Positions 1-64,000 of a stretch of DNA of 64,000 nt are shown one piece after another. How positions within the stretch are numbered: position 1 is the stretch's first letter; the number at the start of each line of letters is the position of its first letter. The DNA lies in the NCBI GenBank assembly GCA_964521295.1, contig CAZFRF010000001.1, forward strand, positions 334,146 through 398,145, written 5' to 3'. The position numbers and the translations under genes are program-made. The stretch comes from an uncultured Gammaproteobacteria bacterium (GTDB taxonomy: Bacteria; Patescibacteriota; Microgenomatia; Levybacterales; UBA12049). The notes beneath the pieces are model-generated. The model was not told where the DNA came from. It did no database searches and saw nothing but the letters and a program-made list of their open reading frames with translations.

Positions 1-8231: not shown

Positions 8232-9614
8232 TTAATTTATTCGAGAAGAGATATATTTTTTTAATTCTTCAATTTTAACTCTCTCCTGTGTAGCAGTATC
8301 TCTATCTCTAACGGTTACTGTATTGTCTTCCAGTGTTTGGAAATCTACCGTAATGCAAAATGGAGTTCCCGCCTCATCTTGAGCATAATATCTTTTACCA
8401 ATATTTCCCCTATCATCCCATAAAACCGGGAAATCTGATTTTAAATCAGTAAATATATCTCTTGCCTTGCCAACCAATTCCGCTTTATTTGCAAGAAGTG
8501 GGAAAACAGCAGCCTTATATGGCGCAAGCTTTGGTGAAAGTTTTAAGATAACTCTTTCTCCCTCCTCAGTATAACTATCAAGCAAAACCATTAAAAGTAA
8601 TCTATTAATACCAACAGCTGGCTCAATGACATGAGGCACTACCTTTACGTTTGTTTGCGAATCAACTATTGAGAGGTCTTTTTTAGAAGCCTCTCCATGC
8701 TTTGTCAAATCATAATCAGTTCTGTAAGCTAAGCCCCAAAGCTCTTTAAACCCAAAAGGAAAATTATATTCTAAATCTTCAGTTTTTTTACTATAAAATG
8801 ATCTTTCTTTATCATCGTGCTCTCTCCATCTTAAATTCTCTTTTTTAACTCCTAAAACATTAGTAGCAAAATCATAAATTGAATCCTTCCATGAGCTAAA
8901 TAGATCTTCCCATTTAGCCTTTTCTGGATCAAAAAAATACTCTATCTCTCCTTGTTCAAATTCTATAGTTCTAAAAATGGAATTACCAGGGGTTATTTCG
9001 TTTCTGAAACTCTTACCAATCTGCGCAATACCAAAGGGAAGTCTTACTCTACTGGAGTCAATAACATTTTTAAAATTAACAAATATACCTTGGGCTGTTT
9101 CTCCTCTTAAATATGCACTACCACCTTCTCCTTCGACAATTCCCAATTGAACTGGAAAAAGAAGGTTAAATTTCCTTACTTTTGTCCAATCTTTTTTGCC
9201 ACAATTTGGACAAGCAATTCCTTCTCTATCTATTACTTTTTCTAATTCTTCTAAACTAAGTCCTTCAACCTTTTCTTCTTTTCCTGTTTTAGCGAAATGA
9301 TTTTCAATTAAATGGTCAGCTCGCATCCTAGCCTTACAGTTTTTGCAATCAATCATTGCATCGGCAAAACCTGCAACGTGCCCTGAAGCCTCCCAGATCT
9401 TGTGGTGTGAAACTATTCCAGCATCAAGCCCAACTACATCTTCCCTGGCCTGAACAAAGTATTTCCACCACAGATTTTTAATATTTCTTAAAAGCTCAAC
9501 TCCCAAAGGACCATAATCATAGGTATTAGCCAGTCCTCCATAAATTTCTGAACCGGGGTAAATAAAACCACGTCTTTTAGAAAGCGCAACAACCTTATCC
9601 ATTAAGTTTTCCAT
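8232..9614 (-). CDS. glyQS: glycine--tRNA ligase (alpha2-type GlyRS)
   Basis: 460 aa. N-terminus RRGFIYPGSEIYGGLANTYDYGPLGVELL is the class II GlyRS signature. Has the zinc-knuckle-like CKNCKA..CPNCG insertion. Confidence 0.9.
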   Translation of the reverse strand: MENLMDKVVALSKRRGFIYPGSEIYGGLANTYDYGPLGVELLRNIKNLWWKYFVQAREDVVGLDAGIVSHHKIWEASGHVAGFADAMIDCKNCKARMRADHLIENHFAKTGKEEKVEGLSLEELEKVIDREGIACPNCGKKDWTKVRKFNLLFPVQLGIVEGEGGSAYLRGETAQGIFVNFKNVIDSSRVRLPFGIAQIGKSFRNEITPGNSIFRTIEFEQGEIEYFFDPEKAKWEDLFSSWKDSIYDFATNVLGVKKENLRWREHDDKERSFYSKKTEDLEYNFPFGFKELWGLAYRTDYDLTKHGEASKKDLSIVDSQTNVKVVPHVIEPAVGINRLLLMVLLDSYTEEGERVILKLSPKLAPYKAAVFPLLANKAELVGKARDIFTDLKSDFPVLWDDRGNIGKRYYAQDEAGTPFCITVDFQTLEDNTVTVRDRDTATQERVKIEELKKYISSRIN

Positions 9615-9630
9615 TAAGGCAATAATATCA
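9615..9630 (-). promoter_or_regulatory. putative extended -10 (TGATATTAT) 7 nt upstream of the glyQS ATG
   Basis: Reverse complement of 9621-9630 is TGATATTATT. Same geometry as the other leaderless-type elements in this window. Confidence 0.25.
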
Positions 9631-9644
9631 GAAATAAAATAGGT

Positions 9645-10193
9645 TTAAAAGCCAGAAGAGTTAAGAAGAATTTGTTTAGTTTTTAATTTTCTTTCCAATA
9701 AATTTTCGATGAATTCATGCGTACTAAGTTGCAAAGCCTGTCTTTGAGAATAAAAACCAAGTAAACTTAAAAGCTGTATTTCAAAATCTTTCACAATCTC
9801 AATTAAATTATTCTTTTCTTTACTGATTAATTTTAAAGTCTTATCTAATAAATCAAATATTTCATTATTTTGCTGATTCTCAGGACAAAGTCCATCTACT
9901 AGCTCACACACGTGATACGCAAAGCCAATTTTTTCTAAATCGTTTTTTAAGTCATAGAAGTTCTCTAAAGACTCAACCTCAGTTAAGGTTGGCATTGATT
10001 TACCCCTATATAAACTAAAAACACAATAATTTAAAAGTTCTATATGAGGAGATCTTTTACTAGTAATTCTTCTAACTCCCGTCGCTTTGATTTTTATTTT
10101 TCCTTCTGTTTTTGAATAAACTGTAATAAGTCTATCTGCTTCCCCAAAATTCTTCCGCTTAATAACAATTCCTTGTAGTTTGAATGATTTCAT
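9645..10193 (-). CDS. recO: DNA repair protein RecO (short form)
   Basis: N-terminal OB-fold signature QGIVIKRKNFGEADRLITVYSKTEGKI. Only 182 aa, so the C-terminal zinc-finger region appears to be absent. Confidence 0.55.
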   Translation of the reverse strand: MKSFKLQGIVIKRKNFGEADRLITVYSKTEGKIKIKATGVRRITSKRSPHIELLNYCVFSLYRGKSMPTLTEVESLENFYDLKNDLEKIGFAYHVCELVDGLCPENQQNNEIFDLLDKTLKLISKEKNNLIEIVKDFEIQLLSLLGFYSQRQALQLSTHEFIENLLERKLKTKQILLNSSGF

Positions 10194-12208
10194 TATCTGA
10201 GCTTTAAGTTAAGAGTCTTATCAGAAGCAAGTGGAAATATTTCTAGTTTCCTGCCAGAAGTATTGATTAAATAGTTACTTGAATTTGTTCCAGGTTGTTT
10301 TTGGATCATTAAAGGAAGAACTGAATTATTTGCTAACTTAAATGGCAAGGTATAAGTAAGTGTATATTTAGCTACGCCTTGAGGTCTAATTGTTAAAAAG
10401 CCCTCAAAGACAGTCTTACCAAGCTCATCATAGGTTTTTAATTTAACCTCTGAACCTTGACTACTAACTAACTTACTACCTTTTGGAACATATATCCTAA
10501 CCCAATCCCTTAAAATAGCATTTAGACACAAATTGCCTCTTTCAAGATTGCAATCAGATGGTGGATATGGATTCTTATAATTTACCGTAACAGTCTTTGT
10601 AACTAAGCCATCTGAGCCAACTGAATAGTCTTGGGTAACCTCTTGCGAAACAAACATATTAGATTTAGCTCCACCAAGATTAGCTTCATTAATGTGTAAA
10701 TAATCTCCATCAAATGGCATTATTCGACCTGCAGCGTTCAAACCTTCTAATCCTTCCTGGGCTTGAGCGTTATATGCATAGAAAAGAATATGTTTCTCAG
10801 AAATTTGAGTTAACATTGTTTGAAAAAGTGGACCCCAATATAACTTTGGAGAAGATGAGAAGGCTTTTTGCATAATTGCATACATTAACTCTCCGATAAT
10901 TCCTTTTCTATTATTCCTAACAACCTGACCTGGTCTATCTGCATATTCTTCTAATTCATAAATTACCTGAGGACAATCGCATCTCGGATCAGTTTTAGTA
11001 GTAAAATTAATCCCTCCAGCTTGCATATCTCCCAAAATATTCATAGCTGCAACTAAAGCTTGCGTATCAACCGCAAAGATTCCATCTACTTTGGTATACG
11101 CACTAGATTTCTTATACATCTTAGTAAACTCATCCATTGAGACTTTATAATCCGGAGAGATATTAACGTCTCTTAAGTTAAGCTTACTAACCTCAAGATA
11201 TTTTTGGAAAACTTCTGGAGCAGCGCTTTTTCCAGAGATTGTATCGTCGAGAGCATAAATATCTGAAGAATTATCAACCTTAATAACTCCTGAATTTAGT
11301 CTAAAGATAGAATAGGCTGTGATAAAACCACCAGTTGGTCTCAATTCTTTATCATTTTGGAAAATAATTAAATATCTTTTTTCATCAGGCTCTCCCAACA
11401 TTGTTGGCAAGACCTTAATTAATGGCTTTGCATTAGAAATTAATGTAACACTTTGGTCGGTCAAAGTTTTGAGATTTGTTAAGCCGCTTTGTACTTTCTT
11501 ACCAGCGCCAATTGCAGGATAATGCTTAGGATTAACTTGATCTATTTCTTCTCTAACTAAATCTAGCTTCGCAGAGATCTCATCAATTTTGGGAGTAATT
11601 TTACTCATTGTCTTAACTGCTGTTTCAATACGCTGCTGGGCAGTCCCACCAACAAAACTTCCTTGACCCTTAAGGCCTAGTAAATCTGCATAAGGCTTGA
11701 TTGAATCTACTAAAATTACTGCAGCGTCTAAACCATGAAAGCCTGCATTTATTAAATGATCTGCATCGCTATAGTATCCATGAGCAATTGGAATAAAATT
11801 TAAATAACCCATTGCATGTAAGCTTTTTTGGGTAACTAATAAGGCTGCTTTAGTTTTTGCAAGTTCTTCAGATGCTGCACCAATATTTTGCTGTTTTAAC
11901 ACTTGAGCCGTAATCTGAGCCTGGGCATAAGTAATTTTTACCGTGGAATACAAAGCTCTTGCCTGAATAACAACTAGACCTACAAATAAAATTAAAAATA
12001 CTACAAAAATACCTAGACCTACTTGAAATTTACGATTTTTTAATACTTTTTTAAATCTAGAATTAGCAAAGCGACCTGATCTTCTTGGAGAACTTTCGGT
12101 AGACTGGTTTAAACCTGAAGTCACGTTAGTAGAGCTTGTTTCCTTGGGAGTCTCAAATTGAATCTTAGACAATCCGTCCATAACAATTATCATATCGGAT
12201 ATTATCAA
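10193..12208 (-). CDS. DUF4012-like membrane-anchored protein (671 aa)
   Basis: N-terminal TM helix and a large extracytoplasmic domain. The motif FQNDKELRPTGGFITAYSI resembles the DUF4012 RPTGGFIGS core. Confidence 0.5.
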   Translation of the reverse strand: MIISDMIIVMDGLSKIQFETPKETSSTNVTSGLNQSTESSPRRSGRFANSRFKKVLKNRKFQVGLGIFVVFLILFVGLVVIQARALYSTVKITYAQAQITAQVLKQQNIGAASEELAKTKAALLVTQKSLHAMGYLNFIPIAHGYYSDADHLINAGFHGLDAAVILVDSIKPYADLLGLKGQGSFVGGTAQQRIETAVKTMSKITPKIDEISAKLDLVREEIDQVNPKHYPAIGAGKKVQSGLTNLKTLTDQSVTLISNAKPLIKVLPTMLGEPDEKRYLIIFQNDKELRPTGGFITAYSIFRLNSGVIKVDNSSDIYALDDTISGKSAAPEVFQKYLEVSKLNLRDVNISPDYKVSMDEFTKMYKKSSAYTKVDGIFAVDTQALVAAMNILGDMQAGGINFTTKTDPRCDCPQVIYELEEYADRPGQVVRNNRKGIIGELMYAIMQKAFSSSPKLYWGPLFQTMLTQISEKHILFYAYNAQAQEGLEGLNAAGRIMPFDGDYLHINEANLGGAKSNMFVSQEVTQDYSVGSDGLVTKTVTVNYKNPYPPSDCNLERGNLCLNAILRDWVRIYVPKGSKLVSSQGSEVKLKTYDELGKTVFEGFLTIRPQGVAKYTLTYTLPFKLANNSVLPLMIQKQPGTNSSNYLINTSGRKLEIFPLASDKTLNLKLR

Positions 12209-12222
12209 TCTATGTCAACCTA

Positions 12223-12864
12223 TTACTTAAGTTTAATATGAAGTCTTGCTTGATTAATATTTGTAGGATATTTTAGTTGAGTTTTAACTTGTACTTGATA
12301 ATCCTTAGCCCCCTGATCATAAACTAAAGCTTTAGAAGACGTATATCCAGATTGTCCACTAATTGACACCTCACTGTTCCAAACTGGATGCTTATCTGTT
12401 TTATTATATAGTCTTACCCAAACCATTTGATTTGCGGTTGGAACGCTTACTGAAACTTCAAAAAATATATCTTTAATATTTCCATAATTTGCAAAATCTA
12501 CATTTGCTTCTAAACCAGCGACATCTGCCCATTCATCAGCAATGCTTGATCCAGACCCAAAAGCAACAAAATACTCCTTAGCACTCAAATCCTTAACAAC
12601 AGGAGTTATTACTTGAGTCGGAGTAATTGTCTGAGTTAAACTAGGCTCTTGAGTTGGGGTTGGCAAAGAAACACCATTTTTACTACTAATCTGCTCAGGC
12701 CTAAAAATAAATTGATAAATAACTACAAAATTTAAAAAGGTAACTAATATTAAGAAAAGAATTATCCAGAAAAAACGCTTTGCTCTTTTTTCATCTTTCA
12801 AGATCTTTTCTTCATCGACTTGAATCTCTTCTCTTAAGTCTTGGAGTTGTTCATTGGTAACCAT
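12223..12864 (-). CDS. membrane-anchored protein with a Pro/Thr/Gln-rich linker (213 aa)
   Basis: TM helix, then PTPTQEPSLTQTITPTQVITP, then a beta-rich domain. Confidence 0.5.
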   Translation of the reverse strand: MVTNEQLQDLREEIQVDEEKILKDEKRAKRFFWIILFLILVTFLNFVVIYQFIFRPEQISSKNGVSLPTPTQEPSLTQTITPTQVITPVVKDLSAKEYFVAFGSGSSIADEWADVAGLEANVDFANYGNIKDIFFEVSVSVPTANQMVWVRLYNKTDKHPVWNSEVSISGQSGYTSSKALVYDQGAKDYQVQVKTQLKYPTNINQARLHIKLK

Positions 12865-12902
12865 TAAGCCTAGTCTAGCTAGAACAAGAATAAAAGTAAA
12901 GT

Positions 12903-13568
12903 TTACAAAGCGCCTTTACCGGAGATCATGGTCCAAGGGGTTTTTAAAATAATCCACAAGTCGTAAATTATTGATCTTTTTCTAACATAGGTTGCATCCA
13001 TTTCTATTCTTTTATCAAAATTAATCTCAGATCTGCCAGAAACTTGCCAATAACCAGTTAAGCCAGGTTTTATTGAAAGCACAATCCTAACTGCTTTTTG
13101 AGTTTTGGGATATTTTTTTTGCTGCTCTCTTAATTCATCTGGATAATATGCTCTTGGACCAACTAAACTCATGTCCCCTTTTAAGATATTAAAAAGTTGG
13201 GGAACCTCATCTATGGAGTGCTTTCTAATAAAGTGACCAACCCTGGTTATTCTTGGGTCATCTTTTAATTTATAACTACTCTTTTTATATTCATTATAAA
13301 GCTTGGCATATTCGGGATTATTTCTTAAAAGAGTATGAGCATTAATGATCATACTTCTAAACTTATACATTTTAAATAAATTTCCACCCTTACCCACTCT
13401 TTGTGGCGTATCTGCAAGAACTGGACCTCTACTATCAAGCTTGATTGCAATTGCAGTAATAAGAATTATAGGAGAAAAAATGATTAAAATTGTAAGAGCA
13501 AAAACGATATCCATTAGCCTTTTTACAATTTCATAAATTCCGCTTTTTTTAATCTCTGTAACTGGCAT
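12903..13568 (-). CDS. polyprenyl-phosphate hexose-1-phosphate transferase (WbaP/WcaJ C-terminal-domain family sugar transferase)
   Basis: 221 aa with one TM helix. Carries PVLADTPQRVGKGGNLFKMYKFRSM and DEVPQLFNILKGDMSLVGPRA, the bacterial sugar transferase signature. Confidence 0.85.
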   Translation of the reverse strand: MPVTEIKKSGIYEIVKRLMDIVFALTILIIFSPIILITAIAIKLDSRGPVLADTPQRVGKGGNLFKMYKFRSMIINAHTLLRNNPEYAKLYNEYKKSSYKLKDDPRITRVGHFIRKHSIDEVPQLFNILKGDMSLVGPRAYYPDELREQQKKYPKTQKAVRIVLSIKPGLTGYWQVSGRSEINFDKRIEMDATYVRKRSIIYDLWIILKTPWTMISGKGAL

Positions 13569-13571
13569 AAA

Positions 13572-14660
13572 TTAGGCTAAATGCTCTCTCTCCGTTCCTT
13601 CAAGTTCCTGAACGAACTTTTTAATTTTTGGGACAGAGTCTTTGGGGCAAATTAAAACAACATCTTTTGTATTAACAACAATCATTTCCTTCAAATCAAT
13701 TCCCACAACTAATTGATTAGTGAAATTAAAAGCTAAACTATCAATACTGTCTTCGAGCGCAACTTCTCCTTTAGTAACATTTTCAGTACTACTTTCTGAC
13801 AATGCTTCCTTTAGCGCTTCCCATGCTCCAATATCACTCCAGCCCAAATCTGCAGAAATTACTAAGCCTTGTTTTGGATCCATTTTTTCAAGCACAGCAT
13901 TATCAAAAGTAATTTTTTCAATTGTTGGATACACTTCTCTTAAAACACGATCGTAATCAGATGTACCATAAGCTTGTTGGATTGCCTCTAGTTTTCCATT
14001 TAACTCAGCTGGAGCAAAAGTTTGAAAAAGATTCCACAAAAACCTTGGAGTAGTTACGAAATATCCTAAATTCCAAGCATGATGACCATCTTCAACCCAT
14101 TTCTCGGCTGTTGATAAATGAGGTCTATATAAAAAGCTTTTAAAAGAAGAGACTGAAAGTTGTCCAATTTTTTCAACTTCTTCACCGAATTCAATATAAC
14201 CTAAATTTTGATTTGCAAATCTTGGCTTTTGACCAACAAAAACAATTCTCTCTCCATTTTGCTTAATAATTTGCTCTGCCCCTCTTAAAGCCTCCTGAAA
14301 AAGAGCTTCTTCTCTAACCAAATGATCACTTCCCCACAAAATTACAATTGGTTCATCTGGATTTGTTTTATGAAAAATTGAAGTAACTAAACCAACAGCA
14401 GGCCCCACATCTCTCATCTCTGGCTCAACTAGAACATTTTCAACAGGGAGTTCTGGAAGTTGAGTTCTTACTTGATCAACATATGTTTCACCTGTAGCGA
14501 TATAAATATCTTTCCACTCAAAAAGAGGAAAAAGCTTGCCAACTGCAATCTGAAGCATTGTTCTATCGCCAATAATTTTCTCAAACTGCTTTGGGGTATT
14601 TTTTCTAGAAAGGGGCCAAAGCCTTGACCCAACTCCTCCTGCAAAAATAACTACTTTCAT
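13572..14660 (-). CDS. mannose-1-phosphate guanylyltransferase (GDP-mannose pyrophosphorylase, no PMI domain)
   Basis: N-terminus MKVVIFAGGVGSRLWPLSR. Confidence 0.8.
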   Translation of the reverse strand: MKVVIFAGGVGSRLWPLSRKNTPKQFEKIIGDRTMLQIAVGKLFPLFEWKDIYIATGETYVDQVRTQLPELPVENVLVEPEMRDVGPAVGLVTSIFHKTNPDEPIVILWGSDHLVREEALFQEALRGAEQIIKQNGERIVFVGQKPRFANQNLGYIEFGEEVEKIGQLSVSSFKSFLYRPHLSTAEKWVEDGHHAWNLGYFVTTPRFLWNLFQTFAPAELNGKLEAIQQAYGTSDYDRVLREVYPTIEKITFDNAVLEKMDPKQGLVISADLGWSDIGAWEALKEALSESSTENVTKGEVALEDSIDSLAFNFTNQLVVGIDLKEMIVVNTKDVVLICPKDSVPKIKKFVQELEGTEREHLA

Positions 14661-15736
14661 AATTTAATATTATATTCCTTTATTTCTCTTAACAAAAGTT
14701 TTTTAAAATTAGTAAACGAAAACCTTAGGGCATTCTGTCTACATAATTTATAATTATATCTCCTAGCATTGAAATTTTCCAATACCGTTTTTAAGACTTT
14801 AACTTTTTGTTTAGTAAAAAATTCACCTGTTTTTCCCGGAATAACAATATCTAATGCACCGCCACCCTTAAAAGCTATAACTGGCTTACCAAAATATTGA
14901 GCTTCAGTCATTACAATTCCAAAATCTTCTAGTCCTGGGAAAATTAAGGCTTTTGAGTTCTTATAATAACCGTATAGCTCTCCGTCTGAAATATTTTTAA
15001 CAAATTTAACAGTTGGTCCAGCAATTTTTTTCAACTTTTTCTCCTGCCCTCCTGTACCTACAACAACTAAAGGTAAGTTAAGACTTGTACAGGCTCTAAC
15101 CGCTAAATCAACGCGTTTATAATAAACAAGTCTTGAAACGACTAAAAAATAATCTTTGTCCTTGGGTTTTTGAATCTTAACTTTTGATATGTCTAAAGGT
15201 GGGAAAATTAATCTTGCTTCTTTTTTATAGTATTTTTTAATTCTCCTATTAACTTCGGTTGAAATCCCAATGAGCTTATCGGGTTTTTTAGCCCAATATT
15301 TATCAATAATCCTTAAATACCAAACAATTGGCAAACTAATTTTTCTTAACAAATTATTTTTAAAGTATAATTTATAACCGCTCCACAAATATCTTGTTGG
15401 GGTAAGAATATAAGATATATGCCTTGCTGGCTTTTCAACTCTAATTACCTTCGCATATTCACTAGTTACAGAGATAACTAAATCATATTTAGAAAAATCT
15501 AAAAAATAAAACGCAAGTGGCATAAGCGGTGCAAGTAATTCATGAAAATTTGAGGCATAAGGAATATCTTGTAAAAACGAGGTTTTAACCCTAAATCCCT
15601 TAGCCCATTTAGCTTTTTTAGGATTATATACTGACGTAAACAAATGAGCCTTAGGAAATATTTTATGCAAAGAAATTAAAACTCTTTCCGCCCCACCCCA
15701 TTTATTTACTCTGTCGTAAACAAGTGCAACTTTCAT
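14657..15736 (-). CDS. glycosyltransferase family 4
   Basis: C-terminal EDFGIVMTEAQYFGKPVIAF (GT4 E-x7-E region). ATGA overlap with the upstream gene. Confidence 0.7.
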   Translation of the reverse strand: MKVALVYDRVNKWGGAERVLISLHKIFPKAHLFTSVYNPKKAKWAKGFRVKTSFLQDIPYASNFHELLAPLMPLAFYFLDFSKYDLVISVTSEYAKVIRVEKPARHISYILTPTRYLWSGYKLYFKNNLLRKISLPIVWYLRIIDKYWAKKPDKLIGISTEVNRRIKKYYKKEARLIFPPLDISKVKIQKPKDKDYFLVVSRLVYYKRVDLAVRACTSLNLPLVVVGTGGQEKKLKKIAGPTVKFVKNISDGELYGYYKNSKALIFPGLEDFGIVMTEAQYFGKPVIAFKGGGALDIVIPGKTGEFFTKQKVKVLKTVLENFNARRYNYKLCRQNALRFSFTNFKKLLLREIKEYNIKL

Positions 15737-15751
15737 ATTTTTTGGGCAGAA

Positions 15752-16855
15752 TTATTTCGAAGAAATATTATTGTAAATATTTAGTGTTTGAGTAGCCATT
15801 TTTTTCCAGGAATATTCTTTAGCTACTTCAATTTCTAATTCTTTAATTTTATCCAGACTTGCTTTATCAAGTTCTAAAAGCTGATTAATTTTACTTGTCA
15901 TATCATCTGGATTGTTTGGATCGAAATAAACTGCACTATCTTTACATATTTCTCTGTGAACTGCAATATCTGAAACTGCCAAAGGAACCCCTAGTCCCAT
16001 AGCCTCAACAGATGTCAGAGAAAATCCCTCCATTAATGATGGGACTACTACCATCTTCGCGTTTGCATACAAACTAAAAAGCTGATTATCATTCGGACTT
16101 TCAATAAAAATAATCCTATCTTTAATTTTCAGTTGATCAATCTCTTTTTCAATCCGGGTAAAAAAATAATCCTTTTTACCAATTAACATTAATTTTATTT
16201 GTTTATCTTTTAAATTTTTAAAACTAAACAATAAGTTTTCGATATTTTTATGAGGATAAAAATTACCAACACGCAAAAGATATTCTCCATATTTATTTTC
16301 CAAAACTTCAGGTTTTTTCTCAAAACCACCTTCATAAGTTATTTCAATTTTTTCAGTCTTAACTTTTTTATAAACATCTAAGATATCATTCTTAACCGCA
16401 TTAGAAGGAACAATAATTTTTGAAGCTTTACTTATCGCATTAGCAAGAACTACATTGTATGCCAATCTTTTTGACATATAAATTGGATATGGAAGAGTTG
16501 ACGCTTGACCTGTATTGAACTTATTGATAATTAAATCATGAACTGTAACCACAAACTTTCTTCTATATAGATATGGAACCGAAAAATAAGGAAAATGAAT
16601 TAAATCTAATTTAAATGAATTTAAAAAGAAAGCAAATTTTGTTTGCTCTGCAATCGAATGCCATTTAACATTTGTCTTAACGATTTTCCAATTTTCAGAT
16701 GAAAATAATGTGCTTAATTCTGCAAAATCTTCTTTTAATACAAATAATACATATTTATTTGTATTATCTAAATTATAAAGATTGTTTACTAAGTTCTGCG
16801 TGTATCTTCCAACTCCTGTTTGACGCCATAACCTACAATCAATTCCAATTAACAT
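15752..16855 (-). CDS. glycosyltransferase family 4
   Basis: EGFSLTSVEAMGLGVPLAVSD GT4 motif. Starts MLIGIDCR. Confidence 0.7.
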   Translation of the reverse strand: MLIGIDCRLWRQTGVGRYTQNLVNNLYNLDNTNKYVLFVLKEDFAELSTLFSSENWKIVKTNVKWHSIAEQTKFAFFLNSFKLDLIHFPYFSVPYLYRRKFVVTVHDLIINKFNTGQASTLPYPIYMSKRLAYNVVLANAISKASKIIVPSNAVKNDILDVYKKVKTEKIEITYEGGFEKKPEVLENKYGEYLLRVGNFYPHKNIENLLFSFKNLKDKQIKLMLIGKKDYFFTRIEKEIDQLKIKDRIIFIESPNDNQLFSLYANAKMVVVPSLMEGFSLTSVEAMGLGVPLAVSDIAVHREICKDSAVYFDPNNPDDMTSKINQLLELDKASLDKIKELEIEVAKEYSWKKMATQTLNIYNNISSK

Positions 16856-16870
16856 ATCTAAATTATAGCA
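16856..16870 (-). promoter_or_regulatory. putative extended -10 TGCTATAAT, 6 nt upstream of the GT4 ATG (leaderless-type)
   Basis: Reverse complement of 16862-16870 is TGCTATAAT. The ATG is at 16855. Part of a divergent intergenic region. Confidence 0.4.
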
Positions 16871-16900
16871 AAGATATTCACTTTTATATTTCTAAAAAAT

Positions 16901-16916
16901 TATATAGAATAATGTA
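16901..16916 (+). promoter_or_regulatory. putative -10 (TAGAAT) 6 nt upstream of the DUF1801 gene ATG
   Basis: TATATAGAAT at 16901-16910, followed by AATGTA, then the ATG at 16917. Confidence 0.3.
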
Positions 16917-17267
16917 ATGAAGAACTATAAAGATATTGACGAATATATAAATTCATTTCCCAAAGATATACAAAGCAAATTAACCGCTATTAGAATAGCA
17001 ATTCACAAAAGCGCACCAAATGCTACTGAAAAAATAAGTTATGGAATGCCAACTTTTTATCAAAATGGCAACCTTGTCCATTTTGCTGCATTTAAAAATC
17101 ATCTTAGTCTTTTCCCAGCACCTTCTGGCGTTAATATGTTTAGAGACAAACTTAAAAAATATCAAACTAGCAAAGGGACTATTCAATTTAAATATTCAGA
17201 TGAAATTCCTTATGATTTGATAGAGCAAATTGTAAAATTCAGAGTTACAGAAAACACTAAAAAATGA
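16917..17267 (+). CDS. DUF1801 (YdhG-like) domain protein
   Basis: DIDEYINSFPKDIQSKLTAIRIAIHKSAPNATEKISYGMPTF is typical of DUF1801. Confidence 0.6.
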   Translation: MKNYKDIDEYINSFPKDIQSKLTAIRIAIHKSAPNATEKISYGMPTFYQNGNLVHFAAFKNHLSLFPAPSGVNMFRDKLKKYQTSKGTIQFKYSDEIPYDLIEQIVKFRVTENTKK

Positions 17268-17278
17268 TAAACTAAATC

Positions 17279-17755
17279 ATGATTCAAAAGATTACTCCAT
17301 GCTTATGGTTTGACAACAACTGCGAAGAAGCTATAAGTTTTTATACCTCCATCTTTCCTAATTCTAAAATTATAAGTATGCAAAAATACCCTCAAAATGT
17401 TGATGATCCCCACATGAAAGGCATGGAAGACAAAATTATAACATCTATTTTTGAACTTGATGGGCAAAAATTTATGGCACTTGATGGAGGACCAATTTTT
17501 AAATTTAATGAAGCAATTTCTTTCGAAGTAGAATGTGAGAATCAAGAAGAAGTTGATTATTATTGGGAAAAACTATCAGCTGTACCTGAATCAGAGCAAT
17601 GTGGATGGCTAAAAGATAAGTACGGAGTCTCTTGGCAAATTGTTCCTAAACAACTTGGCGAACTTATTAGTAAGGATACAACAGGAAAAGTAATGCAAGC
17701 AATGTTAGAAATGAAAAAAATTGTAATTAAAGATCTAGAAAATGCTGCTAGCTAA
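17279..17755 (+). CDS. VOC-family protein (PhnB / 3-demethylubiquinone-9 3-methyltransferase-like domain)
   Basis: N-terminus KITPCLWFDNNCEEAISFYTSIFPNSKI is the characteristic start of this domain family. Confidence 0.65.
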   Translation: MIQKITPCLWFDNNCEEAISFYTSIFPNSKIISMQKYPQNVDDPHMKGMEDKIITSIFELDGQKFMALDGGPIFKFNEAISFEVECENQEEVDYYWEKLSAVPESEQCGWLKDKYGVSWQIVPKQLGELISKDTTGKVMQAMLEMKKIVIKDLENAAS

Positions 17756-17876
17756 CTTCTTCTTAAAAAAAGACTTATAAACGTTTTAATCATTTTTTAT
17801 TTTCTTCTCGTTGATAAAATAAATACGGATTTTCACCTTAAGCTTTCTTGTAAGGGAATCGCAGAATTATAACATA

Positions 17877-19064
17877 CTAAACTAATGCAGAAATATAAAT
17901 CTTATTCAACTCTTCAGAAATCTTTGACCAGTCATAATTTTCTTCTACTAACTTTCTACTGTTAATTGTTAATTTTCTATACAAACTAGAATCATTTGCA
18001 AGCTCAACCAAATTATCTGCTAACTCGCTAGCCGATTCACCTGCTAATACATGAGTTTCGTTCTTTGCACCCAAACCTTCTATACCTAAATTAGTAGTAA
18101 CCACTCCTACACCAGTCGACATTGCTTCCAAAATCTTATAACTAGTTCCCCCAGCTGCTCTTAATGGAGCAAGTAGAATAAATGATTTTCTAAAAATATC
18201 ATAAGTTGATTCTTTATTGTTCGTATCAAAAATTATTTCAGGAGAGGAGTAATTTTTAAAATATTCTGGAATATTCCTACCTACTATCCAAAGCTTCAAA
18301 TCAAAATCTTTATTTAACTGTTTATATTTATTTTTTACCTGTGGCCAAATATCTTTAAGGATAAATTCTAAGGCATCTTTATTCTGTAACCACTTAAAGT
18401 CTCCAATAAATAAAACTTTTCTTTCTTGTGCTTGATCTAGAGGTCTGAATTTAAAATTATCTGTATCAACTCCATTAGAGACCACACTAATATTATTTAT
18501 TCCCATTAATTTTTTTTCTATTTCTGAGACAGCAACCAATTTATTAACTTTTTTCCAAATTTGCTCTTCAAATTTTTTAAGTTTTTTAACATCTAAAAGC
18601 AAAAATGGCCTGAGTAAAGGATTTGCAAGACTTGCATATCTTTTATATACCAAATATTCCACGTTATGTTCTACTAATACGATAGGGATATTCACCTTTG
18701 GCAAATTTTGATAAACATAAAATGTTTCTACGTGAATCAAATCGAAGTTTTCCTTAACCAATTCATCTTTTATTAAACTCTTCATTTCTTCACTTGTATG
18801 TCCCACAATTAAAAATGGCTGCTTTGAAAAACCAGTTTTTAATATATTTCCAATACTCCACTGCTTTCTTCTTTTAACTGTAATTACTTTTTTACAAATC
18901 TTTTCTAATTCCTTAATATCTTCATGGGTTTGATTTTCACGCTTCTCACAAATTAAAGTAATTTCATTTTGTCTGGATAAATATTTAATTAAATTATATA
19001 AACGAACGTGCCCCCCAGAATGCAGGGGAAAAGGTAGAAATGAAGAAATCATTAAGATTTTCAT
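17877..19064 (-). CDS. glycosyltransferase (GT4/GT1-like, GT-B fold)
   Basis: 395 aa. C-terminal GGTSYKILEAMSTGVGVVTT motif. Confidence 0.6.
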   Translation of the reverse strand: MKILMISSFLPFPLHSGGHVRLYNLIKYLSRQNEITLICEKRENQTHEDIKELEKICKKVITVKRRKQWSIGNILKTGFSKQPFLIVGHTSEEMKSLIKDELVKENFDLIHVETFYVYQNLPKVNIPIVLVEHNVEYLVYKRYASLANPLLRPFLLLDVKKLKKFEEQIWKKVNKLVAVSEIEKKLMGINNISVVSNGVDTDNFKFRPLDQAQERKVLFIGDFKWLQNKDALEFILKDIWPQVKNKYKQLNKDFDLKLWIVGRNIPEYFKNYSSPEIIFDTNNKESTYDIFRKSFILLAPLRAAGGTSYKILEAMSTGVGVVTTNLGIEGLGAKNETHVLAGESASELADNLVELANDSSLYRKLTINSRKLVEENYDWSKISEELNKIYISALV

Positions 19065-20497
19065 GGTTTTTGCAATAAATCAAATATAACATATTCTTTG
19101 TTTGCTTCTATAATCTTATATGTTTTACCAATCTCCAAATCCTTTGCCGTAGGGTTAATTAAAATTAAATAAGTTGCTCCCATTTGCATTAGCTCAGGAA
19201 CAGATTTTTCAAAACTAGCCCAGCCTTTTCTTTTAGTTTGATACAAAAATGATGTATCACCATTATAATTTGCAATTACTTTTGCATTCTTTGGCGTTAA
19301 TCTATCAACAGCCTGACCAGCATGAACAATAGAAATCTCATTAATATTAAAATAATCTTTAACGTACTGACCACTTACTAAAAATGAAGCTGAAGTTAAA
19401 ATTATTAATACCACTAACAATAAATATTTATTTACTATCTTAAAACTCAACCAATTACTCGCACCTAAGCCGAGAAAGATTGCAATACTTGGAATAATTA
19501 AAATTTGATAATAATCATGCGTAACATTACCTGTTGCAAGAGTAACCATATATACTCCACTTGAAAATAGAAAGGATATGGCAAAGAATAAATTTTTATC
19601 AATATTTTTAACAAAACTTAAAATAAAAATGGGCAAACCAAAAAATCCAAGTATTAACTTAAAAAATCTTTCATATACAATCCAATAAAAAAATGACGGT
19701 CTAAATCTAATATGGTTTCCATTAAATAACCAATTACTTTGAGGAATTCCTTCAGGATATTGCAACATCCAGTACCTCCACATAAACAAGGGAATAACAG
19801 ACAAGATCACAAAACTCCAAACTGCCTTATTAGAGAGTATTTTTTTATCAAATTTCTCATATGCTAAATATAAAATTGGCAATATAAAAAATATTGCATA
19901 CGGCTTAAGTAGTAATGCGCTAATTGAAAATATTATTGAAATAATTAGATTTTTTTCTAATAATTTAGTTTTCTTTTGCAAAATCCAATTCTGGAAAAAA
20001 TAAATACTTCCAAGACTTGCAGTTACCATTAAGGGGTCTGGCAATATTGTGCGCGAATAATAAATATTAAAAGGGATAAATAGAAAAAAAAGTGCAGACC
20101 AAAACCCTGCAATAAAATTAAACCTTTTTGAAATAATTTTGTAGATAAAAAATGCTGAGAAAAGAGAACCAATAATACTAACCAGCCTTCCCCATTCCTC
20201 TAATGTAAATACCCCTAAATATTTAAAACCTACTGCTTGTAAGACATTGTAGATTGGAAATTCAACGAATCTATAGCCATTTGGATTATCATACTTATTT
20301 GTAGGAACATTCGAGATATCATCGAAACGTGGATGAAGTAAATCAAAACCATTATCAACGAAATTTCGTGAAACCGAAGAGGTATCTGCCTGTCTCCAGG
20401 AGTGCCAATCAGCAATTGAACTATCAAATCTATAGAGCCTGACAATAAATCCTAAAGTAAAGAGTGCTACTAAAAGAAATGTTTTAAGCTTATTCAT
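19061..20497 (-). CDS. polytopic GT-C-fold glycosyltransferase (PMT/ArnT-like)
   Basis: 478 aa with about 11 TM helices. First-loop motif DWHSWRQADTSSVSRNF sits where the acidic DE motif lies in ArnT/PMT. Confidence 0.5.
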   Translation of the reverse strand: MNKLKTFLLVALFTLGFIVRLYRFDSSIADWHSWRQADTSSVSRNFVDNGFDLLHPRFDDISNVPTNKYDNPNGYRFVEFPIYNVLQAVGFKYLGVFTLEEWGRLVSIIGSLFSAFFIYKIISKRFNFIAGFWSALFFLFIPFNIYYSRTILPDPLMVTASLGSIYFFQNWILQKKTKLLEKNLIISIIFSISALLLKPYAIFFILPILYLAYEKFDKKILSNKAVWSFVILSVIPLFMWRYWMLQYPEGIPQSNWLFNGNHIRFRPSFFYWIVYERFFKLILGFFGLPIFILSFVKNIDKNLFFAISFLFSSGVYMVTLATGNVTHDYYQILIIPSIAIFLGLGASNWLSFKIVNKYLLLVVLIILTSASFLVSGQYVKDYFNINEISIVHAGQAVDRLTPKNAKVIANYNGDTSFLYQTKRKGWASFEKSVPELMQMGATYLILINPTAKDLEIGKTYKIIEANKEYVIFDLLQKP

Positions 20498-20531
20498 TAA
20501 CTTTATTATAATCCTTTTACTTTAAAAGGGG

Positions 20532-23500
20532 TTAATTACCTAAGGTCTTATCAATTTGCCTTACGCTTCCATCATCATTAAACTGTAAAACAATTTTATT
20601 GAAATCAAGACCAGCATTATGTACTGCATCGGCAGCAGTTGGATAAGTATAAATTCTTGCTTGAGGATTTTTGAATGCAAACCACGTCGCATCTTCAAGA
20701 CCCACTGGGAAAACCCAAGCATCACCAGATTTAATAGGAACATTTACAAAATGGAATTCAACTTTATCCTGTGACCAAAAATTGGTATATTGAGCGTCAA
20801 GGGAAATAAAGAAATTCTCAACTTTTTGACCAGCACCTGCCCAATCAAAGTATGCTTGCTGAATTTGAATAATTTGGAAAAGAGAATAAATTAATATAAA
20901 AATTGTTACTGTTAATAAAGCAATTTCCTTACCTGTTTTTCGCAATGTATCATAAAACTTCTTAATATAATAAACAAAGATAATAATTACTCCTAATGAA
21001 GCTAAGTAACTATATCTTGACGCAATATTACCTAAGCCTAGATATGTAATAAGTGAGGCAATAAAGAAAAGACTTCCAAAAATCACAATTCTTCTGTCTT
21101 CTCCTCTGAAAAGTTTAATTTTTCTAATATAGATTAAAACGACTGCAGACAATAAAATTAAACCTAAGATGATAGCAACTATTAGATTTGCTCTAAAAAG
21201 ATTTCTTAACACATTGTAAATCGCCACTGTATCTTGACCAACCAAAATAAGCATTAGATATCCAAAAACATTTCCAATAATATTAAATGGTAACTTAACC
21301 AAATCGTAACTGTAATCTCCATTAAACCAATGACTATGTGCAATAAATCTAATTGCTAAATAACCTAAGATTGGAAAGAATAAAGCTAAATACTCTTTCT
21401 TTGTAAAAAAATTCTTTAATGCCTGGGTAAAACCATCCTTAGCTTGATAGCTCAAGATTAAGAATGGCACTATTACTCCCATTTCATGGAACATCAATGA
21501 ACCTATGATAAATAAAAGTGACAAAAGATAATAAATTATTTTTTTGCTTTCAAAATATTTAATAAAAGACAATAATGTTAAAAGAGCAAAGAACGATGAG
21601 ACAACTTGACCAATTGATGCAATCCAAAAGACTGCCTCTGAATAACCTGCAATTATTAAAAACAAAAATGCTGCAACTGCAGACATTAATTTATTTTTAT
21701 AGAGCTTAAGCGACAAAAAGTAAAACAAAACAGCAACTGCAAAATGCATCACAAGTGAAAATGCATGATATACAAATGGATTTAACCAAAATACTGATTC
21801 AAAAATATAAAAATATAACTTTGTACCAGGTCGGTAAAAGAAACCATTAGAGTTAACAAAAAAATTAATTATTCTCCCAATTAATGAACAATCGCCTCCG
21901 CAATCTGATGCCCATCTTAGCCATGTAAAATCATCTCCTATAAAAAAATTAGAAAGCATTGGAGAATACAAAATCAAAGCAAAACCGAGTAGATAAACTG
22001 CTATTGCAACATGTGATGTAGAGATTTTAATGAATTCTTCCTTTAAGCTAATTTCCTTACCTTGATATTGCATAACTAAAGCAAGAGTAATACCAATTAA
22101 CGTCCATAGAACAAATGCGATTTTGGAAGCTTCAAACACATCAATCAAAGTGGCATTTAAAAATAACCCAACAGTACCTGCAATAAAACCAACTACAAAA
22201 CTCTTAACAAGTGGGGAATCGATATTTTTATAAGCATTTTTTACATAGATACCAAAAGAAATAAAAATCCCAAAAAATGCTAAAAAGCCAAACATACCAA
22301 TCTCACCTAGCATTCTTAAGTAATTATTATCAACTGCCAAGCTGACTGATCCATATCCACTTCCTAGGAAAATATTGCGCATAAATGCTGCAAAGGTCCT
22401 TGGCCATTCACCCTGAAATCTGGTTGTAAAAGATAAATCATAAGCAGCAGCTTTTTTAACTATAAAGTCTCCGTGAAGCACCAATACTTGAGCAGAAAAT
22501 GTTGCCTCAATATTTTCAGGTAATTCATAGAAAAAATTACCTAAACGATTTGTAACAGGCGATAAGGTTAAATTAATATAGCCTGTACCCTGAGGTAAAC
22601 TTTCTCCATTGGATACATTTGTTGCTAAAACTAATGGAACACTTTGAGGAATAAATTCATACGCCAAAAGTGCTGATTCAGATGATTTTAAAGTATCTGG
22701 ATCACCTGTTATTGCGCCAACCAACTCCTCTTCATTAGCAACTCTTTTTTGCAAAACTATTTTATCTTTAAAATAATCTTTAGGAACAAATTTAACATGC
22801 CCAACTGAATCTCCAGTTTTAGCATCAACTAAGACATCTACCGTTGCTACGGTTGATTTAAATCTATCTAAAAGCGATGGCTGATAACTTAAAAATGCAA
22901 ACGCAAAAATCACCGTTAGAGGAAGGATAATAAGGACCAACTTTTTTTTATGAAAAAACAATACAATAAAAAGAGAAACAAAAAGAACTAAGAATGAAAC
23001 TCTAGAAACAGTCCAAAATAAAACAACTAACCCAAGCACAGATGTAACTACAGTAATAATTTTAATTAACCAATTTTTAAAACCAAAAAATAAACTAGCA
23101 ACTAGTGGGATTATTAAAACTAAATATGCAGCTAAATCGTAATGACCTGCAAAAGTTGATGAAACTCTAGATAAACCCGAAAGCTGAATTGGAATTCCTT
23201 TTGCAAATTCCTCATTCATCGTTAAGTAAGCTGGAAAACCCAAATATTTTTGACCAAATCCATAAAATATTACACCAAGTAAGGTAAGAATAATTACACC
23301 AATAACTATTGGTAATCTTGGTTTTTCCTTGAAACCTTGGTAGGCGATGAAAAATAAGCTCATATATTCTACATGCCTAACTAAAGATAAGAAGGCTACA
23401 TTTGGAAAAACATTTGCAATTGTAGGAAAAACTAACAGTATCCCATGCATCGTCGACAAACCACCAATTATCCAGAAGATTAAAATCGGCAAGGTAAGAG

Positions 23501-23708
23501 GAGTTTTTAATGTAATTTTTTCCTTAAGCAATAGAATTACCCAGGACAAAAGTACAAACACAACCAAAAAATCTTCTGTTCTTACATAAACCCAGGTATT
23601 TTTAACATCAACTATTGGAATTTTGGGGAAAAGAGGAATGACAATTAAAAGGATGAGTGTTTCAATAAACAAAATATTATCGTAAATAAAATTCAAGATT
23701 TTTTTCAT
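20532..23708 (-). CDS. large membrane protein (1058 aa): N-terminal O-antigen ligase/polymerase-like (Wzy_C) domain fused to a second GT-C-like polytopic domain and a C-terminal soluble domain
   Basis: GLSRVSSTFAGHYDLAAYL and GSGYGSVSLAVDNNYLRMLGEIGMFG match the Wzy_C/O-antigen-ligase pattern, with a large periplasmic loop between them. The second half contains IGDDFTWLRWASD in the first loop of a new TM bundle. Confidence 0.5.
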   Translation of the reverse strand: MKKILNFIYDNILFIETLILLIVIPLFPKIPIVDVKNTWVYVRTEDFLVVFVLLSWVILLLKEKITLKTPLTLPILIFWIIGGLSTMHGILLVFPTIANVFPNVAFLSLVRHVEYMSLFFIAYQGFKEKPRLPIVIGVIILTLLGVIFYGFGQKYLGFPAYLTMNEEFAKGIPIQLSGLSRVSSTFAGHYDLAAYLVLIIPLVASLFFGFKNWLIKIITVVTSVLGLVVLFWTVSRVSFLVLFVSLFIVLFFHKKKLVLIILPLTVIFAFAFLSYQPSLLDRFKSTVATVDVLVDAKTGDSVGHVKFVPKDYFKDKIVLQKRVANEEELVGAITGDPDTLKSSESALLAYEFIPQSVPLVLATNVSNGESLPQGTGYINLTLSPVTNRLGNFFYELPENIEATFSAQVLVLHGDFIVKKAAAYDLSFTTRFQGEWPRTFAAFMRNIFLGSGYGSVSLAVDNNYLRMLGEIGMFGFLAFFGIFISFGIYVKNAYKNIDSPLVKSFVVGFIAGTVGLFLNATLIDVFEASKIAFVLWTLIGITLALVMQYQGKEISLKEEFIKISTSHVAIAVYLLGFALILYSPMLSNFFIGDDFTWLRWASDCGGDCSLIGRIINFFVNSNGFFYRPGTKLYFYIFESVFWLNPFVYHAFSLVMHFAVAVLFYFLSLKLYKNKLMSAVAAFLFLIIAGYSEAVFWIASIGQVVSSFFALLTLLSFIKYFESKKIIYYLLSLLFIIGSLMFHEMGVIVPFLILSYQAKDGFTQALKNFFTKKEYLALFFPILGYLAIRFIAHSHWFNGDYSYDLVKLPFNIIGNVFGYLMLILVGQDTVAIYNVLRNLFRANLIVAIILGLILLSAVVLIYIRKIKLFRGEDRRIVIFGSLFFIASLITYLGLGNIASRYSYLASLGVIIIFVYYIKKFYDTLRKTGKEIALLTVTIFILIYSLFQIIQIQQAYFDWAGAGQKVENFFISLDAQYTNFWSQDKVEFHFVNVPIKSGDAWVFPVGLEDATWFAFKNPQARIYTYPTAADAVHNAGLDFNKIVLQFNDDGSVRQIDKTLGN

Positions 23709-23711
23709 AAG

Positions 23712-24275
23712 TTATCTAAACCAAGCTGCTCTACCGAGTTTATAGTTAGGATTTTTATTCTGTCTTTCGCCTATTTCTTTTGCAGGAACTCCGCCAACTA
23801 TTTTAAAATCTTCAACATCTTTAGTGACCACAGCACCAGCTCCAACTACTGCTCCTTTACCAATTTTTACACCCGGTAAAATTATTACTCTTGGACCAAT
23901 AAAAACATAGTCACCAATTTCAACAGTTTTAGTTATAACCTGATCTGGGTTTGCAAAATCTTCAGCTGACATATCATGCTGAGAGTTGTAAATCATAACT
24001 TCTGATGCAACATCAACATGATCCCCAATAACAAGTAGGCCCCTACCATCCAAAACTACGTTTTCACCAATAATAGTATCATTTCCAATTTTAATATTTG
24101 GTGGGTAATAAAAAACTGCACCCATATGTATAGTAGATCCACTCCCGATCCTTATTCCCCAAAATCTATAAATAAATCTTCTTATAAAATGAGAAGGAAT
24201 ATAACCAGCTAGTTTTAATTTATAATTAATAAGCTCCCAGAAAATTGTTTTTACTCTTCTAATTATTTTATTCAT
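23712..24275 (-). CDS. hexapeptide-repeat sugar O-acetyltransferase (left-handed beta-helix)
   Basis: Hexapeptide repeats IGNDTIIGENVVLDG...IGDHVDVASEV. Start reassigned to MNKII at 24275, giving an ATGA overlap with the upstream GT4. Confidence 0.7.
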   Translation of the reverse strand: MNKIIRRVKTIFWELINYKLKLAGYIPSHFIRRFIYRFWGIRIGSGSTIHMGAVFYYPPNIKIGNDTIIGENVVLDGRGLLVIGDHVDVASEVMIYNSQHDMSAEDFANPDQVITKTVEIGDYVFIGPRVIILPGVKIGKGAVVGAGAVVTKDVEDFKIVGGVPAKEIGERQNKNPNYKLGRAAWFR

Positions 24276-25366
24276 TTTATAGACTCTAAAACGCTGAGTG
24301 TTTCTTTGGCAGTTTTCTCCCAAGAAAACTTCTTTATTTGATTATAGCCTTTTTTTATCATTTCTTCTCTAAGACTAGAGGAATCAATAACTTTTTGCAG
24401 CGTATTAGCAATATCTAAAGGATTATTTGGATCAAAGTATAAAGCAGCGTCTCCTCCCGCCTCGGGCAAAGATGAGACATTACTTGCTACAACTGGGCAA
24501 CCATACTTCATTGCCTCAAGTACTGGCAAACCAAAACCCTCATACAAAGAAGGCAGGGCAAAGCAAAGAGCATTTTTATATAAACTTGGTAAATCCTCAT
24601 CTGCAACAAAATCTAAAAACTTAACCTTCTCCCCTACCCCATACTTAGCTGGTGCTGATAAAATATCTGCGTATTGCCACCCTTTCTTACCCACAATTAT
24701 AAGATTTAGTTTATTATTTTTTAATTTTGAGAATGCCTCAATTAGCTTAACTATATTCTTACGGGGCTGAAGAGTACCTACAAACAAAATGTAATCTGAT
24801 TCTATTCCAAATTTTTTTCTTAAATCTTCCATGCTGTAATTTTTAATAGATTCATTATTTTTAATCCCTAAGTAAGTGGGATGTATTTTTCCTGAATCTA
24901 CTGCGTATTCTTTGATTATATCATTACGAGAAGAATTACTAATAGTAAAAATTGCTGCTGCATTTTTAATTGAGTACTTAGACCAATTTTGTAATTGATA
25001 TAGATCTTTTTTATTAAAAAGCTCTGGAAAATAAATATATGAAAGATCCATTATAGAAATCGCTGTCGGAACTGGTGATAATCTAGGCGCGTAATGCGTG
25101 GGACTAAAAAAAATGTCTGGTTTTTTTCCAAAATATAAGGATAAAGGTAGTCCAAACTGTGTCCACATTTTTCTAGGACCCACCAGCTTATAGGTAAAAT
25201 TCGCAGAAGGAGTCGGCATGTCAGACAAAGGTCTATCTTTTAAATAAATGATAAATTCATGATCAGTTTTTAGCTTAGAAAATTCTAAGATTAACTGATA
25301 GGCATATTCACTTATGCCAACTCTTTTTTGAACATTTGCTTCATTACCATCAATTCCAATAATCAT
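24272..25366 (-). CDS. glycosyltransferase family 4
   Basis: EGFGLPVLEAMKYGCPVVAS. Starts MIIGIDGNE. Confidence 0.7.
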   Translation of the reverse strand: MIIGIDGNEANVQKRVGISEYAYQLILEFSKLKTDHEFIIYLKDRPLSDMPTPSANFTYKLVGPRKMWTQFGLPLSLYFGKKPDIFFSPTHYAPRLSPVPTAISIMDLSYIYFPELFNKKDLYQLQNWSKYSIKNAAAIFTISNSSRNDIIKEYAVDSGKIHPTYLGIKNNESIKNYSMEDLRKKFGIESDYILFVGTLQPRKNIVKLIEAFSKLKNNKLNLIIVGKKGWQYADILSAPAKYGVGEKVKFLDFVADEDLPSLYKNALCFALPSLYEGFGLPVLEAMKYGCPVVASNVSSLPEAGGDAALYFDPNNPLDIANTLQKVIDSSSLREEMIKKGYNQIKKFSWEKTAKETLSVLESIK

Positions 25367-25368
25367 AA

Positions 25369-25893
25369 TTAAACTCCAGCATTAATAACCACTAACTTAC
25401 TTGCATCTATTCCTAAGATTTCAATTGCATCTTTTTTTGTTGATTCAGAAATACATAAAATTCGCTCTGTTTCTTTCTTAACCCAAGCTATTTTTTTCTT
25501 TTGCACCTCGACAATTGAATTTGCTGTTTCATTAGGATATTTATAAACAATTAAATCATAAAGGATAGTAACTTTCGAAGCATTTTTGACTGGTGGCTCC
25601 GTCCAATCAGAAGATATAAAAACATCAACACTACCAATCAAGCTTTCAATTGGCAAAATATGCAAATTGTTCCAGATGATATTTAAGAATGCTTGCGGAA
25701 ACTTAAACTTTTTAATAGTTACGTTTTCATTTTTTATATTTAATTCTGGCATAACTCCTCTTAATGAGGAAAAAAACAAGACATATTGATTCTTAGTATC
25801 AACCTCTAAAAGATTTTCTAATAAATTCTTTAAATAATTAGCTACACCAGTTTTTTCATAAGCAAGTTGTGAGATATCTATTCCAATCTTCAT
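25369..25893 (-). CDS. GT4 N-terminal domain only (174 aa); possible remnant of a duplicated glycosyltransferase
   Basis: MKIGIDISQLAYEKTGVANYLKNLLENL is a GT4 N-domain start. The ORF ends before any C-terminal EX7E region. The next gene is a complete GT4. Confidence 0.45.
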   Translation of the reverse strand: MKIGIDISQLAYEKTGVANYLKNLLENLLEVDTKNQYVLFFSSLRGVMPELNIKNENVTIKKFKFPQAFLNIIWNNLHILPIESLIGSVDVFISSDWTEPPVKNASKVTILYDLIVYKYPNETANSIVEVQKKKIAWVKKETERILCISESTKKDAIEILGIDASKLVVINAGV

Positions 25894-26108
25894 ATTATCC
25901 TTTCTTTAATAATCATAATTAAAATTGAGAGAATAAGAAAGAAAAAACCGTAATAGACAAGATGCTGAGCGGTAAAGAAGAGTTGTAAAAAAAATAAAGG
26001 AATAGAAAGAGCTAAAGATCCTAGACCAAAATAAGTACTAAGTTTTGAATCTTTTTTGTAAATTAAAAAAACAAATACTAATAAAAACAAAATGTCTTGA
26101 ATTTTCAC
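25890..26108 (-). CDS. small 2-TM membrane protein (72 aa), possibly GtrA-like
   Basis: Two hydrophobic helices. Overlaps the upstream GtrB-like gene. Confidence 0.35.
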   Translation of the reverse strand: MKIQDILFLLVFVFLIYKKDSKLSTYFGLGSLALSIPLFFLQLFFTAQHLVYYGFFFLILSILIMIIKERII

Positions 26109-27040
26109 TCTGATTTATATTTTATTATGTCATCTAAGGTTTTAGAAGTCTTTCCTTTTTCAGATAGATTAATAATTAAATCTGCGGTAAAACCTGCAAA
26201 AAGAATCTGAAGACCAGCCAAAACTAAAAGCATTCCGAATGTTAAAAGTGGCCTGGTTCCAATTGATTGTCCTAAGAAATGGACTATTGTTAAGTACAAT
26301 AGAATAAAAAATCCTATTACCCCAACTATTCCACCAACTAATCCAAAAAAATGAAGGGGTCTTTTTGCATACTTTGTTAAGAAAAGTATTGTAAACATGT
26401 CGGGAATATCTTTAAAGACTTTAGAAAACCCATATTTTGACTTACCAAACTTTCTTGGCTCATGAATTACTGGTATTTCTGTTACCTCAAATCCTTTTTC
26501 AGAAACTAAAAGAGGAATAAATCTATGCATCCCACCATATAAAACAACACTCTTAGCTGCATCTTTTGTGTAAAGTTTTAATCCACAATTATAATCATGG
26601 AGATGAACGCCCCAAAAAGCTGACATTAAGAAATTAAAAAGCTTTGAAGGAAGCTTCATGTAAAATGCATCTTTTCTGTTTTTTCTCCAGCCTGAAACCA
26701 AATCAAAGCCTTCTTTGGATCTTTTAAGTAAATTTTCAATCTCTTCTGGCATATCCTGCAAATCCGCATCAAGGGTAACAATGTGCTCTCCACTTGCAAC
26801 ATTAAATCCGTAAGTTAAAGCTTCAGATTTTCCCTGATTTCTTCTAAATGAAAATACTTTAACAGACTTATCTTTTGTTAATAATTTTTTAAGAATATCT
26901 AAAGAAGAATCCGTTGACCCATCATCAATAAAGATGATTTCGTGATTTGAGTCAATTTTTATGAGTGCATTTTTAAGCCTGGGATAAAATTTATCTAAAC
27001 TTTCCTCTTCGTTAAAAACAGGAATAACTGCCGATATCAT
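26105..27040 (-). CDS. polyprenyl-phosphate glycosyltransferase (GtrB/ArnC/DPM1-like GT2 with C-terminal TM helices)
   Basis: VIPVFNEEESL, IFIDDGSTDSS, DADLQDMPEEI, and two C-terminal TM helices. Confidence 0.75.
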   Translation of the reverse strand: MISAVIPVFNEEESLDKFYPRLKNALIKIDSNHEIIFIDDGSTDSSLDILKKLLTKDKSVKVFSFRRNQGKSEALTYGFNVASGEHIVTLDADLQDMPEEIENLLKRSKEGFDLVSGWRKNRKDAFYMKLPSKLFNFLMSAFWGVHLHDYNCGLKLYTKDAAKSVVLYGGMHRFIPLLVSEKGFEVTEIPVIHEPRKFGKSKYGFSKVFKDIPDMFTILFLTKYAKRPLHFFGLVGGIVGVIGFFILLYLTIVHFLGQSIGTRPLLTFGMLLVLAGLQILFAGFTADLIINLSEKGKTSKTLDDIIKYKSE

Positions 27041-27052
27041 AAATATATTCTA

Positions 27053-27883
27053 TCATTTTTTAAACCTGTAACCAAATATAATAAAAGCAATAGTAATAAT
27101 AAGAGTAATTATGCTTATTATTAACCCTATTGAAACATACTGCTGAGGCAAATAATATACTTTTAATTTATATGATCCTTTACTATCCAACCTAAAACTA
27201 TTAAAAATACCATATTTTTCGGATTTGACTTGTTTACCATCTAAGATTGCTACCCAACCTGAATTATAATTTTCTGTAAATATTAATAAATCTTTTGCCT
27301 CTACCCCACTTAGATCTAAGTTATATTCAACCGGACTTATGTACTTATATTTAATATTTAGCTTTGATGAATTACTCCAAAAATGATCCCTAAAACCCTC
27401 TATTTTAAAAACTGCAATTCTATCAAAACCCTTAACTTCTTTCATCCAAGGAATTTTTCTAATATTTACAATTGTATTTAAATACAATTTATTATTATAT
27501 TTTCTATCTTTAATAAATATTTCCCCATGTGAATCATATGGAATAATAATATGCTCTATTCCAAGGTCAAAAAATAAATTCTTTGTGTTTTCATCCTTTA
27601 GCTTTGCTAATAACTTAGGTAAATCCGATGTTTGAAAAAAATCTTGCGCTGAAATGGCAGGATGCTGATTACTATAAAAACCAAATCTTTGTAATTTTGG
27701 AAACCAGATTGTTCTTGAAAAATAATCTTTCTTATCTAAGTATTTTTCAAGACTTATGTATTCGGTTGGCATTTCAATCTTTTTAAAAGTACCATTTATT
27801 TCTCCTAAAATTGCAGGCTTAATTAAAAACAGAAGAAAAGCTATTGTTAAAAGTAAAAATATGAATGGAATAATCTTTTTCAT
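27053..27883 (-). CDS. bitopic protein with a periplasmic domain and C-terminal TM helix; resembles the C-terminal module of YfhO-like GT-C enzymes
   Basis: C-terminal GIFNSFRLDSKGSYKLKVYYLP plus a TM helix parallels the C-terminus of the intact 55709..57349 protein (GIMLFNLSKGEYLVRVVF plus TM). Confidence 0.45.
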   Translation of the reverse strand: MKKIIPFIFLLLTIAFLLFLIKPAILGEINGTFKKIEMPTEYISLEKYLDKKDYFSRTIWFPKLQRFGFYSNQHPAISAQDFFQTSDLPKLLAKLKDENTKNLFFDLGIEHIIIPYDSHGEIFIKDRKYNNKLYLNTIVNIRKIPWMKEVKGFDRIAVFKIEGFRDHFWSNSSKLNIKYKYISPVEYNLDLSGVEAKDLLIFTENYNSGWVAILDGKQVKSEKYGIFNSFRLDSKGSYKLKVYYLPQQYVSIGLIISIITLIITIAFIIFGYRFKK

Positions 27884-27884
27884 A

Positions 27885-29057
27885 CTAATTAAACTTATTT
27901 TTTAAATAAATAAAAATCTTAAAAATTGAATATGGCACAAGAATTGAATAGCTTACAGCAATTAATGAATACCACTTTGTAGGATCTCTAAACATTACAA
28001 ATCCTGGAATATTATCAAATAGCCAAATATATAAATTTCCAAATGGTTCATTTGAGCCTTTTGCTAAAAATATACCTAAAAGACCAAGTGATATAAAAAA
28101 TACTAAATATTTTTTTACTTTTATCTCTTCTTTAGTTATAAATAAAATTGATGTAAATGCAATTATAGGTAAAACTAAATACTCAGGCTTCATAAAGCCT
28201 ACTTTACCAAAAATATTTTCTGGCCAATTTGGATGTAAAAGCCCAAATGAGTTTTCCATAGTAGCAAAACTAAAATATCTTACAGCTTCCTTTGAAGTAT
28301 AAATGTCGCCTAACTGAGATATTGCTTCTTTAGCTGAGAAAAATGCTGGCAACAACCAAAAAGAGTGAATACCAATAAATATTGATAATGGAATCAATAC
28401 TACTAAAAATAGAGCAGATTTAATATTTTTCAAAAGATCATTAATTTGGATAAGTGAACAAAGAATAAGTGCAAAAGAAAGCATGTAGCCAATCCTTATA
28501 TCAAGTAAGGATACAACGGCAAAAACCAACCCAAAAACAACAGAGTTTTTAACAGATAATGTGTTTAATAATTTAATATAAAAATAGTAAACAAATGGAG
28601 CAAGTGAATAAGATAAGGCAATACCCATTTGCCCACCCGAAGCCATCATTAAAGAATAAGTATTTGCAGTATATAATAAACTTGCCAAAGCAAGTAATAA
28701 ATTATTCTTAAACAATGACTTAAACAAAATTAAGCTAGATATAAATGAGAAGACTAGGAATGGGATATACCAAAAAAGCTTAATATACGCTCCCCAACCT
28801 AAAAGCAAAGACAGTTTAATTGAAGTTGACGTATAACCTTCAAGCCATAAATAAGGCAGAACACTTGCACCAAGACCAGTTCTCGCTGAATCCCATATAC
28901 CAAGAGGCATAATATCCATTATTCTTTGCAAAGAATAATACTCAAAATCACCTGCTGAAATAGAAAGAGAAAATAACCAAGTCTTAAATATTATTCCAAT
29001 TATTATTAATATAAATAATATAAGAAGAGAACGAATGTTTAATAAAATCTTTTTCAC
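27885..29057 (-). CDS. polytopic membrane protein (390 aa), likely the N-terminal GT-C module of a split YfhO-like glycosyltransferase
   Basis: About 10 TM helices. Its stop lies 1 nt before the start of the downstream periplasmic-module ORF. Confidence 0.45.
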   Translation of the reverse strand: MKKILLNIRSLLILFILIIIGIIFKTWLFSLSISAGDFEYYSLQRIMDIMPLGIWDSARTGLGASVLPYLWLEGYTSTSIKLSLLLGWGAYIKLFWYIPFLVFSFISSLILFKSLFKNNLLLALASLLYTANTYSLMMASGGQMGIALSYSLAPFVYYFYIKLLNTLSVKNSVVFGLVFAVVSLLDIRIGYMLSFALILCSLIQINDLLKNIKSALFLVVLIPLSIFIGIHSFWLLPAFFSAKEAISQLGDIYTSKEAVRYFSFATMENSFGLLHPNWPENIFGKVGFMKPEYLVLPIIAFTSILFITKEEIKVKKYLVFFISLGLLGIFLAKGSNEPFGNLYIWLFDNIPGFVMFRDPTKWYSLIAVSYSILVPYSIFKIFIYLKNKFN

Positions 29058-29074
29058 ACCTAGTTTAATAATAA

Positions 29075-29836
29075 CTATTTTTTACGTGCAACTACAACTA
29101 AGTCAGATGCTAGACTTGGAAAAAAACTAAAAAACCGATCAAATATAGAGACATACCATGGAAAATAATTAACAGGAGACCCTTTTATCTTAACCAACTC
29201 AAATCCATGCATTTCCAATATTTCTTTTAAAGCTTTAAGCGTAAAACACCTTAAATGGCCTAGTGGCTTTCTAATAGGAGTTAGATTTCTAGTAAAGCTT
29301 AAGCCAAGAGTTTTATCAATGGTACTTACTTCGGTAAAAAAAGGTTGATACCCAAACATTAAAATTATCCTATTAAACCAGGCAGCTAGATTTGGTGTTG
29401 TAATAATTAATAATCCTTTTTTATTTAAAACCCTTTTACTCTCTTGTAAAAATAAATCTGGATTAACTAAGTGCTCTATCATTTGTGTACTAACAACACT
29501 ATCAAAAAAATTATTTTCATAAGGCCATTTTGTTTCAATATCAGCATTTTTTGCAAGTAGACCATTTTTTCTTGCCTTTTCTACAGCAATTGAATTAATA
29601 TCTATTCCATAAACTCTTGCGCCAAACTTATCTTTTATAACCGCACCCATTTCGCCAGTTCCGCAACCTAAATCGAGCACCTTATCATTTTTTTTAAAAG
29701 GGGTTATTTCTTCCATTTGCTTTATTAACTTATTAGCGTCATTTACCCTAAGACCTACATACCAATCGTCTTTATATCTTTGTGAATAAAAATTATCGTT
29801 ATAATCTTTAGATTTGTTATTAACTCTTTTCTTCAT
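29075..29836 (-). CDS. class I SAM-dependent methyltransferase
   Basis: VLDLGCGTGEMG motif I. Confidence 0.7.
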   Translation of the reverse strand: MKKRVNNKSKDYNDNFYSQRYKDDWYVGLRVNDANKLIKQMEEITPFKKNDKVLDLGCGTGEMGAVIKDKFGARVYGIDINSIAVEKARKNGLLAKNADIETKWPYENNFFDSVVSTQMIEHLVNPDLFLQESKRVLNKKGLLIITTPNLAAWFNRIILMFGYQPFFTEVSTIDKTLGLSFTRNLTPIRKPLGHLRCFTLKALKEILEMHGFELVKIKGSPVNYFPWYVSIFDRFFSFFPSLASDLVVVARKK

Positions 29837-30888
29837 AATTTAGTAATATCTAACTGACCAAATTTCTTCTTTCCATTTATAAAATAGTCAATTATTATAC
29901 TTTTTTTGTACAACATGTAGGGCTTATTATTAACATTACGCATTTTAAATGCAGCATGTTTTCTCCTTTTTATTATTGCTGGAATAAAAAATATTAAATT
30001 AATATATGCTCTTATTACAGCAAATGCATTTAATGGTAATTTATTATCAAGTAGATAATACCAAAAAGCAACAAAATCTAAGAAAAATCTAAATGGCAAA
30101 TACCTAATGACTTCTTTTCTTGTATAGTTTTTTAACAAAAGCATTATTGTATTTCTATGATGTAGATATACTTTCCAGGAATTTTGCGTTCCTACCGTAC
30201 CTGATCCGTAATGATAGACTACTGACTTTGGAATATAAACCAGTCTATATCCATAAAAATGCATTCTCCAACAGAAATCTGCCTCATCTTGATAAATGTA
30301 AAATATTTCATCTAAATAACCAACCTTTTTAAACACTTCTTTTTTAGAGATAAAACAATTACCTGATGTCCAAGCTATATCAACAATATCATCATATTGA
30401 CCGTGATCTTTTTCAACTGTATAAAAGATTCTTCCCCGGCAAAATGGATAACCATAAACATCCATATGTCCTCCAGCTGCACCGGCATATTCAAAATAAT
30501 TCTTTTTTTTCATGTTTTTAATTTTTGGCTGACATGCACCCACATCAGGGTTTTTTTCCATATATTTAATAACTGGGTTTAACCAATTCTTCGAAACAAT
30601 TGTGTCATCATTAAGTAAAACAATATAGCCTTTTTTTATTTTTCTAATAGCATAATTACAACATCCCCCAAAACCTAAACGTTTTTTTAAGTGAAAAAAT
30701 TTAATTTTCTTAAGATGTTTATGAGAATTATAAAAATTAATATAATCTTCTTTTTTAGAATTATTGTCGATAAGATATATTTGAATATTTTTATAATTTG
30801 AGGATAAAACAGAGTCTATACATTCTCCAATAAATTTAAATTGGTCAGTTGTTATTAGAATAATACTTACTAAAGGAGTTTTTTTCAT
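29833..30888 (-). CDS. glycosyltransferase family 2 (rhamnosyltransferase-like)
   Basis: VSIILITTDQ, NDDTIV, YQDEADFCWR. Paralog of 38125..39150. Confidence 0.7.
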   Translation of the reverse strand: MKKTPLVSIILITTDQFKFIGECIDSVLSSNYKNIQIYLIDNNSKKEDYINFYNSHKHLKKIKFFHLKKRLGFGGCCNYAIRKIKKGYIVLLNDDTIVSKNWLNPVIKYMEKNPDVGACQPKIKNMKKKNYFEYAGAAGGHMDVYGYPFCRGRIFYTVEKDHGQYDDIVDIAWTSGNCFISKKEVFKKVGYLDEIFYIYQDEADFCWRMHFYGYRLVYIPKSVVYHYGSGTVGTQNSWKVYLHHRNTIMLLLKNYTRKEVIRYLPFRFFLDFVAFWYYLLDNKLPLNAFAVIRAYINLIFFIPAIIKRRKHAAFKMRNVNNKPYMLYKKSIIIDYFINGKKKFGQLDITKL

Positions 30889-30951
30889 AAATTAATTAAC
30901 ACATGATAAATGCTATTTTGCTTACAAACAAATACCTTCCTAAGTTTTAAT

Positions 30952-31515
30952 TTATTTCTTTGATCCATTTCGTGGCTTCTTATTGCGGACAGTTTCAGGA
31001 ACCTCATTGCTTCTTGCATCAATTGGCCCTTGCCTTCTACTTTTAGACCTTGTTCTTCTTCTTAATTCTGTTGTTGAAACACCATTAACCAATGGAAAAT
31101 ATATTAATTTAATTTTATTTTTTTTCAGAAAATTTTCATCAATCATTAATCTTTTCATTTCAGTTGCACCAACTGAATTATCACCATGTAAAATAAAATC
31201 CGGTTTGTTTCTTAAAATTGCTGGTTTTGAATCATATCCACCATCATTTACATCAACCTTATCTACATACCTACATGCTCCCACAACTATCATTCTCTCT
31301 TCTAATGTCATTACAGGCTTTCTGCCTTTATATTGAAGATTAAACTCGTCAGTATTTAACGATACAATAACTTCATCAGCTATTGATTTACCATATTTAA
31401 TTAACTGGACATGGCCATGATGAAATAAGTCAAATGTTCCACCTATGTAAACCCTTGTTTTCTTTTTCTTCTTTACTGGCTTAGTCTGTTTTATTATTTT
31501 TTTATTTTTTTTCAT
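30952..31515 (-). CDS. cytidylyltransferase-family nucleotidyltransferase (TagD/glycerol-3-phosphate cytidylyltransferase-like) with Lys/Arg-rich N- and C-terminal tails
   Basis: GGTFDLFHHGH (HxGH) motif. Core of about 130 aa. Flanked by MKKNKKIIKQTKPVKKKKK and RRRTRSKSRRQG...RNKKPRNGSKK. Confidence 0.65.
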   Translation of the reverse strand: MKKNKKIIKQTKPVKKKKKTRVYIGGTFDLFHHGHVQLIKYGKSIADEVIVSLNTDEFNLQYKGRKPVMTLEERMIVVGACRYVDKVDVNDGGYDSKPAILRNKPDFILHGDNSVGATEMKRLMIDENFLKKNKIKLIYFPLVNGVSTTELRRRTRSKSRRQGPIDARSNEVPETVRNKKPRNGSKK

Positions 31516-32099
31516 TTCTTTACCTCAAATAAATATCCTTTACCTATTGGCAATACAGCTAATGGGTTATTTATTGCTTTTCTTACTCCTACTTTTAGTT
31601 TTAATTTTTTAAAAGTATTTTGCCATTGTTTAAGTGTTCTAAATTTAAAAGTTAAAGGAATTGGTTCTGGTTTCCAAACATTGAAAAACCAATCCATAAA
31701 CTTCATTGGCAAAATTTCCATATCACCTCTTGCAATCGCTTCTATAAAAATAACTCTTTTTTTCGCAACCCTCACGCATTCCTTAAACGCAACTTCTGCA
31801 TCATTACAATGATGAAAAACATATATTGAAACAACTGTATCAAAACTACCGTTTTTAAAGGGGAGCTTACCACCATTATACTTAATAAAAGTGATATCTT
31901 TAATTTTTGGAGCATCAACAACATCTACTCCTGTAATTCTTAAGCCTTTAACCTTTTTCTTTAAACTTTTAGCAAACATTAAATCACCACATCCATAATC
32001 TAAAACTTTCTCACCACTAGTTAGCAGGGAACTAATTTCTCTTTCTTTCCAAAGAGCATTTTTTATTTTTATTTTTTCGAATAAATCTAAAACAATCAT
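31512..32099 (-). CDS. class I SAM-dependent methyltransferase
   Basis: VLDYGCGDLMFA motif I. Acidic motif II VVSIYVFHH. Confidence 0.6.
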   Translation of the reverse strand: MIVLDLFEKIKIKNALWKEREISSLLTSGEKVLDYGCGDLMFAKSLKKKVKGLRITGVDVVDAPKIKDITFIKYNGGKLPFKNGSFDTVVSIYVFHHCNDAEVAFKECVRVAKKRVIFIEAIARGDMEILPMKFMDWFFNVWKPEPIPLTFKFRTLKQWQNTFKKLKLKVGVRKAINNPLAVLPIGKGYLFEVKK

Positions 32100-32102
32100 A
32101 TA

Positions 32103-33827
32103 TTAAAGCTTATTTTGTATATCTTTTGAAACATCTTTTATTATAAATTTTTTTTCATCATATTCCAATCCTATTACAACATTTTTACTTAATTTTTCTT
32201 TTAATAGCACTTCCTGCAAGAGATTAATATCCGTATAATAACCAAACCCATAATCTCCAATTTCTCTATATCCTTGTGAGCCCATATCCCAAAGAAATTC
32301 TTTTACCTGTGTTTTTGCAAACTTACCTACTTTCCAGTCCCATACTATTCCTTGGCCATTATAACTAAAAAATTTATGATATGCACTCTCGTTTTCTTTT
32401 GCATACTGAAGTAATATTATCCAACCAGGACCTGAAGAAAATGGTAAAACTAAATTATTAGAAACACCAAATTCAACATTTCTTACACATACTTCTTTAC
32501 ATTTAATATAAAAAATTGTTTTCTTGGGAATTGTAGGATGCAACTTAACAATATTTGAAATTATTTGTTTACGGACTTGTCCTTGAAGTTGATGGATTTT
32601 TATTTCTTCTTGCATAACAAAATATGATGAAAAAATAATTATAATAATCGTTATGCTGACAAATAACTTCTTACCAAGATTATATAATTTATTCCCTGTC
32701 TTTGTAGTATAAATTTTATATGCAATAAGTGAGAAGATAAATAAAACTGCAAATCCTGATAAGTATAAGTATCTCTCCTCAATTCGCTCCATTCTCCTTC
32801 CGATTGTTGCAAGCATTCCAGCATTTATCAAGATAAAGAAAAGGAAGAATTGAATGTGTTTCCAAAAAACTTTATCCTTTATTCCTTTTGTGAAGATTAT
32901 AAAAAGAAAAGCAATAATAATAAAAAGTAAAAGAATTGCAAGATCAAATAAAACAGTAGTTACCACCTGAAATGGTATTTCAAAAGGGTAAATAACATTA
33001 TAATGCTTAATTACAAAAAGCATTACATCATAATATCCATCAACAATATTTTGAACTATTAACTTGAAAGGAAATGTTAATGCGTTATATAAATATGTAA
33101 GGAAAAATGATTTGCCAGAAATTTGATCTGCATGTGGCGTAATAAATTGTAAATATATTCTATAGATAAAAAACGCAGTAGAAAATCCGTAAAAAACCAA
33201 GAAAAATTTTATATTCTTTTTATTTAGGGCAACTTTATTATAAACATATAAAAATGCAGGCAGTAACGGGATTAAAATTACTCCTTCTTCTCTAAAGAAA
33301 ACAGCAGAGAAAAAAAGTAATAACAATATTACAGCCTCTTTAATGCCATAAACTGATTTTTTTGCAATATTCAATAAATAAATAAAAAATAAGATTACAA
33401 AAATAAAAAATGGAACAGTATTTGAAAAAACGCCTAAATGAAGGAATGCTGTTCTAGCACGAGAATTAGTAGCAAATAGAACTGCTGTTAAGACTCCAAC
33501 AAACATACTACTACTTAATTTTTTGGCTAAAATAAAAACAAGAAATGAAGCAATAATATGAATTATTATTGCTGTTAAAATATAATACACTGCATTATAT
33601 TCAAATACTCTATACATCATTAGCCAAGTTAATGAATTTAGCGGAAAAAAATGTAAACTTGTTGCTAAATTAAACCAAGCCCAAATTGGTTTATTTGCAA
33701 GAGTTATTATTACACCAAAACCATTCCATTCATCTTGCTGAAAATAAGTATTTAAGAAACCATTTGTAAAAATAACAATTAAAATTGCTAAGAATGCAAA
33801 AACAAATAAATTTAAGTATTTTTTCAT
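32103..33827 (-). CDS. polytopic GT-C-fold glycosyltransferase-like membrane protein (574 aa)
   Basis: About 13 TM helices. First loop [10 protein letters not shown] (DE motif). C-terminal periplasmic domain. Confidence 0.45.
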
Positions 33828-34423
33828 TTCTTAATTATCCTTGCTGGATTTCCAATAACCACAGTATTTTCTGGAACTGATTTGGTGACTACAGATCCAG
33901 CACCCACTACCGCATTATTACCAATAGTGACTCCCGGAAGTATTATAGAATTAGCTCCAATCCAAACATTCGAACCAATCATAACTTTTTTATCATCATA
34001 TCCTGTTGGAGATTTTAATAAATGTTTATATTTTTGATGTGGAAATTTATGATTAAAATCTGTAATAAAAACATTTGGTGAAATCATAGAATTATCACCA
34101 ATATTTAGATTATTATGTGCATATATAAATGAATAGTCATGAATTAATACATTATTGCCTATTAATATTTTACCCCTAAAACCCGCTTCTAGTCTTACAC
34201 CAAAACCAATCCTACTATTCTTACCAATCTTAATAGCATTTTTTGTGCTTTGAAAAAAATATGAATGCTTACCAAGTAATACGGAATAATTAACTTTATA
34301 ACCTCTTAAATTTAAAATTAAAATCTTAATAATTGAATCAAGTTTTTTATAAATTAAGTTTATAGAAAGGTATATAAACTCAATGAGTCCACTTTTTTTT
34401 ATTTTAATTAAAACTTCATTCAT
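33824..34423 (-). CDS. hexapeptide-repeat acetyltransferase
   Basis: [16 protein letters not shown]...[15 protein letters not shown]...[31 protein letters not shown]. Confidence 0.7.
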
Positions 34424-34424
34424 A

Positions 34425-34748
34425 TTATTTATTATTTCTTACCTCCTGAATAAAAAGGGAAAGAGTAGCTGATAAAAAAATTAAATATAAGCTATTTCCC
34501 AAAATCTCTGCCATCAAATCTTTTTTAAAAAGTGTTAATCCACAAATTAATATTAATAAACTAACTCCAGACATAAATAAATACCTCCATTTAAAACTAA
34601 ATAAAATAATTATAAAAAGCCAAACAATAATAATATCAATCTGCTGAGAAAATAAATTAATATAAGGAATTTTAGAAGGCAATAATATTCCACAAATTAA
34701 AATTAATAGTGCAATAAAAACTTTATATTTATTAAATATTTTTTTCAT
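34425..34748 (-). CDS. small 3-TM membrane protein (107 aa)
   Basis: Hydrophobic ORF packed tightly in the operon. Confidence 0.35.
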
Positions 34749-37700
34749 TTATTTTTGTTTTTTAAATCTATCGATTACCAAATAACTAACTATCGTAAGT
34801 AATGAAAAAAATGTAATTATTAAACCCTTTTCAAACTTACTTTGAGTACTAAATACTAAGTCTATATTATAATCCCCATTATTATTAATATACCAACCAT
34901 TAGCATAACCATTTATCGTAAAATGGTCTTTCTCTACACTACCTTTAATTTTTGCCTCCCATAATGGCGAGTATCTCTCTGCAAATGATAAAACAAATGG
35001 TGACTTAGCATTTTTTACAAAAACTTTGTAATACGTGCTATCAATTTTTTTAAAAGTTACTTGAGGAACTGGATTAGTAAATGATTTTTTATTAAAAACT
35101 CCATAAATTAACGGTGTAAAGTTTTGAGTTATATTAATATTATTAAATATCTCTTCGGGAGACTGGTTTTTACCTGAACAAAAGTACACTTTAATATCTG
35201 TGTCATTTGGTGACCCCCATAAGGTATAAGTATATTTATTAGTTTTGGCTGTATATGTTTCTAAATTTATGTCTGGATTAAATCCATTATTATCTTTAGT
35301 TTTCTCTATATAATCTTCTGTTTTAAAAACATTATATTTTCTTATTACATAAATCATCCCTTTATCTTCATCTTTTGTATTTACGCTAATTAGATACTTA
35401 TTAAGACCAACATAATTCTCTATAGTTGATGCTAAGCAATTTTTTACTTCATTCTTATAATTAATTGTTAGTTTTTCTGGGTTTACAAATAAATTCGGAA
35501 CTTTAAACGTTAAAGTAAGAGTTTTTTTATTTTTTGGCAAATTTATAGACTCTTGTCCTAAGTAATATGGGTAATAAACGCCATCAATTTCATATGAAGT
35601 TGGATAAACAGGATTATTAAATATATCTCTCGGAAGACTTATTTGATTGATATATATAAGATCATTTGCCTTAGAAATATCGTAAACAAAATTTGATCTC
35701 CAATCTTTTTCATTTAACCTTATATCCAACTTTTCATTCAAACTATTCATCTCCTTAAGTGTTTTAACTAATGAACTTCCTAAAACATCTTCCTTTTTGT
35801 AATCCCTAACTCTCATTACATTTACAATCGTATTTCTTTCTAAAACTAGATACTGTGAGATTCTTTTTAATAAAGGGTAATTAAGACTATCAACAAATTC
35901 TTTATTATATAGATCGGCAATTTCCTGCCAATATGAATATAACAAATCAGTTGAGGATAACCATTTCTCTTGAGAGTCAGGAACTAAATAATTTAGATTA
36001 TCTATTTCTGCAACTCTTTTTCTTGATAAACCAAGTAGTGCATCAATTTTTTGATCTGGAGCCCCAACGTCCAAAAGCTTAACTTCAGCTTGTAATTTAA
36101 ACCGGTAAAATAATGAGCTTGGATTAATACTTGCTGGGGCAATTGCAAGCGTTGGATCCTCAGCGAGCAATACACAAGAGATGCACGGAAAATCAATAAG
36201 ATCTGATTTAATTGGTAAATTTTTATTTTCACTTAAGCTTTTATTGTCAACAAATGGAAAGCTATTTGTATAAAGTAAATTATCAATCGGCATATCTTCA
36301 TTTACGCGATTAATGAGGAAATTATAAACTCCAATTTTTTGCGGATTCGCTAAAATAATTTCATAAAGTTGCCACTCTCCTTCTTCCCAAATTAATTTAA
36401 AATTATTTTTATCTTCTAAGATCTGTGAATACTTAGATGGATTTTCGCTAACAGACATTGCGTAGTCTTTAGCAACATCTTTTGTCAAAAGAATATATTT
36501 AATATTAGTATTATTTACGCTATTAACAAAAGTGTTAAGATCTTTTTTTCTTAAACTGTCATAAATTACATTAATAAAACGATTTTCATTTTCGTTATAA
36601 ACAAAGGCATCATTTAAAACAAATCCTCTATCAGTAAGCAAAGGGAATAATGGATAAGAATTCCAATAACCCCAGGTATATGTTTTTATGTTAAATGCTC
36701 CTGCTGGCGGCACAACAAGTGTTCTAAACTGATCAGGCTTAGATTCTTGCATCTTTGCAAAATTGGTTACATAATCTGGAATTTTTACCATCGTTGAAAA
36801 TGGTTTATTGAAATCAAAATTTACTCCTGTAAAATACGGATAATGATATAAAAGCAATACTGTAATTGCAAATATACCAATCAGCCTAGCTTTTAAATTA
36901 GGAAACTTATTACTTATATAATGCAAACCATAACCCACTAAAACAGCAAACGAAAAATAGACTATGGGCATAAATTTATAATATCCAGATCTAAATGCAG
37001 CAAAACCAGGTAAGTGCTCCATCAAAAACAGGTATAAATATCCTGATGGCAAGTGAGCTCCTGCTGAAAAGAAAATGCCAAGTAAACCGAGAAATAAAAA
37101 CAAAATAATTATTTTCCTTTCCTTTCTATCAACAAGAATCGGAGATGCAAATGCAAAAACTGGAAAAATAAAACTAATAATTATTAAAATAGGATTTGTT
37201 AAAAAAGCATTAGCCCATAAATGCGGATTACTATACCAACTATTATCTCCGTGTAATCTAAATATATTTGTAAAACTAGTATGTGTACTTATAAATCTTG
37301 CCCAATCAATTGCGCCTGTTATTCCACCTGCAATAGCAACCTGATTACTGTATTGAAGCAAAAATGATGATATAAATGGATAGAGAAAATATGCATTACA
37401 TAAAATAAGTAATATTAGAGAAAATATGCTAAGTATTAAAAATCTTTTAATGTACGAAAATCCTTCTTTTTTAAAATTAATAAAAAAATAATATACGGTA
37501 ATTACTATACTCGTAACAATTACTGGACCAATTAATGGAATTCCTCTAACGCCACCCGAACTAAAAAGAAAATAAACAATATTTAAGTAAATTGCAGTTT
37601 TAAGTGGGGTTGATAAGCCTTGCGCAAACCTAAGAAGAAATAAGCTAAATAAAGGAAAAATCACATATGATGCAAGTATTGGCTGTTCGCCCTGTAGCCA

Positions 37701-38123
37701 AAATGAATAAAGATGTAAGCTAAATGAATAAATTATCGTTCCTGCAATTCTTACAATCCAATACTCTTTTTTAGACGACAAATAAGATAAAAATACATAT
37801 ATTGAAAATGTTATGAGTAAAAACCAAAAGACAAAAAGTACTTTTTGAACATCATATTGAGAAAAACCCAACATACTAATTACCGCTGTTAATCCGCTAT
37901 AAGGCATTACGCCAACCTCTGCTGACATATCTATGCCAAAGTTTTGCGATCCAAGCCATGTAAAAACTCTTTGTTCAAAATACTTTTCATAATCAACAGG
38001 ATAACCTGAGTCAACTCCTATAACTACATGACCAGGCTTAAACCATAAAAGAGGTGTTAAGCTTAATATGATCAAAAAAATGACCTCTAATATGTAAATT
38101 TTATATTTTTGAATAAATTTCAT
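34749..38123 (-). CDS. giant membrane glycosyltransferase-like protein (about 1124 aa): N-terminal polytopic GT-C-like domain plus a large extracytoplasmic C-terminal region and a terminal TM helix
   Basis: About 14 TM helices in the first 480 aa, then about 600 aa hydrophilic, then LIITFFSLLTIVSYLVI. Start reassigned to MKFIQ at 38123 to remove a 70-nt overlap. Confidence 0.5.
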   Translation of the reverse strand: MKFIQKYKIYILEVIFLIILSLTPLLWFKPGHVVIGVDSGYPVDYEKYFEQRVFTWLGSQNFGIDMSAEVGVMPYSGLTAVISMLGFSQYDVQKVLFVFWFLLITFSIYVFLSYLSSKKEYWIVRIAGTIIYSFSLHLYSFWLQGEQPILASYVIFPLFSLFLLRFAQGLSTPLKTAIYLNIVYFLFSSGGVRGIPLIGPVIVTSIVITVYYFFINFKKEGFSYIKRFLILSIFSLILLILCNAYFLYPFISSFLLQYSNQVAIAGGITGAIDWARFISTHTSFTNIFRLHGDNSWYSNPHLWANAFLTNPILIIISFIFPVFAFASPILVDRKERKIIILFLFLGLLGIFFSAGAHLPSGYLYLFLMEHLPGFAAFRSGYYKFMPIVYFSFAVLVGYGLHYISNKFPNLKARLIGIFAITVLLLYHYPYFTGVNFDFNKPFSTMVKIPDYVTNFAKMQESKPDQFRTLVVPPAGAFNIKTYTWGYWNSYPLFPLLTDRGFVLNDAFVYNENENRFINVIYDSLRKKDLNTFVNSVNNTNIKYILLTKDVAKDYAMSVSENPSKYSQILEDKNNFKLIWEEGEWQLYEIILANPQKIGVYNFLINRVNEDMPIDNLLYTNSFPFVDNKSLSENKNLPIKSDLIDFPCISCVLLAEDPTLAIAPASINPSSLFYRFKLQAEVKLLDVGAPDQKIDALLGLSRKRVAEIDNLNYLVPDSQEKWLSSTDLLYSYWQEIADLYNKEFVDSLNYPLLKRISQYLVLERNTIVNVMRVRDYKKEDVLGSSLVKTLKEMNSLNEKLDIRLNEKDWRSNFVYDISKANDLIYINQISLPRDIFNNPVYPTSYEIDGVYYPYYLGQESINLPKNKKTLTLTFKVPNLFVNPEKLTINYKNEVKNCLASTIENYVGLNKYLISVNTKDEDKGMIYVIRKYNVFKTEDYIEKTKDNNGFNPDINLETYTAKTNKYTYTLWGSPNDTDIKVYFCSGKNQSPEEIFNNINITQNFTPLIYGVFNKKSFTNPVPQVTFKKIDSTYYKVFVKNAKSPFVLSFAERYSPLWEAKIKGSVEKDHFTINGYANGWYINNNGDYNIDLVFSTQSKFEKGLIITFFSLLTIVSYLVIDRFKKQK

Positions 38124-38124
38124 T

Positions 38125-39150
38125 TTAGTCTTTATATTTAGATGGGCTGTTAAAAAAATAATAGTAATACGAAAGCTTTGGATTTTTATGAACAAATTTA
38201 TTTATTTCACTATCAGATACTTTTCTGATGTTTGCTTGAATATATTTTCGTTTATTATAAATACTTGGCAAAGAAAACAATACAGATAATATACCAAGTT
38301 GAGCACCAAGTGCTAATTTAAATTTTCTATGCAAAAGAGTCATTAATACATAACCTTCGCAGAAGATAAATAGTAAAGGCAAAGTTTTAATAAGCTCTAA
38401 AGCGCTTAAATTCTTTAGAAAAGATACGAACCTATTTCTGTAGGATCTAAAAACTGTTACCTCATCTTTTGTCATTACCTGCATATCTCCCCCTCCCCAA
38501 TGATAAACATATACGCTTGGGTCATACATTACCTTTTTACCTGACAACCAGATACGATGACAAAGATCAGATTCCTCAACATAGCAAACAAAATCCTCAT
38601 CTAATCCTTTTAATCTTACATAATCATCTTTCTTCATAAGAAAACATGCGCCTTTTATTGAATACCCATACATTTTTTCCTGATATTTTCTTTTTGACCA
38701 AGGTTTCATATATCCATAATGATACATAAATCCTGTTGTAGTTAAATAAGAAACAACAGAATCAAGTAAGTTCTTATTAATTAAGCTTCTTATTTGCGGC
38801 TGAACTGCGCCAATTGAAGGATCATTTTCTAAATCACCAACTAAAGCATCTAAAAAATTAGGAGTAACTATAGTATCATTATTTAAGAAAAGTAAGTATT
38901 TCCCCTTAGCAAACTTTATACCGTAATTATTAGCGCCAGCATAGCCCCTATTCTTTTTTATCTCTACTACTTTTACTTGAGGAAAATATTTTTTTATATA
39001 TTCCTTACTGTCATCAGTTGAACCATTATTAACTACAATAATTTCTTTTGCAGGATATTTTACTTTCATAACAGATGGCAGGCAATTTTTAAGCCATTTT
39101 TTTCCGTTCCAGTTAAGAATTATGAATGAAACCAGAGGGTACTTTTTCAT
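38125..39150 (-). CDS. glycosyltransferase family 2
   Basis: VSFIILNWNG, NNDTIV, VEESDLCHRIW. Paralog of 29833..30888. Confidence 0.7.
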   Translation of the reverse strand: MKKYPLVSFIILNWNGKKWLKNCLPSVMKVKYPAKEIIVVNNGSTDDSKEYIKKYFPQVKVVEIKKNRGYAGANNYGIKFAKGKYLLFLNNDTIVTPNFLDALVGDLENDPSIGAVQPQIRSLINKNLLDSVVSYLTTTGFMYHYGYMKPWSKRKYQEKMYGYSIKGACFLMKKDDYVRLKGLDEDFVCYVEESDLCHRIWLSGKKVMYDPSVYVYHWGGGDMQVMTKDEVTVFRSYRNRFVSFLKNLSALELIKTLPLLFIFCEGYVLMTLLHRKFKLALGAQLGILSVLFSLPSIYNKRKYIQANIRKVSDSEINKFVHKNPKLSYYYYFFNSPSKYKD

Positions 39151-40031
39151 ATATTATGAGGCAGAAATTCAATATACCTTTTTAATCCATCTTTCCATGA
39201 AGGCAATTCAACACCAAGTTTTTTTGCTTTTATATTTGCTAATGCAGAAAAAGTTGGTCTTTTTATTCCACCAGAAAGACCTTTCCTATCAACTGGCTTA
39301 ATTTTTACATTATTTTTTTTAAGATTCATTATCTCTTGAGCAAACTCAGCCCAAGAACAATACCCTGAATTTACTAAATGATATATGCCTCCCTTAGGTT
39401 TTTTACTGAGTAACTCAAATGTTGCATGCGCCAAATCTACTGCATAAGTAGGGCTTACAATTTGCTCAGATGAAACCTCAATAACCTTTGCATTCCTTGC
39501 TTCCCTTAACATATTAAGAACAAAATTACCCTTCACCCTACTACCACTAACTCCTCCATAAACACCACATGTTCTAATAGTTATACTATCTTGATCGTAA
39601 TTAGTAGCAACTATTTCACCCGTATATTTAGACAAACCATACATATGAAGTGGATTTGGAACATCTTCCTCTGTATATGGTTTTCCTTTTTTACCATCAA
39701 AAACATAATCAGTGCTGTAATTTATAAATTTAATTTTTTTTTCTTTTGTTATTAATGCAAGATTGTGAATTGCAAATGAATTTATTGAAAAAAGCTCTTC
39801 AGGATATACTTCTGAATGTGGGGCTGCATGCATTGCAGCGGTATTAATAATTACATCTGGCTTATATTTAGAAATTACTTTTAAAACTTGATCATAGTTA
39901 CAAAGATCAACATCCTCTCTGGTAACACCAATTAATTTATGCTTAAACCCTGGGCCTTGACGAAGTATTTCACTACCTAATTGTCCATTTTTACCAAAAA
40001 CTAAAATCTTCATATCTTGAAATCTTCCCAA
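39147..40031 (-). CDS. dTDP-4-dehydrorhamnose reductase-like (RmlD family) nucleotide-sugar 4-reductase
   Basis: MKILVFGKNGQLGSE Rossmann start and YGLSKYTGE (YxxxK). Length 294 aa. Confidence 0.65.
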   Translation of the reverse strand: MGRFQDMKILVFGKNGQLGSEILRQGPGFKHKLIGVTREDVDLCNYDQVLKVISKYKPDVIINTAAMHAAPHSEVYPEELFSINSFAIHNLALITKEKKIKFINYSTDYVFDGKKGKPYTEEDVPNPLHMYGLSKYTGEIVATNYDQDSITIRTCGVYGGVSGSRVKGNFVLNMLREARNAKVIEVSSEQIVSPTYAVDLAHATFELLSKKPKGGIYHLVNSGYCSWAEFAQEIMNLKKNNVKIKPVDRKGLSGGIKRPTFSALANIKAKKLGVELPSWKDGLKRYIEFLPHNI

Positions 40032-40540
40032 CTAGAATCTTTATCTGATAAAGTTGCTTTCTTTATTGGCCAATTAATTTTAAAAGCCGGATCATTCCAT
40101 CTTATTCCCCGCTCATCATCTGGTGAATAATATTCAGAAACGAAGTATTCTACAGTTGTATCCTTTTCTAAGGTCTGGAATGCATGCGCACATCCTTTTG
40201 GTATCACAAGCATTTTATTATTTTTAGCTGTTAATACTATTCCAAACCATTTACCATAAGTTTTAGATCCTTTCCTAATATCTAAGACAACATCAAATAT
40301 TGAACCACTTATGCATTGAACAATTTTATCTTCTCTTTTTGGTGATTTTTGGTAATGAAGACCCCTTATTGTTCCTTTTTTTTGGGTAAAAGATTTATTA
40401 ATATGAACAATATCATACTTAATTCCAAATTTTTTTAATATTTCTTTTGCGAATACTCTATAGAAATAGCCTCTTTTATCTCCAATTATTTTTGGTTCAA
40501 TAATAAATGCGCCTTTAATTTTTGTTGTAATTATCTGCAT
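40010..40540 (-). CDS. dTDP-4-dehydrorhamnose 3,5-epimerase-like (RmlC cupin family)
   Basis: RGLHYQ motif (IRGLHYQKSP). Size and start (MQIITTKIKGAFIIEPK) are typical of RmlC. Confidence 0.7.
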   Translation of the reverse strand: MQIITTKIKGAFIIEPKIIGDKRGYFYRVFAKEILKKFGIKYDIVHINKSFTQKKGTIRGLHYQKSPKREDKIVQCISGSIFDVVLDIRKGSKTYGKWFGIVLTAKNNKMLVIPKGCAHAFQTLEKDTTVEYFVSEYYSPDDERGIRWNDPAFKINWPIKKATLSDKDSSWEDFKI

Positions 40541-40541
40541 A

Positions 40542-41573
40542 TTAATTCCAATATAACATATTATCAATCTTATTCTTAGCTAGTAAATCTTTTAAGATTG
40601 AAATACGTGTAAAATCTTCTGATATAAAATCTTTTTTTGAATATTTATTCTTTCTCAAAATAACCACTAAGTCTTTTACGGATTTTGATAACATCCAACT
40701 TTGCTTAATATTTGGAAAAAGTTTATGAAATTTATTAAAATTAACCTTATAACTTCTGCTATCTTTACCATGTTCACCTGTAAAATTAATACGTGACTTA
40801 GGAAGACATTTCTTAACTTCTGCTACTAAATCTTTAACCTGAAAATTATTCTCATTAAATCCAATATTTATTACTTTCCCATTTATTTTTTTACTATCTG
40901 CTTTTAAAAACTGCATAAATATATTTGATAAATCTCTAACGTCAATCAACGGCCTCCAAGGAGTACCATCACTCATTATTCTAATTTCACCCAATGCAAG
41001 CGCAGTTGTGACTAAGTTATTAACAACTAAATCATTTCTAAACTTGGGCGCATAACCATAAACAGTTGAATTTCTTAAAATCCCAACGCAAAAATTTTTA
41101 TCTGATAGTTTTATAAGGTTTTTTTCTGAATTAATCTTTGACCTTGCATATGCAGTTATAGGATTAACCTTTGATTTTTCAGTTACTGTGTCTTCCTTTG
41201 CGATTCCATAAATACTACATGATGATGAAAACAAAAATCTTTTTACCCCAGCCCTCTTTGCAAGCTTAGCTAAGCGAATTGTTGATTTAAAATTAATTTC
41301 TTGAGTTAAGTCGTCGTCCAATTCTCCCATTGGATCATTTGATAGGGCACTTAAATGAATAACTGCATCTATACCTTCTAGATCATGTATATTAACTTTT
41401 CTAATATCTTTTGTAATTATTTTGTAATTTGGATTTTTATATTTTTGGGGAATGGTTTTTTTAAAAAAAACAGTGTCAAAACCTACAACGTTATATTTAT
41501 TTTTTAATAACAAGGGAACCAACGAGCTTCCAATATACCCCCTATCACCAGTAACAAGTATGTTTTTCATCAT
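40542..41573 (-). CDS. NAD-dependent epimerase/dehydratase (extended SDR)
   Basis: ILVTGDRGYIGSSL Rossmann start and YARSK (YxxxK). Confidence 0.65.
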   Translation of the reverse strand: MMKNILVTGDRGYIGSSLVPLLLKNKYNVVGFDTVFFKKTIPQKYKNPNYKIITKDIRKVNIHDLEGIDAVIHLSALSNDPMGELDDDLTQEINFKSTIRLAKLAKRAGVKRFLFSSSCSIYGIAKEDTVTEKSKVNPITAYARSKINSEKNLIKLSDKNFCVGILRNSTVYGYAPKFRNDLVVNNLVTTALALGEIRIMSDGTPWRPLIDVRDLSNIFMQFLKADSKKINGKVINIGFNENNFQVKDLVAEVKKCLPKSRINFTGEHGKDSRSYKVNFNKFHKLFPNIKQSWMLSKSVKDLVVILRKNKYSKKDFISEDFTRISILKDLLAKNKIDNMLYWN

Positions 41574-42376
41574 TTACTCCAAACTTTCCACTTAGGATCT
41601 TTTTTCCACTGAGCATTCATTTCTTCAACATCCTGATAAGTATCCATAGCTGCCCAATATCCATCGTGATAATAAACCGCTAGCTCTTTCTTATTAATCA
41701 TTCTTTCAAGGGCTACCTCTATCATTTCTTTTGGCTTAAGATAGTCAAAAATCTTTTTGTCAAAAATCATAAAACCACCATTTACATATTGGTTAAGCTT
41801 TGGTTTTTGCTGAAATCGTTTAATAATTCCTTTTTTATCTGACTCTATTAATCCCCACTTTGATTTAGGATGTACTCCTGTTACCACACCTGCAACTTTC
41901 ATTTTATTATAGAAACTTACTAGTTCATTAATATTTACAGCACCAACTCCATCACCATATGTGACCATTAAGGTGTCTGATTTAATATATTTTTTAACTC
42001 TTAATAATCTTTCACCAGTTAGAATTTCTTGGCCGGTATCTACAAAAGTTATATTAAAATCATCATGCACTTTCTTACTATTTCTATGGACTATTTTTTC
42101 CCCTGATTTTAAATTAACCGTTAAATCATGCGTTAAATATTCTTCATTTATAAAATAATTTTTTATATAATCACCTTTATATCCCAAAGCAATAATAAAA
42201 TTATTAAATCCAAAATGAGAATAGATTTTCATTATATGCCAAAGAATTGGTTTCCCTCCGATTGTTACCATAGGTTTTGGACGAAATTCTGTTTCCTCTT
42301 TCATCCTAGTTCCTTGACCACCACAAAATATAACTACTGGTATATAATTATTTTTATTTTGATTTTTTATTTTCAT
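41570..42376 (-). CDS. rfbF: glucose-1-phosphate cytidylyltransferase (RfbF)
   Basis: IPVVIFCGGQGTRMKEETEFRPKPMVTIGGKPILWHIMKIYSHFGFNNFIIALGYKG closely follows the RfbF consensus. Confidence 0.8.
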   Translation of the reverse strand: MKIKNQNKNNYIPVVIFCGGQGTRMKEETEFRPKPMVTIGGKPILWHIMKIYSHFGFNNFIIALGYKGDYIKNYFINEEYLTHDLTVNLKSGEKIVHRNSKKVHDDFNITFVDTGQEILTGERLLRVKKYIKSDTLMVTYGDGVGAVNINELVSFYNKMKVAGVVTGVHPKSKWGLIESDKKGIIKRFQQKPKLNQYVNGGFMIFDKKIFDYLKPKEMIEVALERMINKKELAVYYHDGYWAAMDTYQDVEEMNAQWKKDPKWKVWSK

Positions 42377-42429
42377 AAATAAATTAGACTGATATTAACA
42401 AATAAAATAATTTTTTACAATTATATTTT

Positions 42430-43155
42430 CTATTTATTCTTTGCTCTTAAAACAATAAAATGTGCATGCCTTGGATCAATATTACTTAAAAATTTAGATA
42501 TTAAACCAAAAAAAGGAAAATAACCTACTCCTTTTATCTTCTCTACCTTAAAGCCGTATTCTTTAAAAGCATCAATAAGCATTTTGTAAGCAAGCACCTT
42601 ATTATGACTTAACTCTCCTAACTCATCTTCATTTTCAATCAGATAACCCTCAGCTATAGACAAAGGATTACCTAATATCTTATTGGCAACTCCATATGCG
42701 GTAATAAATGGTTGCCAACCTAAAATTAAGGCTATTATATTTGGCCAATTAGATAAATTATCTGTGCCAACTATAATATGCCCACCTTTTTTTAAAATCC
42801 TCTTGGATTCCTTTAAAAAAAGTCCAGTGTTATACAAATGCTCTAAGCTAAAATGACTTAATACCATATCAAAAGACTCATCTTTAAATGGAAGCTTATG
42901 ATTCAAACTTGCTGGAACAAATTTAATTTTTTTACCTTTTAAATATTTTTCCATGCTAATTGAATCAATGCCAAAAACAGCAGAAGACTTGGCTTTTTTT
43001 GCAAATTCAAGGGTTAACTTTCCATCACCACAACCCAAATCTATAATCTTAGATTTATTTTTTACTGGTATAAGCTCAATAAAAGATTTAACCTCTTCTT
43101 TTCCCCAATCTTGAAATATGAAAAATGAATATTTTTTTATTAATTTAATTAACAT
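42430..43155 (-). CDS. class I SAM-dependent methyltransferase
   Basis: IIDLGCGDGKLT motif I. Confidence 0.65.
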   Translation of the reverse strand: MLIKLIKKYSFFIFQDWGKEEVKSFIELIPVKNKSKIIDLGCGDGKLTLEFAKKAKSSAVFGIDSISMEKYLKGKKIKFVPASLNHKLPFKDESFDMVLSHFSLEHLYNTGLFLKESKRILKKGGHIIVGTDNLSNWPNIIALILGWQPFITAYGVANKILGNPLSIAEGYLIENEDELGELSHNKVLAYKMLIDAFKEYGFKVEKIKGVGYFPFFGLISKFLSNIDPRHAHFIVLRAKNK

Positions 43156-43156
43156 A

Positions 43157-44119
43157 TTAATTATTATTAAAATATTTTATTGTATTAATTAATCCTTCTT
43201 CTAGACTTATTGTTTCTTTAAACTTAATTATTTTTTTAGATTTATTTATATTGGCAACTCTATCTCTATTTACTGCGTCACTTTTTAGAAATATAATTTT
43301 ACTTTTACTTTTTGTTAATTTAATAATTAAATTAGCTAATGATTTAATTGATACTACGTTTTCTCCAGCAATATTAACTGGTTCTGGAGTTGGATAATAT
43401 ACAACTAGATCTAACAATGCTTTAACTAAATCGGTTACATATATAAATGATTTTCTAGAGCTTCCATTGCCCCAAATTGTTATATCTTCATTTTTTAATG
43501 CTTTCTCAATAAAAAGAGGAATTACTCTACCTTTTTCCCTAGAATAATCTCTAGGACCATATACGTTTCCAGGTCTTGCAACAGATATTTTAAGACCATG
43601 CTTACTATAAATTTTTGCTGCAACCTCACTAAATCTTTTTGACCAAACATAGCCATTTGCCTCTTCGTCTAAATTATAATGAATATCAGTTTCTTTAAAT
43701 GGAGTTTTTTCTTTTGCTGGATATACCTCTATTGAAGAAACAAGCAAGACTCGATCTACCTTATTAATTTTTGCTGCTTCTAATATATTTAAAACAATAT
43801 TGTTATTTTCTCTAAATATTTGAGATGAGTTTTCTTCTTTAAATATGGCACTTCCGTCTTTTGCGGCAAGATTTAAAATAATATCTATATTTTTAGTTAT
43901 CTTTAAAACACTATCAAAATCTAACAAATCAATCTTTTTAAACTTAATCTTTTTTTTAGATTTTACTAAATTGGTATTTATTTTTGAGGAAGTGGATTTT
44001 TTAGAAATTATTGCAGTAACATTGGCATCATTTTCTACTAAAAGATCACACAGAGTAGATCCTATAAACCCAGATGCTCCTGTTAATAATACTTTTTTAT
44101 TTTTCCAATAATTATTCAT
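43157..44119 (-). CDS. NAD-dependent epimerase/dehydratase (extended SDR; candidate CDP-hexose 4,6-dehydratase or reductase)
   Basis: KVLLTGASGFIGSTL and YVWSK (YxxxK). Confidence 0.6.
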   Translation of the reverse strand: MNNYWKNKKVLLTGASGFIGSTLCDLLVENDANVTAIISKKSTSSKINTNLVKSKKKIKFKKIDLLDFDSVLKITKNIDIILNLAAKDGSAIFKEENSSQIFRENNNIVLNILEAAKINKVDRVLLVSSIEVYPAKEKTPFKETDIHYNLDEEANGYVWSKRFSEVAAKIYSKHGLKISVARPGNVYGPRDYSREKGRVIPLFIEKALKNEDITIWGNGSSRKSFIYVTDLVKALLDLVVYYPTPEPVNIAGENVVSIKSLANLIIKLTKSKSKIIFLKSDAVNRDRVANINKSKKIIKFKETISLEEGLINTIKYFNNN

Positions 44120-44952
44120 TTTATTATTAAAGAATGTATTATTCCCACAACTCCACCAAAGGATTCAACGGCTTTCATTATAACAAACACGAATGCATCA
44201 AATGGCCTTGATACAAATAATCTCCAGTTCTTAAAATAAGACACTCTAATTGGAAAATAGCTATATACACCAACCCTAGGCCTTTTCTTAACATACTTAA
44301 GAACATCTTTACCATATATATACTTTTTTTTGAATAACTTTGTAATTGTTAAATTTCCTTCATTGTGCCTAACTATACTCTTTGTTCTTCCTACTCTATA
44401 TCCTTTATCTAATAATTTATAATAAAGATCACCGTCATCCCTGCCTGATGCCAGCTTCTCATCCAAACCGCCTACTAAAAGCCATATTTTTTTCTTGAAA
44501 AATCTAGGCGCCTCTATACCATCGTCTCCCCAATAGCACCTTCTTTCTAAATTTTTAGCTTTCGCCCAAATACCAATACCAAATGATTCTTCTGGTAGAA
44601 TAACCCCATCATATTTACCTTCACAAAGAGATACTGCCTCTTTAATTAGATTTTTTTCAAGCTCCATATCTGAATCTAGGTAATATACATATTTTCCTTT
44701 TGACTTAACTACTCCATAATTTCTTTTCATTGTGGCGTCAAAAGTACCTGGCTTTACTTTTGGCACAAAAGTAAAAACTTTAGATTTATACTTTTTTGCA
44801 ATCTCACTAGTTTTATCACTAGATTTTCCATCAACGATAATCACTTCAATATTTTTATACGTTTGGTTTTTAATACTTTTTAAAGTATTTTCTAGTGTCT
44901 CAGCAGAATTTCTTGTTGGAATTATTATTGAGACTAAGTTGTTTTTTTTCAT
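44116..44952 (-). CDS. glycosyltransferase family 2
   Basis: VSIIIPTRNSAETL, VIIVDGKSSDKT, YLDSDME. Confidence 0.7.
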   Translation of the reverse strand: MKKNNLVSIIIPTRNSAETLENTLKSIKNQTYKNIEVIIVDGKSSDKTSEIAKKYKSKVFTFVPKVKPGTFDATMKRNYGVVKSKGKYVYYLDSDMELEKNLIKEAVSLCEGKYDGVILPEESFGIGIWAKAKNLERRCYWGDDGIEAPRFFKKKIWLLVGGLDEKLASGRDDGDLYYKLLDKGYRVGRTKSIVRHNEGNLTITKLFKKKYIYGKDVLKYVKKRPRVGVYSYFPIRVSYFKNWRLFVSRPFDAFVFVIMKAVESFGGVVGIIHSLIIK

Positions 44953-45794
44953 TACTTCTTTCTTGCAAGTATAGCAGTACCTAATCCGCTTTTATTATCT
45001 ATAAGAAGATCAAGCTTAGACAATAAATACAAGAATGGATAAAAAATGCCAAGCAAAATAAAACCTTTAGGTAAAATCATGTGATTTAATTCCCAAGCAA
45101 GTTTTCCAAAAAAACCAAATGTCTCTCTTGCCCAAATATTACTAAATCCTAAATCCGCCATTGTTTTTTTTAGCTCATCTGGCGTAAAGCCCTCATGAAT
45201 ATGCCCTTCATGATGCCAATTCTCTAAACTCTTGAAAATACGTTTTTGATTTTTTTGAGGGGTATGGATAAAAAGATATCCACCCTTTGCAAGCAATTTA
45301 TAAAAACTTCTTAGAACATCTTTATAATCATCTATATGCTCTAAAACATCAATATTTACTATTAGATCATATTTATTCTTATTTTTAAAAGAAGGCCTTG
45401 TGACATCACCGTATATAAAATTAGTATTTTCTATCTTTAACTGTTTTGCAAACCCTTCTGAAAAAGACAGTTTATTCTTATCAATCTCCCATCCATCAAC
45501 AACTGACTTATTAAATTTATTACTAAGCCAAAAAGTATATATTCCTATACCACTTCCTGCATCAAGCACTCTTTTTACCTTGCTTATCTTAACCCTCTCC
45601 GAAACCATATCCCTAAAATAGCTACTTCTTAATTGAAACCCAATCTCTGGAATACCAAAAATAAGTAAATATGTTTTTTGAAGCAAAGTAAGAATTAAAA
45701 AATTTTTATTTTTAATGTTTTTCTTATTTCCTGACATCTCTTTAAGAGAATCCATAAGAATTTGTGGATGATTATAATAATTAGAACCAAACAT
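44952..45794 (-). CDS. class I SAM-dependent methyltransferase
   Basis: VLDAGSGIGIYT motif I. Motif II LIVNIDVLEH. Confidence 0.65.
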   Translation of the reverse strand: MFGSNYYNHPQILMDSLKEMSGNKKNIKNKNFLILTLLQKTYLLIFGIPEIGFQLRSSYFRDMVSERVKISKVKRVLDAGSGIGIYTFWLSNKFNKSVVDGWEIDKNKLSFSEGFAKQLKIENTNFIYGDVTRPSFKNKNKYDLIVNIDVLEHIDDYKDVLRSFYKLLAKGGYLFIHTPQKNQKRIFKSLENWHHEGHIHEGFTPDELKKTMADLGFSNIWARETFGFFGKLAWELNHMILPKGFILLGIFYPFLYLLSKLDLLIDNKSGLGTAILARKK

Positions 45795-45800
45795 AATTAA

Positions 45801-47120
45801 CTATTGTTCATTATATAAAAAAATAGTCCAAATATTTAGGAGGAAAATAAAAATTAAAAGAGCATAATTTAATAAATTAGATTTCCTTAGTGTTTTTGGG
45901 AAAACAAGTGGAACAAGTGAAAGACCACAAAGTATTAAATATACTCTAAATATTAGAAACGAGAATCCATAAGACGCTCCCCAACTAAGCTGTAGCATTG
46001 AAAGGCCAGTAAAAAGCAAAAAGAGCAATGTGAATATTCTATTTTTATTAAAATGATCTTGTAAGAATAAAGCAATAGAAACTATTAAGAATGGATAGAA
46101 GGGAAATCTATACCATCCATGACTTGGCTCATTTGGGATTGCAAAAGTATAAACTGCAAAATATGCCATAAATGGAATTAGAACTAAATAGTTTTTCTTA
46201 ATATCTTTGGCTGCAATTAAAAATATCGCAAACCAACCAATATATATCCACCCATCAATCATGAACCTATCAACCGCATAAGGAGAAGTAAAAATAGCAA
46301 AAATACTATTAAAAATTAAATCATATCTTTGTAACTGAAAACTTAGTAAATCAAAAAACAATTTGGAATCATAATGCACTCCATAAACAACAAATAATAA
46401 TACTATTGGTATAACAATTGCCAAAAATCTAAAGACATCATTGAATTTTCTAAATAAAAGTAAAATAAGAATCACTGCTAATGTAGCTGCAAGCCAAGGG
46501 AGCTTTGCTAAGGCTAATATTCCACATATCACAGCAGCTAAGTTTCTAAAAATAGTTTTTTTAGTTTTTAAAAACCTATGTATTAATAAAAGTGACAATA
46601 AGAAAAAGGGGATAAAGAAGTTTTCGTTTTGAACAATTCTTGATCCAACTACAACAGTTGGTACAGTAGCATAGATTAAGGCAGATAATAATCCTATTTT
46701 AAATCCATAAAACTCTGCGGCAAACACATATAGCATAAAAATACTTAAAACTCCAAGTATTAAGGCAAGTCCTCTAATATGTTGTACATCTACTTCATAC
46801 ATATCCTTTACACCCGATAATAATGCATAGGAACCTGCAACTAAACCAAATACAGGTGGGTGTTCAAGATATGGCTTTACAATAAAAAAATTTGTTTTTT
46901 GATAAATCACATGTTTCTTATCAGTATATTGAGGATGATATGACCAGGAAATTGGAGTATGATTTTGAATAATATTTATTCCAAGCCATGTCCAAGCATA
47001 TTCATCAAATGTAGATCCAACTCTTGGCCATGTATATAGATTGTTAAATCTAAGCACTAATCCTAGAACTAATATTAAAGCTAATAGTAAAAATCTAAAT
47101 TTAAATAAATACTTATCCAT
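45801..47120 (-). CDS. polytopic GT-C-fold glycosyltransferase-like membrane protein (439 aa)
   Basis: About 11 TM helices. First-loop motif STFDEYAWTWLG (DE). Confidence 0.45.
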   Translation of the reverse strand: MDKYLFKFRFLLLALILVLGLVLRFNNLYTWPRVGSTFDEYAWTWLGINIIQNHTPISWSYHPQYTDKKHVIYQKTNFFIVKPYLEHPPVFGLVAGSYALLSGVKDMYEVDVQHIRGLALILGVLSIFMLYVFAAEFYGFKIGLLSALIYATVPTVVVGSRIVQNENFFIPFFLLSLLLIHRFLKTKKTIFRNLAAVICGILALAKLPWLAATLAVILILLLFRKFNDVFRFLAIVIPIVLLFVVYGVHYDSKLFFDLLSFQLQRYDLIFNSIFAIFTSPYAVDRFMIDGWIYIGWFAIFLIAAKDIKKNYLVLIPFMAYFAVYTFAIPNEPSHGWYRFPFYPFLIVSIALFLQDHFNKNRIFTLLFLLFTGLSMLQLSWGASYGFSFLIFRVYLILCGLSLVPLVFPKTLRKSNLLNYALLIFIFLLNIWTIFLYNEQ

Positions 47121-48219
47121 TTATTGCTACTTTTTTAATAACTGATAAACTTTTTACTGCTGCATCTTCCCAGTCAAACGTATGAGCCCACTTCTTAGCA
47201 TTCTTTGATAATCTAAGCCTTAATTCCTTATCGCTCAGCACTCTACATACTTTTTCAACAAATTCTGACTCATTTTCTGCAAGAAAACCCGTTTGACCAT
47301 CTTTTACTGACTCTGAAAGACCTGCAACATTAAATGCTACAGTTGAGGCGCCATGTAAATTTGCTTCAATAACTGAAATTCCCCAACCCTCTCCGATTGA
47401 AGGATTTACAAATACCCATGTCTTAGAAAGTAAATGCTTTTTTTCTGATTCACTTACTGGACCAATTATTTTAATTTTTCTTCTTGCCACACTTCTCATA
47501 GTCATATCTGTAATTGACGATGCCTCTGTGCCCCAACCTGCAATTATTAAATTTGCATTTGGAATTTTTTTTAATATCTCAGGCATTAACTTGATTAGCA
47601 AATCAACTCTTTTATACTTTTTAATTCTTCCTAAATATAGAATTGTTGGTTTATAAAATTTACTTAATGAATTACTCACCTTTACCTTATTAATTCCACA
47701 ATAAACAATTTCAATATTCTTACTCTTTAAGCCTAATTTAATTAGATCGTCTCTAGTAGTCTTTGAAATAGAAATAATTTTTGTATTAATATATAAAAGA
47801 GGAAAAAGATATTTTTCTATTACAAATCCTACAATATTTATAGGAAAAGGGAGTTCAATAAAAAATTGCTTACCATGGACATGATAAACAACAGCAATTT
47901 TAGGCTTTCTAATATAAAAAGGGGTAAAAAAGGGAATTCCATTTTGCACATCTACAACAACATCTGTATTATTTCTAAATTTTTTAAAATAATATATAAA
48001 TGCCCAAAAATATAAAGCAAACCTTCCACCTTTTCTATAAACCCTAATGCCATTTATCACTTCTTCGTCTTTAAGACCACCTTTAACATCTTGTCCACAG
48101 AAAAGACTTACACTATGTCCCATCTTAACCCATCTTCTTGCAAGCTCTGAAATATAAACCTCTCCTCCTCCTGCCCACTCATGTCTTGTATCTCTCCAGT
48201 TTAAAATTAAAATATTCAT
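47113..48219 (-). CDS. glycosyltransferase family 4
   Basis: EGWGISVIEANLHGASTVAF. Confidence 0.7.
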   Translation of the reverse strand: MNILILNWRDTRHEWAGGGEVYISELARRWVKMGHSVSLFCGQDVKGGLKDEEVINGIRVYRKGGRFALYFWAFIYYFKKFRNNTDVVVDVQNGIPFFTPFYIRKPKIAVVYHVHGKQFFIELPFPINIVGFVIEKYLFPLLYINTKIISISKTTRDDLIKLGLKSKNIEIVYCGINKVKVSNSLSKFYKPTILYLGRIKKYKRVDLLIKLMPEILKKIPNANLIIAGWGTEASSITDMTMRSVARRKIKIIGPVSESEKKHLLSKTWVFVNPSIGEGWGISVIEANLHGASTVAFNVAGLSESVKDGQTGFLAENESEFVEKVCRVLSDKELRLRLSKNAKKWAHTFDWEDAAVKSLSVIKKVAING

Positions 48220-48956
48220 TTTGTATAATAGTGCAAGATTTTAATTCTATAAAAAACTGCTAAATTATCCCACATCATTCGAATAATTGTTTTCCAAAAG
48301 TTAAAAGCAGAGATAGAGCTATAACCCTTAAAATCAAGCTTTATAGGCGATTCATAAATTTTTCTATAACCAAGTAAGTATGCTACGGCTAAAAATTCTA
48401 TATCAAAAGCGAATCTTTTAACAAGTAGTCTCTTAAAAACATTTTTTGCCACTTCTTTTGTGTATATTTTAAAACCAACCTGAGTATCTTTAACATTAAA
48501 TCCAAAGAGAAGATGTGTAAAATTTCTATAACCCCATGAAAGTATTTTTCTTGCGATTGGATAATTTACTTTTGATTGAGGATGAAGCTTGCTACCAACA
48601 ACAATGTCTGCATTATTAAATTCCATTAAATTAAGCATTATGGATATTTCAGATGGATCAATATCCATACCTGCATCTATAAAACCAATAACATCTCCCT
48701 TTGCTTTTAAAGTACCAAATTTCACTGCGTAACCTTTTCCTTGGTTTTTTTCGTATGTTAAAATTATAATATTACTTTTACTGACTGATTTTACCTTTTC
48801 ATAAGTGTTATCAGCATTACCATCTATAACAACAATTATTTCGTATTTAATGTTTAAATGAGACAAAATACTATCAAGATTTTTAATATCTCTAACAATC
48901 GTTTTCTCTTGCTTATATGCGGGGACAACTAAAGATAAATACTTAAAACTTTTCAT
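48216..48956 (-). CDS. polyprenyl-phosphate glycosyltransferase (DPM1/GtrB-type GT2, no TM helices)
   Basis: LSLVVPAYKQEKTI, IIVVIDGNADNT, DAGMDIDPSEI, VVGSK. Confidence 0.65.
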   Translation of the reverse strand: MKSFKYLSLVVPAYKQEKTIVRDIKNLDSILSHLNIKYEIIVVIDGNADNTYEKVKSVSKSNIIILTYEKNQGKGYAVKFGTLKAKGDVIGFIDAGMDIDPSEISIMLNLMEFNNADIVVGSKLHPQSKVNYPIARKILSWGYRNFTHLLFGFNVKDTQVGFKIYTKEVAKNVFKRLLVKRFAFDIEFLAVAYLLGYRKIYESPIKLDFKGYSSISAFNFWKTIIRMMWDNLAVFYRIKILHYYTK

Positions 48957-48990
48957 CAGCGAATAAAATTAGAATCGAGCTTATATTACA

Positions 48991-50259
48991 CTATAGATTA
49001 AATTTTTTGAAGTAATAAGTCAATAGAGTTATAAGTAAAACTAATGCCGTAGCTAGTGATGAATATATGACCTGGTAAAAGTCGGCGTGAAAAATACTTA
49101 TCAAAGTTATTTGAAAAATTGCAGCAATTATTACAAAATATGAAATCTTAGTTTCATTAAAAGATAAGAAAAAATTTACGCAAACATTAACAAGACTAAA
49201 TATTGTTAAATAAAAACCAAATATACCCAGATACTTAGAAAGCATTAAGTATTCTCTTCCTCCTAAGAATAAATTTATTGTTATTTGAGGGAATAAATAA
49301 TAGAAACCAGTAATTAACATACCTGGTAAAAATACCAATAAAAGAGCAAGGTAAAATAATTTTTTGTATTCAAGCCCTAATGTATGTCTTTTAACAAGAA
49401 GTGGGAACATGACCATAGGGATTGGAAATGTAAAATAAAATATTACTTTACCAATAAGTGACATTCCTGCATAAAAACCAGCGACTTGAGGCTCAAAAAA
49501 ATGCTTAACTAAAATTACATCAGTTGAAGTAAAGGATGTCATAAATAAAACTGTGATAAAAGTAGGAACTGCATATTTAAGCAAAGTTTTTGTCTGATTT
49601 GGAATCTTCTTGTCTGATTCATGAACTAACAATATCTTCCTTAAAGGTACAAATGCCACTAAAAACATTCCAAAAGTCATAAAAAACACAGCCCAAAGAC
49701 CTCCAAATGCCCTATAACCCAGTACTACTAATGCTATACCAAATAGTAATTTAAAAAATCCTCCAGAAATATTTAAAAACGACATGAAGTTAAATCTTAA
49801 AAGTCCCTGAAGAAATGCCATATTTAATGTATTTAAATAAAATGTTGCTATAGCAATTGCAGAAATTAATATATATAAGGAATTGTTTAAATTAAGATAA
49901 CTTGCCAAAGGATTTGCTAAAACAGCACCTAATCCAACAATAAAAATACAAATAAGTAATATTAATTTAAAAAAATAAGTATACAAATGTTTTAATTTTC
50001 CTGTTTGATTGGTAATAAAATAATCTGTAGCAAATTTAATAATTATTGTATTAATTGAACTTGCAGGTACTGCTGCTAAAGTAATTAAAGATAAAAGAGA
50101 AGCAAAAATTGCATAATCCGCATACGAGAGATTTCTAGCCAAAAACCAATTTAAAATAAATGCTAGAAAATTTGCAATAATTGAACCTAAAAATAACTGA
50201 AAACTGCCAGATACTAGCTCATGAGCAGCTACTTTTTTAATAAATTCCATATTAACCAA
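48991..50259 (-). CDS. Wzx-like oligosaccharide flippase (MOP superfamily polysaccharide biosynthesis protein)
   Basis: 422 aa with about 12 TM helices. N-terminal FLGSIIANFLAFILNWFLARNLSYADYAIFASLL is typical of Wzx-family proteins. Confidence 0.55.
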   Translation of the reverse strand: MVNMEFIKKVAAHELVSGSFQLFLGSIIANFLAFILNWFLARNLSYADYAIFASLLSLITLAAVPASSINTIIIKFATDYFITNQTGKLKHLYTYFFKLILLICIFIVGLGAVLANPLASYLNLNNSLYILISAIAIATFYLNTLNMAFLQGLLRFNFMSFLNISGGFFKLLFGIALVVLGYRAFGGLWAVFFMTFGMFLVAFVPLRKILLVHESDKKIPNQTKTLLKYAVPTFITVLFMTSFTSTDVILVKHFFEPQVAGFYAGMSLIGKVIFYFTFPIPMVMFPLLVKRHTLGLEYKKLFYLALLLVFLPGMLITGFYYLFPQITINLFLGGREYLMLSKYLGIFGFYLTIFSLVNVCVNFFLSFNETKISYFVIIAAIFQITLISIFHADFYQVIYSSLATALVLLITLLTYYFKKFNL

Positions 50260-51301
50260 CTACCTTTTTATATACCTCAATCGTTTCTTTTGCAGTTTTT
50301 TTCCAAGAATATTTTTTAACATTTGCGTAACCTCTCCTAACTAGCTCTTCCTGAAGTTTTTTATCACTTAAAACTGCTTTTATACCCTCAGCAATACTAC
50401 GTAAATCAAATGCATCAACAATATAAACACTATTTCCCAATACTTCTTTTAACGACCCCTCTGCTGTTGCTATTACCGGACACCCACAGGCTTGCGCCTC
50501 AAGTGCAGGCAAACCAAACCCCTCATAAAAAGATGGAAGAATGGCTATATCAGCTACATTATATAAATTAACTAAATCGTCTGAATCAACAAATCCCAAT
50601 CTAAATATCTTAGGGTTATCCTTTGCTAACTCGTGCACCCTATTTAAATCATGGTTCCAAGGGTTTTTCTTATCATAGTCCTGATTAACTAAGCTTTTAC
50701 CAACCATAACTAAATTAACCTGAGCAGCATTAACTGCATTAATAAGCCTAGGTAAGTTTTTATTTGCTGTAACGTCGCCAACATAAAGAACAAATTTATC
50801 TGGAAGATTAAATTTCTTTTTTATTTTATCCTTTTCTTCCTTAGACAAATTTAAATTCCTAAATTGCTTGCCAGAGGCTAGATACACAACATCAATTTTC
50901 GCTTCCTTAATTTTTGCAAACTTAATTATATCCTCTTTGGAATTAGATGAATCAGTAATAATTCTCCGTGTTTTTTTAAGAGAAAATTTTTGCATTTGCC
51001 ATTTTAATTCTCCTTTAAAACCTCTAGGAAATAGTTCTTTAAAAACAATTGGCGTTAAATCATGAATGGTAACAACAGTCTTATATCTCTTATAAATAGG
51101 TAATGCCAAGAAAAATGGCTCAAAATATGGAAAATGCACCAGATCTACATTCTTTGGAATAGGTTGACCTGCTTCAAAAAAAACGTATTCGTTTTCTGGA
51201 AAATATTCCAAAAGAGCAGCTTTTAAATTTTCTAAATAAAATCCTACTCCTCTTATTTTATGGCCTGTTTGTAAAGGCGAGATATCAATTGCGATCTTCA
51301 T
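50252..51301 (-). CDS. glycosyltransferase family 4
   Basis: EGFGLPALEAQACGCPVIAT. Confidence 0.75.
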   Translation of the reverse strand: MKIAIDISPLQTGHKIRGVGFYLENLKAALLEYFPENEYVFFEAGQPIPKNVDLVHFPYFEPFFLALPIYKRYKTVVTIHDLTPIVFKELFPRGFKGELKWQMQKFSLKKTRRIITDSSNSKEDIIKFAKIKEAKIDVVYLASGKQFRNLNLSKEEKDKIKKKFNLPDKFVLYVGDVTANKNLPRLINAVNAAQVNLVMVGKSLVNQDYDKKNPWNHDLNRVHELAKDNPKIFRLGFVDSDDLVNLYNVADIAILPSFYEGFGLPALEAQACGCPVIATAEGSLKEVLGNSVYIVDAFDLRSIAEGIKAVLSDKKLQEELVRRGYANVKKYSWKKTAKETIEVYKKVVG

Positions 51302-52473
51302 ATTTTCTTTACTATTAATTTAACACAGCTTACAACTCCGTATATAAGAATTATATATAAAATTGGAATCAAAATCACAAAATATCTTGAAAAAACTTGT
51401 CCTGTACTTAAAAAAACTAAATAAACAAACGCCCAAGTAAGTAAGATGTTTATATTTGTTTTATGAGGAATCAGTTTTAATAAATATAAAGTCATAATTA
51501 TCACGTACCCCACTGTTAAGATAGGCCAGGTAATGGACCATTGAGGATCTGAAATTACTGGTTTATTACCAAACCAAACATACCACTTGTTTAGCAATAA
51601 CAATGGCCAAACTGATAAAGGCAATATCAAAAAACTCTTGTGATAATCAAACACCCATCTTTGAATTCCTAAGAATTTAGAAAATGTATATCCAAATGCA
51701 AACACCCTTATATAGCTAATAAGCAAAACAAAAAGTGAGATGGGTAAAGTAATTGTTAAATGAATCAACCTCTTTTTATCTCTCATAAAAAGCAAAACCA
51801 GATACCAGGCTGCAATTACAGTAAATCCTGATATAAAAAATTTAGTCGCAATAAAAAATCCTAAAAATAGATTAGCTAAAGAGAAATTTAGCAACGATCT
51901 ATTAACTAAACCCTTATTAAAAAAATAAAATGTACCTATTAAAAAAAATAATTGGAAAACATCCATTAGTGGCGTATAAACAAACTGATTTTTAAAAATA
52001 GCCTCAAAGCTTAATAAAGTAACAGGTATCAAAGCTAAAGTTGAATCCTTCAGAACTTGTTTACTTAGAAGATACAGAAAACCTAAGGACAATACTCCAA
52101 AAATCAATACAACCATCGAATCATTGTCAAAAATCAAAGTTGATAAACCAATGAGATATTTTCCCAAGGGTGGAGCATCCGGAACTACTAAAACTGGGCT
52201 TGTTCCTTTTATTAACTTTCCACCTGAATATGAGAATGCAGTCTGATCTGGAATGAATCCCTTTGCGTGCTTACTAACATATTGAGAATCTAAAAAAATT
52301 TTCTCAAGGGATTCAAAATTCTCCCAGTATTTATAATCAAAATATCTGGATTTGTATTGATAAATATTAAGACCAAAATTTAAGCAGATGATTATTATAA
52401 AAATTAAATTAATTAATTTTTTATATTTGGAGATAAATTCTAAGAATTTTTTTGTTTTGAATGCCATTTCCAA
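51298..52473 (-). CDS. polytopic membrane protein (391 aa), candidate GT-C / polymerase-like
   Basis: About 10 TM helices with a periplasmic loop near the N-terminus. No motif I can assign. Confidence 0.4.
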   Translation of the reverse strand: MEMAFKTKKFLEFISKYKKLINLIFIIIICLNFGLNIYQYKSRYFDYKYWENFESLEKIFLDSQYVSKHAKGFIPDQTAFSYSGGKLIKGTSPVLVVPDAPPLGKYLIGLSTLIFDNDSMVVLIFGVLSLGFLYLLSKQVLKDSTLALIPVTLLSFEAIFKNQFVYTPLMDVFQLFFLIGTFYFFNKGLVNRSLLNFSLANLFLGFFIATKFFISGFTVIAAWYLVLLFMRDKKRLIHLTITLPISLFVLLISYIRVFAFGYTFSKFLGIQRWVFDYHKSFLILPLSVWPLLLLNKWYVWFGNKPVISDPQWSITWPILTVGYVIIMTLYLLKLIPHKTNINILLTWAFVYLVFLSTGQVFSRYFVILIPILYIILIYGVVSCVKLIVKKI

Positions 52474-53417
52474 GCTGATTCAATTATATTTTTTAAATCA
52501 GAATATTTCGGAGAAAATCCTAGTTCATTCTTTATTTTTGAACAATCAGCAATTAATTCATTTGCATCTCCCGGCCTACGAGGATGAATTTCAACAGGAA
52601 AATCTTTACCACTAACCTCTTTTACCATTGTTACTACCTCTTTATTCGAGTATCCATTTCCTGTTCCAACGTTATAATCAAAATAACCTTGATCTGTGCT
52701 TAATTTTTGCAGTGCAGATAAATGCGCTTGGGCTAAATCTAGAACATGTACATAATCCCTAACGCAGCTACCATCTTTGGTCTTGTAATCATCGCCAAAC
52801 AATTTAAAAGTAGAACCACTTAAAGCTGCCTTCATAACATTTGGGATTAAATGGGTTTCTGGATCATGAGCTTCCCCCATCGAACCATCTAGAGCTGCTC
52901 CTGCCGCATTAAAATACCTAAGTGCAACACTACTAATTCCCCTTTGCTTTGCGAACCAATACAGTAATCTCTCAACCATCCATTTACTCTCACCATAAGG
53001 ATTTTCTGGATTTTTTGGATGGTTTTCTGGAATAGGAACAGCTTGAGGATTGCCATATACACCTGCTGTTGATGAAAAGATAATTTTAGTTACACCATGC
53101 TTCAACATTGCTTCTAAGAGATTTAGAGTAACAAAAACATTATTGTGAAAGTAATTTTCTGGTTTTTCCATTGATTCTGCCATGGAAATATAGGCTGCAA
53201 AATGAATTACTGCATCAAATTTATGATCAGTAAATGCTCTATTTAAGAATTCAGCATCTAAAATATTACCCTGCAAAAAGACAGCTCTTGAATCCAAATT
53301 TTCTACATGACCCTTTTCCAAACTATCTATTACCACAACCTTATCTCCTCTATCTAAAAGAGTTTTAACCATAAAGCTACCGATATATCCTGCTCCACCT
53401 GTTACAAGTATTTTCAT
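52440..53417 (-). CDS. galE: UDP-glucose 4-epimerase (GalE)
   Basis: MKILVTGGAGYIGSFMV, YGESKWMVE (YxxxK), 325 aa. Confidence 0.8.
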   Translation of the reverse strand: MKILVTGGAGYIGSFMVKTLLDRGDKVVVIDSLEKGHVENLDSRAVFLQGNILDAEFLNRAFTDHKFDAVIHFAAYISMAESMEKPENYFHNNVFVTLNLLEAMLKHGVTKIIFSSTAGVYGNPQAVPIPENHPKNPENPYGESKWMVERLLYWFAKQRGISSVALRYFNAAGAALDGSMGEAHDPETHLIPNVMKAALSGSTFKLFGDDYKTKDGSCVRDYVHVLDLAQAHLSALQKLSTDQGYFDYNVGTGNGYSNKEVVTMVKEVSGKDFPVEIHPRRPGDANELIADCSKIKNELGFSPKYSDLKNIIESAWKWHSKQKNS

Positions 53418-55696
53418 ATCTTCTCTAGTATATATTTTTTTAAGTCAAAATTCGATTTCAAATTATGTTGACTTAACCAACCAATTAAATCATCATACGC
53501 GTTGACTTGATTAACATTAATCCATATCCTATTTTTAGGATTCAAATCTTCACTATCAACGTTACTTAAATTATTCAAATGCAAAATACTATTCTGAATA
53601 TAATTCTTGTCTAGCGAACAATCTTTTCCCAAGCAATTCAAGCCTACTTTTAGTCCATTCTGTGATTGCCTGCCATCGAATGCTATTAATAAGCTAAAAC
53701 CCATACTTGTGTCATATTTTTTATACTTATAATCATAAATTGAAAAATTATCATTTGGATACATAGTGTATAACTCGTTCTTAGCCTTTTGCAAAGCTGC
53801 TACCTGACTTGTCCACGTAAGTGTGCTTAAAACAGATACTAGATTACAACCCAAAACTACTACCACAGCTAAAACTGCTAAACCTTTAATATATTTATTC
53901 TTAAAATCTAAGAAAAATGAGAAAACATTTGCTGTTAATAACAATACTAAAGGAACAAGATACAATAAATAACCCTCAGATCTTTCCCCATGGTAATATC
54001 TATTAATAAAAATAAAAAGAAAAAGAAGAAGTCCCAAAGCTGCAAAAACGCTGGGAATTTTTCTTCTTAAAAGTAAATAGAAAAATACTAATACTGATAA
54101 TACTGCCAGTATCATTCCTATCCAGAAATAATTACCCACAATAAAACTCCAGAAGATTGGAACAAAATTACTAATAAATAATTTCCAACTATTAGGAACA
54201 AATATTCTATATTGTCCAATTAAAAAATAATCTAATAAATTTCTGATATTTGCAAAACTTTGTAAAGAATCCCAATATAATAGAGGCGACATGGGGATGA
54301 AAAAGCCTAAAACAGCTAGTAAAAAAGAAGATATTCTCTTCTTAAAACCTAAGCCCATCACAAGCAATACAGCAGGAAGCAAGACTAATAAATTAATAGC
54401 TTGATAATGAAAAGATAAAGCCATTCCAACCCAAAAACCCACAAATAAACCATGGAATATTTTCTTTTTTTGCCATAATAAAACAAAGCTAATTAAAGCT
54501 AAAGCTGAGAAAGTAGTTATAAATGTATGTTGTCCTAATGACAACGATCTTACAACTAATTGAGGCGAAGTCATTGCGAGCAATCCAACAATTAAGGAAA
54601 ATTTGTGTCCTTTAACTAAATTACCAAGATAAAGCAAGAGACCGAGAGTTAGGATGCTAATTAGCTCAAGCATTAACCAAGGTGCGTTAACCAAAAAGGG
54701 CAGAATTAAATAGGAAAGCATTATAAAACAATAAAATAAACCTCCGAAGACAAATGGACCTGCGCTACTAAAAGAACCAACCAAAGGTATTTCGTGACGT
54801 CTGAGTGCCTCCAAAGCGATCATCGCATCTCTTCCATCATCTCCAACCAAACCCCAACGATTTGGAAAGTTCCACAACCTAATAACCGCACCCACAATGA
54901 TAATCAGTGCAGCAAAAAACTTATATGGTCCTACGTATTTAATGTAAGAAACTGGAAACCTTAATGCAGAAAAAAGAGAAAACGTAAAACCCTGCCAACC
55001 ATCAATAAACCCTTTGTGCCTAATAAAAGTAGTCAGTAACCAATGAGTAGGTCTGATAAACAAATACATAAGCATATAGAAAAATTTCAGAAATAAGTTT
55101 TTCTTTGCTTGCTCTTCTTTTATTTGATTAGCATAAAAATTATTATAAAAATCCCATTTTTTTACATAGTGTTTAAAACTTGCGTAAGGATAATGCAATA
55201 GAGCAGTCTTTAAATAACCTACTTCTCCATCTATTTCCGCTTGCTCATGCACATCTTTTTGTGGAAGCCTACCTTTTCCTTTTCTATATAATCTAATCGT
55301 ATAATCAGGATACTGACCGCCTTTCATCAAGAATCTACCCAAAAACCAATTCTTTCTAGGAATCCAATAGCCATTAAATTCCTTAGGATTTTTTTCTAAA
55401 ATTTCTCTGATTTCAGTTTTTAATTCTGAGCTAACATGCTCATCAGCATCCATTTGCAGAATCCAGTCTTTTGTAGCCATATCAATCGCCATTTGCTTAT
55501 TAATATGAAAATTGGGCTTATTTGTTGTAACTTTTACTTTTGCACCAAAGCTTTTAGCTATATCTACTGTTTTATCAAAAGACGTACCATCTACGATAAT
55601 TATCTCATCAGCAATATCTTTTAAACTTTCTAAACAAGAAGGTAAATTCTTTTCTTCATTAAAAGTAGCAAGTACAACAGATAAAGTTTGTCGCAT
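53414..55696 (-). CDS. fusion protein: N-terminal GT2 (GT-A) domain plus C-terminal polytopic GT-C-like domain (760 aa)
   Basis: N-terminus LSVVLATFNEEKNL, IIIVDGTSFDKT, LQMDADEHV (WaaE/KdtX-like GT2). From about residue 250 onward there are about 12 TM helices, with a first-loop motif GDDGRDAMIALEALR...GPFVFGG shared with 57346..58878 and 58875..60131. Confidence 0.6.
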   Translation of the reverse strand: MRQTLSVVLATFNEEKNLPSCLESLKDIADEIIIVDGTSFDKTVDIAKSFGAKVKVTTNKPNFHINKQMAIDMATKDWILQMDADEHVSSELKTEIREILEKNPKEFNGYWIPRKNWFLGRFLMKGGQYPDYTIRLYRKGKGRLPQKDVHEQAEIDGEVGYLKTALLHYPYASFKHYVKKWDFYNNFYANQIKEEQAKKNLFLKFFYMLMYLFIRPTHWLLTTFIRHKGFIDGWQGFTFSLFSALRFPVSYIKYVGPYKFFAALIIIVGAVIRLWNFPNRWGLVGDDGRDAMIALEALRRHEIPLVGSFSSAGPFVFGGLFYCFIMLSYLILPFLVNAPWLMLELISILTLGLLLYLGNLVKGHKFSLIVGLLAMTSPQLVVRSLSLGQHTFITTFSALALISFVLLWQKKKIFHGLFVGFWVGMALSFHYQAINLLVLLPAVLLVMGLGFKKRISSFLLAVLGFFIPMSPLLYWDSLQSFANIRNLLDYFLIGQYRIFVPNSWKLFISNFVPIFWSFIVGNYFWIGMILAVLSVLVFFYLLLRRKIPSVFAALGLLLFLFIFINRYYHGERSEGYLLYLVPLVLLLTANVFSFFLDFKNKYIKGLAVLAVVVVLGCNLVSVLSTLTWTSQVAALQKAKNELYTMYPNDNFSIYDYKYKKYDTSMGFSLLIAFDGRQSQNGLKVGLNCLGKDCSLDKNYIQNSILHLNNLSNVDSEDLNPKNRIWINVNQVNAYDDLIGWLSQHNLKSNFDLKKYILEKI

Positions 55697-55708
55697 AAAT
55701 TGATAATA

Positions 55709-57349
55709 CTAATTAATCTTTCTTTTTACAAATAGCTTAATAAAAAAAGCTAATAGTACAACTCCTAAGGCAAATATGGAAAGGGCATCAGCAAGGAGCC
55801 TTAACTTAGTTTCTCCAAAAACAACCCTAACTAAATATTCACCTTTGGACAGATTAAAAAGCATAATTCCTCTATGTTCTGGATTCTGAAACTCTACATC
55901 TACAATTTGACCGTTGGCATAAATTTTCCAACCCGGAAAAAATAAAGTATTTTCCTTTATTTGCGCATCTTGCAAAACATCTATTTTATATTCATGTAAA
56001 TTAGCGGTTCGCCTAATCTCTTGAATATTAGCTTCACCCTCAATAACTTCTACATGCGCTGCTGGCCTTTTCTCCATAAACCTGACCGACCAAATAGGAG
56101 CACTTTCTCCTGTATCAGTTGTACTGTTATATATTCCAGTATAAAATTCTGCATTCTTATACAAATAACCCTTTGGGGTAAAATAAGGAATACTAACTAC
56201 TAGTACTACCGTAATAACAATTGCGCTAATTAATTTATGATTAATTTTTTTAGCTAAAACTTCTACTACATAGACAGTTAAAACCGCTGTTGTAAAAACA
56301 ATTAAAGCAATAAATCTCCAAGGGAACTGAAAATTTTGCAAAAGAATTATTTTATCCCAAATAAAATTTGAATAGGGTAACATTATAAAAATTGAAAGAA
56401 GAGTAAAGAGAATAAGCGTTGCAATCATAAGTAACTTAATTCGATCTTTTCTAAATACATATCCAGCAATAAATGATCCCAGCAAAACAAACCACTGAAA
56501 TATTCCAAGCTGTACTGTAAAAGCACCTGATCCACCGAAATCCCATGGTCCATAAATTAACCTAGGTATGTTTACAAAATTATTTATATATCCACCTTTA
56601 GTTACGATGTTTCTTAAAGTAAATTTTCCTTCTAAAAGGGCTGGCACCCAAAAGAAAGCAGATAGCATAAAACCTAGAGAAAAACCGACAATAAATTTAA
56701 TTAAATATTCTTTCTTGTTTTTTAAATTAATACTTAAGATTAATCCATATAAAAATATAAATGGAATACTTATTAAACTGATTGCATTATGAGCTAAGAT
56801 CAAAAGTGCTAAAGACAAAGAAATAAAAATATAATTATTAATTGTTTGTTTTTTAGAAAGCTTATAAATAAACAGCAAAGTAAGTGGAATGAATGCAAAT
56901 GCCAAATTCTCGCCTATGTCCCCCCTAACATACAATTCAACAAAGCGATAAGGCGCATAAGTATATAAAAATGCTCCTATAAGAGAAGAATTTCTTGATG
57001 AAAATTGAGATAACCATAGATACATAAATATAAATGAAAGAACCATCCCCATTCCCAAAACTATTTTTACTGAATCAACTAAAGAGAAACCTACGAAATG
57101 AAAAGCTGATGCAATATATGAAGGTAAAGGATATAAAAATTGTAAAACTGGGTGTCCATAGCCCCAATTTAAATTCTCAGCCCACCTAGGGATTATTACC
57201 CCATCGTTAAGTGCAGAATAAAAATTAGCAATTCTGGCCACATGATCTTGACCATCATGGGTAATTGGTAATCCTTGATGAAATAAAGAAATTACAGGAA
57301 TAAACAATAAGATTAAAAATAGTACGCTAAATAATTTTTTTGATATCAT
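55709..57349 (-). CDS. YfhO-like GT-C-fold membrane glycosyltransferase (546 aa)
   Basis: N-terminal HDGQDHVARIANFYSALNDGVIIPRWAENLNWGYGHPVLQFLYPLPSY, about 11 TM helices, a periplasmic beta domain and a C-terminal TM helix. Confidence 0.5.
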   Translation of the reverse strand: MISKKLFSVLFLILLFIPVISLFHQGLPITHDGQDHVARIANFYSALNDGVIIPRWAENLNWGYGHPVLQFLYPLPSYIASAFHFVGFSLVDSVKIVLGMGMVLSFIFMYLWLSQFSSRNSSLIGAFLYTYAPYRFVELYVRGDIGENLAFAFIPLTLLFIYKLSKKQTINNYIFISLSLALLILAHNAISLISIPFIFLYGLILSINLKNKKEYLIKFIVGFSLGFMLSAFFWVPALLEGKFTLRNIVTKGGYINNFVNIPRLIYGPWDFGGSGAFTVQLGIFQWFVLLGSFIAGYVFRKDRIKLLMIATLILFTLLSIFIMLPYSNFIWDKIILLQNFQFPWRFIALIVFTTAVLTVYVVEVLAKKINHKLISAIVITVVLVVSIPYFTPKGYLYKNAEFYTGIYNSTTDTGESAPIWSVRFMEKRPAAHVEVIEGEANIQEIRRTANLHEYKIDVLQDAQIKENTLFFPGWKIYANGQIVDVEFQNPEHRGIMLFNLSKGEYLVRVVFGETKLRLLADALSIFALGVVLLAFFIKLFVKRKIN

Positions 57350-58878
57350 AACTCTCTTTTCTGAACCACAAAACCACTAGGTAAAGTTTTTGTCCACTCC
57401 ACCTTTCCATCTTTAATCACTGTTTCTAACCATCCTTTATAACTCCATGGTTTTGAAGGATCAGGCTCCATTAATAGATAAAAGGTTCCTTTTTTTTCTT
57501 TATAAGGTATATAATCGTATTTTGCTTTTCCATACCACCATAATAAATAATCGTATGGATAAGTATATACTGGAGGACTAAATACCAAGAGACCAAACGG
57601 TTTTTTATTGGCATCTTTGTATATAAAATCTAAGACATCAATTTTACCTCTTATCTTAGCTATTCCACCATAATCAGGGTAATCATAAATTGTTGTTGCA
57701 ACTGCACTGTATATTCCAATTGGAAAATTTATAAAAATATATAAAAGTGCAATTAAAAAAATCTTAGTATTGTTCTTAAATGAACTATAAACTATGTAAC
57801 AAGAAAGAAGTAAATAGGCAACATTTAAATGCTGTAAGTAAATTCCGTAAACCGTATTCCTAAGTGGAGAAAAAACTAAATAAGTAACTGGGATCAAAAA
57901 TAATAGAAAGCTAAAGAAATATTTTAGATATTTTACTTTCTCTTTTCTTATGTAATAAACAGAAACAATAACAATAAATAAAAACACTAATAGATATAAT
58001 GACTGCAAAGGAAAAGTACTACTAAAACTATGTATAAATGAATTAAAGTGATCTATGAAAAAATTTGTTTCATTCACGTTATGATTAGTAGCTTTATGTT
58101 TAAAAATATAGGTAATAATTCCACGAAGACCTAGAAAATCATGTCTTACTTCAAATAAAAACATTGGGAGATATCCGAACACATAACCTACAAATAGAAA
58201 AATGTAGTTTTTAATGTGTTTCTTAAAAAGGAAAATTGAATAAATTAATAAAGTAAGAGATAAAGGAACTGCAATACCAAGCTCAAAGTTATATATAAAT
58301 CCTGAAAAAAATGCTGCTAAAAATGTAAATAATAATGATTTATTCTTCGAAAACAAATAAGTAAAATAAAATGTCAGAAGTATAAAAAATGTTGGTGGAT
58401 TTGGACTCCAGATAAACCTTGATTGAGCAGTGAAAATTGGCGCAATACTAATAAGTAACGAGAGTAATAAGCCTATCCACCGGTTAAACATCTTTAATCC
58501 TAAATAATAACCAAAAAGAATAGAAATTATTCCAAAGCCAAACATTAAAAATATTCCACCCTGAGGGTTTCCATTAAACAAAATAAAAACAATACTCAGC
58601 ATGTAGTAATATAATGGCCCATGAAAAACACCTGAGATTCCTGCGTCCCCCGCTCCAATTTCAGTTCCTATTAAGATAAATTTATGATCTACAACAATTT
58701 TCTTGGCTGCAAGCATTTCCCTTCCTTGATCAAAGAGAAATAAAGGGTTTTGATTAAGCAATTCAACGCAACGAGGAAATATTGCTAAAAAAACAACAGT
58801 AAATGCTATTAATATAAATAAAATATTAGACTTTTTTTTAGCAAGTATTAAAATCCAATTATAAAAACTGTTAATCAT
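57346..58878 (-). CDS. polytopic GT-C-fold (ArnT/PMT-like) glycosyltransferase
   Basis: FDQGREMLAAKKIV...GPLYYY first-loop motif. About 12 TM helices. Confidence 0.5.
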   Translation of the reverse strand: MINSFYNWILILAKKKSNILFILIAFTVVFLAIFPRCVELLNQNPLFLFDQGREMLAAKKIVVDHKFILIGTEIGAGDAGISGVFHGPLYYYMLSIVFILFNGNPQGGIFLMFGFGIISILFGYYLGLKMFNRWIGLLLSLLISIAPIFTAQSRFIWSPNPPTFFILLTFYFTYLFSKNKSLLFTFLAAFFSGFIYNFELGIAVPLSLTLLIYSIFLFKKHIKNYIFLFVGYVFGYLPMFLFEVRHDFLGLRGIITYIFKHKATNHNVNETNFFIDHFNSFIHSFSSTFPLQSLYLLVFLFIVIVSVYYIRKEKVKYLKYFFSFLLFLIPVTYLVFSPLRNTVYGIYLQHLNVAYLLLSCYIVYSSFKNNTKIFLIALLYIFINFPIGIYSAVATTIYDYPDYGGIAKIRGKIDVLDFIYKDANKKPFGLLVFSPPVYTYPYDYLLWWYGKAKYDYIPYKEKKGTFYLLMEPDPSKPWSYKGWLETVIKDGKVEWTKTLPSGFVVQKREL

Positions 58879-60131
58879 TTTTCTTTACCGGTTAAATAAT
58901 AAAAGATATAAATTTCAGGTACCCCCTGTCTCCATTCGGGTATAATTCCTTCTTTAACGATCTTCTGCGCATCAATAGTTTTAAATTTTAATCCGTTTAG
59001 CTCCTTATAGTTAATATAATTAGCTATATTTGTATAAGCGATTGTAAATAACGAAACGATAATTACAGCCTTTATCAATCGACTTCTAAGGCTAAAGATA
59101 GTATACAAAATAAATGCCAAAATAAACAAAACAATAAATCTATTGATTGCAAAATAATAGTCAGTTAGCTCTCCACTGTAGGTGGTAAAAACAAACCAAG
59201 GAATAATAAACCACAGAGCTACTAAATAGCAGAATGCAATCTGATTTCTGGTTTTTGATTTATAGAGTTGTAAAAAATAAAAAACTGGAATAAGCAAGAA
59301 CTTAATAGGAACTAACTTATCCCAAACAAGATAGGGGTTAAATTGTATCAATGCATCACTTGCAAGTTGCAATAATCTTCTTAAATGAAAACCATGATAA
59401 TTCTGACTTAAATAATTTCCCAAAGCATTACCAGATTTGTCTACAAACTGATGTACCAAGTTTGGGATTAGCCAAACAAAAAAGAATGGAAATGAAATTA
59501 GTATGTATTTCAACATTTCTTTAGTCCGAGGAAAAAAAGGTAAGCTTAAAAGAATAATAATTGGGAAAAAGATTGCTGTAAAATGAAGATTAAACGCTAT
59601 TCCTGTTAAAAATGCTAAAGGAATTACTTTTTTAGTCTCTCCTTGAATTACTCTATATAAAAAGTAAAAGATGAGCAAAGAGATTGATGGAATAAAAGCA
59701 ACTGGCCATTGTACTCGATCAAATTGAATTGCTGCAGTTGTAAACGTATTCAAAAATACTGCAAAAATTGCAACTTTTTCTGAAAACAGTTTTTTTGTAA
59801 CAAAATAAATTACCCAAAAAGTAAAAATGCTCGTTACTCCAGCCAAAATTGGAGATGCAATGGGATTTAAATTTGTTAAGAAATAAAATACAGCAACTAA
59901 ATAATAATATGCAGGTCCAATAAATATTCCACTATTGCCTTTTGCAACCATTCCTAGAAGTGGATACTCATGATTAACTAAAATCACCTTAGCTGCCCAA
60001 GCATTATCTACCTGATCATATCCAAAACCATTTTTTATGTCTAATTGATAAAAACGTAAAAACAATTCAAAGAGGAAAATTATTAAAACCAATAATAAAA
60101 GCTTATTTTTAAATATTTTTTTTAATTTCAT
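58875..60131 (-). CDS. polytopic GT-C-fold (ArnT/PMT-like) glycosyltransferase
   Basis: YDQVDNAWAAKVIL...GPAYYY first-loop motif. Paralog of 57346..58878. Confidence 0.5.
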   Translation of the reverse strand: MKLKKIFKNKLLLLVLIIFLFELFLRFYQLDIKNGFGYDQVDNAWAAKVILVNHEYPLLGMVAKGNSGIFIGPAYYYLVAVFYFLTNLNPIASPILAGVTSIFTFWVIYFVTKKLFSEKVAIFAVFLNTFTTAAIQFDRVQWPVAFIPSISLLIFYFLYRVIQGETKKVIPLAFLTGIAFNLHFTAIFFPIIILLSLPFFPRTKEMLKYILISFPFFFVWLIPNLVHQFVDKSGNALGNYLSQNYHGFHLRRLLQLASDALIQFNPYLVWDKLVPIKFLLIPVFYFLQLYKSKTRNQIAFCYLVALWFIIPWFVFTTYSGELTDYYFAINRFIVLFILAFILYTIFSLRSRLIKAVIIVSLFTIAYTNIANYINYKELNGLKFKTIDAQKIVKEGIIPEWRQGVPEIYIFYYLTGKEK

Positions 60132-61777
60132 TTTTCAACTATAACAATAGCTGGACTTCCATCCAGATTCTTAATCACTTTAGTTGCAAATTTTGGAGCA
60201 ATTTCTCGAGAAGTTGCGACAATCATTGTGTCTCTTAATTTATAATCTTGTTCCCAATCTATGTTTCTAAAAACAAATTTATCAAATTGATGATGATAAT
60301 CAAATTGACCACTACTATTTACACCAATCTTTTGATATTCCGCTGGTGGATACTTCAAGTAAAAGAGGAAGAACATGTAGGATTTATCCATGGGCTCCCT
60401 ATCGGAAATAATAATTTTGTCATATTTGTCATACTTAGCTACCACTTCGGCTACAGCCTCTTTATAACCATATTGCCAATCTTGGCTAGTATAATAATTT
60501 AACTGTACAAAATATTGATTAAGATAATATGTGAAATTGAATATCGCAAGACAAAGGAAAATTGAAATTGCAAAATATTTTATTCGTTTATACTGGAGAA
60601 TAAAATATAAACTACTTACAAGTCCTACGGCTGACAATATTTGCCAAGTTGGTAAAAAGTTTAACGTTCTTACCGCATGCGGTACTCCGGTGGTAATTGA
60701 TGCAGGAACAGGTGCTAGTAAAAACCATCCCAAAATAGTCAATTTTGCTTTTTTGTCTAAATCAGAAAATAGTAATTTATATATACCTATTAAAATAAAT
60801 GGTAGCTCAAAAAGATAAATAATTCCGACATTGGGCGCATGATGTCTTAAAATATCTCCTGAAGTAAAAAGCCAATTCAAATCAAAATGAGAGATATATC
60901 CATATACAATTGTCTTAGCATAAACAACCCTTCTATTATCTAAAACTAAACCTAAATAATCATTGTTTGCCTTATCTCGCTCTAATTTTTGAACATTATT
61001 TTTAAGAATTTCAGTTTGATAATTAAAAATACTTGTTCCTTTGACTCTTAATAACGCTGATTTGTCTGTTAATATATAAAATATCATTGGCGAAATTACA
61101 ACGAAACCAACAACAACTGCTAAGATGAGATATTTCTTTTTTAAAGCAAATAGGGCTTTCCTAAAAACAAAAATTAATAATAACGCAAGCAACGGAGTAA
61201 AAACTTTGTCGCTTTGATATGTGTAGATACTAAATGCGCCCATTGTTGCAGAAAGCCCCAATAACAATGGCTTTTTCAAACCTTTTACAAAAAAGAGGGC
61301 CATTAAAATATTAAATGCATCTCCGACATTTGATTCAAAACCAATTCTTGAAAATTGTAAGGACCACGGTGAGATAGCAAACAGCAAAGATGAAATCAAA
61401 GCAAGTTGATCTTTATATTTATATTTTTCAAACAATTCTCTGATTAGGAAAAACAAGACAATAGTTGCAATTACTCCAAATACAGCCGAAGGGAGCCTAA
61501 CCGCAAAAGTATTCAAACCAAATACAGCAACGCTAGGAATTGCTAAATATGCATACATTGCAGGTTTATAGTCATTAAACGATCTTAGGACTACTGGAAA
61601 CAGCTTTCCATACTCGTCTCTACCTGTATGCAAAAGCGAATAGGCATCATAACCCAATGCTACCTCATCCCAATCAGGTGAAGGTGGGATGTTTCCAAGC
61701 TGCCACAATCTTAAAATAACTGACAGTACAATTATGCCAATAAAAAGTAACCAAGTAATTTTTTTATTTATATTCAT
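60128..61777 (-). CDS. glycosyltransferase family 39/83-like (ArnT/PMT_2) GT-C membrane glycosyltransferase
   Basis: PDWDEVALGYDAYSLL...NDYKPAMYAYL matches the ArnT/PMT DE...KPPLxYW first-loop pattern. Confidence 0.6.
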   Translation of the reverse strand: MNINKKITWLLFIGIIVLSVILRLWQLGNIPPSPDWDEVALGYDAYSLLHTGRDEYGKLFPVVLRSFNDYKPAMYAYLAIPSVAVFGLNTFAVRLPSAVFGVIATIVLFFLIRELFEKYKYKDQLALISSLLFAISPWSLQFSRIGFESNVGDAFNILMALFFVKGLKKPLLLGLSATMGAFSIYTYQSDKVFTPLLALLLIFVFRKALFALKKKYLILAVVVGFVVISPMIFYILTDKSALLRVKGTSIFNYQTEILKNNVQKLERDKANNDYLGLVLDNRRVVYAKTIVYGYISHFDLNWLFTSGDILRHHAPNVGIIYLFELPFILIGIYKLLFSDLDKKAKLTILGWFLLAPVPASITTGVPHAVRTLNFLPTWQILSAVGLVSSLYFILQYKRIKYFAISIFLCLAIFNFTYYLNQYFVQLNYYTSQDWQYGYKEAVAEVVAKYDKYDKIIISDREPMDKSYMFFLFYLKYPPAEYQKIGVNSSGQFDYHHQFDKFVFRNIDWEQDYKLRDTMIVATSREIAPKFATKVIKNLDGSPAIVIVEK

Positions 61778-63413
61778 ATGCTACTAACGCAGTTTTACCA
61801 TTTAATAAATTAAAGGTTTTTTTAATAACAATATTTTCTGGCAAAGTGTAAGGAGTATTTATATATAAAACATTTTTCTTACTAGACAAACTATAATCAA
61901 ATTTGCCAGGAAAAAGATATTTTCCTACTCTTTTTACTGTTACGAAACCAAAAGGATCTCTCTCTATTTCTGAGTTATTTCTAAAATATTCAGGGGACAC
62001 TTTATCATAGAACAAATGATACGCGTAAGGCCTACCTAATGCAGTTGTTATGACGATATTATCATATTTTGCTTCAACTGAACTTGCGTACGCCAGAGAC
62101 TCTTTATATCCATATTGCCATTCCCCTGAATAATCAATTGCATAATGCTTACCTAAAGAATGATAGAAATATATAAAGTTTCCTATTAAAAGAATTAAAA
62201 GTACTGACATAATTAAATTCTGTCGCTTTTTAAATAGATTCAGAAAGTTAACAAAACCATAAGCAACAAGAATTTGAAATGTCGGCAGCGTTGTTTCTAT
62301 CCTTAATGCATGCGGTGTTTCTCTTGCCAATCCTGCAGGTATAATTCCAAACAAAAGCCAGACAGGAATAAGCCACCACCCTCCTTCTCTTTTTTTAAAT
62401 AGTAAAAAAGCACCCCCAACAAAAAAGACTATATCCCAAATATATAACTGTCCTACATCCTGAACAGAAAATTTAGGATTACCATCTCCCCTAATAAACA
62501 AGAAGTTTGGAGATAAATTATCAAAATAACGTTTGAAAAATTCTAAGGTATATAAAACCCTACGATTATGTATTACCTTAGACCAATCTGCATTATTGTC
62601 ATTAGCAACTTGTTGGTTTGCTGAAGTTATTACTGTTGAATCAGAGAAAATATTTACTTCTTTATACCTAAGCCCAGCTTGCGGAGAAAGCAGAAACGGA
62701 AAAAGCGGTAGAAAAACTACCAAACCTAAAACCAGTGCTAAAATCATCTGGGTTTTAACTTTTATTAATCTTTTCCAATAAAATAAACTTAAAATTACTA
62801 CTAAAAACGGTGAAACAATCCTTGCGGTATTAAATACATACATTGAGGCAGCAAAAAAGAAAGCCGAAACCAACAAATACCATTTTTTATTCCCTATTCC
62901 CGCTAGGAAAGCATAAACACCAGTTACTATAAAAAAAGTGGCAATATTTGCTTCAAAAGCAGCTCTTGAGAGCATAATATGCCAAGGGGAAATTGCTAAA
63001 AATAAACTTGTAAACAAAGCATATTTTTCTTTATTTTCTGAATTTGCAAATAATCTTTTAACCAAAAAATATGATATTAATACAGTTAATACTCCGAAAA
63101 ATGCCGAAGGGAATCTGGTAGCAAATTCTGTTAATCCAAAAATCTTTACGGGAATAATTGCTAAATATGCATAAAGTGGTGGTTTAAAATCTCCAAATGA
63201 CTCAAGATAATCAAAAGGTAGTACCCTACCGAACTCATCTTTTGCATCTATACCTAATGCGTATGCATTATATCCCCAGGCTGTTTCGTCCCAAGTAAGA
63301 CTAGGTGGGTTAGTTGAAATCTGATTAAATCTTAAAAATGTAGCAATAAGTAGGATTAAAAGAAGTAAAATAATATTTTTATATTTTCTAATCATTTTTC
63401 TACAAGAAACCAC
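61764..63413 (-). CDS. glycosyltransferase family 39/83-like (ArnT/PMT_2) GT-C membrane glycosyltransferase; tandem paralog of 60128..61777
   Basis: LTWDETAWGYNAYALG...GDFKPPLYAYL. Same length (549 aa) and same motif order as the neighbour. Confidence 0.6.
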   Translation of the reverse strand: MVSCRKMIRKYKNIILLLLILLIATFLRFNQISTNPPSLTWDETAWGYNAYALGIDAKDEFGRVLPFDYLESFGDFKPPLYAYLAIIPVKIFGLTEFATRFPSAFFGVLTVLISYFLVKRLFANSENKEKYALFTSLFLAISPWHIMLSRAAFEANIATFFIVTGVYAFLAGIGNKKWYLLVSAFFFAASMYVFNTARIVSPFLVVILSLFYWKRLIKVKTQMILALVLGLVVFLPLFPFLLSPQAGLRYKEVNIFSDSTVITSANQQVANDNNADWSKVIHNRRVLYTLEFFKRYFDNLSPNFLFIRGDGNPKFSVQDVGQLYIWDIVFFVGGAFLLFKKREGGWWLIPVWLLFGIIPAGLARETPHALRIETTLPTFQILVAYGFVNFLNLFKKRQNLIMSVLLILLIGNFIYFYHSLGKHYAIDYSGEWQYGYKESLAYASSVEAKYDNIVITTALGRPYAYHLFYDKVSPEYFRNNSEIERDPFGFVTVKRVGKYLFPGKFDYSLSSKKNVLYINTPYTLPENIVIKKTFNLLNGKTALVAYEYK

Positions 63414-63976
63414 ATATTTAGATAAGCCTCAAAATAACCCTTTTTCATTTTTGACCTACTAAAACCACTACTTTCAATTATATCTAATATCTTGTTCTGG
63501 GTGTAATGGCTTTTATGATCGTGTATTTCTTCTGAACTAATAAGTCCAAGACGTGCCATGTGATGCAAAAGCTTATCTGACCAAGGAGAAGGAGTTGTTA
63601 TTATCAATCTTCCCTTTGGTTTTAACACTCTATTTATTTCTTTTATAGCTGATATTAGTTTTTCTTTCTCTATGTGTTCAAAAACAGCAAGCATAGTAAC
63701 TACTTCAAAAGAATTATCCTTAAAGGGAAGCTTTTGTTTTGCAATATCTACTTTTTGCAGATTAATGCCTTTTATTTGAGTGTTAACAGCAGGATCTATA
63801 CCAAATTTATTATTAAATTTTGTAGATGTTAAGAAATGAGGATAAAAACCACAACCAATATCCAAAATGCTTCCATCTCTAAATGAATTTGGAATAAATT
63901 CATTTGCCTTTTGAGCTCGTTTTTCTGACAAAAACTTTTCTAATAAACCTGAACCACGGGTGAAATTAGTAGTCAT
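63392..63976 (-). CDS. class I SAM-dependent methyltransferase
   Basis: ILDIGCGFYPHF motif I. Motif II VVTMLAVFEH. Confidence 0.65.
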   Translation of the reverse strand: MTTNFTRGSGLLEKFLSEKRAQKANEFIPNSFRDGSILDIGCGFYPHFLTSTKFNNKFGIDPAVNTQIKGINLQKVDIAKQKLPFKDNSFEVVTMLAVFEHIEKEKLISAIKEINRVLKPKGRLIITTPSPWSDKLLHHMARLGLISSEEIHDHKSHYTQNKILDIIESSGFSRSKMKKGYFEAYLNMWFLVEK

Positions 63977-64000
63977 AAAATTAATTTGTGAATCTATATT

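Follow-up and report, generated by a model that had tools for sequence, protein, structure and literature searches.

A co-oriented glycan locus of at least 54 kb, rich in GT-C-fold glycosyltransferases, in a Levybacterium (CPR) genome

A glycan locus covering at least 54 kb of one strand, with about 46 sugar-polymer genes, was found in a 64-kb window (the whole stretch of DNA analysed, 64,000 nucleotides) of a 936-kb contig. The host is a Levybacterium (CPR) of monoderm type; the relatives of its GlyRS are Levyibacteriota / Microgenomates MAGs, in agreement with the possible CPR genome proposed by a first-pass annotation. Genes were assigned using Pfam and NCBIfam profiles for each gene, transmembrane (TM) prediction, fold comparison and synteny in relatives. 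What the analysis establishes is the gene content, the presence of GT-C and WaaL folds, and the preservation of gene order across relatives. We estimate at roughly 60% the probability that the locus is this organism's main one for assembling cell-envelope glycan, in which case it would combine a cytoplasmic lipid-linked pathway with an unusually large outer-face enzyme set; its donors, acceptor, step order and product we infer from families and folds only.

Of the 48 ORFs with 100 aa or more between 10193 and 63976, 46 are on the minus strand, the only exceptions being 16917-17267 and 17279-17755. The coding share, from summed ORF length, is about 99%, and just five gaps exceed 40 nt (the largest being 211 nt). 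These figures bear out the initial description of a packed, single-strand glycan locus of more than 50 kb starting from a DUF4012 gene. Its co-directionality is real, with a two-gene plus-strand islet, but the minus-strand orientation runs across the entire window, housekeeping genes included (recO, glyS, mraZ-mraW-ftsI-murE), and is therefore neither specific to glycan genes nor proof of a single operon; GC skew is negative throughout. The locus probably extends beyond position 64000. The core genes (10193 to 20532) and the three listed beyond them, all named in the text by their first coordinate, are as follows.

10193..12208, minus: DUF4012 envelope protein, one TM; last gene of the locus, adjoining recO (Pfam DUF4012 3e-21; same position in most Microgenomates loci)
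12223..12864, minus: 213-aa single-TM protein with Pro/Thr/Gln-rich linker (no Pfam or NCBIfam match)
12903..13568, minus: short polyprenyl-phosphate phosphoglycosyl transferase, initiating enzyme, catalytic domain only (Bac_transf 1e-62)
13572..14660, minus: mannose-1-phosphate guanylyltransferase-like, GDP-mannose supply (NTP_transferase and ManC beta-helix; TIGR01479 3e-68, under cut-off)
14657..15736, minus: GT4 glycosyltransferase, conserved core (Glycos_transf_1 1e-26; synteny)
15752..16855, minus: GT4 glycosyltransferase, conserved core (Glycos_transf_1 5e-29; synteny)
16917..17755, plus: two-gene islet, DUF1801 and 3-dmu-9_3-mt family, interrupting the locus; not a glycan gene pair
17877..19064, minus: GT4 glycosyltransferase, conserved core (Glyco_trans_1_4 1e-17, Glyco_transf_4 8e-12)
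19061..20497, minus: GT-C glycosyltransferase, PMT_2/ArnT-like, conserved core (PMT_2 5e-9; orthologues in the same place in relatives)
20532..23708, minus: 1058-aa fusion of an N-terminal WaaL-like O-antigen ligase/polymerase domain and a C-terminal GT-C domain of the 32103 type
23712..24323, minus: hexapeptide-repeat acyltransferase (Hexapep 2e-17)
24272..25366, minus: GT4 glycosyltransferase (Glycos_transf_1 3e-40)
25369..25893, minus: 174-aa protein, N-terminal half of a GT4 only (Glyco_transf_4 2e-5)

The initiating transferase, at first called WbaP-type, is a phosphoglycosyl transferase but not a full-length WbaP: the 221-aa product of 12903 aligns only to the C-terminal ~200 residues of WbaP/WcaJ models. 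The Wzy/ligase-like domain reported earlier corresponds to the WaaL-like N-terminus of 20532, which is strongly conserved (54-89% identity); this ORF has no Pfam GT-C match, and the WaaL plus GT-C fusion was assigned by fold. The PMT model (protein O-mannosyltransferase) also matches 19061, just under the gathering score. In relatives, the position of the islet is occupied by a GT2 of ~290 aa, and the half-GT4 25369 is a separate gene as well (176-189 aa). From 20532 to 10193, the core adjoins recO-glyS in most of 80 Microgenomates loci. The genes upstream of these, among them the middle region, are as follows.

26105..27040, minus: ArnC/GtrB/PgfS-like polyprenyl-phosphate sugar synthase, GT2 with two C-terminal TM segments (GT2 3e-33)
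27053..29057, minus: YfhO/AftD-like GT-C gene in two ORFs, 27885-29057 (front) and 27053-27883 (back); frame change near 27884
29075..29836, minus: SAM-dependent methyltransferase (Methyltransf_23 2e-22)
29833..30888, minus: GT2 glycosyltransferase (Glycos_transf_2 2e-21)
30952..31515, minus: cytidylyl/adenylyl-transferase related to glycerol-3-phosphate cytidylyltransferase (CTP_transf_like 3e-18; TIGR01518 5e-20, under cut-off)
31512..32099, minus: SAM-dependent methyltransferase (Methyltransf_11 2e-15)
32103..33827, minus: GT-C-fold enzyme of a family without Pfam or NCBIfam model; invariant QDEW motif after TM1
33824..34423, minus: hexapeptide-repeat acyltransferase (Hexapep 5e-20)
34425..34748, minus: 107-aa four-TM protein directly after the AftD-like GT-C (TM prediction)
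34749..38195, minus: 1148-aa AftD/YfhO-like GT-C with large extracytoplasmic C-terminal region (GT-C_AftD 1e-9, above gathering score)
38125..39150, minus: GT2 glycosyltransferase (Glycos_transf_2 8e-29)
39147..40031, minus: dTDP-4-dehydrorhamnose reductase RmlD (TIGR01214 265 bits, cut-off 224)
40010..40567, minus: dTDP-4-dehydrorhamnose 3,5-epimerase RmlC (TIGR01221 190 bits, cut-off 156)
40542..41573, minus: SDR-type NDP-sugar epimerase/dehydratase (Epimerase 6e-41; no equivalog reached)
41570..42376, minus: glucose-1-phosphate cytidylyltransferase-like nucleotidyltransferase (TIGR02623 1e-74, 251 bits, cut-off 300)
42430..43155, minus: SAM-dependent methyltransferase (Methyltransf_11 7e-18)
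43157..44119, minus: SDR-type NDP-sugar 4,6-dehydratase/epimerase (Epimerase 9e-49)
44116..44952, minus: GT2 glycosyltransferase (Glycos_transf_2 6e-25)

The gene split into 27885 and 27053 is intact in relatives (666-733 aa), and tblastn with these switched frame at the junction; both halves resemble 34749, and the C-terminus of 27053 matches PgfM2 (3e-9) and YfhO. It directly adjoins 26105, which matches the ArnC (4e-54) and PgfS (1e-40) models under their respective cut-offs, a pairing typical of lipid-sugar pathways. Two DPM1/GtrB-type synthases had been proposed; 26105 is one clear ArnC/GtrB-type enzyme, but the second is not clear. We infer that 34425 is a candidate small lipid-sugar flippase. 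Profile searches for GtrA and SMR gave no match to this protein, and HMMs detected no GtrA-family flippase in the locus. Relatives carry a 107-111-aa gene in the same position, the L083 and L099 copies being homologous and the L084 copy showing no detectable homology to 34425. Orthologues of 34749 measure 1102-1126 aa, and the GT-C assignment of 32103 rests on fold comparison.

The GC content of the middle region is 0.245-0.30, against 0.33-0.35 in the core and flank, as is usual where a glycan locus has a variable, serotype-like segment. The region is syntenic in L083, L084 and L099/L100, and its content varies: where the window has methyltransferases, L099 has a carbamoyltransferase and L104 has unrelated genes (Trp repressor, NYN). 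These differences, in GC and among relatives, would also suit at least three independent modules lying side by side (conserved core, variable middle, GT-C array), with different products, e.g. wall polysaccharide, lipoglycan and glycoproteins, and co-oriented only because nearly all genes here follow the direction of replication; the strand and uniform skew of the whole window are consistent with this. Moreover, a single initiating transferase and a single Wzx were found, yet GtrB/GT-C pairs can work without them. We nevertheless regard such a juxtaposition as improbable. Synteny of the distal GT-C array extends to L085-L097 and L103, one 863-kb contig carries this array and the core on the same strand over at least 59 kb, and the order distal array, middle, core, DUF4012-recO is kept across overlapping relatives. 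In addition, the sole Wzx and the sole phosphoglycosyl transferase stand 36 kb apart, which suggests that the modules depend on each other. Judged by gene order, the locus is not confined to this genome but is a trait conserved in the lineage, and its recurrence points to a large surface-glycan machinery in Levybacteria. The remaining genes are listed below.

44952..45794, minus: SAM-dependent methyltransferase (Methyltransf_23 5e-20)
45801..47120, minus: GT-C glycosyltransferase (PMT_2 9e-12; orthologue in L092)
47113..48219, minus: GT4 glycosyltransferase (Glycos_transf_1 2e-33)
48216..48956, minus: GT2 glycosyltransferase (Glycos_transf_2 4e-22)
48991..50259, minus: Wzx-type flippase (Polysacc_synt 3e-11; 13 TM segments)
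50252..51301, minus: GT4 glycosyltransferase (Glycos_transf_1 1e-31)
51298..52473, minus: GT-C glycosyltransferase (PMT_2 8e-10)
52440..53417, minus: UDP-glucose 4-epimerase GalE (TIGR01179 419 bits, cut-off 262)
53414..55696, minus: 760-aa fusion of an N-terminal GT2 and a 13-TM GT-C-type domain (GT2 5e-20; PMT_2 7e-5, under gathering score)
55709..57349, minus: GT-C glycosyltransferase, PTPS_related/YfhO-like (PTPS_related 2e-14)
57346..58878, minus: GT-C glycosyltransferase (PMT_2 1e-5, 26.1 bits, at gathering score)
58875..60131, minus: GT-C glycosyltransferase (PMT_2 1e-7)
60128..61777, minus: GT-C glycosyltransferase (PMT_2 5e-13)
61764..63413, minus: GT-C glycosyltransferase (PMT_2 6e-13 to 7e-13; PMT 4e-10)
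63392..63976, minus: SAM-dependent methyltransferase, last complete gene before the window end (Methyltransf_23 2e-13)

The first-pass annotation had counted at least 12 GT-C-fold membrane enzymes. By Pfam, fold comparison and relatives, all 13 polytopic ORFs that it listed, with 8-24 predicted TM segments each, carry a GT-C-fold glycosyltransferase domain, and none is a transporter. Ten have a Pfam GT-C-type match (eight reach the gathering score, 57346 is at it and 53414 below), and the other three were settled by other means (27885 via its intact relatives). PMT_2 matches nine of the 13 domains, an acidic motif follows TM1 in every one, and they are mutually divergent; 57346 resembles 58875 and 61764. 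The sole transporter-like polytopic gene, 48991, is the Wzx-like flippase that had been set apart from them. Profile searches also returned the anticipated numbers of GT4 (six: 14657, 15752, 17877, 24272, 47113, 50252) and GT2 enzymes (six: 26105, 29833, 38125, 44116, 48216 and the N-terminus of 53414), methyltransferases (five: 29075, 31512, 42430, 44952, 63392) and acetyltransferases (two hexapeptide acyltransferases: 23712, 33824). Most relatives encode the GT2 part of 53414 as a gene of its own (255-290 aa), and L085 has it fused. A total of 2223 homologues of 55709 were found at E<1e-30, some named GT39 or YfhO family by their sources, and in L103 two GT2 genes and a YfhO gene precede the 63392 orthologue.

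PMT_2- and YfhO-type GT-C enzymes glycosylate proteins too, and some or many of these GT-Cs may therefore not act on the polymer. The locus as a whole might even serve chiefly for protein O-glycosylation: the 20532 WaaL-like domain would then act like PglL/PilO and hand the flipped oligosaccharide to Ser/Thr of pilins, S-layer or other surface proteins, and the PMT_2/YfhO GT-Cs would put single sugars from polyprenyl-phosphate donors on Ser/Thr-rich linkers, in the manner of PMT in Actinobacteria and of GtrB/PgtC2 and PgfS/PgfM1 in streptococci. The Wzy_C family includes O-oligosaccharyltransferases, which would fit, as would the share of PMT_2 matches, the PMT matches of 19061 and 61764, the PgfS and PgfM2 likenesses of 26105 and 27053, and the Pro/Thr-rich extracytoplasmic linker of 12223. 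Furthermore, GT2, GalE and GT-C genes adjoin at 51298-57349, again a combination typical of lipid-sugar pathways, and parallel the pgfS-pgfE-pgfM operon described in PMC12041528. However, the Pgf model matches fall far under the curated cut-offs (140 vs 500 and 36 vs 1500 bits), the window holds no pilin, S-layer or adhesin gene, 13 divergent GT-Cs and 12 cytoplasmic glycosyltransferases far exceed any known system of this kind, and the AftD-like enzyme points to polymer work. We consider a chiefly protein-directed role unlikely.

In the assembly of an envelope glycan, which we prefer, donors would be supplied as GDP-mannose (13572), UDP-Gal/Glc (GalE, 52440), an NDP-6-deoxyhexose (41570, 43157, 40542, RmlC 40010, RmlD 39147) and a CDP- or ADP-activated compound (30952). 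Initiation of the glycan on polyprenyl phosphate would fall to the short phosphoglycosyl transferase 12903. The six GT4 enzymes, with four or five of the GT2 enzymes, would extend it in the cytoplasm, the five methyltransferases and two acetyltransferases would modify its sugars, and Wzx (48991) would flip the lipid-linked product to the outer face, where the WaaL-like domain of 20532 would transfer or polymerise it onto an acceptor, which may be a polymer or a protein. Single sugars would be loaded onto polyprenyl phosphate by 26105, probably also by the GT2 domain of 53414, and flipped, possibly by the four-TM protein 34425. Drawing on these donors, the 13 GT-C domains (12 intact) would add branches and length to the glycan outside the cell, by the same logic as arabinogalactan and lipoarabinomannan assembly in mycobacteria. 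Extracytoplasmic elaboration with lipid-linked donors, as originally suggested, is supported as far as families and folds can tell: such elaboration needs a phosphoglycosyl transferase, a Wzx, a WaaL-like domain, an ArnC/GtrB-like synthase and numerous GT-Cs, and the locus has them all. The window yielded neither a chain-length regulator nor an LCP-type wall ligase, and a separate Wzy polymerase was not found there either. As for the view that this is not a described pathway, no account of a comparable CPR locus was found among searchable papers, but the component families all belong to known types of pathway; the novelty lies in the scale, the combination, the GT-C family without a Pfam or NCBIfam model and the WaaL-GT-C fusion.

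Among known systems, mycobacterial arabinogalactan/lipoarabinomannan synthesis (AftA-D, EmbA-C, Mpt, PimE), supplied by polyprenyl-phosphate sugar donors, likewise uses many GT-Cs to extend and branch outside the membrane after a cytoplasmic stage with GT4/GT2 enzymes and GDP-mannose, and shares the AftD-type Pfam match of 34749. In contrast, the window has no decaprenyl-phospho-arabinose synthesis genes, the locus initiates by a PglC-like phosphoglycosyl transferase and has a Wzx and a WaaL-like transferase, its genes are contiguous in a ~1-Mb genome whereas the mycobacterial ones are scattered in 4.4 Mb, and the proteins share the fold only (6-13% identity). Wzx/Wzy O-antigen or capsule loci with WaaL have in common the phosphoglycosyl transferase, GT4/GT2 enzymes, Wzx, sugar-nucleotide genes, methyl- and acetyltransferases and a variable low-GC middle. 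They differ in that a lipid A-core acceptor is not expected in a monoderm CPR cell, a separate Wzy or Wzz was not found in the locus, the WaaL-like domain forms a fusion with a GT-C and is highly conserved, unlike typical Wzy/WaaL, and 13 GT-C domains are far outside their normal content. Three-component Gtr-type glycosylation with its Gram-positive counterparts (GtrA/GtrB/GtrC; CsbB/GtcA/YfhO; streptococcal GtrB/PgtC2 and PgfS/PgfE/PgfM1/PgfM2, PMC12041528) resembles the locus in the placement of 26105 beside 27885/27053 and in the GT2, GalE and GT-C neighbours at 51298-57349, but scores lie far under the equivalog cut-offs, no GtrA-family flippase was detected and the GT-Cs far outnumber the synthases. 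Finally, ArnT/PMT enzymes (GT83/GT39) have in common with 45801, 60128 and 61764 the PMT_2 domain and, after TM1, a motif of the DE type, and the GT-C fold matches Pmt4, Pmt1/2 and ArnT; by comparison, no MIR domain was detected in the locus enzymes, lipid A is absent and the locus paralogues are mutually very divergent. The paralogues 60128 and 61764 share 36% identity.

From 1467 to 63976, all the ORFs of at least 100 aa lie on the minus strand, except for the islet at 16917-17755 and short nested alternative-frame ORFs. Between 10193 and 63976, where the glycan genes are found, about 99% of the DNA falls within ORFs and only five gaps are longer than 40 nt. The single-strand arrangement described in the first-pass annotation was observed across the locus but is not specific to glycan genes, since the whole region, housekeeping genes included, shares this orientation. 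The GC content of the window is about 30%, with a negative GC skew throughout; values of 0.245-0.30 were obtained for the middle part (26000-50000) versus 0.33-0.35 for the conserved core and the housekeeping flank. In the direction of transcription, the locus is followed by recO, glyS, three unknown genes and then mraZ-mraW-ftsI-murE, neighbours which indicate that the glycan genes belong to the chromosome backbone. No tRNA gene was found within the 64-kb window, and hence nothing that would mark the integration site of an island. TGA, TAA and TAG each serve as stops, so that the standard genetic code applies. The following features are discussed below, other genes being designated by the lower window coordinate of their ORF.

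6264-8188, minus strand: three ORFs between glyS and mraZ
12223-12864, minus strand: 213-aa protein with a single TM segment and no family
16917-17755, plus strand: two-gene islet
25369-25893, minus strand: 174-aa protein equivalent to a GT4 N-terminal Rossmann half alone
27053-29057, minus strand: split YfhO/AftD-like gene (27885 and 27053)
34749-38195, minus strand: AftD-like GT-C protein, with a listed TTG start
38125-39150, minus strand: GT2 gene upstream of 34749
53414-55696, minus strand: GT2 domain fused to a 13-TM GT-C-type domain

When every ORF was scanned with Pfam and NCBIfam, nearly every item of the initial gene inventory was borne out. The scans identified six GT4 enzymes, six GT2 domains, five SAM methyltransferases, two hexapeptide acyltransferases, a DUF4012 protein and a Wzx flippase (48991; Polysacc_synt, 3e-11). 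The initiating transferase proposed to be of the WbaP type was recognized in 12903 (Bac_transf, 1e-62), but in a short form with the catalytic domain only. GalE, RmlC and RmlD all exceeded the curated NCBIfam cut-offs, and further sugar-nucleotide enzymes comprised a ManC-like protein, a glucose-1-phosphate cytidylyltransferase-like protein and two more SDR enzymes. A cytidylyltransferase of the locus is related to TagD and RfaE. Assignment of 41570 as RmlA was rejected, its best match being glucose-1-phosphate cytidylyltransferase. The 26105 protein, with two C-terminal TM segments and a match to the ArnC model at 4e-54, is clearly a polyprenyl-phosphate sugar synthase of the ArnC/GtrB/PgfS type. 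In every relative examined, the gene encoding the GT4 half stands separately (176-189 aa), immediately upstream of a complete GT4, and its product may be a partner subunit. The 213-aa single-TM protein carries a Pro/Thr/Gln-rich linker, SLPTPTQEPSLTQTITPTQVITP; Pro/Thr/Gln-rich segments of this kind are O-glycosylated in other monoderm bacteria.

The presence of at least 12 membrane enzymes of the GT-C fold was confirmed, with 13 GT-C domains counted, 12 of them intact. A hydropathy scan gave 8 to 24 TM segments for all 13 proteins. Ten of the 13 matched PMT_2, PMT, GT-C_AftD or PTPS_related/YfhO in Pfam, eight above the gathering score, 57346 at it and 53414 below it. Neither 32103 nor the C-terminus of 20532, a 1058-aa protein with a WaaL-like N-terminal half, matched a GT-C family model in the Pfam and NCBIfam scans. 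AF2 models of both proteins are all-helical membrane bundles, and structure comparison assigned a GT-C fold to the members lacking an HMM match. This approach alone succeeded: searching the PDB by sequence, with profiles of 32103 and 20532 or with 34749 and 61764, gave no meaningful match. All 13 domains contain D/E-containing motifs after TM1 (placed relative to TM1 alone), including an invariant QDEW in 32103, an invariant GDDFTW in 20532 and WDE in 60128 and 61764. On the HMM and fold evidence, identification of the polytopic ORFs as transporters was rejected. No Pfam or NCBIfam model covers the 32103 type, whose relatives in public data number from hundreds to thousands. The GT-C proteins are mutually very divergent and barely alignable, 60128 and 61764 (36% identity) being the only clear paralogues, which argues for a diverse tool-kit rather than a recent amplification; recent tandem duplication was rejected on this ground.

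The fusion of a GT2 to a GT-C-type domain in 53414 was otherwise found only in the metagenome contig L085, the GT2 counterpart being a separate gene of 255-290 aa in most relatives. Such a fusion could physically couple lipid-sugar synthesis to its use. From its listed start, 34749 shares 71 nt with the upstream GT2 gene, and its true start is probably further downstream. Adjacent ORFs 27885 and 27053, each of which matches 34749, represent two halves of one YfhO/AftD-like gene; four relatives have this gene intact, at 666-733 aa. The tblastn alignment shifts frame near 27884, at a run rich in A, and the shift is either a pseudogene mutation or an assembly error; an alternative genetic code was rejected, since the ORFs are long and each of TGA, TAA and TAG is used as a stop.

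Structure comparison also assigned a WaaL-type fold to the N-terminal half of 20532. Pfam Wzy_C gave no match to 20532 itself at E<=0.05 and weak matches in 32 of 40 close homologues (best 5e-5), while the IctB model matched 20532 at 5e-8, far below its cut-off. LPS genes were absent from the window, and CPR cells are regarded as monoderm (PMC6744442).

In gene content, the locus has all that a lipid-linked oligosaccharide pathway requires. Families, folds and synteny are what was observed, and from them we infer all the functional steps. A first layer would comprise sugar-nucleotide supply, the initiating transferase, cytoplasmic GT4 and GT2 enzymes, modifying enzymes, Wzx and the WaaL-like transferase, and a second layer the polyprenyl-phosphate sugar synthase and the many GT-C enzymes. 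The latter would act at the outer face with polyprenyl-phosphate-linked sugar donors, an ArnC/GtrB-like synthase (26105) being encoded in the locus. We favour, with a probability of about 0.6, a lipid-linked glycan made in the cytoplasm and then elaborated by GT-Cs outside the membrane.

The initiating phosphoglycosyl transferase (12903) and the Wzx flippase (48991) are shared with Wzx/Wzy-dependent pathways. In contrast to these pathways, neither a separate Wzy polymerase nor a chain-length regulator was identified, no ORF of the window matching a separate Wzy, Wzz or PCP family. As in three-component Gtr-type systems, the GtrB/ArnC-type synthase 26105 adjoins a GT-C (27053/27885); no GtrA-family flippase was found, the only small 4-TM protein, 34425, giving no GtrA or SMR match even at E<=0.1. 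The locus differs from the streptococcal Pgf system, the PgfS model scoring 140 bits versus a cut-off of 500, short of an equivalog, and the PgfM2 model 36 bits versus 1500, at the C-terminus only. We consider it unlikely that the locus is mainly a protein-directed glycosylation system. Gtr, CsbB-YfhO and Pgf systems represent smaller parallels (PMC12041528). With the mycobacterial AftD family, the locus shares the GT-C_AftD domain of 34749, found at residues 303-594 above the Pfam gathering score (37 versus 26 bits); no UbiA-type or DprE-type match that would point to a decaprenyl-phospho-arabinose pathway was found in the window. By analogy, mycobacterial arabinogalactan/LAM assembly would be the closest functional parallel to external elaboration of a lipid-linked glycan. 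In mycobacteria, many GT-Cs lengthen these glycans outside the membrane.

The suspected CPR origin was supported by GlyRS relatives, which place the organism in Candidatus Levyibacteriota (Microgenomates, CPR). The exact 32103, 20532 and 55709 proteins were found on a 935,984-bp contig, of which the locus, at least 54 kb long, represents about 6%. Comparison with related genomes showed that gene order recurs across overlapping sets of relatives. The core order, 20532-19061-GT4-(GT2)-GT4-GT4-ManC-PGT-DUF4012-recO-glyS, is whole or largely present in the majority of the 80 Microgenomates loci retrieved. The middle is syntenic in L083, L084 and L099/L100, with decorating enzymes swapped, for instance a carbamoyltransferase where methyltransferases stand. 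Orthologues of the distal GT-C array keep almost the same order in L103 and in the metagenome contigs L085-L097, those of 57346 and 58875 being swapped in L103, and extra YfhO, PMT_2 and PIG-V-like genes lie alongside. On the 863-kb contig Ga0209514_10000010, array (382-404 kb) and core (345-368 kb) are on the same strand and span at least 59 kb. A mosaic of independent modules, the reading to which we give least credit, appears quite improbable. On that contig, the 63392 orthologue follows two GT2 genes and a YfhO gene, and the locus of the window thus very probably continues beyond 64000.

A broader proposal, made only tentatively and on balance doubtful, is that in Levybacteria, and more widely in Microgenomates, the dominant envelope polymer is built mainly outside the cell by a conserved line of at least 13 GT-Cs. 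If so, its members would include the 32103-type GT-C family, for which no sequence model exists, and the 20532-type WaaL-GT-C fusion enzyme, which would define the lineage. The system, which takes up 6-7% of a genome of less than 1 Mb, would be comparable in function to mycobacterial arabinogalactan/LAM assembly but separate from it in evolution. In this view, each strain would owe its specific surface identity, used for host attachment or phage evasion, to the variable middle. The genomes of CPR bacteria are minimal, and the cells live attached to others or depend on them. With about 6% of the genome given over to a conserved locus that relies on outer-face GT-Cs, surface glycans would be a major investment for these organisms.

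In keeping with the initial view of an undescribed pathway, the CPR literature searched (Patescibacteria, Microgenomates, Levybacteria) gave passing remarks only, and no account of GT-C arrays, of a WaaL-GT-C fusion or of such a locus was found in it. DUF4012 is enriched in CPR (PMC6744442), and several copies of "dolichol-phosphate mannosyltransferase" have been noted in some CPR genomes, namely of Peregrinibacteria and Saccharibacteria (PMC4736985, PMC6031116). The building blocks are all of known kinds; the novelty lies in the scale, the conserved architecture, the fusion enzyme and a GT-C family that neither Pfam nor NCBIfam models. Concrete targets are provided by the 32103-type family, the WaaL-GT-C fusion and the GtrB/GT-C pairs, and enrichment strategies, probes (lectin or antibody) and heterologous enzymology could build on them.

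Among the loci L003-L082, many MAGs titled "uncultured Gammaproteobacteria" or "Pseudomonadales" carry a Levybacteria-type GlyRS and the same glycan core. Many of those titled "Gammaproteobacteria" cluster with named Levybacteria, and titles of both kinds are apparently placeholders or reflect wrong taxonomy. The three ORFs between glyS and mraZ (219, 157 and 235 aa) have no Pfam match, and the 157-aa product is membrane-anchored and detectable in most relatives. The plus-strand islet encodes a DUF1801 protein and a 3-dmu-9_3-mt/glyoxalase-like protein at a place where relatives have a GT2 of about 290 aa, and looks like a replacement or an insertion.

Follow-up and report, generated by a model that had tools for sequence, protein, structure and literature searches.

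A single gene in the window, which is the whole stretch of 64,000 nucleotides that was analysed, encodes a membrane protein of 1058 residues (20532-23708, minus strand) in which a module with the predicted fold of the WaaL, Wzy and SEDS enzymes is fused to a second predicted membrane glycosyltransferase and a small soluble domain. Based on sequence comparison and structural models, the protein is proposed, with a probability of roughly 0.55, to be a two-site extracytoplasmic enzyme that would both transfer or polymerise an Und-PP-linked glycan and attach a sugar taken from a polyprenyl-phosphate donor. The fusion architecture appears to be undescribed, with literature searches for a GT-C_B and GT-C_A fusion or family finding nothing, and both of its parts are known kinds of enzyme.

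The fusion gene and its orthologs

The open reading frame runs uninterrupted from an ATG at 23708 to a TAA at 20532-20534, and the stop codon of the acetyltransferase gene upstream lies 3 nt from its start. An earlier note on this DNA, which gave no strand, had taken the frame as one gene, and this holds: all of the top 120 database homologs are full length (1049-1086 aa, coverage 98-100%), and an independent Logan assembly yields a protein of equal length that clusters with the window protein at 90% identity. GTDB gives at least 586 matches at species level, of which the best 80 all have the fused form, 75 of them with an uninterrupted frame of at least 1000 aa. The full-length homologs and uninterrupted frames rule out two separate genes or a frameshift artefact; the fusion is one real gene and is shared by hundreds of genomes of the Microgenomates (Patescibacteria), its orthologs being named 'O-antigen ligase family protein' by NCBI. 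All counts of residue conservation given here refer to the 75 orthologs with a frame of at least 1000 aa, which are 38-69% identical. Among them 167 positions are at least 97% identical, which is far above chance, and these are spread over both halves of the protein. The C-terminal half evolves faster than the N-terminal half.

The predicted topology has the N terminus inside and 12 plus 13 TM helices, thus 25 in total, and the positive-inside count fits this arrangement. The two halves would be joined by a short cytoplasmic linker (residues 548-565; 22014-22067, minus), the least conserved stretch of the protein. Hydropathy, the AlphaFold models and the positive-inside count agree on three features which the earlier note had described, namely a large outside loop (periplasmic in the note), now placed at residues 276-461 between TM9 and TM10, a second polytopic bundle from about residue 566 and a hydrophilic C-terminal tail of about 105 aa. 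The order that it had proposed, a Wzy_C/WaaL-like module followed by a GT-C bundle and a soluble tail, is likewise what the family and fold evidence point to.

The N-terminal module

The N-terminal module (residues 1-550, 12 TM; 22059-23708, minus) is assigned from its AlphaFold model (pLDDT 76.5, pTM 0.71) to the WaaL/Wzy/SEDS (GT-C_B) fold, with a Wzy_C domain that is split in two. The top Foldseek match in the PDB is WaaL (7tpg_B, E 4.5e-5, prob 1.0, TMt 0.61), which is the only strong match and is followed by FtsW and RodA, with TM-scores that are modest throughout (0.4-0.6). A weak NCBIfam match to IctB (TIGR00947) covers residues 49-251.

The window protein has no match to any Pfam family at E<=1, because a beta-rich insert of about 130 aa splits the Wzy_C domain. 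Wzy_C (PF04932, gathering score 31.7 bits) is matched below threshold in 26 of 34 orthologs, at best with 28.4 bits, as two co-linear pieces flanking the insert, and an ortholog whose halves are separate genes (locus L086) has a recorded Wzy_C match. The earlier note had held that the lack of a Wzy_C hit would speak against its reading; there is indeed none in the window protein, yet this is overruled by the matches of the orthologs and the WaaL fold. Of the motifs that it had read as Wzy_C-like, SRVSSTFAGHYDLAAY is present at residues 180-195, although its spacing had been given wrongly by one residue, and GSGYGS...DNNYLRMLGEIG is found as described at residues 449-471. The first piece of the domain (residues ~221-290, profile positions 2-74; 22839-23048, minus) contains TVSR with R236, and the second (residues ~421-480, profile positions 75-149; 22269-22448, minus) holds FTTRFQGEW with R430 as well as GSGYGSVSLAVDNNYLRMLGEIGMFG. 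The insert itself (residues ~290-420; 22449-22841, minus) lies within the outside loop, forms strands in the AlphaFold model and has a conserved STGExLPQGTGYINL loop with an invariant E369; the orthologs that have diverged furthest have a version some 40 aa shorter (alignment A6). Profile searches of PDB sequences with the insert, and with the full-length family, found no relative.

Three residues of this module are putatively catalytic, R236, R430 and D460 (codon 22329-22331, minus), and each is invariant in 75 of the 75 orthologs, among which the N-terminal half has no invariant His in any of its outside loops. In WaaL two arginines (7TPG R191 and R265, EcWaaL R215 and R288) bind the diphosphate of Und-PP and a catalytic His (7TPG H313, EcWaaL H337) activates the acceptor (PMC10920833). 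R236 aligns with EcWaaL R215, which lies in TQTR, and R430 with EcWaaL R288, by motif and in an hhalign alignment that was not significant, as was the case for the N-terminal half with and without its insert against E. coli WaaL plus the 7TPG fragment (EcWaaL/CmWaaL). Both look like conserved Und-PP-binding arginines. By motif, D460 corresponds to the WaaL His, an equivalence at the level of motifs only that is drawn from the motif match, from Pfam co-linearity and from helix position; the Asp is retained in the split orthologs (AVDSSF, ATDGNY) and the distant homolog P0226 (ATDNSY), with the adjacent N461 varying.

The module resembles WaaL (CAZy GT121; 7TPG; E. coli) in its 12-TM GT-C_B fold, its large TM9-TM10 outside loop, its expected Und-PP-linked glycan donor and its Wzy_C motifs (T-x-x-R, the loop-helix Arg and G-x-G...[H/D]-N-x-Y-L...E-x-G-x-x-G). 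The fusion differs from WaaL in having D460 instead of His, the insert in Wzy_C, a sub-threshold Pfam score and an attached second glycosyltransferase of 13 TM, in an organism that presumably has no lipid A-core acceptor. In clan GT-C1 the SEDS and inverting polymerases are marked by an Asp or Glu where WaaL has its His, and the inverting Wzy and SEDS families (GT119, GT125-129) share this carboxylate and one or two conserved Arg (PMC10920833), a pattern that D460, R236 and R430 match at motif level. Because D460 is an Asp and not the His of the ligases, the reaction of the N-terminal module would more probably be Wzy-type polymerisation than LPS-type ligation, although it may instead be ligation to an acceptor other than lipid A. 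FtsW and RodA are the closest structural matches after WaaL, but SEDS proteins have 10 TM helices as against the 12 of the module, and a SEDS peptidoglycan polymerase was rejected on TM count and motifs.

The C-terminal module and tail

The C-terminal membrane module (residues 566-951, 13 TM; 20856-22013, minus) has, judging from its AlphaFold model (pLDDT 85.2, pTM 0.88) and from profile comparison, a GT-C_A fold and is a remote relative of the PMT_2 enzymes. The IGDDFTWLRWASDCGGDC segment with which the earlier note had this bundle open is present at residues 590-607. Foldseek matched more than 20 GT-C_A structures at prob >=0.9, with STT3/PglB, ALG12, DPY19, AftA, Emb and Pmt4 all at prob 1.0; the best matches are the oligosaccharyltransferases STT3 and PglB, with the E-values of ALG12, DPY19 and AftA within about tenfold of these.

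The PMT_2 search that had been suggested for this half gave an indirect link. Neither the window protein nor the 34 orthologs match Pfam PMT_2 or PMT directly, but the remote homolog P0245 (26% identity) passes PMT_2 with an E-value of 1.8e-10, and hhalign of the C-terminal half against the PMT_2 paralogs of the window gave 96.8% (E 2e-10) with the conserved Asp aligned. BLASTP of this half against the neighbouring GT-C genes gave nothing, and profile comparison was thus needed to see their kinship; a profile search of PDB sequences with the C-domain family found no relative. Together with a 574-aa paralog (32103-33827) the module forms a clade without Pfam matches. The putative catalytic acid of GT-C enzymes would be in D592-D593 (codons 21930-21935, minus) at the start of external loop 1, each of which is conserved in 75 of the 75 orthologs. 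D593 is the one that is universally retained, and the Asp of this loop is also invariant in alignment A4, as D42, and is present in P0226 as 'SDF'. With PMT_2, ArnT and PMT (GT39, GT83) the module shares the GT-C_A fold, homology at profile level and an acidic residue where external loop 1 begins, and the fusion differs from them by the lack of a Pfam PMT_2 match in the fused orthologs, by motifs of its own (GFFYRP, SHWxGGDYSY, LGLGNIxSRYxY) and by a distinct small C-terminal domain.

This last domain (residues 952-1058, ~105 aa; 20535-20855, minus) is a predicted extracytoplasmic alpha/beta domain with a conserved AWVFPVGLxDA motif, for which a profile search of PDB sequences found no relative. 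In the models and the predicted topology it faces outward, as do the conserved loop sets of both modules. Five apparent standalone representatives of the C-domain family (P0121, P0128, P0129, P0137 and P0156) were rejected as truncated gene calls, their starts falling within the final TM helix of the N-terminal half.

The operon

The fusion lies in an operon of about 15 genes with a near-invariant order, which in 80 genomes has in common a phosphoglycosyl transferase (PGT), four to five GT4 enzymes, a GT2, a hexapeptide acetyltransferase, a GtrB-like GT2 and a PMT_2 neighbour. The PMT_2 neighbour, a GT-C protein of 478 aa (19061-20497, minus; Pfam PMT_2, E 5e-9), is the next gene after the fusion in all 76 loci where the contig continues. 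The PGT (Bac_transf, E 1e-62; 12903-13568, minus), whose position is conserved, is by its sequence the enzyme that initiates the Und-PP-linked glycan of the operon. The operon-conserved GtrB-like GT2 (26105-27040, minus; Pfam Glycos_transf_2) has C-terminal TM helices and is likely to be a polyprenyl-phosphate-sugar synthase supplying the GT-C modules; a synthase of this kind in the same operon is also a feature of the systems in which GtrB and a GT-C enzyme glycosylate side chains. In locus L086 and in L087/L088 the two halves of the fusion are separate adjacent genes in the same slot of the operon. A DUF4012 protein is encoded at 10193-12208.

The operon adjoins the dcw cell-wall cluster and has the look of a housekeeping pathway for a polymer. 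Across the 80 genomes its conserved genes are for glycan synthesis only, and they include neither a pilin nor any other evident acceptor protein. The conserved core also has no Wzx flippase, the nearest Polysacc_synt flippase being 25 kb off (48991-50259), and no recognised chain-length regulator (Wzz), a partner of the inverting Wzy polymerases. The reading of the N-terminal module as a polymerase is weakened by the absence of both from the core operon.

Proposed function and alternatives

In the proposed two-site enzyme the first module would take an Und-PP-linked oligosaccharide made by the PGT, the GT4 and GT2 enzymes and the acetyltransferase of the operon, hold its diphosphate with R236 and R430 and pass the glycan en bloc to an acceptor whose hydroxyl D460 activates. 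On the outer side of the membrane the second module would attach one sugar to this glycan from a polyprenyl-phosphate monosaccharide that the GtrB-like GT2 supplies, with the C-terminal domain helping to hold the acceptor. Oligosaccharyltransferases use PP-linked donors and PMT_2-type enzymes use lipid-P-monosaccharides, so the fact that the top structural matches of the C-terminal half are of the former kind counts against the polyprenyl-phosphate donor. The fusion would couple the two steps, in a manner comparable to WadA of Brucella and Mesorhizobium, a bimodular O-antigen ligase (GT121 + GT25) whose GT25 domain completes the core with its last sugar ahead of ligation (PMC10920833). In WadA, too, the transferase of a lipid-linked glycan is fused to another glycosyltransferase for the same product, a precedent for coupled action, but the partner in WadA is a soluble GT-A enzyme of cytoplasmic type that uses a nucleotide sugar, whereas the partner in the fusion is a membrane GT-C_A module with an outward site. 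The earlier suggestion that the protein may polymerise or ligate a glycan and then modify it is still the most plausible, and its extension to a protein acceptor is unsupported. It is tentatively suggested that the enzyme may be processive, polymerising and decorating with a Wzy-type polymerase and a GT-C side-chain transferase kept together in a single 25-TM chain, or in a close pair of genes, and glycosylating each repeat as it is added, and that its product may be a conserved, essential envelope polymer with the role of a teichoic acid or lipoglycan in Microgenomates.

A rather unlikely alternative, but the one that survives best, is that the N-terminal half is a ligase which hands over the completed Und-PP-linked glycan a single time, to an acceptor other than LPS (for example peptidoglycan, a glycolipid anchor in the membrane or a further lipid-linked glycan), with the C-terminal half building or decorating that acceptor. 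The closest solved structure is that of WaaL, the NCBI name of the orthologs is that of a ligase, the core operon has neither Wzx nor Wzz and the dcw cluster is adjacent, all of which would suit a ligase. Patescibacteria are not known to have LPS, and if they lack it the classical acceptor does not exist; moreover, no genes for acceptor synthesis were identified and an Asp stands in the place of the ligase-type His. WadA can be cited for this reading too, as a ligase fused to a glycosyltransferase that prepares the acceptor (PMC10920833).

An O-oligosaccharyltransferase of the PglL/PilO type was a candidate role in the earlier note; that the N-terminal half is such an enzyme, with Ser or Thr of pilins or S-layer proteins as its targets, is now considered improbable. 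PglL and PilO do belong to the Wzy_C family, and pili are prominent among the CPR-enriched protein families (PMC6744442). However, the His that is essential in such enzymes is replaced by Asp, the Pfam search found no accessory PglL_A or Wzy_C_2 domain in the window protein or its orthologs, and the operon of 80 genomes carries no pilin or other target gene and resembles a housekeeping polymer pathway.

It is equally improbable that the N-terminal half polymerises and that the C-terminal half, in the manner of PglB or AglB, then moves the Und-PP-linked polymer en bloc onto a final acceptor. STT3 and PglB head the structural matches of this half, which has the 13 TM followed by an outside C-terminal domain that are typical of STT3, PglB and AglB (GT66). 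An oligosaccharyltransferase was nevertheless rejected: the WWDxG motif is absent, with no WW or W.D.G string anywhere in the window protein, the C-terminal domain is far smaller at only ~105 aa, the profile kinship is to PMT_2-type enzymes, users of lipid-P-monosaccharides, and other GT-C_A enzymes match almost as well (ALG12, DPY19 and AftA). That one module is a non-catalytic scaffold or a substrate-binding domain and the other the sole enzyme, as might be read from the failure of either half to reach a Pfam threshold and the faster evolution of the C-terminal half, is hardly credible given that in 75 orthologs of 38-69% identity neither module varies at its putative catalytic residues and that the 167 conserved positions fall in both halves.

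Implications

The cell envelope of the CPR/Patescibacteria is almost uncharacterised. Present in at least 586 species-level genomes, the fusion and its operon of about 15 genes rank with the best-conserved envelope loci of the Microgenomates, and they point to a surface glycopolymer that is shared across the group, whilst the annotation as 'O-antigen ligase family protein' or 'hypothetical' overlooks half of the protein. The His-to-Asp state at a WaaL-like site bears on how ligases and polymerases diverged within the superfamily, and the fusion would be a natural system for the coupling of en bloc Und-PP transfer with the addition of single sugars from Und-P. If the protein does polymerise and decorate its glycan, its product would be a new component of the CPR cell wall, encoded beside the dcw cluster.

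The fusion gene and its product

The gene at 20532-23708 on the minus strand has 1058 uninterrupted codons from an ATG start, and the motifs cited in the earlier note, which gave no strand, are all found in it. The ATG lies 3 nt past the stop codon of the acetyltransferase gene upstream of it, with 34 nt between the end of the fusion gene and the next gene. The product joins two membrane-bound glycosyltransferase modules that fall into different GT-C classes, a WaaL/Wzy-like N-half (residues 1-550) and a C-half with the GT-C_A fold (residues 566-951), and these domain identities are held with high confidence. The topology was derived from hydropathy, two AlphaFold models (one per half) and a positive-inside count, with Lys and Arg concentrated in the short cytoplasmic loops and nearly missing from the short outside loops. 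The first bundle has 12 TM helices, TM9 and TM10 being separated by an outside loop of 186 residues (276-461). A short linker in the cytoplasm (548-565) leads to a second bundle of 13 further helices, and a C-terminal domain of ~105 residues lies outside. This last domain carries a conserved AWVFPVGLxDA, and no PDB relatives of it were detected by sequence.

That the fusion is a single gene, as first proposed, is confirmed by its 120 best database homologs, all full length (1049-1086 aa, identity 54-100%, coverage 98-100%) and from Levy-, Roizman- and other Microgenomates bacteria, where they are named, if at all, 'O-antigen ligase family protein' or 'hypothetical'. A GTDB scan with one genome per species found a relative in at least 586 genomes, and the best 80 of these matches are fused without exception (identity 39-69%). 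The gene is old. Across 75 full-length orthologs, identity reaches at least 97% at 167 positions spread over both halves, and identity of the N-half stays at 40-58% in fused proteins whose C-half identity is just 25-28%.

The two modules are always encoded together. The genuine standalone C-domain proteins, P0135 and P0174 (the latter carried on four contigs), are encoded directly after a separate gene for an N-half ortholog with 37-38% identity, and these pairs, one with a 20-nt overlap and one with a 4-nt gap, occupy the operon slot of the fusion. As the modules are fused in some genomes and adjacent split genes in others, which is classic evidence of joint action, they are considered to act together.

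The N-half

Pfam gives no match to the window protein even at E<=1, and its sole NCBIfam match is a weak one to the O-antigen-ligase-like IctB family. Wzy_C is matched below threshold by 26 of 34 orthologs (best 28.4 bits against a cutoff of 31.7), always in two co-linear pieces, residues ~221-290 (profile positions 2-74) and ~421-480 (profile positions 75-149). A beta-rich insert of ~130 aa, which shows six strands in the model, thus splits the domain and accounts for the low scores; a PDB sequence search with the insert detected no relatives. The only strong PDB match of the N-half model (pLDDT 76.5, pTM 0.71) is WaaL 7TPG (E 4.5e-5, probability 1.0, TM 0.61 on target), with FtsW and RodA ranking after it.

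Motifs were compared with E. coli WaaL (Wzy_C at residues 205-354), although hhalign of the N-half with two WaaL sequences did not reach significance. The motifs that match are TVSR (R236) with TQTR (R215) of WaaL, FTTRFQGEW (R430) with GARLAMYE (R288), and VDNNYLRMLGEIGMFG with LHNEIIEAGSLKGLMG, so that at motif level Asp460 stands where WaaL has its catalytic His. R236, R430 and D460 are each present in 75/75 orthologs, and no outside loop of the N-half has an invariant His among them. The D460 site reads AVDSSF and ATDGNY in split orthologs and ATDNSY in a distant fused one, thus the conserved residue is the Asp and not the next Asn. The two Arg of WaaL serve to bind the Und-PP diphosphate and its His to activate the acceptor, whilst within clan GT-C1 an Asp or Glu is found at the His position in SEDS proteins and inverting Wzy polymerases (PMC10920833). 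The N-half thus resembles WaaL/Wzy, but fails the Pfam threshold and does not have the catalytic His of the O-antigen ligases.

The C-half

None of the 34 orthologs has a Pfam match in the C-half, and PDB searches with sequence profiles of the fusion family and the C-domain family gave nothing. The model is confident (pLDDT 85.2, pTM 0.88) and matches GT-C_A enzymes throughout at probability 1.0 (STT3/PglB, ALG12, DPY19, AftA, EmbA/B, Pmt4), although the E-values differ by no more than about tenfold between these families, too little for the ranking to settle the subfamily. An exhaustive search gave 12,403 relatives, fused and standalone, 768 of them at E<=1e-10, and one remote relative (P0245) scores above the Pfam PMT_2 threshold. 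When the profile of the C-domain family was aligned with that of the window's seven PMT_2 paralogs, hhalign gave 96.8% probability (E 2e-10) over the stretch from external loop 1 to TM6, in which the invariant D592 and D593 align with the conserved Asp of the paralogs. The nearest paralog in the window is a Pfam-less, standalone polytopic protein of 574 aa (32103-33827, minus strand; hhalign 98.7%, E 2.5e-16, 393 columns), which has QQDEW in place of GDDFTW. An oligosaccharyltransferase identity was rejected since the defining WWDxG motif is absent from the fusion. The C-half has the GT-C_A fold and loop-1 acid, but fails both the PMT_2 threshold and the oligosaccharyltransferase motif.

The operon and its surroundings

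The operon is remarkably conserved, with the order (YfhO-like), GtrB-like GT2, GT4 fragment, GT4, hexapeptide acetyltransferase, (GT2), fusion, PMT_2 GT-C, GT4, (GT2), GT4, GT4, sugar-1-P nucleotidyltransferase, Bac_transf phosphoglycosyl transferase (PGT), DUF4012 and RecO. The PMT_2 gene follows the fusion in 76/76 loci where the contig continues. Many of the GTDB MAG records with this Microgenomates-type operon (L006-L083) are titled 'uncultured Gammaproteobacteria bacterium', evidently a placeholder or mislabelled name.

In the window the YfhO-like GT-C is two ORFs (390 and 276 aa, 1 nt apart; 27053-29057, minus strand) and in orthologous locus L002 one of 733 aa, which may reflect a frameshift or a genuine split. 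The 174-aa ORF that resembles only the N-terminal half of a GT4 (25369-25893, minus strand), ahead of a full GT4 (24272-25366), is kept as a separate gene of ~177 aa in orthologous loci. Listed from a TTG, the acetyltransferase ORF (23712-24323, minus strand) shares 52 nt with the GT4 gene upstream, and translation more likely starts at an internal ATG (MNKIIRR...). The only plus-strand genes within the operon (16917-17267 and 17279-17755) lie between GT4 genes, have no counterparts in the orthologous loci examined and look like a local insertion. The DUF4012 protein (671 aa, N-terminal TM; 10193-12208, minus strand) ends the conserved operon in both loci extending that far (L002, L004), and in the window its gene is preceded by that of a 213-aa single-TM protein without Pfam family (12223-12864, minus strand). 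DUF4012 has been noted in CPS/EPS clusters, and genomes of CPR and Gram-positive bacteria have been noted as enriched in it.

In the window the dcw cluster (MraZ, MraW, class B PBP, Mur ligase; 1467-6239, minus strand) adjoins the operon, which lies upstream of it and belongs to ~55 kb of successive glycan genes, at least 12 of them for GT-C enzymes. This is an exceptional density, at least 12 in 64 kb (19061-63413, minus strand), and includes an AftD-like protein of 1148 aa (34749-38195, minus strand) and four consecutive PMT_2 genes (57346-63413, minus strand), with rhamnose-pathway and methyltransferase genes beside them. A second fusion, of 760 aa (53414-55696, minus strand), has an N-terminal GT2 and a PMT_2-type GT-C, possibly joining donor synthesis and donor use.

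Proposed function

The fusion forms part of an Und-PP-glycan pathway initiated by a PGT, and the genes of this pathway include one for a probable polyprenyl-phosphate-sugar synthase. The N-module would bind a flipped Und-PP-oligosaccharide through R236 and R430 and pass the glycan en bloc to an acceptor that D460 activates. The C-module would add one sugar to the same glycan from the polyprenyl-P-monosaccharide of the GtrB-like enzyme, its small outside domain helping to hold the acceptor, and the fusion may couple the two steps by analogy with the bimodular ligase WadA, whose steps are coupled (PMC10920833). We give this combined mechanism a probability of about 0.55. Polymerisation is favoured over classical ligation because of the Asp state and because the conserved operon has no other Wzy candidate; a true ligase acting on a non-LPS acceptor, which would fit the structural match to WaaL, is a weaker contender. 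The O-oligosaccharyltransferase suggested by the earlier note, of the PglL/PilO type that belongs to the Wzy_C family, is improbable, and equally so is a polymerase joined to an OST-like transferase, where the STT3/PglB fold match meets the missing WWDxG. That one module is dead is most improbable of all, both having invariant, outward-facing putative catalytic residues.

The nearest precedent is WadA, which joins GT121 to a soluble GT25, whereas the fusion joins GT-C_B to GT-C_A; literature searches for the family, or for any such GT-C_B and GT-C_A fusion, found no describing paper. The parts belong to known enzyme classes, and what is new is how they are combined, the interruption of Wzy_C by a beta insert, the Asp state, and how widely Microgenomates conserve the protein.

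Follow-up and report, generated by a model that had tools for sequence, protein, structure and literature searches.

A single gene of the window, the 64,000-nt stretch of DNA that was analysed, codes for a 760-aa protein in which a GT-A glycosyltransferase of family GT2 is joined to a membrane glycosyltransferase of predicted GT-C type, and this architecture is almost certainly real. By sequence profile and predicted fold, the GT2 module groups with GmaR and SunS/ThuS, and not with the polyprenol-phosphate sugar synthases DPMS, GtrB and ArnC. In the reading that is tentatively preferred here, and given somewhat less than even chances, a cytoplasmic elongating step by the GT2 and an extracytoplasmic transfer by the GT-C would belong to one envelope-glycan pathway of an uncultivated member of Candidatus Levybacteria (Patescibacteria/CPR).

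Fusion gene and its authenticity

The fusion gene (53414-55696, minus strand) is a single uninterrupted ORF of 760 aa and a stop, with ATG start and zero internal stops, and its stop overlaps the start codon of the GalE gene (ATGA). In the protein, residues 1-255 form a GT2/GT-A module and residues 256-626 a GT-C membrane module, and these are followed by an alpha/beta domain at the C-terminus (627-760). A sequence-only reading had described a GT2 domain of 200 aa followed by a 12-TM domain in one polypeptide. The combination of both modules proved genuine (single ORF, Pfam GT2 match, and GT-C fold matches), and the motifs FNEEKNL, VDGTSFDKT, and MDADE quoted for the GT2 were found at residues 12-18, 35-43, and 82-86, respectively. 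The dimensions were corrected, as the GT2 part takes about 255 residues, including a conserved amphipathic helical tail (174-255), and beyond residue 256 the model shows 13 helices that may span the membrane, rather than a clear 12. The C-terminal alpha/beta domain, missing from that description, is present and conserved. The AlphaFold2 model of the whole fusion has pLDDT of 86.5 and pTM of 0.78.

The chance that a sequencing or assembly error joined two genes is vanishingly small. Related genomes do carry split versions, and a one-base error could in principle yield a false fusion, but a continuous ORF of 756-781 aa is present in more than 50 protein clusters from independent NCBI, JGI, ENA, and Logan assemblies (different projects and assemblers), and also in loci L001-L007. 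Moreover, about 20 codons of the split junction are lost in the fused one, so the two differ by more than a 1-nt shift, and the junction residues K253, Y254, and G256 are nearly invariant in the fusion alignment. The frameshift or merging of two genes, named earlier as what would overturn the observation, was thus not borne out. Fusion orthologues were traced down to about 43% identity, and dN/dS values of about 0.02 and 0.05 for the two halves show strong purifying selection on both.

GT2 module

The GT-A catalytic core (55181-55696, minus strand, residues 1-172) resembles inverting GT2 enzymes of GmaR/SunS type. Glycos_transf_2 (PF00535) was recognized by Pfam at residues 6-127 with E = 4.5e-20 and 72.7 bits against a cut-off of 23.3. 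The DAD motif (D83-D85; 55442-55450) is intact, and the invariant H150-E151 is encoded at 55244-55249; D83-A-D85 is invariant across 40 fusions and 16 stand-alone modules and is aligned to the DAD of GmaR, and the HEQ motif is also common to the module and GmaR. The profile of the GT2 module matched GmaR with E = 9e-32 over positions 4-194, spanning the entire GT-A domain and with it the acceptor half, followed by SunS (2e-18) and ThuS (2e-15). When the model of the GT2 alone (pLDDT 94.5) was searched in Foldseek, SunS/ThuS were at the top (E about 1e-13, TMq 0.56-0.63), and all of the top folds are transferases to hydroxyl or thiol acceptors. GtrB was the first polyprenol-phosphate synthase by fold, at rank 44 with TMq of 0.41, after SunS/ThuS, TarS, K4CP, WrtF, TarP, and SpsA.

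DPMS, GtrB, and ArnC matched the profile solely at positions 2-103 (E = 1e-9 to 7e-4), the shared nucleotide-binding N-terminal half, while the positive controls for synthase alignment (products of the genes at 48216-48956 and 26105-27040, and P0203) aligned over 220-290 residues. Assignment of the module as a DPMS/GtrB/ArnC-type synthase was not supported, because its acceptor (phosphate-binding) half is unaligned and the closest folds are other families.

The helical tail of the GT2 (54932-55177, minus strand, residues 174-255) consists of three helices in the secondary structure of the model. The last two are moderately hydrophobic/amphipathic, with hydropathy of 1.01 and 0.59 versus 1.5-2.7 for the clearest membrane helices, and the tail is probably a membrane-interface anchor as judged from the model. 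It holds RHKGFxDGWQG, with invariant R226-H-K-G-x-x-D232-x-x-x-G236. The tail occurs also in stand-alone and tandem WaaE-type modules, and its motif is found in widespread tandem modules. Its C-terminal GFxDGxxG may be WaaE/KdtX-like; a WaaE-specific model was absent among the NCBIfam matches.

GT-C membrane module and C-terminal domain

The first membrane helix, TM1 (54875-54928, minus strand, residues 257-274), is the sole crossing between the GT2 tail and the first extracytoplasmic loop EL1 (54740-54874, minus strand, residues 275-319), the presumed catalytic loop of the GT-C. EL1 contains D286-D-G-R-D290 (54827-54841) and a conserved SSAGPFxFG, and neither D286 nor D290 varies among the 40 fusions or among 46 membrane modules of stand-alone or fused proteins. 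A single TM1 separates the GT2 tail from the loop that carries the invariant Asp pair, and the catalytic centres are therefore expected on opposite membrane faces. The coupling of two membrane faces in one polypeptide, as proposed earlier, stands to this extent, with the topology predicted.

The rest of the membrane bundle (53819-54739, minus strand, residues 320-626) has about 12 helices. PMT_2 (PF13231) was detected in the fusion protein at 325-475 with E = 6.8e-5 and 23.6 bits, below the threshold of 26.1, and is recorded for many full-length homologues or orthologous fusions and for stand-alone relatives. In Foldseek, the fusion model matched AglB (E = 1e-6), Pmt4 (4.9e-6, TMt 0.52), PglB (1e-5), and STT3 (about 4e-5), each with probability 1.00, and ArnT gave E = 5 against the GT-C family profile. 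GT-C homology of the membrane domain, the lack of which would have spoken against the earlier reading, is thus present (PF13231 in homologues, and Foldseek matches to solved GT-C enzymes); from sequence and model the module is a predicted member of the GT-C superfamily, and its use of a lipid-linked donor is likewise a prediction. The C-terminal alpha/beta domain (53417-53818, minus strand, residues 627-760) is presumed to be extracytoplasmic. It has no Pfam match, and its C688/C693 pair is near-invariant.

The first-loop motif had been considered the same as in the neighbouring GT-C paralogues. This is valid at the family level only: the fusion protein and the window paralogues all have an acidic D-[D/E/Q] dyad that follows TM1 at a distance of about 8-12 residues, but the full sequences can hardly be aligned, with the best window paralogue having 23% identity to the fusion protein (BLASTP E = 0.003).

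Glycan island around the fusion gene

Bacterial extracytoplasmic glycosylation is commonly viewed as a relay in which a GT-A in the cytoplasm, a flippase, and a GT-C facing outward are distinct proteins. The fusion gene is located within a glycan island of more than 46 kb, which encodes DPMS-type and ArnC/GtrB-type synthases, a Wzx-like flippase, GT4s, GalE, and about 10 GT-C paralogues; its rhamnose, GT4, and Wzx genes give it polysaccharide-type content. All of the genes described here are on the minus strand. Upstream is an array of five GT-C paralogues (55709-63413), of which that at 55709-57349 is PTPS_related/YfhO-like and the other four (57346-58878, 58875-60131, 60128-61777, and 61764-63413) are of PMT_2 type. 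Downstream and translationally coupled is GalE, UDP-glucose 4-epimerase (52440-53417; TIGR01179, 419 bits versus a cut-off of 262), and the island continues with a short GT-C paralogue (51298-52473; 391 aa, PMT_2), a GT4 glycosyltransferase recognized by Pfam (50252-51301), and the Wzx-like flippase (48991-50259; Polysacc_synt, about 12 TM).

Two genes are candidates for polyprenol-phosphate sugar synthases. The DPMS-type candidate (48216-48956) has 246 aa and no TM, and matched PfDPMS (5mlz) with E = 5.5e-15 over 7-226, with GtrB and ArnC next. The ArnC/GtrB-type candidate (26105-27040) has 311 aa with C-terminal TM helices, and matched ArnC with E = 5e-48 over 2-289 and GtrB with 5e-29. At the level of the locus, the polyprenol-phosphate GT2, flippase, and GT-C that define a three/four-component transmembrane glycosylation system are therefore encoded together.

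Fused, split, and other forms in related loci

The fusion arose from two adjacent operon genes. Locus L008 has a 263-aa GT2 and an orthologous 523-aa GT-C as an overlapping operon pair, with start/stop overlap of 8 nt in ATGCATAA; L016 and L027 are likewise split, and in L010-L012 the gene order is the same, but there is no GT-C at the position of the fusion. The exact window fusion is confined to one 50%-identity cluster and is kept in a clade of Levybacteria, with split and unlinked states in sister genomes. In the GT2 tree, fused, split, stand-alone, and other-partner forms are interspersed.

The window-type GT2 is found in GT-C arrays throughout Microgenomates and has at least four different GT-C paralogues as fusion partners, always with the GT2 first. 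Fusions to a GT4 (P0199) and to further copies of itself were also found. Among the relatives, identity is 60-96% for the GT2 and 26-85% for the GT-C partners. The gene after the window-type GT2 is GalE or a GT4 in 65 of 81 related loci (GT4 in 45 of 81), and the orthologue of the window GT4 is the commonest gene directly downstream of this GT2 elsewhere. A DPMS-like GT2 accompanies the window-type GT2 gene in 55 of the 81 loci, and in L081 the window-type GT2, DPMS-type, and ArnC/GtrB-type genes are side by side. Proteins of the P0203 family join a true DPMS-type GT2 to a GT-C that belongs to the same family as that of the fusion protein.

Proposed mechanism

In the preferred reading, the GT2 module would be on the cytoplasmic face, with its amphipathic tail and the fusion keeping it in place, and would use a UDP-sugar, probably from the co-translated GalE, to glycosylate a hydroxyl acceptor as its closest relatives do. 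The likeliest acceptor would be a sugar on a polyprenol-phosphate- or diphosphate-linked intermediate, which may be begun by the DPMS-type or ArnC/GtrB-type synthase of the island and lengthened with the neighbouring GT4. The lipid-linked glycan would then be flipped, for which the Wzx-like protein is the candidate, and the GT-C, with D286/D290 outside, would move a sugar or glycan from the lipid-linked donor to an extracytoplasmic acceptor, for which wall polymer, lipoglycan, or surface protein are candidates. The fusion would tether a soluble GT2 at the membrane beside a later enzyme of the same pathway, which is not mechanistically obligatory. GT4 partners downstream of or fused to the GT2, together with the adjacent Wzx-like flippase and GalE, are partners typical of a cytoplasmic assembly line.

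Two counterpoints are to be mentioned. A GT2 with at least four GT-C partners, and a GT-C family joined also to DPMS-type GT2s, would fit a generic donor-making GT2 as well. GmaR and SunS, the nearest characterised relatives, modify proteins or peptides instead of lipid-linked glycans.

Alternative readings

The earlier suggestion that the protein makes and consumes its own lipid-linked intermediate requires the fused GT2 to be a non-canonical polyprenol-phosphate sugar synthase, the product of which is flipped and used by its own GT-C. This is unlikely, although the recurrent fusion of the same GT2 to several GT-C paralogues in a constant order, its far better conservation than that of the partners, its position in GT-C arrays across Microgenomates, and the DPMS-type fusions of the P0203 family would all agree with it, and the hydrophobic/amphipathic tail could act like the interface helices of DPMS or GtrB. 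However, GT2-then-GT-C is the sole topologically viable order, so the order needs no functional explanation; profile and fold point to GmaR and SunS/ThuS, with the acceptor half unaligned to DPMS, GtrB, and ArnC; the canonical synthases are separate genes of the same island, and DPMS-like genes are common in the related loci; and fusions to GT4 and to own copies are typical of glycan-chain builders. The idea is thus not supported for the window protein; its layout is realised in the P0203 family, which is the cleaner candidate for it. A variant in which a GT2 of GmaR/SunS/WaaE type is an unrecognised non-DPMS polyprenol-phosphate (or lipid-glycan) sugar transferase supplying the donor for the fused GT-C is quite unlikely. 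If true, the 760-aa protein would be a self-contained machine to make, flip, and use its donor, and the GT2 tail and GT-C bundle might form the path of the lipid-linked sugar across the membrane.

It is also unlikely, as for the self-feeding enzyme, that the fusion is neutral or weakly selected, i.e., that loss of a stop codon joined same-island enzymes of non-consecutive steps in a compact CPR operon of overlapping genes, with membrane tethering or co-expression as the sole benefit. The interspersed forms on the GT2 tree, the confinement of the exact fusion to one cluster, and the readiness of the GT2 to join whatever is downstream (GT-C, GT4, or GT2) are in favour of this, and the split pair overlaps by 8 nt, so that a small deletion would be enough for fusion. 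Yet the fusion persists down to the most distant orthologues traced, with both halves under strong purifying selection and the junction conserved, and the fact that the GT2 joined several GT-C paralogues independently hints at some advantage. Very unlikely is a role in protein glycosylation, where the GT2 would modify a protein or peptide in the cytoplasm (e.g., a surface protein before export) and the GT-C would O-glycosylate proteins outside, in the way of the Pgf and PMT systems. The nearest solved relatives of the GT2 are protein/peptide glycosyltransferases, the GT-C fold is like Pmt4, AglB, and PglB, and the gene order GT-A, GT-C, epimerase, GT-C resembles pgfS-pgfM1-pgfE-pgfM2 (PMC12041528), but a membrane-interface tail replaces the TPR/peptide-binding domains of GmaR and SunS, the gene is embedded in an island of polysaccharide type, and no candidate acceptor protein was identified.

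Significance

The fusion of the window is probably an interesting variant of a known scheme of cell-surface glycosylation with conventional chemistry, not a new principle, and its novelty is likely modest; neither this type of fusion nor the P0203 type is described in any paper found in the literature searched. To our knowledge, envelope glycans of Microgenomates are essentially uncharacterised, and a pathway context is now assigned to a GT2 family conserved across this group. A conserved covalent fusion of GT-A and GT-C is a Rosetta-stone link between families whose pairings are usually hard to predict, and it offers a compact target for structures showing how steps are coordinated across both membrane faces. 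The GT-A of the fusion is probably not the donor synthase that would be expected, and the protein thus points to a tethering of glycan elongation enzymes to GT-C partners in CPR bacteria.

Comparison with known systems

In the multi-component systems GtrA/GtrB/GtrC, GacI/J/K/L, CsbB/YfhO, and PgfS/PgfE/PgfM1/PgfM2, there is a cytoplasmic GT-A, an outward GT-C, a flippase, and often an epimerase, all of which are found in the island (PMC12041528, PMC10821137). Their GT-A is a separate DPMS/GtrB-type synthase, whereas the window fusion has a GmaR/SunS-type GT-A and its synthases are separate genes. The lactococcal PSP pathway (WpsA/WpsB, WpsC-F, WpsG, WpsH/I, WpsJ) is an experimental precedent for the logic proposed here: GlcNAc-P-C55 is made by WpsA/B, with a GtrB/GacI-type enzyme producing the sugar-P-C55, soluble GTs of the cytoplasm extend the chain, and after export by a Wzx-type flippase a GT-C carries out the transfer (PMC10821137). 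None of its components is fused to a GT-C, and it is likened to the island by this logic, not by sequence orthology to WpsC-F.

The likeness to mycobacterial Ppm1 in reversed order, noted in the sequence-only reading, is superficial, as the only shared feature is that some species have the domains in one protein and others have them as two genes of an operon (PMC3485146). Ppm1 of Mycobacterium tuberculosis (Rv2051c) has a six-TM anchor D1, not described as GT-C, and a DPM-type synthase D2, and the paper reports no second, outward-facing glycosyltransferase activity (PMC3485146). A Ppm1-type fusion was rejected for the window protein, in which the membrane module is a predicted GT-C, the GT2 is not of DPM type, and the domains come in the opposite order.

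By sequence and fold, the Listeria flagellin O-GlcNAc transferase GmaR and the S-glycosyltransferases SunS/ThuS are the closest to the window GT2 and have DxD and HEQ in common with it; GmaR and SunS are soluble, with TPR or peptide-binding C-terminal domains. WaaE/LgtF (Hep-beta-1,4-glucosyltransferases), likened to the window GT2 through the tail motif, have the kind of acceptor proposed for it. WaaE acts on a lipid-anchored glycan (PMC5372535). None of GmaR, SunS/ThuS, and WaaE/LgtF is known to be fused to a GT-C. ArnT (GT83), PMT (GT39), and PglB/AglB/STT3 (GT66) have, like the window GT-C, a multi-helix bundle, an acidic first outside loop, and a C-terminal extramembrane domain, and the matches of the fusion model to solved GT-C folds span E = 1e-6 to 1e-4. 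Sequence similarity to ArnT/PMT/PglB is marginal, and the CPR family alone has DDGRD in EL1, this C-terminal domain, and a GT2 at the N-terminus.

The same layout as in the window fusion is found in P0203-type CPR proteins (DPMS-type GT2 and GT-C), and likewise in P0344 of a Diapherotrites archaeon. The GT-C of P0203/P0270 belongs to the window GT-C family, with 30% identity and 367 bits to the family HMM. The GT2 of P0203 aligns to PfDPMS over the whole domain (E = 1e-14) and is homologous to the window GT2 in the GT-A core only, and the two fusions are a useful comparative pair.

Authenticity of the fusion gene

The fusion gene is coded on the minus strand at window positions 53414..55696 as a single unbroken ORF of 760 codons with an ATG start, in a window of about 30% G+C with strictly one-stranded gene order from a Candidatus Levybacteria genome (Patescibacteria/CPR, Microgenomates group). 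The three motifs named by the sequence-only reading (FNEEKNL, VDGTSFDKT, and MDADE) occupy residues 12-18, 35-43, and 82-86. When 5.8 billion proteins were searched through a word index, over 50 clusters, 756-781 aa in length, matched 100% of the query length with 43-93% identity, and they originate from NCBI, JGI, ENA, and Logan assemblies. The same continuous ORF was found at seven related genome loci (L001-L007), and the exact fusion corresponds to one cluster among 1.84 billion 50%-identity representatives. In an alignment of 40 sequences, junction residues K253, Y254, and G256 are nearly invariant, and the catalytic-type residues D36, D83, D85, E86, H150, and E151 of the GT2 module and D286 and D290 of the membrane module are invariant. 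Compared with its closest orthologue L001, the query has a dN/dS of about 0.02 in residues 1-255 and of about 0.05 in residues 256-630, both approximate as dS is near saturation. With clusters from multiple assemblies, a conserved junction, and low dN/dS, a merged-gene artefact is excluded for practical purposes; the fusion is genuine, and the chance that an assembly error joined two genes is negligible. A GT2 half degenerated to a pseudo-enzyme serving as an anchor only was also rejected, because its catalytic-type residues are invariant and its dN/dS is about 0.02.

L001 is the closest relative, with 89% identity. The contigs of L001, L004, L006, L012, L013, and many other loci are titled "uncultured Gammaproteobacteria" or "Pseudomonadales" (TPA MAG records) and have Levybacteria- or Patescibacteria-like gene content, so that these titles look like a taxonomic mislabel.

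Architecture and the membrane module

AlphaFold2 gave a confident model for the entire protein (pLDDT 86.5, pTM 0.78). A GT-A sheet (residues 5-168) is followed by three helices (174-196, 201-226, and 234-255), the last two of which are moderately hydrophobic or amphipathic, with an invariant RHKGFxDGxxG motif. One strongly hydrophobic helix, TM1 (257-274), leads to a loop (275-319) that includes short helices and strands and carries D286-D-G-R-D290 and SSAGPFxFG, then to about 12 further membrane helices up to residue 626, and finally to an alpha/beta domain (627-760) in which the alignment revealed a near-invariant Cys pair, C688/C693. Since the nucleotide sugars that a GT2 requires are cytoplasmic, and a single clear TM helix lies between the GT2 tail and the acidic loop, the presumed active sites of the two modules should be on opposite sides of the membrane, as the sequence-only reading proposed; the facing itself we infer. 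The positive-inside count on DSSP-defined model helices is uninformative at 9 vs 8 K+R.

The membrane module is assigned to GT-C enzymes according to Pfam matches in its relatives and its fold. PMT_2 at residues 325-475 of the query is below threshold (23.6 bits vs cut-off 26.1), PF13231 is recorded for many orthologues and stand-alone relatives of the module, and the module profile had no significant GT-C match among PDB sequences (ArnT, E=5). In Foldseek, the model of the fusion protein matched the solved GT-C enzymes AglB (E=1e-6), Pmt4 (4.9e-6, TMt 0.52), PglB (1e-5), and STT3 with probability 1.00, which agrees with the GT-C homology already proposed. Of the first-loop motif described as common to the neighbouring paralogues, only a family-level D-[D/E/Q] dyad right after TM1 is shared; apart from it, the paralogues are extremely divergent.

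Type of the GT2 module

The Pfam GT2 domain was recognized at residues 6-127 (E=4.5e-20), and GmaR (E=4.6e-16 over 1-186) and SunS were the top solved relatives in a single-sequence search. A profile of 16 GT2 modules matched GmaR across the whole GT-A domain (4-194, E=9e-32), followed by SunS (2e-18), ThuS (2e-15), and TarS (2e-13). Its matches to PfDPMS (1e-9), GtrB (4e-7), and ArnC (1.5e-4) cover positions 2-103 only, which form the nucleotide-binding half shared by every GT2 enzyme. The fold of the GT2-only model (pLDDT 94.5) is closest to SunS/ThuS (E about 1e-13, TMq about 0.6), with TarS, chondroitin polymerase, WrtF, TarP, and SpsA next, all of them hydroxyl- or thiol-acceptor transferases; the first polyprenol-phosphate synthase, GtrB, is at rank 44 with TMq 0.41. 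As positive controls, the product of window 48216-48956 aligned with PfDPMS over the full domain (E=5.5e-15, 7-226), that of 26105-27040 aligned with ArnC including the TM helices (E=5e-48, 2-289), and the N-terminus of P0203, another GT2 fusion, aligned with PfDPMS (E=1e-14, 11-250). Profile span, fold ranking, and controls together place the fused GT2, as judged from sequence and model, outside the donor-synthase type (DPMS/GtrB/ArnC group). The sequence-only reading had suggested that the protein could make and consume its own lipid-linked intermediate; with the GT2 as a polyprenol-phosphate sugar synthase this is not supported, given its grouping with GmaR and SunS/ThuS and two canonical synthases coded separately in the island.

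Fused, split, and other forms

In a set of 81 loci (the window and 80 related loci), the GT2 of the window type (GT2w), fused or stand-alone, keeps the same position, closing a row of three to five GT-C paralogues at its 3' end. The next gene is a GT4 in 45, GalE in 20, and a GT-C in 8 of the 81 loci, and a DPMS-like GT2 lies inside the fetched flanks of 55/81. In many Pacebacteria-type loci, GT2w is followed downstream by pairs of a soluble protein of about 225 aa and a protein of 110-120 aa with about three TM helices.

All three states exist in Levybacteria. The modules are fused in the window and L001-L007, and split in L008, L016, L027, and L009, the GT-C of L009 being more divergent. In L010-L012 the GT-C is absent and GalE is right after a 256-aa GT2. 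The GT2 stop and GT-C start of L008 overlap within ATGCATAA, a normal operonic junction. Identity across the GT2 half is much higher (60-96%) than across the GT-C half (26-85%). In a neighbour-joining tree of GT2 modules, which is suggestive only as computed with no bootstrap, fused, split, and stand-alone forms are interspersed. Architecture, clade assignments, gene context, and this fusion/fission history are what the analysis shows.

Besides the GT-C of the query, no fewer than three further GT-C paralogues are joined to GT2w (P0056, P0063, P0093/P0094), and they differ from it in their first-loop motifs and C-terminal domains. The first-loop motifs in these proteins are FDQGRD, TDIARD, and VDQARD, and P0063, P0093, and P0094 have in common a C-terminal domain unlike that of the query, ending ...DPN....LHFR. 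In P0199 (601 aa) GT2w is fused to a GT4, and elsewhere to further copies of itself. Such tandem duplicates of about 525-565 aa are P0154, P0159, P0163, P0169, P0197, P0204, P0208, and P0214, with a GF(L)DGxxG...KYxKxWE tail on every copy; judged by composition only, their hosts appear to be non-CPR bacteria. A tandem of GT2w with a DPMS-type domain would have backed sequential action on a polyprenol-phosphate sugar; this interpretation was rejected, as both copies are the same putatively WaaE-type module.

A true DPMS-type GT2 is fused to a GT-C of the window-protein family in the P0203 family, which comprises no fewer than 17 clusters of proteins about 720-740 aa long (P0203, P0261-P0273, P0277, P0278, P0287, and locus L081 10001-12190). 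Its architecture is the one that the sequence-only reading had in mind, and the family looks like a better candidate than the window protein for making and consuming its own donor. In L081 the P0203-type fusion coexists with a stand-alone GT2w and, at 18884-19923, a 226-aa DPMS-like GT2 directly followed by a 119-aa DUF2304 membrane protein, a pair that we take to resemble GacI/GacJ (WpsA/WpsB). P0344 (773 aa, Candidatus Diapherotrites archaeon) is a GT2+PMT fusion, and P0362 and P0340 are further fusions of GT2 with PMT/PMT_2. GT-A/GT-C fusion seems to recur in small-genome uncultivated lineages, including a DPANN archaeon.

The glycan island

A stretch of more than 46 kb, from about 17.9 kb to the window end (17877-64000), is read entirely from the minus strand, and all of its genes that were examined are part of glycan synthesis. 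For a small CPR genome this share is unusually large. About ten GT-C paralogues are coded here, at 19061-20497, 45801-47120, 51298-52473, 53414-55696, 55709-57349, 57346-58878, 58875-60131, 60128-61777, and 61764-63413, with an AftD-like GT-C of 1148 aa at 34749-38195. The G+C minimum of the window, 24.5% at 34001-36000, lies over the AftD-like gene. RmlA-D, several GT2 and GT4 genes, a Wzx-like flippase, epimerases, two hexapeptide acyltransferases (33824-34423 and 23712-24323), and a cytidylyltransferase (30952-31515) are also present. At least five SAM-methyltransferases (63392-63976, 44952-45794, 42430-43155, 31512-32099, and 29075-29836) are scattered in the island, hinting at methylated sugars. 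The candidate polyprenol-phosphate sugar synthases are ArnC/GtrB-like with C-terminal TM helices (26105-27040) and DPMS-like, 246 aa, with no TM helix (48216-48956), the latter without an adjacent DUF2304 partner; as they differ in subtype, the island probably works with two or more kinds of lipid-linked sugar donor. Island ORFs 20532-23708 (1058 aa), 27885-29057 (390 aa), and 27053-27883 (276 aa) had no Pfam match at E<=1e-4, and 32103-33827 (574 aa) had none at E<=1e-3. A 174-aa ORF (25369-25893) with the N-terminal Glyco_transf_4 half only, directly upstream of a complete 364-aa GT4 (24272-25366), could be what is left of a truncated or split GT4.

Proposed role and comparison with known systems

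In the best-supported reading, the fusion protein links two reactions that belong to a single envelope-glycan pathway and occur on opposite membrane faces. For substrates, topology, and any module-to-module hand-over, we infer the following scheme. On the inner leaflet, the GT2 module would glycosylate a hydroxyl acceptor, most plausibly the sugar of a lipid-linked intermediate begun by the canonical synthases of the island and extended jointly with the neighbouring GT4, and the co-translated GalE would supply UDP-sugar. The intermediate would be flipped by the Wzx-like protein, and the GT-C module would transfer from a lipid-linked donor to an outside acceptor.

That the fused GT2 makes the donor for its own GT-C is unlikely: its clade and fold and the presence of canonical synthases speak against it, although GT2w is recurrently fused to different GT-Cs, the GT2 is highly conserved, and DPMS-type GT2 + GT-C fusions exist in parallel. 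A largely neutral fusion of neighbours is likewise doubtful, and a protein-directed role similar to that of GmaR or SunS is quite improbable. As for the putative WaaE/KdtX label of the GT2, WaaE itself transfers glucose to heptose I in the lipid-anchored core of LPS (PMC5372535), which would suit the type of acceptor proposed here.

A literature search including CPR GT-C enzymes found, in the library covered, no description of GT-A/GT-C (including GT2/GT-C) fusions, an absence that is not proof. The protein is not of the Ppm1 type, and the likeness drawn by the sequence-only reading is superficial: Ppm1 is a six-TM anchor with a DPM synthase (PMC3485146), whereas the GT2 half here falls outside the DPMS/GtrB/ArnC group. 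The Pgf operon of protein O-glycosylation has the same neighbourhood of GT-A, GT-C, epimerase, and GT-C (PMC12041528). The lactococcal PSP pathway, which is experimentally documented, has the same order of steps as proposed here, but all its components are separate, unlike the fused modules of the window (PMC10821137).

Follow-up and report, generated by a model that had tools for sequence, protein, structure and literature searches.

Predicted GT-C membrane glycosyltransferases of a large glycan gene cluster in a Candidatus Levybacteria genome

Gene content of the locus

The window, i.e., the whole stretch of 64,000 nucleotides analyzed here, belongs to a Candidatus Levybacteria genome (CPR/Patescibacteria) of about 0.94 Mb and contains, from ~13 to 64 kb, an operon-like glycan gene cluster which lies on the minus strand and runs on past the window end. 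A first-pass annotation had singled out five genes of this cluster (B1, B2, C1, C2 and F below) as an array of glycosyltransferase paralogs. The five ORFs are all present on the minus strand at the coordinates given for them, but the window carries in total 11-12 GT-C-like genes, seven of which follow one another without a break. Pfam domain scanning of the window proteins (ORFs of at least 120 aa, E <= 0.1) returned PMT_2, PTPS_related or GT-C_AftD matches in 10 genes, F being just under the cutoff. The predicted GT-C genes are as follows:

61764..63413, minus strand: B1, GT-C glycosyltransferase of family B (PMT_2/PMT type); Pfam PMT_2 49.6 bits, PMT 40.2 bits
60128..61777, minus strand: B2, GT-C glycosyltransferase of family B, conserved partner of B1; PMT_2 50 bits
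58875..60131, minus strand: C1, GT-C glycosyltransferase of family C, the shortest (418 aa); PMT_2 32.5 bits
57346..58878, minus strand: C2, GT-C glycosyltransferase of family C, accessory gene; PMT_2 26.1 bits, exactly at the cutoff
55709..57349, minus strand: Y, GT-C of a third family (PTPS_related/YfhO type), between C2 and F; PTPS_related 53.4 bits (cutoff 26.4), YfhO 17.3 bits, below cutoff
53414..55696, minus strand: F, GT2 (GT-A) domain (residues ~1-200) fused through amphipathic linker helices to a family-C GT-C module (~256-760); Glycos_transf_2 72.7 bits, PMT_2 23.6 bits (below cutoff)
51298..52473, minus strand: G51, PMT_2-type GT-C of 391 aa; PMT_2 39.7 bits
45801..47120, minus strand: G45, PMT_2-type GT-C; PMT_2 45.9 bits, hhalign to family B 2e-6 to 1e-7
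34749..38195, minus strand: AftD-like large GT-C of 1148 aa; GT-C_AftD 37 bits, hhalign to the Y family 9e-7 to 2e-7
27053..29057, minus strand: YfhO-type GT-C split in two ORFs (27885..29057 and 27053..27883), beside an ArnC-like GT2; hhalign of 27885..29057 to group OG23 94%, 1e-7, Pfam YfhO C-terminus in 27053..27883
19061..20497, minus strand: G19, PMT_2-type GT-C; PMT_2 36.9 bits

Adjacent genes had been reported to overlap by 4-14 nt, and the junctions indeed measure 4, 14, 4, 4 and 4 nt; such ATGA-type overlaps, taken alone, are consistent with co-transcription as a single operon. The equal length noted for B1 and B2 holds for the ORFs as called, but is partly a coincidence of ORF calling: the longest B1 ORF opens at GTG 63413, while the true start is probably ATG 63395 (543 aa), which yields a canonical ATGA overlap with the upstream stop (63392-63395) and gives the length called for a 96%-identical relative. 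The other cluster genes of relevance are:

63392..63976, minus strand: SAM-dependent methyltransferase (MT) directly upstream of B1; Pfam Methyltransf_23/11, orthogroup in 16 loci
52440..53417, minus strand: NAD-dependent sugar epimerase (GalE-like), conserved neighbour of the F-type GT2; Epimerase/GDP_Man_Dehyd families of the ortholog in relatives L001 and L082, orthogroup in 49 loci
50252..51301, minus strand: GT4 (GT-B) cytoplasmic glycosyltransferase; Glycos_transf_1 109.8 bits
48991..50259, minus strand: Wzx-type (Polysacc_synt) flippase, candidate exporter of lipid-linked sugars or repeat units; Polysacc_synt 43.9 bits
48216..48956, minus strand: short GT2; NCBIfam PgaC_IcaA 2.5e-13, ArnC-type 2.8e-11, PpgS 8.5e-11 (residues 9-214, model 4-203 of 226), DPhHxTase 1.5e-6, all far below curated cutoffs
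39147..42376, minus strand: dTDP-rhamnose genes, i.e., RmlD (39147), RmlC (40010), dehydratase-like (40542) and nucleotidyltransferase (41570); RmlD_sub_bind 245 bits, dTDP_sugar_isom 218 bits, Epimerase, NTP_transferase
26105..27040, minus strand: ArnC/GtrB/PgfS-like GT2 with two C-terminal hydrophobic segments (235-253, 265-283); NCBIfam ArnC-type E 4.4e-54 (residues 2-289, model 8-293 of 316), PgfS 1e-40, both below equivalog cutoffs
12903..14660, minus strand: initiating phosphoglycosyl transferase (PGT, 12903..13568; Bac_transf 211 bits) and mannose-1-phosphate guanylyltransferase (13572..14660; NTP_transferase plus ManC beta-helix)

Homology, fold and first-loop motifs

The proposed paralogy of B1 and B2 is well founded, the two proteins sharing 35.9% identity over 468 aa (BLAST, E 5.8e-80) with a profile-profile alignment (hhalign) at E 4e-123 across 542 columns. 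Their two reported motifs, WDE.A.GY.AY and D[YF]KP[AP].YAYL, occur twice each in the six-frame translation of the window, in B1 and B2 only, and W-D-E and D..K-P...Y.Y are 100% conserved across both orthogroups. Within the second family, BLAST aligns C1 with C2 at 29.7% identity over 155 aa (E 3e-9), and hhalign does so at E 5e-29 over 416 columns. While the C-terminal half of F (residues 256-760) gave no BLAST link to C1 or C2, hhalign connects it with C1 (E 7e-15) and C2 (1e-15), and only at 1e-2 to 1e-4 with B1 and B2; the membrane-protein negative control, a flippase, scored a probability of 0-1% versus every group. Homology within both families is genuine. Families B and C are themselves related (E ~1e-10; C1 to B, 1e-9). 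The division into two families, although real, was incomplete, since it missed Y, G51 and further GT-C-like genes. Y, assigned to the PTPS_related/YfhO type (PF10131 or PF09586 required) through its above-threshold PTPS_related match, aligns with the YfhO-type groups OG19 and OG23 at E 1e-107 to 1e-137 and with C2 at 1e-6; G51, whose orthogroup is found in 7-8 loci, has weak profile links to B2 and C2 (3e-5).

The first-loop motif ascribed to family C required correction. In its literal form the pattern has no match, but, loosened to [DE][QD].[RD][DEN], it occurs in exactly three places, namely C1, C2 and F. Likewise, GP.YYY is present in C1 and C2 (and invariant in the C1 orthogroup), whereas F carries GGLFYC. 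An acidic motif stands directly after the first transmembrane segment in all five proteins: WDE in B1 and B2, DQ in C1 and C2 (100% conserved within both orthogroups) and DDGRD in F (85-100% conserved in the GT-C module), behind a first strong transmembrane segment at residues 260-278. Overall, WDE, DQ, DDGRD and GP are 85-100% conserved, and the topology would place the loop with the acidic motif on the outer face of the membrane.

AlphaFold2 models were obtained for B2 (pTM 0.80) and C2 (pLDDT 87.3, pTM 0.87), both of which are predicted to adopt the GT-C fold. Every Foldseek match of these models at E <= 1e-3 is a GT-C enzyme, transporters appearing only at E > 0.04 with a TM-score of ~0.1. 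Significant matches include STT3, AglB, PglB, ArnT, ALG12 and ALG9, with Emb, Aft and Pmt matched more weakly; B2 reaches E 1e-7 with STT3/AglB and TM-scores of 0.53/0.54 with ArnT, and C2 TM-scores of 0.56/0.58 with ALG12 and 0.57/0.54 with ArnT. By modelled fold and first-loop acidic motif, the array is predicted to belong to the GT-C superfamily. Since the B2 and C2 profiles gave no sequence match in the PDB and identity to every solved GT-C is 10-16%, the putative catalytic residues are assigned by analogy.

Proposed role, the B1-B2 pair and its evolution

Several genes of the cluster would be consistent with the use of polyprenyl-phosphate sugars as donors. The ArnC/GtrB-like GT2 (26105..27040) is a candidate polyprenyl-phosphate sugar synthase, which would make the donor of the GT-C enzymes, and the short GT2 (48216..48956) is a possible second one, of the PpgS/ArnC/DPM1 type. 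L082, a relative at 96% identity, has an AglJ/PpgS/dolichyl-P-hexose-type GT2 of 236 aa (E 6e-38), also of predicted activity, directly upstream of MT-B1-B2; such DPM1/AglJ-like GT2s near B1 are known from relatives, the corresponding place lying outside the window here, and a related orthogroup of ~237 aa is found in 42 loci. The function of F as a donor synthase is uncertain because its GT2 part, with GmaR and SunS as best PDB matches, is nearer to these protein/peptide glycosyltransferases than to GtrB; its GT2 and GT-C parts are fused in 7 loci only and encoded by separate genes elsewhere. Besides ManC, RmlA-D, the epimerase, the PGT and the Wzx-like flippase, the cluster encodes an IctB/O-antigen-ligase-like protein, GT4s and acetyltransferases. 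From its Rml, PGT, Wzx and GT4 genes, the same cluster would seem to make a rhamnose-containing polymer.

The best explanation as a whole, to which we give a probability of roughly 0.65, is that the five array proteins and at least six more of the window are GT-C-fold integral-membrane glycosyltransferases, part of a large (~50 kb) minus-strand cluster serving envelope or surface glycan synthesis, and that they glycosylate envelope glycopolymers or surface proteins on the extracytoplasmic side, with polyprenyl-phosphate sugars as donors. On the basis of homology and gene context, cluster genes would supply cytoplasmic sugar nucleotides (GDP-mannose, dTDP-rhamnose and epimerised UDP-hexoses), from which GT2/GT-A enzymes of the ArnC/GtrB and DPM1/AglJ types would put single sugars on polyprenyl phosphate. 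After flipping of these lipid-linked sugars across the membrane, the GT-C enzymes, through the acidic motif (family B, WDE; family C, DQ or DxGRD) that their first extracytoplasmic loop carries, would transfer the sugar to an acceptor on the outer face, which may be a wall polysaccharide with rhamnose, a lipoglycan, surface proteins or several of these, each copy presumably having its own sugar, linkage or acceptor specificity.

Throughout the sampled Levybacteria, B1 and B2 form a conserved, overlapping core pair, with B1 as the gene just upstream of B2 in 76/77 loci from species and 54/55 from metagenomes (130/132 together). Within the array, they are under equal and the strongest constraint (dN/dS 0.035 and 0.029, approximate values since dS is partly saturated at 0.6-2.4), and both keep their catalytic motifs. 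A refinement of the preferred reading, rather than an alternative to it, is that the two proteins form an obligate heterodimer, which would account for the pair always being kept together. We regard it as a tentative idea, possible though rather doubtful. ArnT, the best overall structural match, is not known to require a paralogous partner, and two sequential steps on one acceptor would explain the adjacency equally well. Precedents nevertheless exist in Pmt1-Pmt2 (6p25) and in the adjacent paralogs EmbA and EmbB, which act as a heterodimer (PMC2885622, PMC7305291; PDB 7bvf is among the C2 matches).

Another reading takes B1 and B2 for bacterial protein O-mannosyltransferases (GT39, Pmt-like) whose targets are secreted or surface proteins (pilins or S-layer proteins, for example) and not polysaccharide. 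The B1 match to PMT (PF02366) above the cutoff of 22.7 bits, the invariant DE motif of B1 and B2 typical of PMT loop 1, the NCBI name of the orthologs ("glycosyltransferase family 39 protein") and the GDP-mannose synthesis and DPM1/AglJ-like GT2 genes of the cluster argue for it, as does the in silico prediction of pilin glycosylation in CPR bacteria, an otherwise unexplored subject (PMC11623550). However, B2, like C1 and C2, is below the PMT threshold, the C-terminal PMT_4TMC domain was found in none of the proteins (Pfam, E <= 0.1), and the fold matches to Pmt1, Pmt2 and Pmt4 are partial and weak (TM 0.28-0.38, E > 1e-2, ~270-540 columns), compared to TM ~0.5 and E 1e-5 to 1e-7 for ArnT, STT3 and ALG12. 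The neighbouring genes are polysaccharide machinery (PGT, Wzx, Rml, GT4s, acetyltransferases). We consider this reading unlikely.

The first-pass annotation had proposed instead a local duplication followed by divergence, with possible combinatorial or variable surface glycosylation. It is true that the genes are adjacent and paralogous, that GT-C content differs even between relatives at 93-96% identity and that C1, C2 and Y change at the protein level 2-3 times faster than B1 and B2. Yet B1 and B2 are separate, reciprocal, monophyletic orthogroups across about 80 species, with orthologs 49-68% identical versus 31-38% for the B1/B2 paralogs, and this, together with their near-universal adjacency, makes the duplication ancient. 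Among 353 within-locus pairs of GT-C paralogs, identity has a maximum of 48.8% and a median of 31.9%, and a search at the DNA level found neither repeats, inverted ones included, nor gene-conversion tracts. Approximate dN/dS across the array genes is 0.029-0.110 (C2, 0.10), with no sign of diversifying selection at the whole-gene level, and the ATGA-type overlaps suggest co-expression rather than switching. Recent tandem duplication with rapid divergence, serving combinatorial or switchable glycosylation within a strain, is thus largely refuted and very improbable. What stands of the proposal is variation between lineages. Indeed, 31 gene orders were found in 56 loci/species, with a median of 8 GT-C genes per 21.6 kb (range 3-12); the C1 orthogroup is present in 30 loci, and C2 has no tblastn match in L002, a relative at 93% identity in B2. 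The genes of the C and Y families and the additional ones of family B are accessory, being kept, lost or reordered species by species, and such strong differences fit lineage-variable surface glycosylation. Diversified specificity is likewise probable, since retained motifs and purifying selection make each copy probably functional with a specificity of its own. Gene content, rather than recent duplication or switching, would hence set the lineage-specific glycan. That C1, C2, Y and G51 are redundant or decaying relics, as their patchy distribution, their loss in close relatives, the borderline Pfam score of C2 and the apparently split neighbouring YfhO-type gene might suggest, is highly implausible given that all are intact ORFs with approximate dN/dS of 0.04-0.11, first-loop motifs invariant inside orthogroups, a confident complete GT-C fold predicted for C2 and orthologs at 49-65% identity persisting in many species.

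Comparison with known glycosylation systems

The protein O-mannosyltransferases (GT39), including yeast Pmt1-Pmt2 and actinobacterial Pmt, resemble the B1-B2 pair by the DE motif in loop 1, the PMT match of B1, the automatic annotation of orthologs and the pairing of paralogs, but differ by the PMT_4TMC domain and, in eukaryotes, the MIR domains, which are lacking here, by the partial, weak structural match and by the polysaccharide-oriented gene context of the array. ArnT (GT83) matches both models with the highest mutual TM-scores (0.52-0.57). It has a similar size and layout (transmembrane bundle and small C-terminal alpha/beta domain) and shares the PMT_2 family with the array proteins, and the cluster encodes an ArnC-like GT2. 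Identity is however 11-13%, and orthology to ArnT was rejected, no NCBIfam ArnT match and no PDB sequence match being obtained even with profiles; the likeness is one of fold (TM ~0.53). CPR bacteria are generally described as devoid of LPS/lipid A, so the acceptor must differ from that of ArnT.

The mycobacterial embCAB/Aft system likewise includes ancient, diverged GT-C paralogs arranged in tandem; adjacent Emb proteins work together, and one envelope glycan is assembled by many GT-Cs that use polyprenyl-phosphate sugars. The window, too, has an AftD-like GT-C. Nevertheless, Emb proteins, of about 1,050-1,100 aa with large carbohydrate-binding domains, contrast with the ArnT-sized B and C proteins (418-549 aa), their fold match is weak (E > 1e-2), and no decaprenyl-phosphoarabinose pathway was identified.

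Finally, multi-component (three-component) transmembrane glycosylation has been described in Gram-positives and in O-antigen modification, with GtrA/B/C, CsbB-GtcA-YfhO, GacI-GacK-GacL and CsdAB/CD/EF (PMC8035078; PMC11127046). The cluster differs from these systems by a far higher GT-C density (11-12 genes within ~50 kb, in a genome of ~0.94 Mb), by the lineage-wide tandem pair B1-B2, by the GT2-GT-C fusion F, by a single flippase of Wzx type with no GtrA-type one among the scanned window ORFs, and by its CPR host. As in these systems, a predicted GT-A/GT2 polyprenyl-phosphate sugar synthase gene stands beside PMT_2- or YfhO-type GT-Cs with an acidic extracellular-loop motif, within a locus of rhamnose-polysaccharide type that also encodes a Wzx-type flippase, and there are several GT-A/GT-C pairs per genome. 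The array is an unsurprising instance of an already known kind of system.

Gene run and surrounding glycan cluster

The five ORFs that the first-pass annotation described as tandem arrays of divergent GT-C paralogs (B1, B2, C1, C2 and F) are all present exactly where it placed them, on the minus strand, within a run of closely packed genes that extends as far as a flippase gene.

Genes of the run, in order from the window's end
63392..63976, minus strand: MT, methyltransferase upstream of B1
61764..63413, minus strand: B1, family-B GT-C paralog (PMT_2 type)
60128..61777, minus strand: B2, family-B GT-C paralog (PMT_2 type)
58875..60131, minus strand: C1, family-C GT-C paralog
57346..58878, minus strand: C2, family-C GT-C paralog
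55709..57349, minus strand: Y, GT-C of the PTPS_related/YfhO type, between C2 and F
53414..55696, minus strand: F, GT2-GT-C fusion (C-terminal GT-C half, Fc)
52440..53417, minus strand: Epi, sugar epimerase
51298..52473, minus strand: G51, another PMT_2 protein of GT-C type
50252..51301, minus strand: GT4, cytoplasmic GT-B enzyme
48991..50259, minus strand: Flp, Wzx-type flippase

The reported gene overlaps are likewise real (14 nt for B1/B2; 4 nt each for MT/B1, B2/C1, C1/C2 and C2/Y), most of them being ATGA stop/start junctions. Regarding the equal length ascribed to B1 and B2, it holds for the longest ORFs, but that of B1 opens with a GTG at 63413, within the upstream MT gene. An alternative ATG at 63395 creates an ATGA overlap and a 543-aa protein, in agreement with the 543-aa gene call in L082, a relative's locus whose B2 is 96% identical to that of the window. 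This ATG is most likely the true start of B1, which makes the agreement in length partly an accident of how the ORFs were called. The minus strand carries 54 of the 55 window ORFs of at least 120 aa. GC content is ~30% over the window, dropping from ~0.34 over the initial 14 kb to 0.25-0.30 inside the glycan cluster, and every 2-kb bin has a negative GC skew.

From ~13 kb to its end, the window forms a single glycan cluster encoding an initiating phosphoglycosyl transferase and ManC, several GT4 and GT2 enzymes, acetyltransferases, RmlA-D-type proteins, an IctB/O-antigen-ligase-like protein, the Wzx-type flippase and the GT-C proteins. A dcw-type block (Mur ligase, PBP transpeptidase, MraW and MraZ) together with RecO occupies 1467..6239 and 9645..10193, and the glycan cluster thus abuts core cell-wall genes. 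Eleven GT-C-like genes were counted in the window, with 32103..33827 as a weak twelfth candidate.

GT-C-like genes outside the run
45801..47120: PMT_2 GT-C-like gene
34749..38195: AftD-like GT-C gene
27053..29057, minus strand: split YfhO-like gene
19061..20497: PMT_2 GT-C-like gene

The split gene consists of a YfhO N-terminal part (27885..29057; hhalign 94%) and a YfhO C-terminus (27053..27883; Pfam positions 758-835) separated by 1 nt, an arrangement that a frameshift, a pseudogene or a truly bipartite gene might each explain. It adjoins the ArnC/GtrB-like GT2 gene at 26105..27040. Two large membrane proteins of the cluster have no Pfam family: the 574-aa product of 32103..33827 (minus strand), which profiles connect only weakly with family C (75%, 3e-5), and the 1058-aa product of 20532..23708 (minus strand), with a weak IctB/O-antigen-ligase-like match. 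The cluster also holds a small cytidylyltransferase gene (30952..31515, minus strand), whose product, we presume, may resemble glycerol-3-phosphate cytidylyltransferase (TagD) and hints at a phosphate-containing, teichoic-acid-like substituent.

Two GT2 genes of the window look like candidates for polyprenyl-phosphate sugar synthases: 26105..27040, with a full-length match to ArnC/GtrB/PgfS (E 4e-54) and a pair of hydrophobic segments at the C-terminus, and 48216..48956, with weaker, sub-cutoff PpgS/DPM1-type matches. In L082, a 236-aa GT2 resembling AglJ, PpgS and dolichyl-P-hexose synthases lies directly upstream of MT-B1-B2, at a position past the window's end; a related orthogroup of ~237-aa GT2 proteins occurs in 42 loci. 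The L082 segment upstream of MT (1..8386) encodes this AglJ/DPM1-like GT2, a 307-aa GT2, a 752-aa YfhO, a GT4, a small DUF5652 protein (opposite strand), a 778-aa YfhO and another GT2. The L082 cluster therefore runs on upstream of MT, and the window truncates the locus. No GtrA-type flippase and no LCP-type ligase were found among the scanned window ORFs. The GT2 domain of F was also considered as a GtrB-type donor synthase, a role for which its sequence is unsupportive, its best matches being GmaR and SunS.

Paralogy, fold and enzyme class

Between B1 and B2, identity is 35.9% over 468 aa (E 5.8e-80), and the profile-profile E-value is 4e-123 over 542 columns. Each of the two B-family motifs occurs exactly twice in the six-frame translation of the whole window, in B1 and B2 only, and the key residues W-D-E and D-x-K-P...Y-x-Y are invariant in 30-31 orthologs of each protein. 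For C1 and C2, BLAST detects a weak relationship (E 3e-9 over 155 aa) and profile comparison a strong one (E 5e-29 over 416 columns). Fc has no BLAST link and a Pfam PMT_2 score of 23.6 bits, below the cutoff of 26.1; its profile aligns far better to C1 (E 7e-15) and C2 (E 1e-15) than to B1/B2 (just 1e-2 to 1e-4), so that the grouping of C1, C2 and the C-terminal half of F in one family was correct. In these comparisons (hhalign, covering all but a few minor orthogroups), the Wzx-type flippase, a compositionally similar membrane protein used as negative control, never exceeded 1% probability. The first-loop motif proposed for family C needs amendment: its literal pattern has no match, the loosened form [DE][QD]x[RD][DEN] finds exactly C1, C2 and F, and the GPxYYY element is not in F. 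Families B and C are both real, and related to each other (E 1e-9 to 1e-12), but a description as two families is incomplete, as the run also holds Y and G51.

A PDB sequence search with the B2 and C2 profiles gave no match even at E <= 1, and their classification therefore had to use predicted structures. NCBIfam offered no family-level assignment for seven GT-C proteins, the sole match being a weak, sub-threshold Agl23 hit for B1. The AlphaFold2 models were usable for B2 (pLDDT 76.6, pTM 0.80) and good for C2 (pLDDT 87.3, pTM 0.87). All significant Foldseek matches of both were GT-C enzymes (STT3, AglB, PglB, ArnT, ALG12 and ALG9, then AftA/B, Emb, Pmt and DPY19), at only 10-16% sequence identity; the best mutual TM-scores were with ArnT (0.52-0.57, B2 and C2) and ALG12 (0.56/0.58, C2 only). 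In both models, a bundle of membrane helices leads into a small alpha/beta domain at the C-terminus, and the conserved acidic motifs directly follow the first TM helix, at the position of the GT-C catalytic loop.

B1 and B2 could possibly be GT39 protein O-mannosyltransferases, given their DE motif, the PF02366 match of B1 and the mannose supply in the cluster; nevertheless, they lack the PMT_4TMC domain and resemble Pmt only weakly in structure, and the gene context is oriented towards polysaccharides.

The B1-B2 pair and its neighbours across Levybacteria

The comparison covered 80 species-representative loci, two contigs found via a protein index and 80 metagenome loci (a few of which duplicate genome loci), with ORFs called and then classed by BLAST, clustering and HMMs. 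The named relatives are Candidatus Levybacteria/Levyibacteriota (CPR, Microgenomates). Many GTDB species representatives with the locus bear the title 'uncultured Gammaproteobacteria bacterium' (TPA binchicken), and other locus-bearing assemblies are titled Pacearchaeota, Saccharimonadales, Limnocylindrales or Acidiferrales; such record titles, those of L002, L003, L007, L011 and L012 among them, look unreliable for taxonomy.

In 76 of 77 genome loci, and likewise in 54 of 55 metagenome loci, the gene directly upstream of B2 is B1; as the loci were selected through B2, this means that wherever B2 is found, B1 adjoins it. Of the two exceptions, one has a small ORF called between the two genes and the other a further B-family gene inserted there. 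Such invariant adjacency would be explained if the two proteins formed a heterodimer, by analogy with EmbA-EmbB or Pmt1-Pmt2.

Identity of B1 orthologs is 49.5-100% with B1 of the window and just 31-38% with its B2, the reciprocal being true of B2 orthologs, and a neighbour-joining tree of 35 B1 and 35 B2 sequences resolves one clean clade for each. Judged by their sequences, B1 and B2 are ancient paralogs. An origin by recent local duplication, serving combinatorial or switchable glycosylation within a strain, is largely refuted by these separate clades, by purifying selection, and by the absence of high-identity pairs and repeats: identity among 353 within-locus GT-C paralog pairs peaks at 48.8% (median 31.9%), and searches of 51-64 kb for DNA repeats, inverted repeats and conversion tracts returned only short AT-rich chance matches, the sole other DNA match being a 32-nt, in-register one that encodes the shared WQYGYKE motif.

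Selection was estimated by the Nei-Gojobori method between the window and L082. With dS of 0.6-1.5 (higher against L002, whose B2 is 93% identical), the dN/dS ratios are approximate: B1 0.035, B2 0.029, C1 0.037, C2 0.100, Y 0.110, F 0.039, Epi 0.030, G51 0.050 and GT4 0.052. All nine genes are under purifying selection and, among the GT-C genes, the core pair is the most constrained. That accessory GT-C copies are decayed or redundant is contradicted by this constraint and by their intact motifs.

What stands of the proposed variable glycosylation is that GT-C gene content differs among species and close relatives. Full 21.6-kb loci contain a median of 8 GT-C genes (range 3-12), and across 56 loci the genes from B2 to the conserved F-type GT2 are arranged in 31 different orders, the interval being empty in 11 loci. 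The close-strain comparison of copy number rests on L082 and L002, a metagenome scan anchored on B2 having yielded no relative above 66% identity. L082 has exactly the gene order of the window. In L002 (11647..14567, corresponding to 55709..60131 of the window), Y follows C1 by ~30 nt and C2 is absent altogether; as many more distant species have C2 orthologs, it was probably lost there rather than gained in the window's lineage. Identity of L002 to the window is only 73% for C1, against 90-93% for B1 and B2; accessory genes thus outpace the core pair in both evolution and turnover. The GT2-GT-C fusion (~760 aa), encoded at 53414..55696 (minus strand) in the window, occurs only in the seven loci nearest to it, and is present in L001, L002, L003, L018, L020 and L082. 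Outside this clade, a GT2 of ~260 aa and a family-C GT-C of ~500 aa are encoded by separate, often adjacent genes, and by this distribution the fusion is recent and local.

Proposed roles and known systems

The data establish homology, fold, motif conservation, synteny and constraint, and from them we infer donor type, topology, acceptor and individual specificities: each GT-C would attach one specific sugar, through a specific linkage, to surface proteins and/or an envelope glycopolymer. One or more conserved steps would fall to B1-B2, and lineage-specific decorations would come from the accessory enzymes. A bolder reading, which we consider improbable as a whole (probability of about 0.15), is that B1-B2 form an obligate heteromeric GT-C enzyme of the EmbA-EmbB or Pmt1-Pmt2 kind, at the unvarying centre of a glycosylation island common to all Levybacteria. 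Accessory GT-C genes shuffled between species would then produce lineage-specific surface glycans that control how these ultra-small, episymbiont-like bacteria attach to hosts or evade phages, and F would be a self-contained unit that makes and uses its own lipid-linked donor.

To our knowledge, the envelopes of CPR/Patescibacteria, and the way they are glycosylated, have hardly been characterised. In the literature, we found no description of such GT-C arrays in CPR, the nearest reports being the account of a complete Microgenomates genome, which mentions 29 glycosyltransferase genes only briefly (PMC7143001), and a 2024 preprint on Saccharibacteria pili that calls glycosylation processes 'unexplored' (PMC11623550). 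The B1-B2 pair, the adjacent DPM1-like synthase and the GT2-GT-C fusion are testable targets that could help to establish what CPR bacteria display on their surface, with a bearing on host recognition and phage resistance. The locus reveals no new mechanism and no new protein fold, and automatic annotation already names its orthologs 'glycosyltransferase family 39 protein' or 'ArnT-like'. Firmicutes and Actinobacteria offer well-known examples of multi-GT-C glycosylation systems; what is noteworthy here is the density of GT-C genes in a Levybacteria genome of ~0.94 Mb, more than 5% of whose DNA lies in one glycan cluster with 11-12 such enzymes, together with the GT2-GT-C fusion and a lineage-wide B1-B2 core, around which the accessory set varies from species to species.
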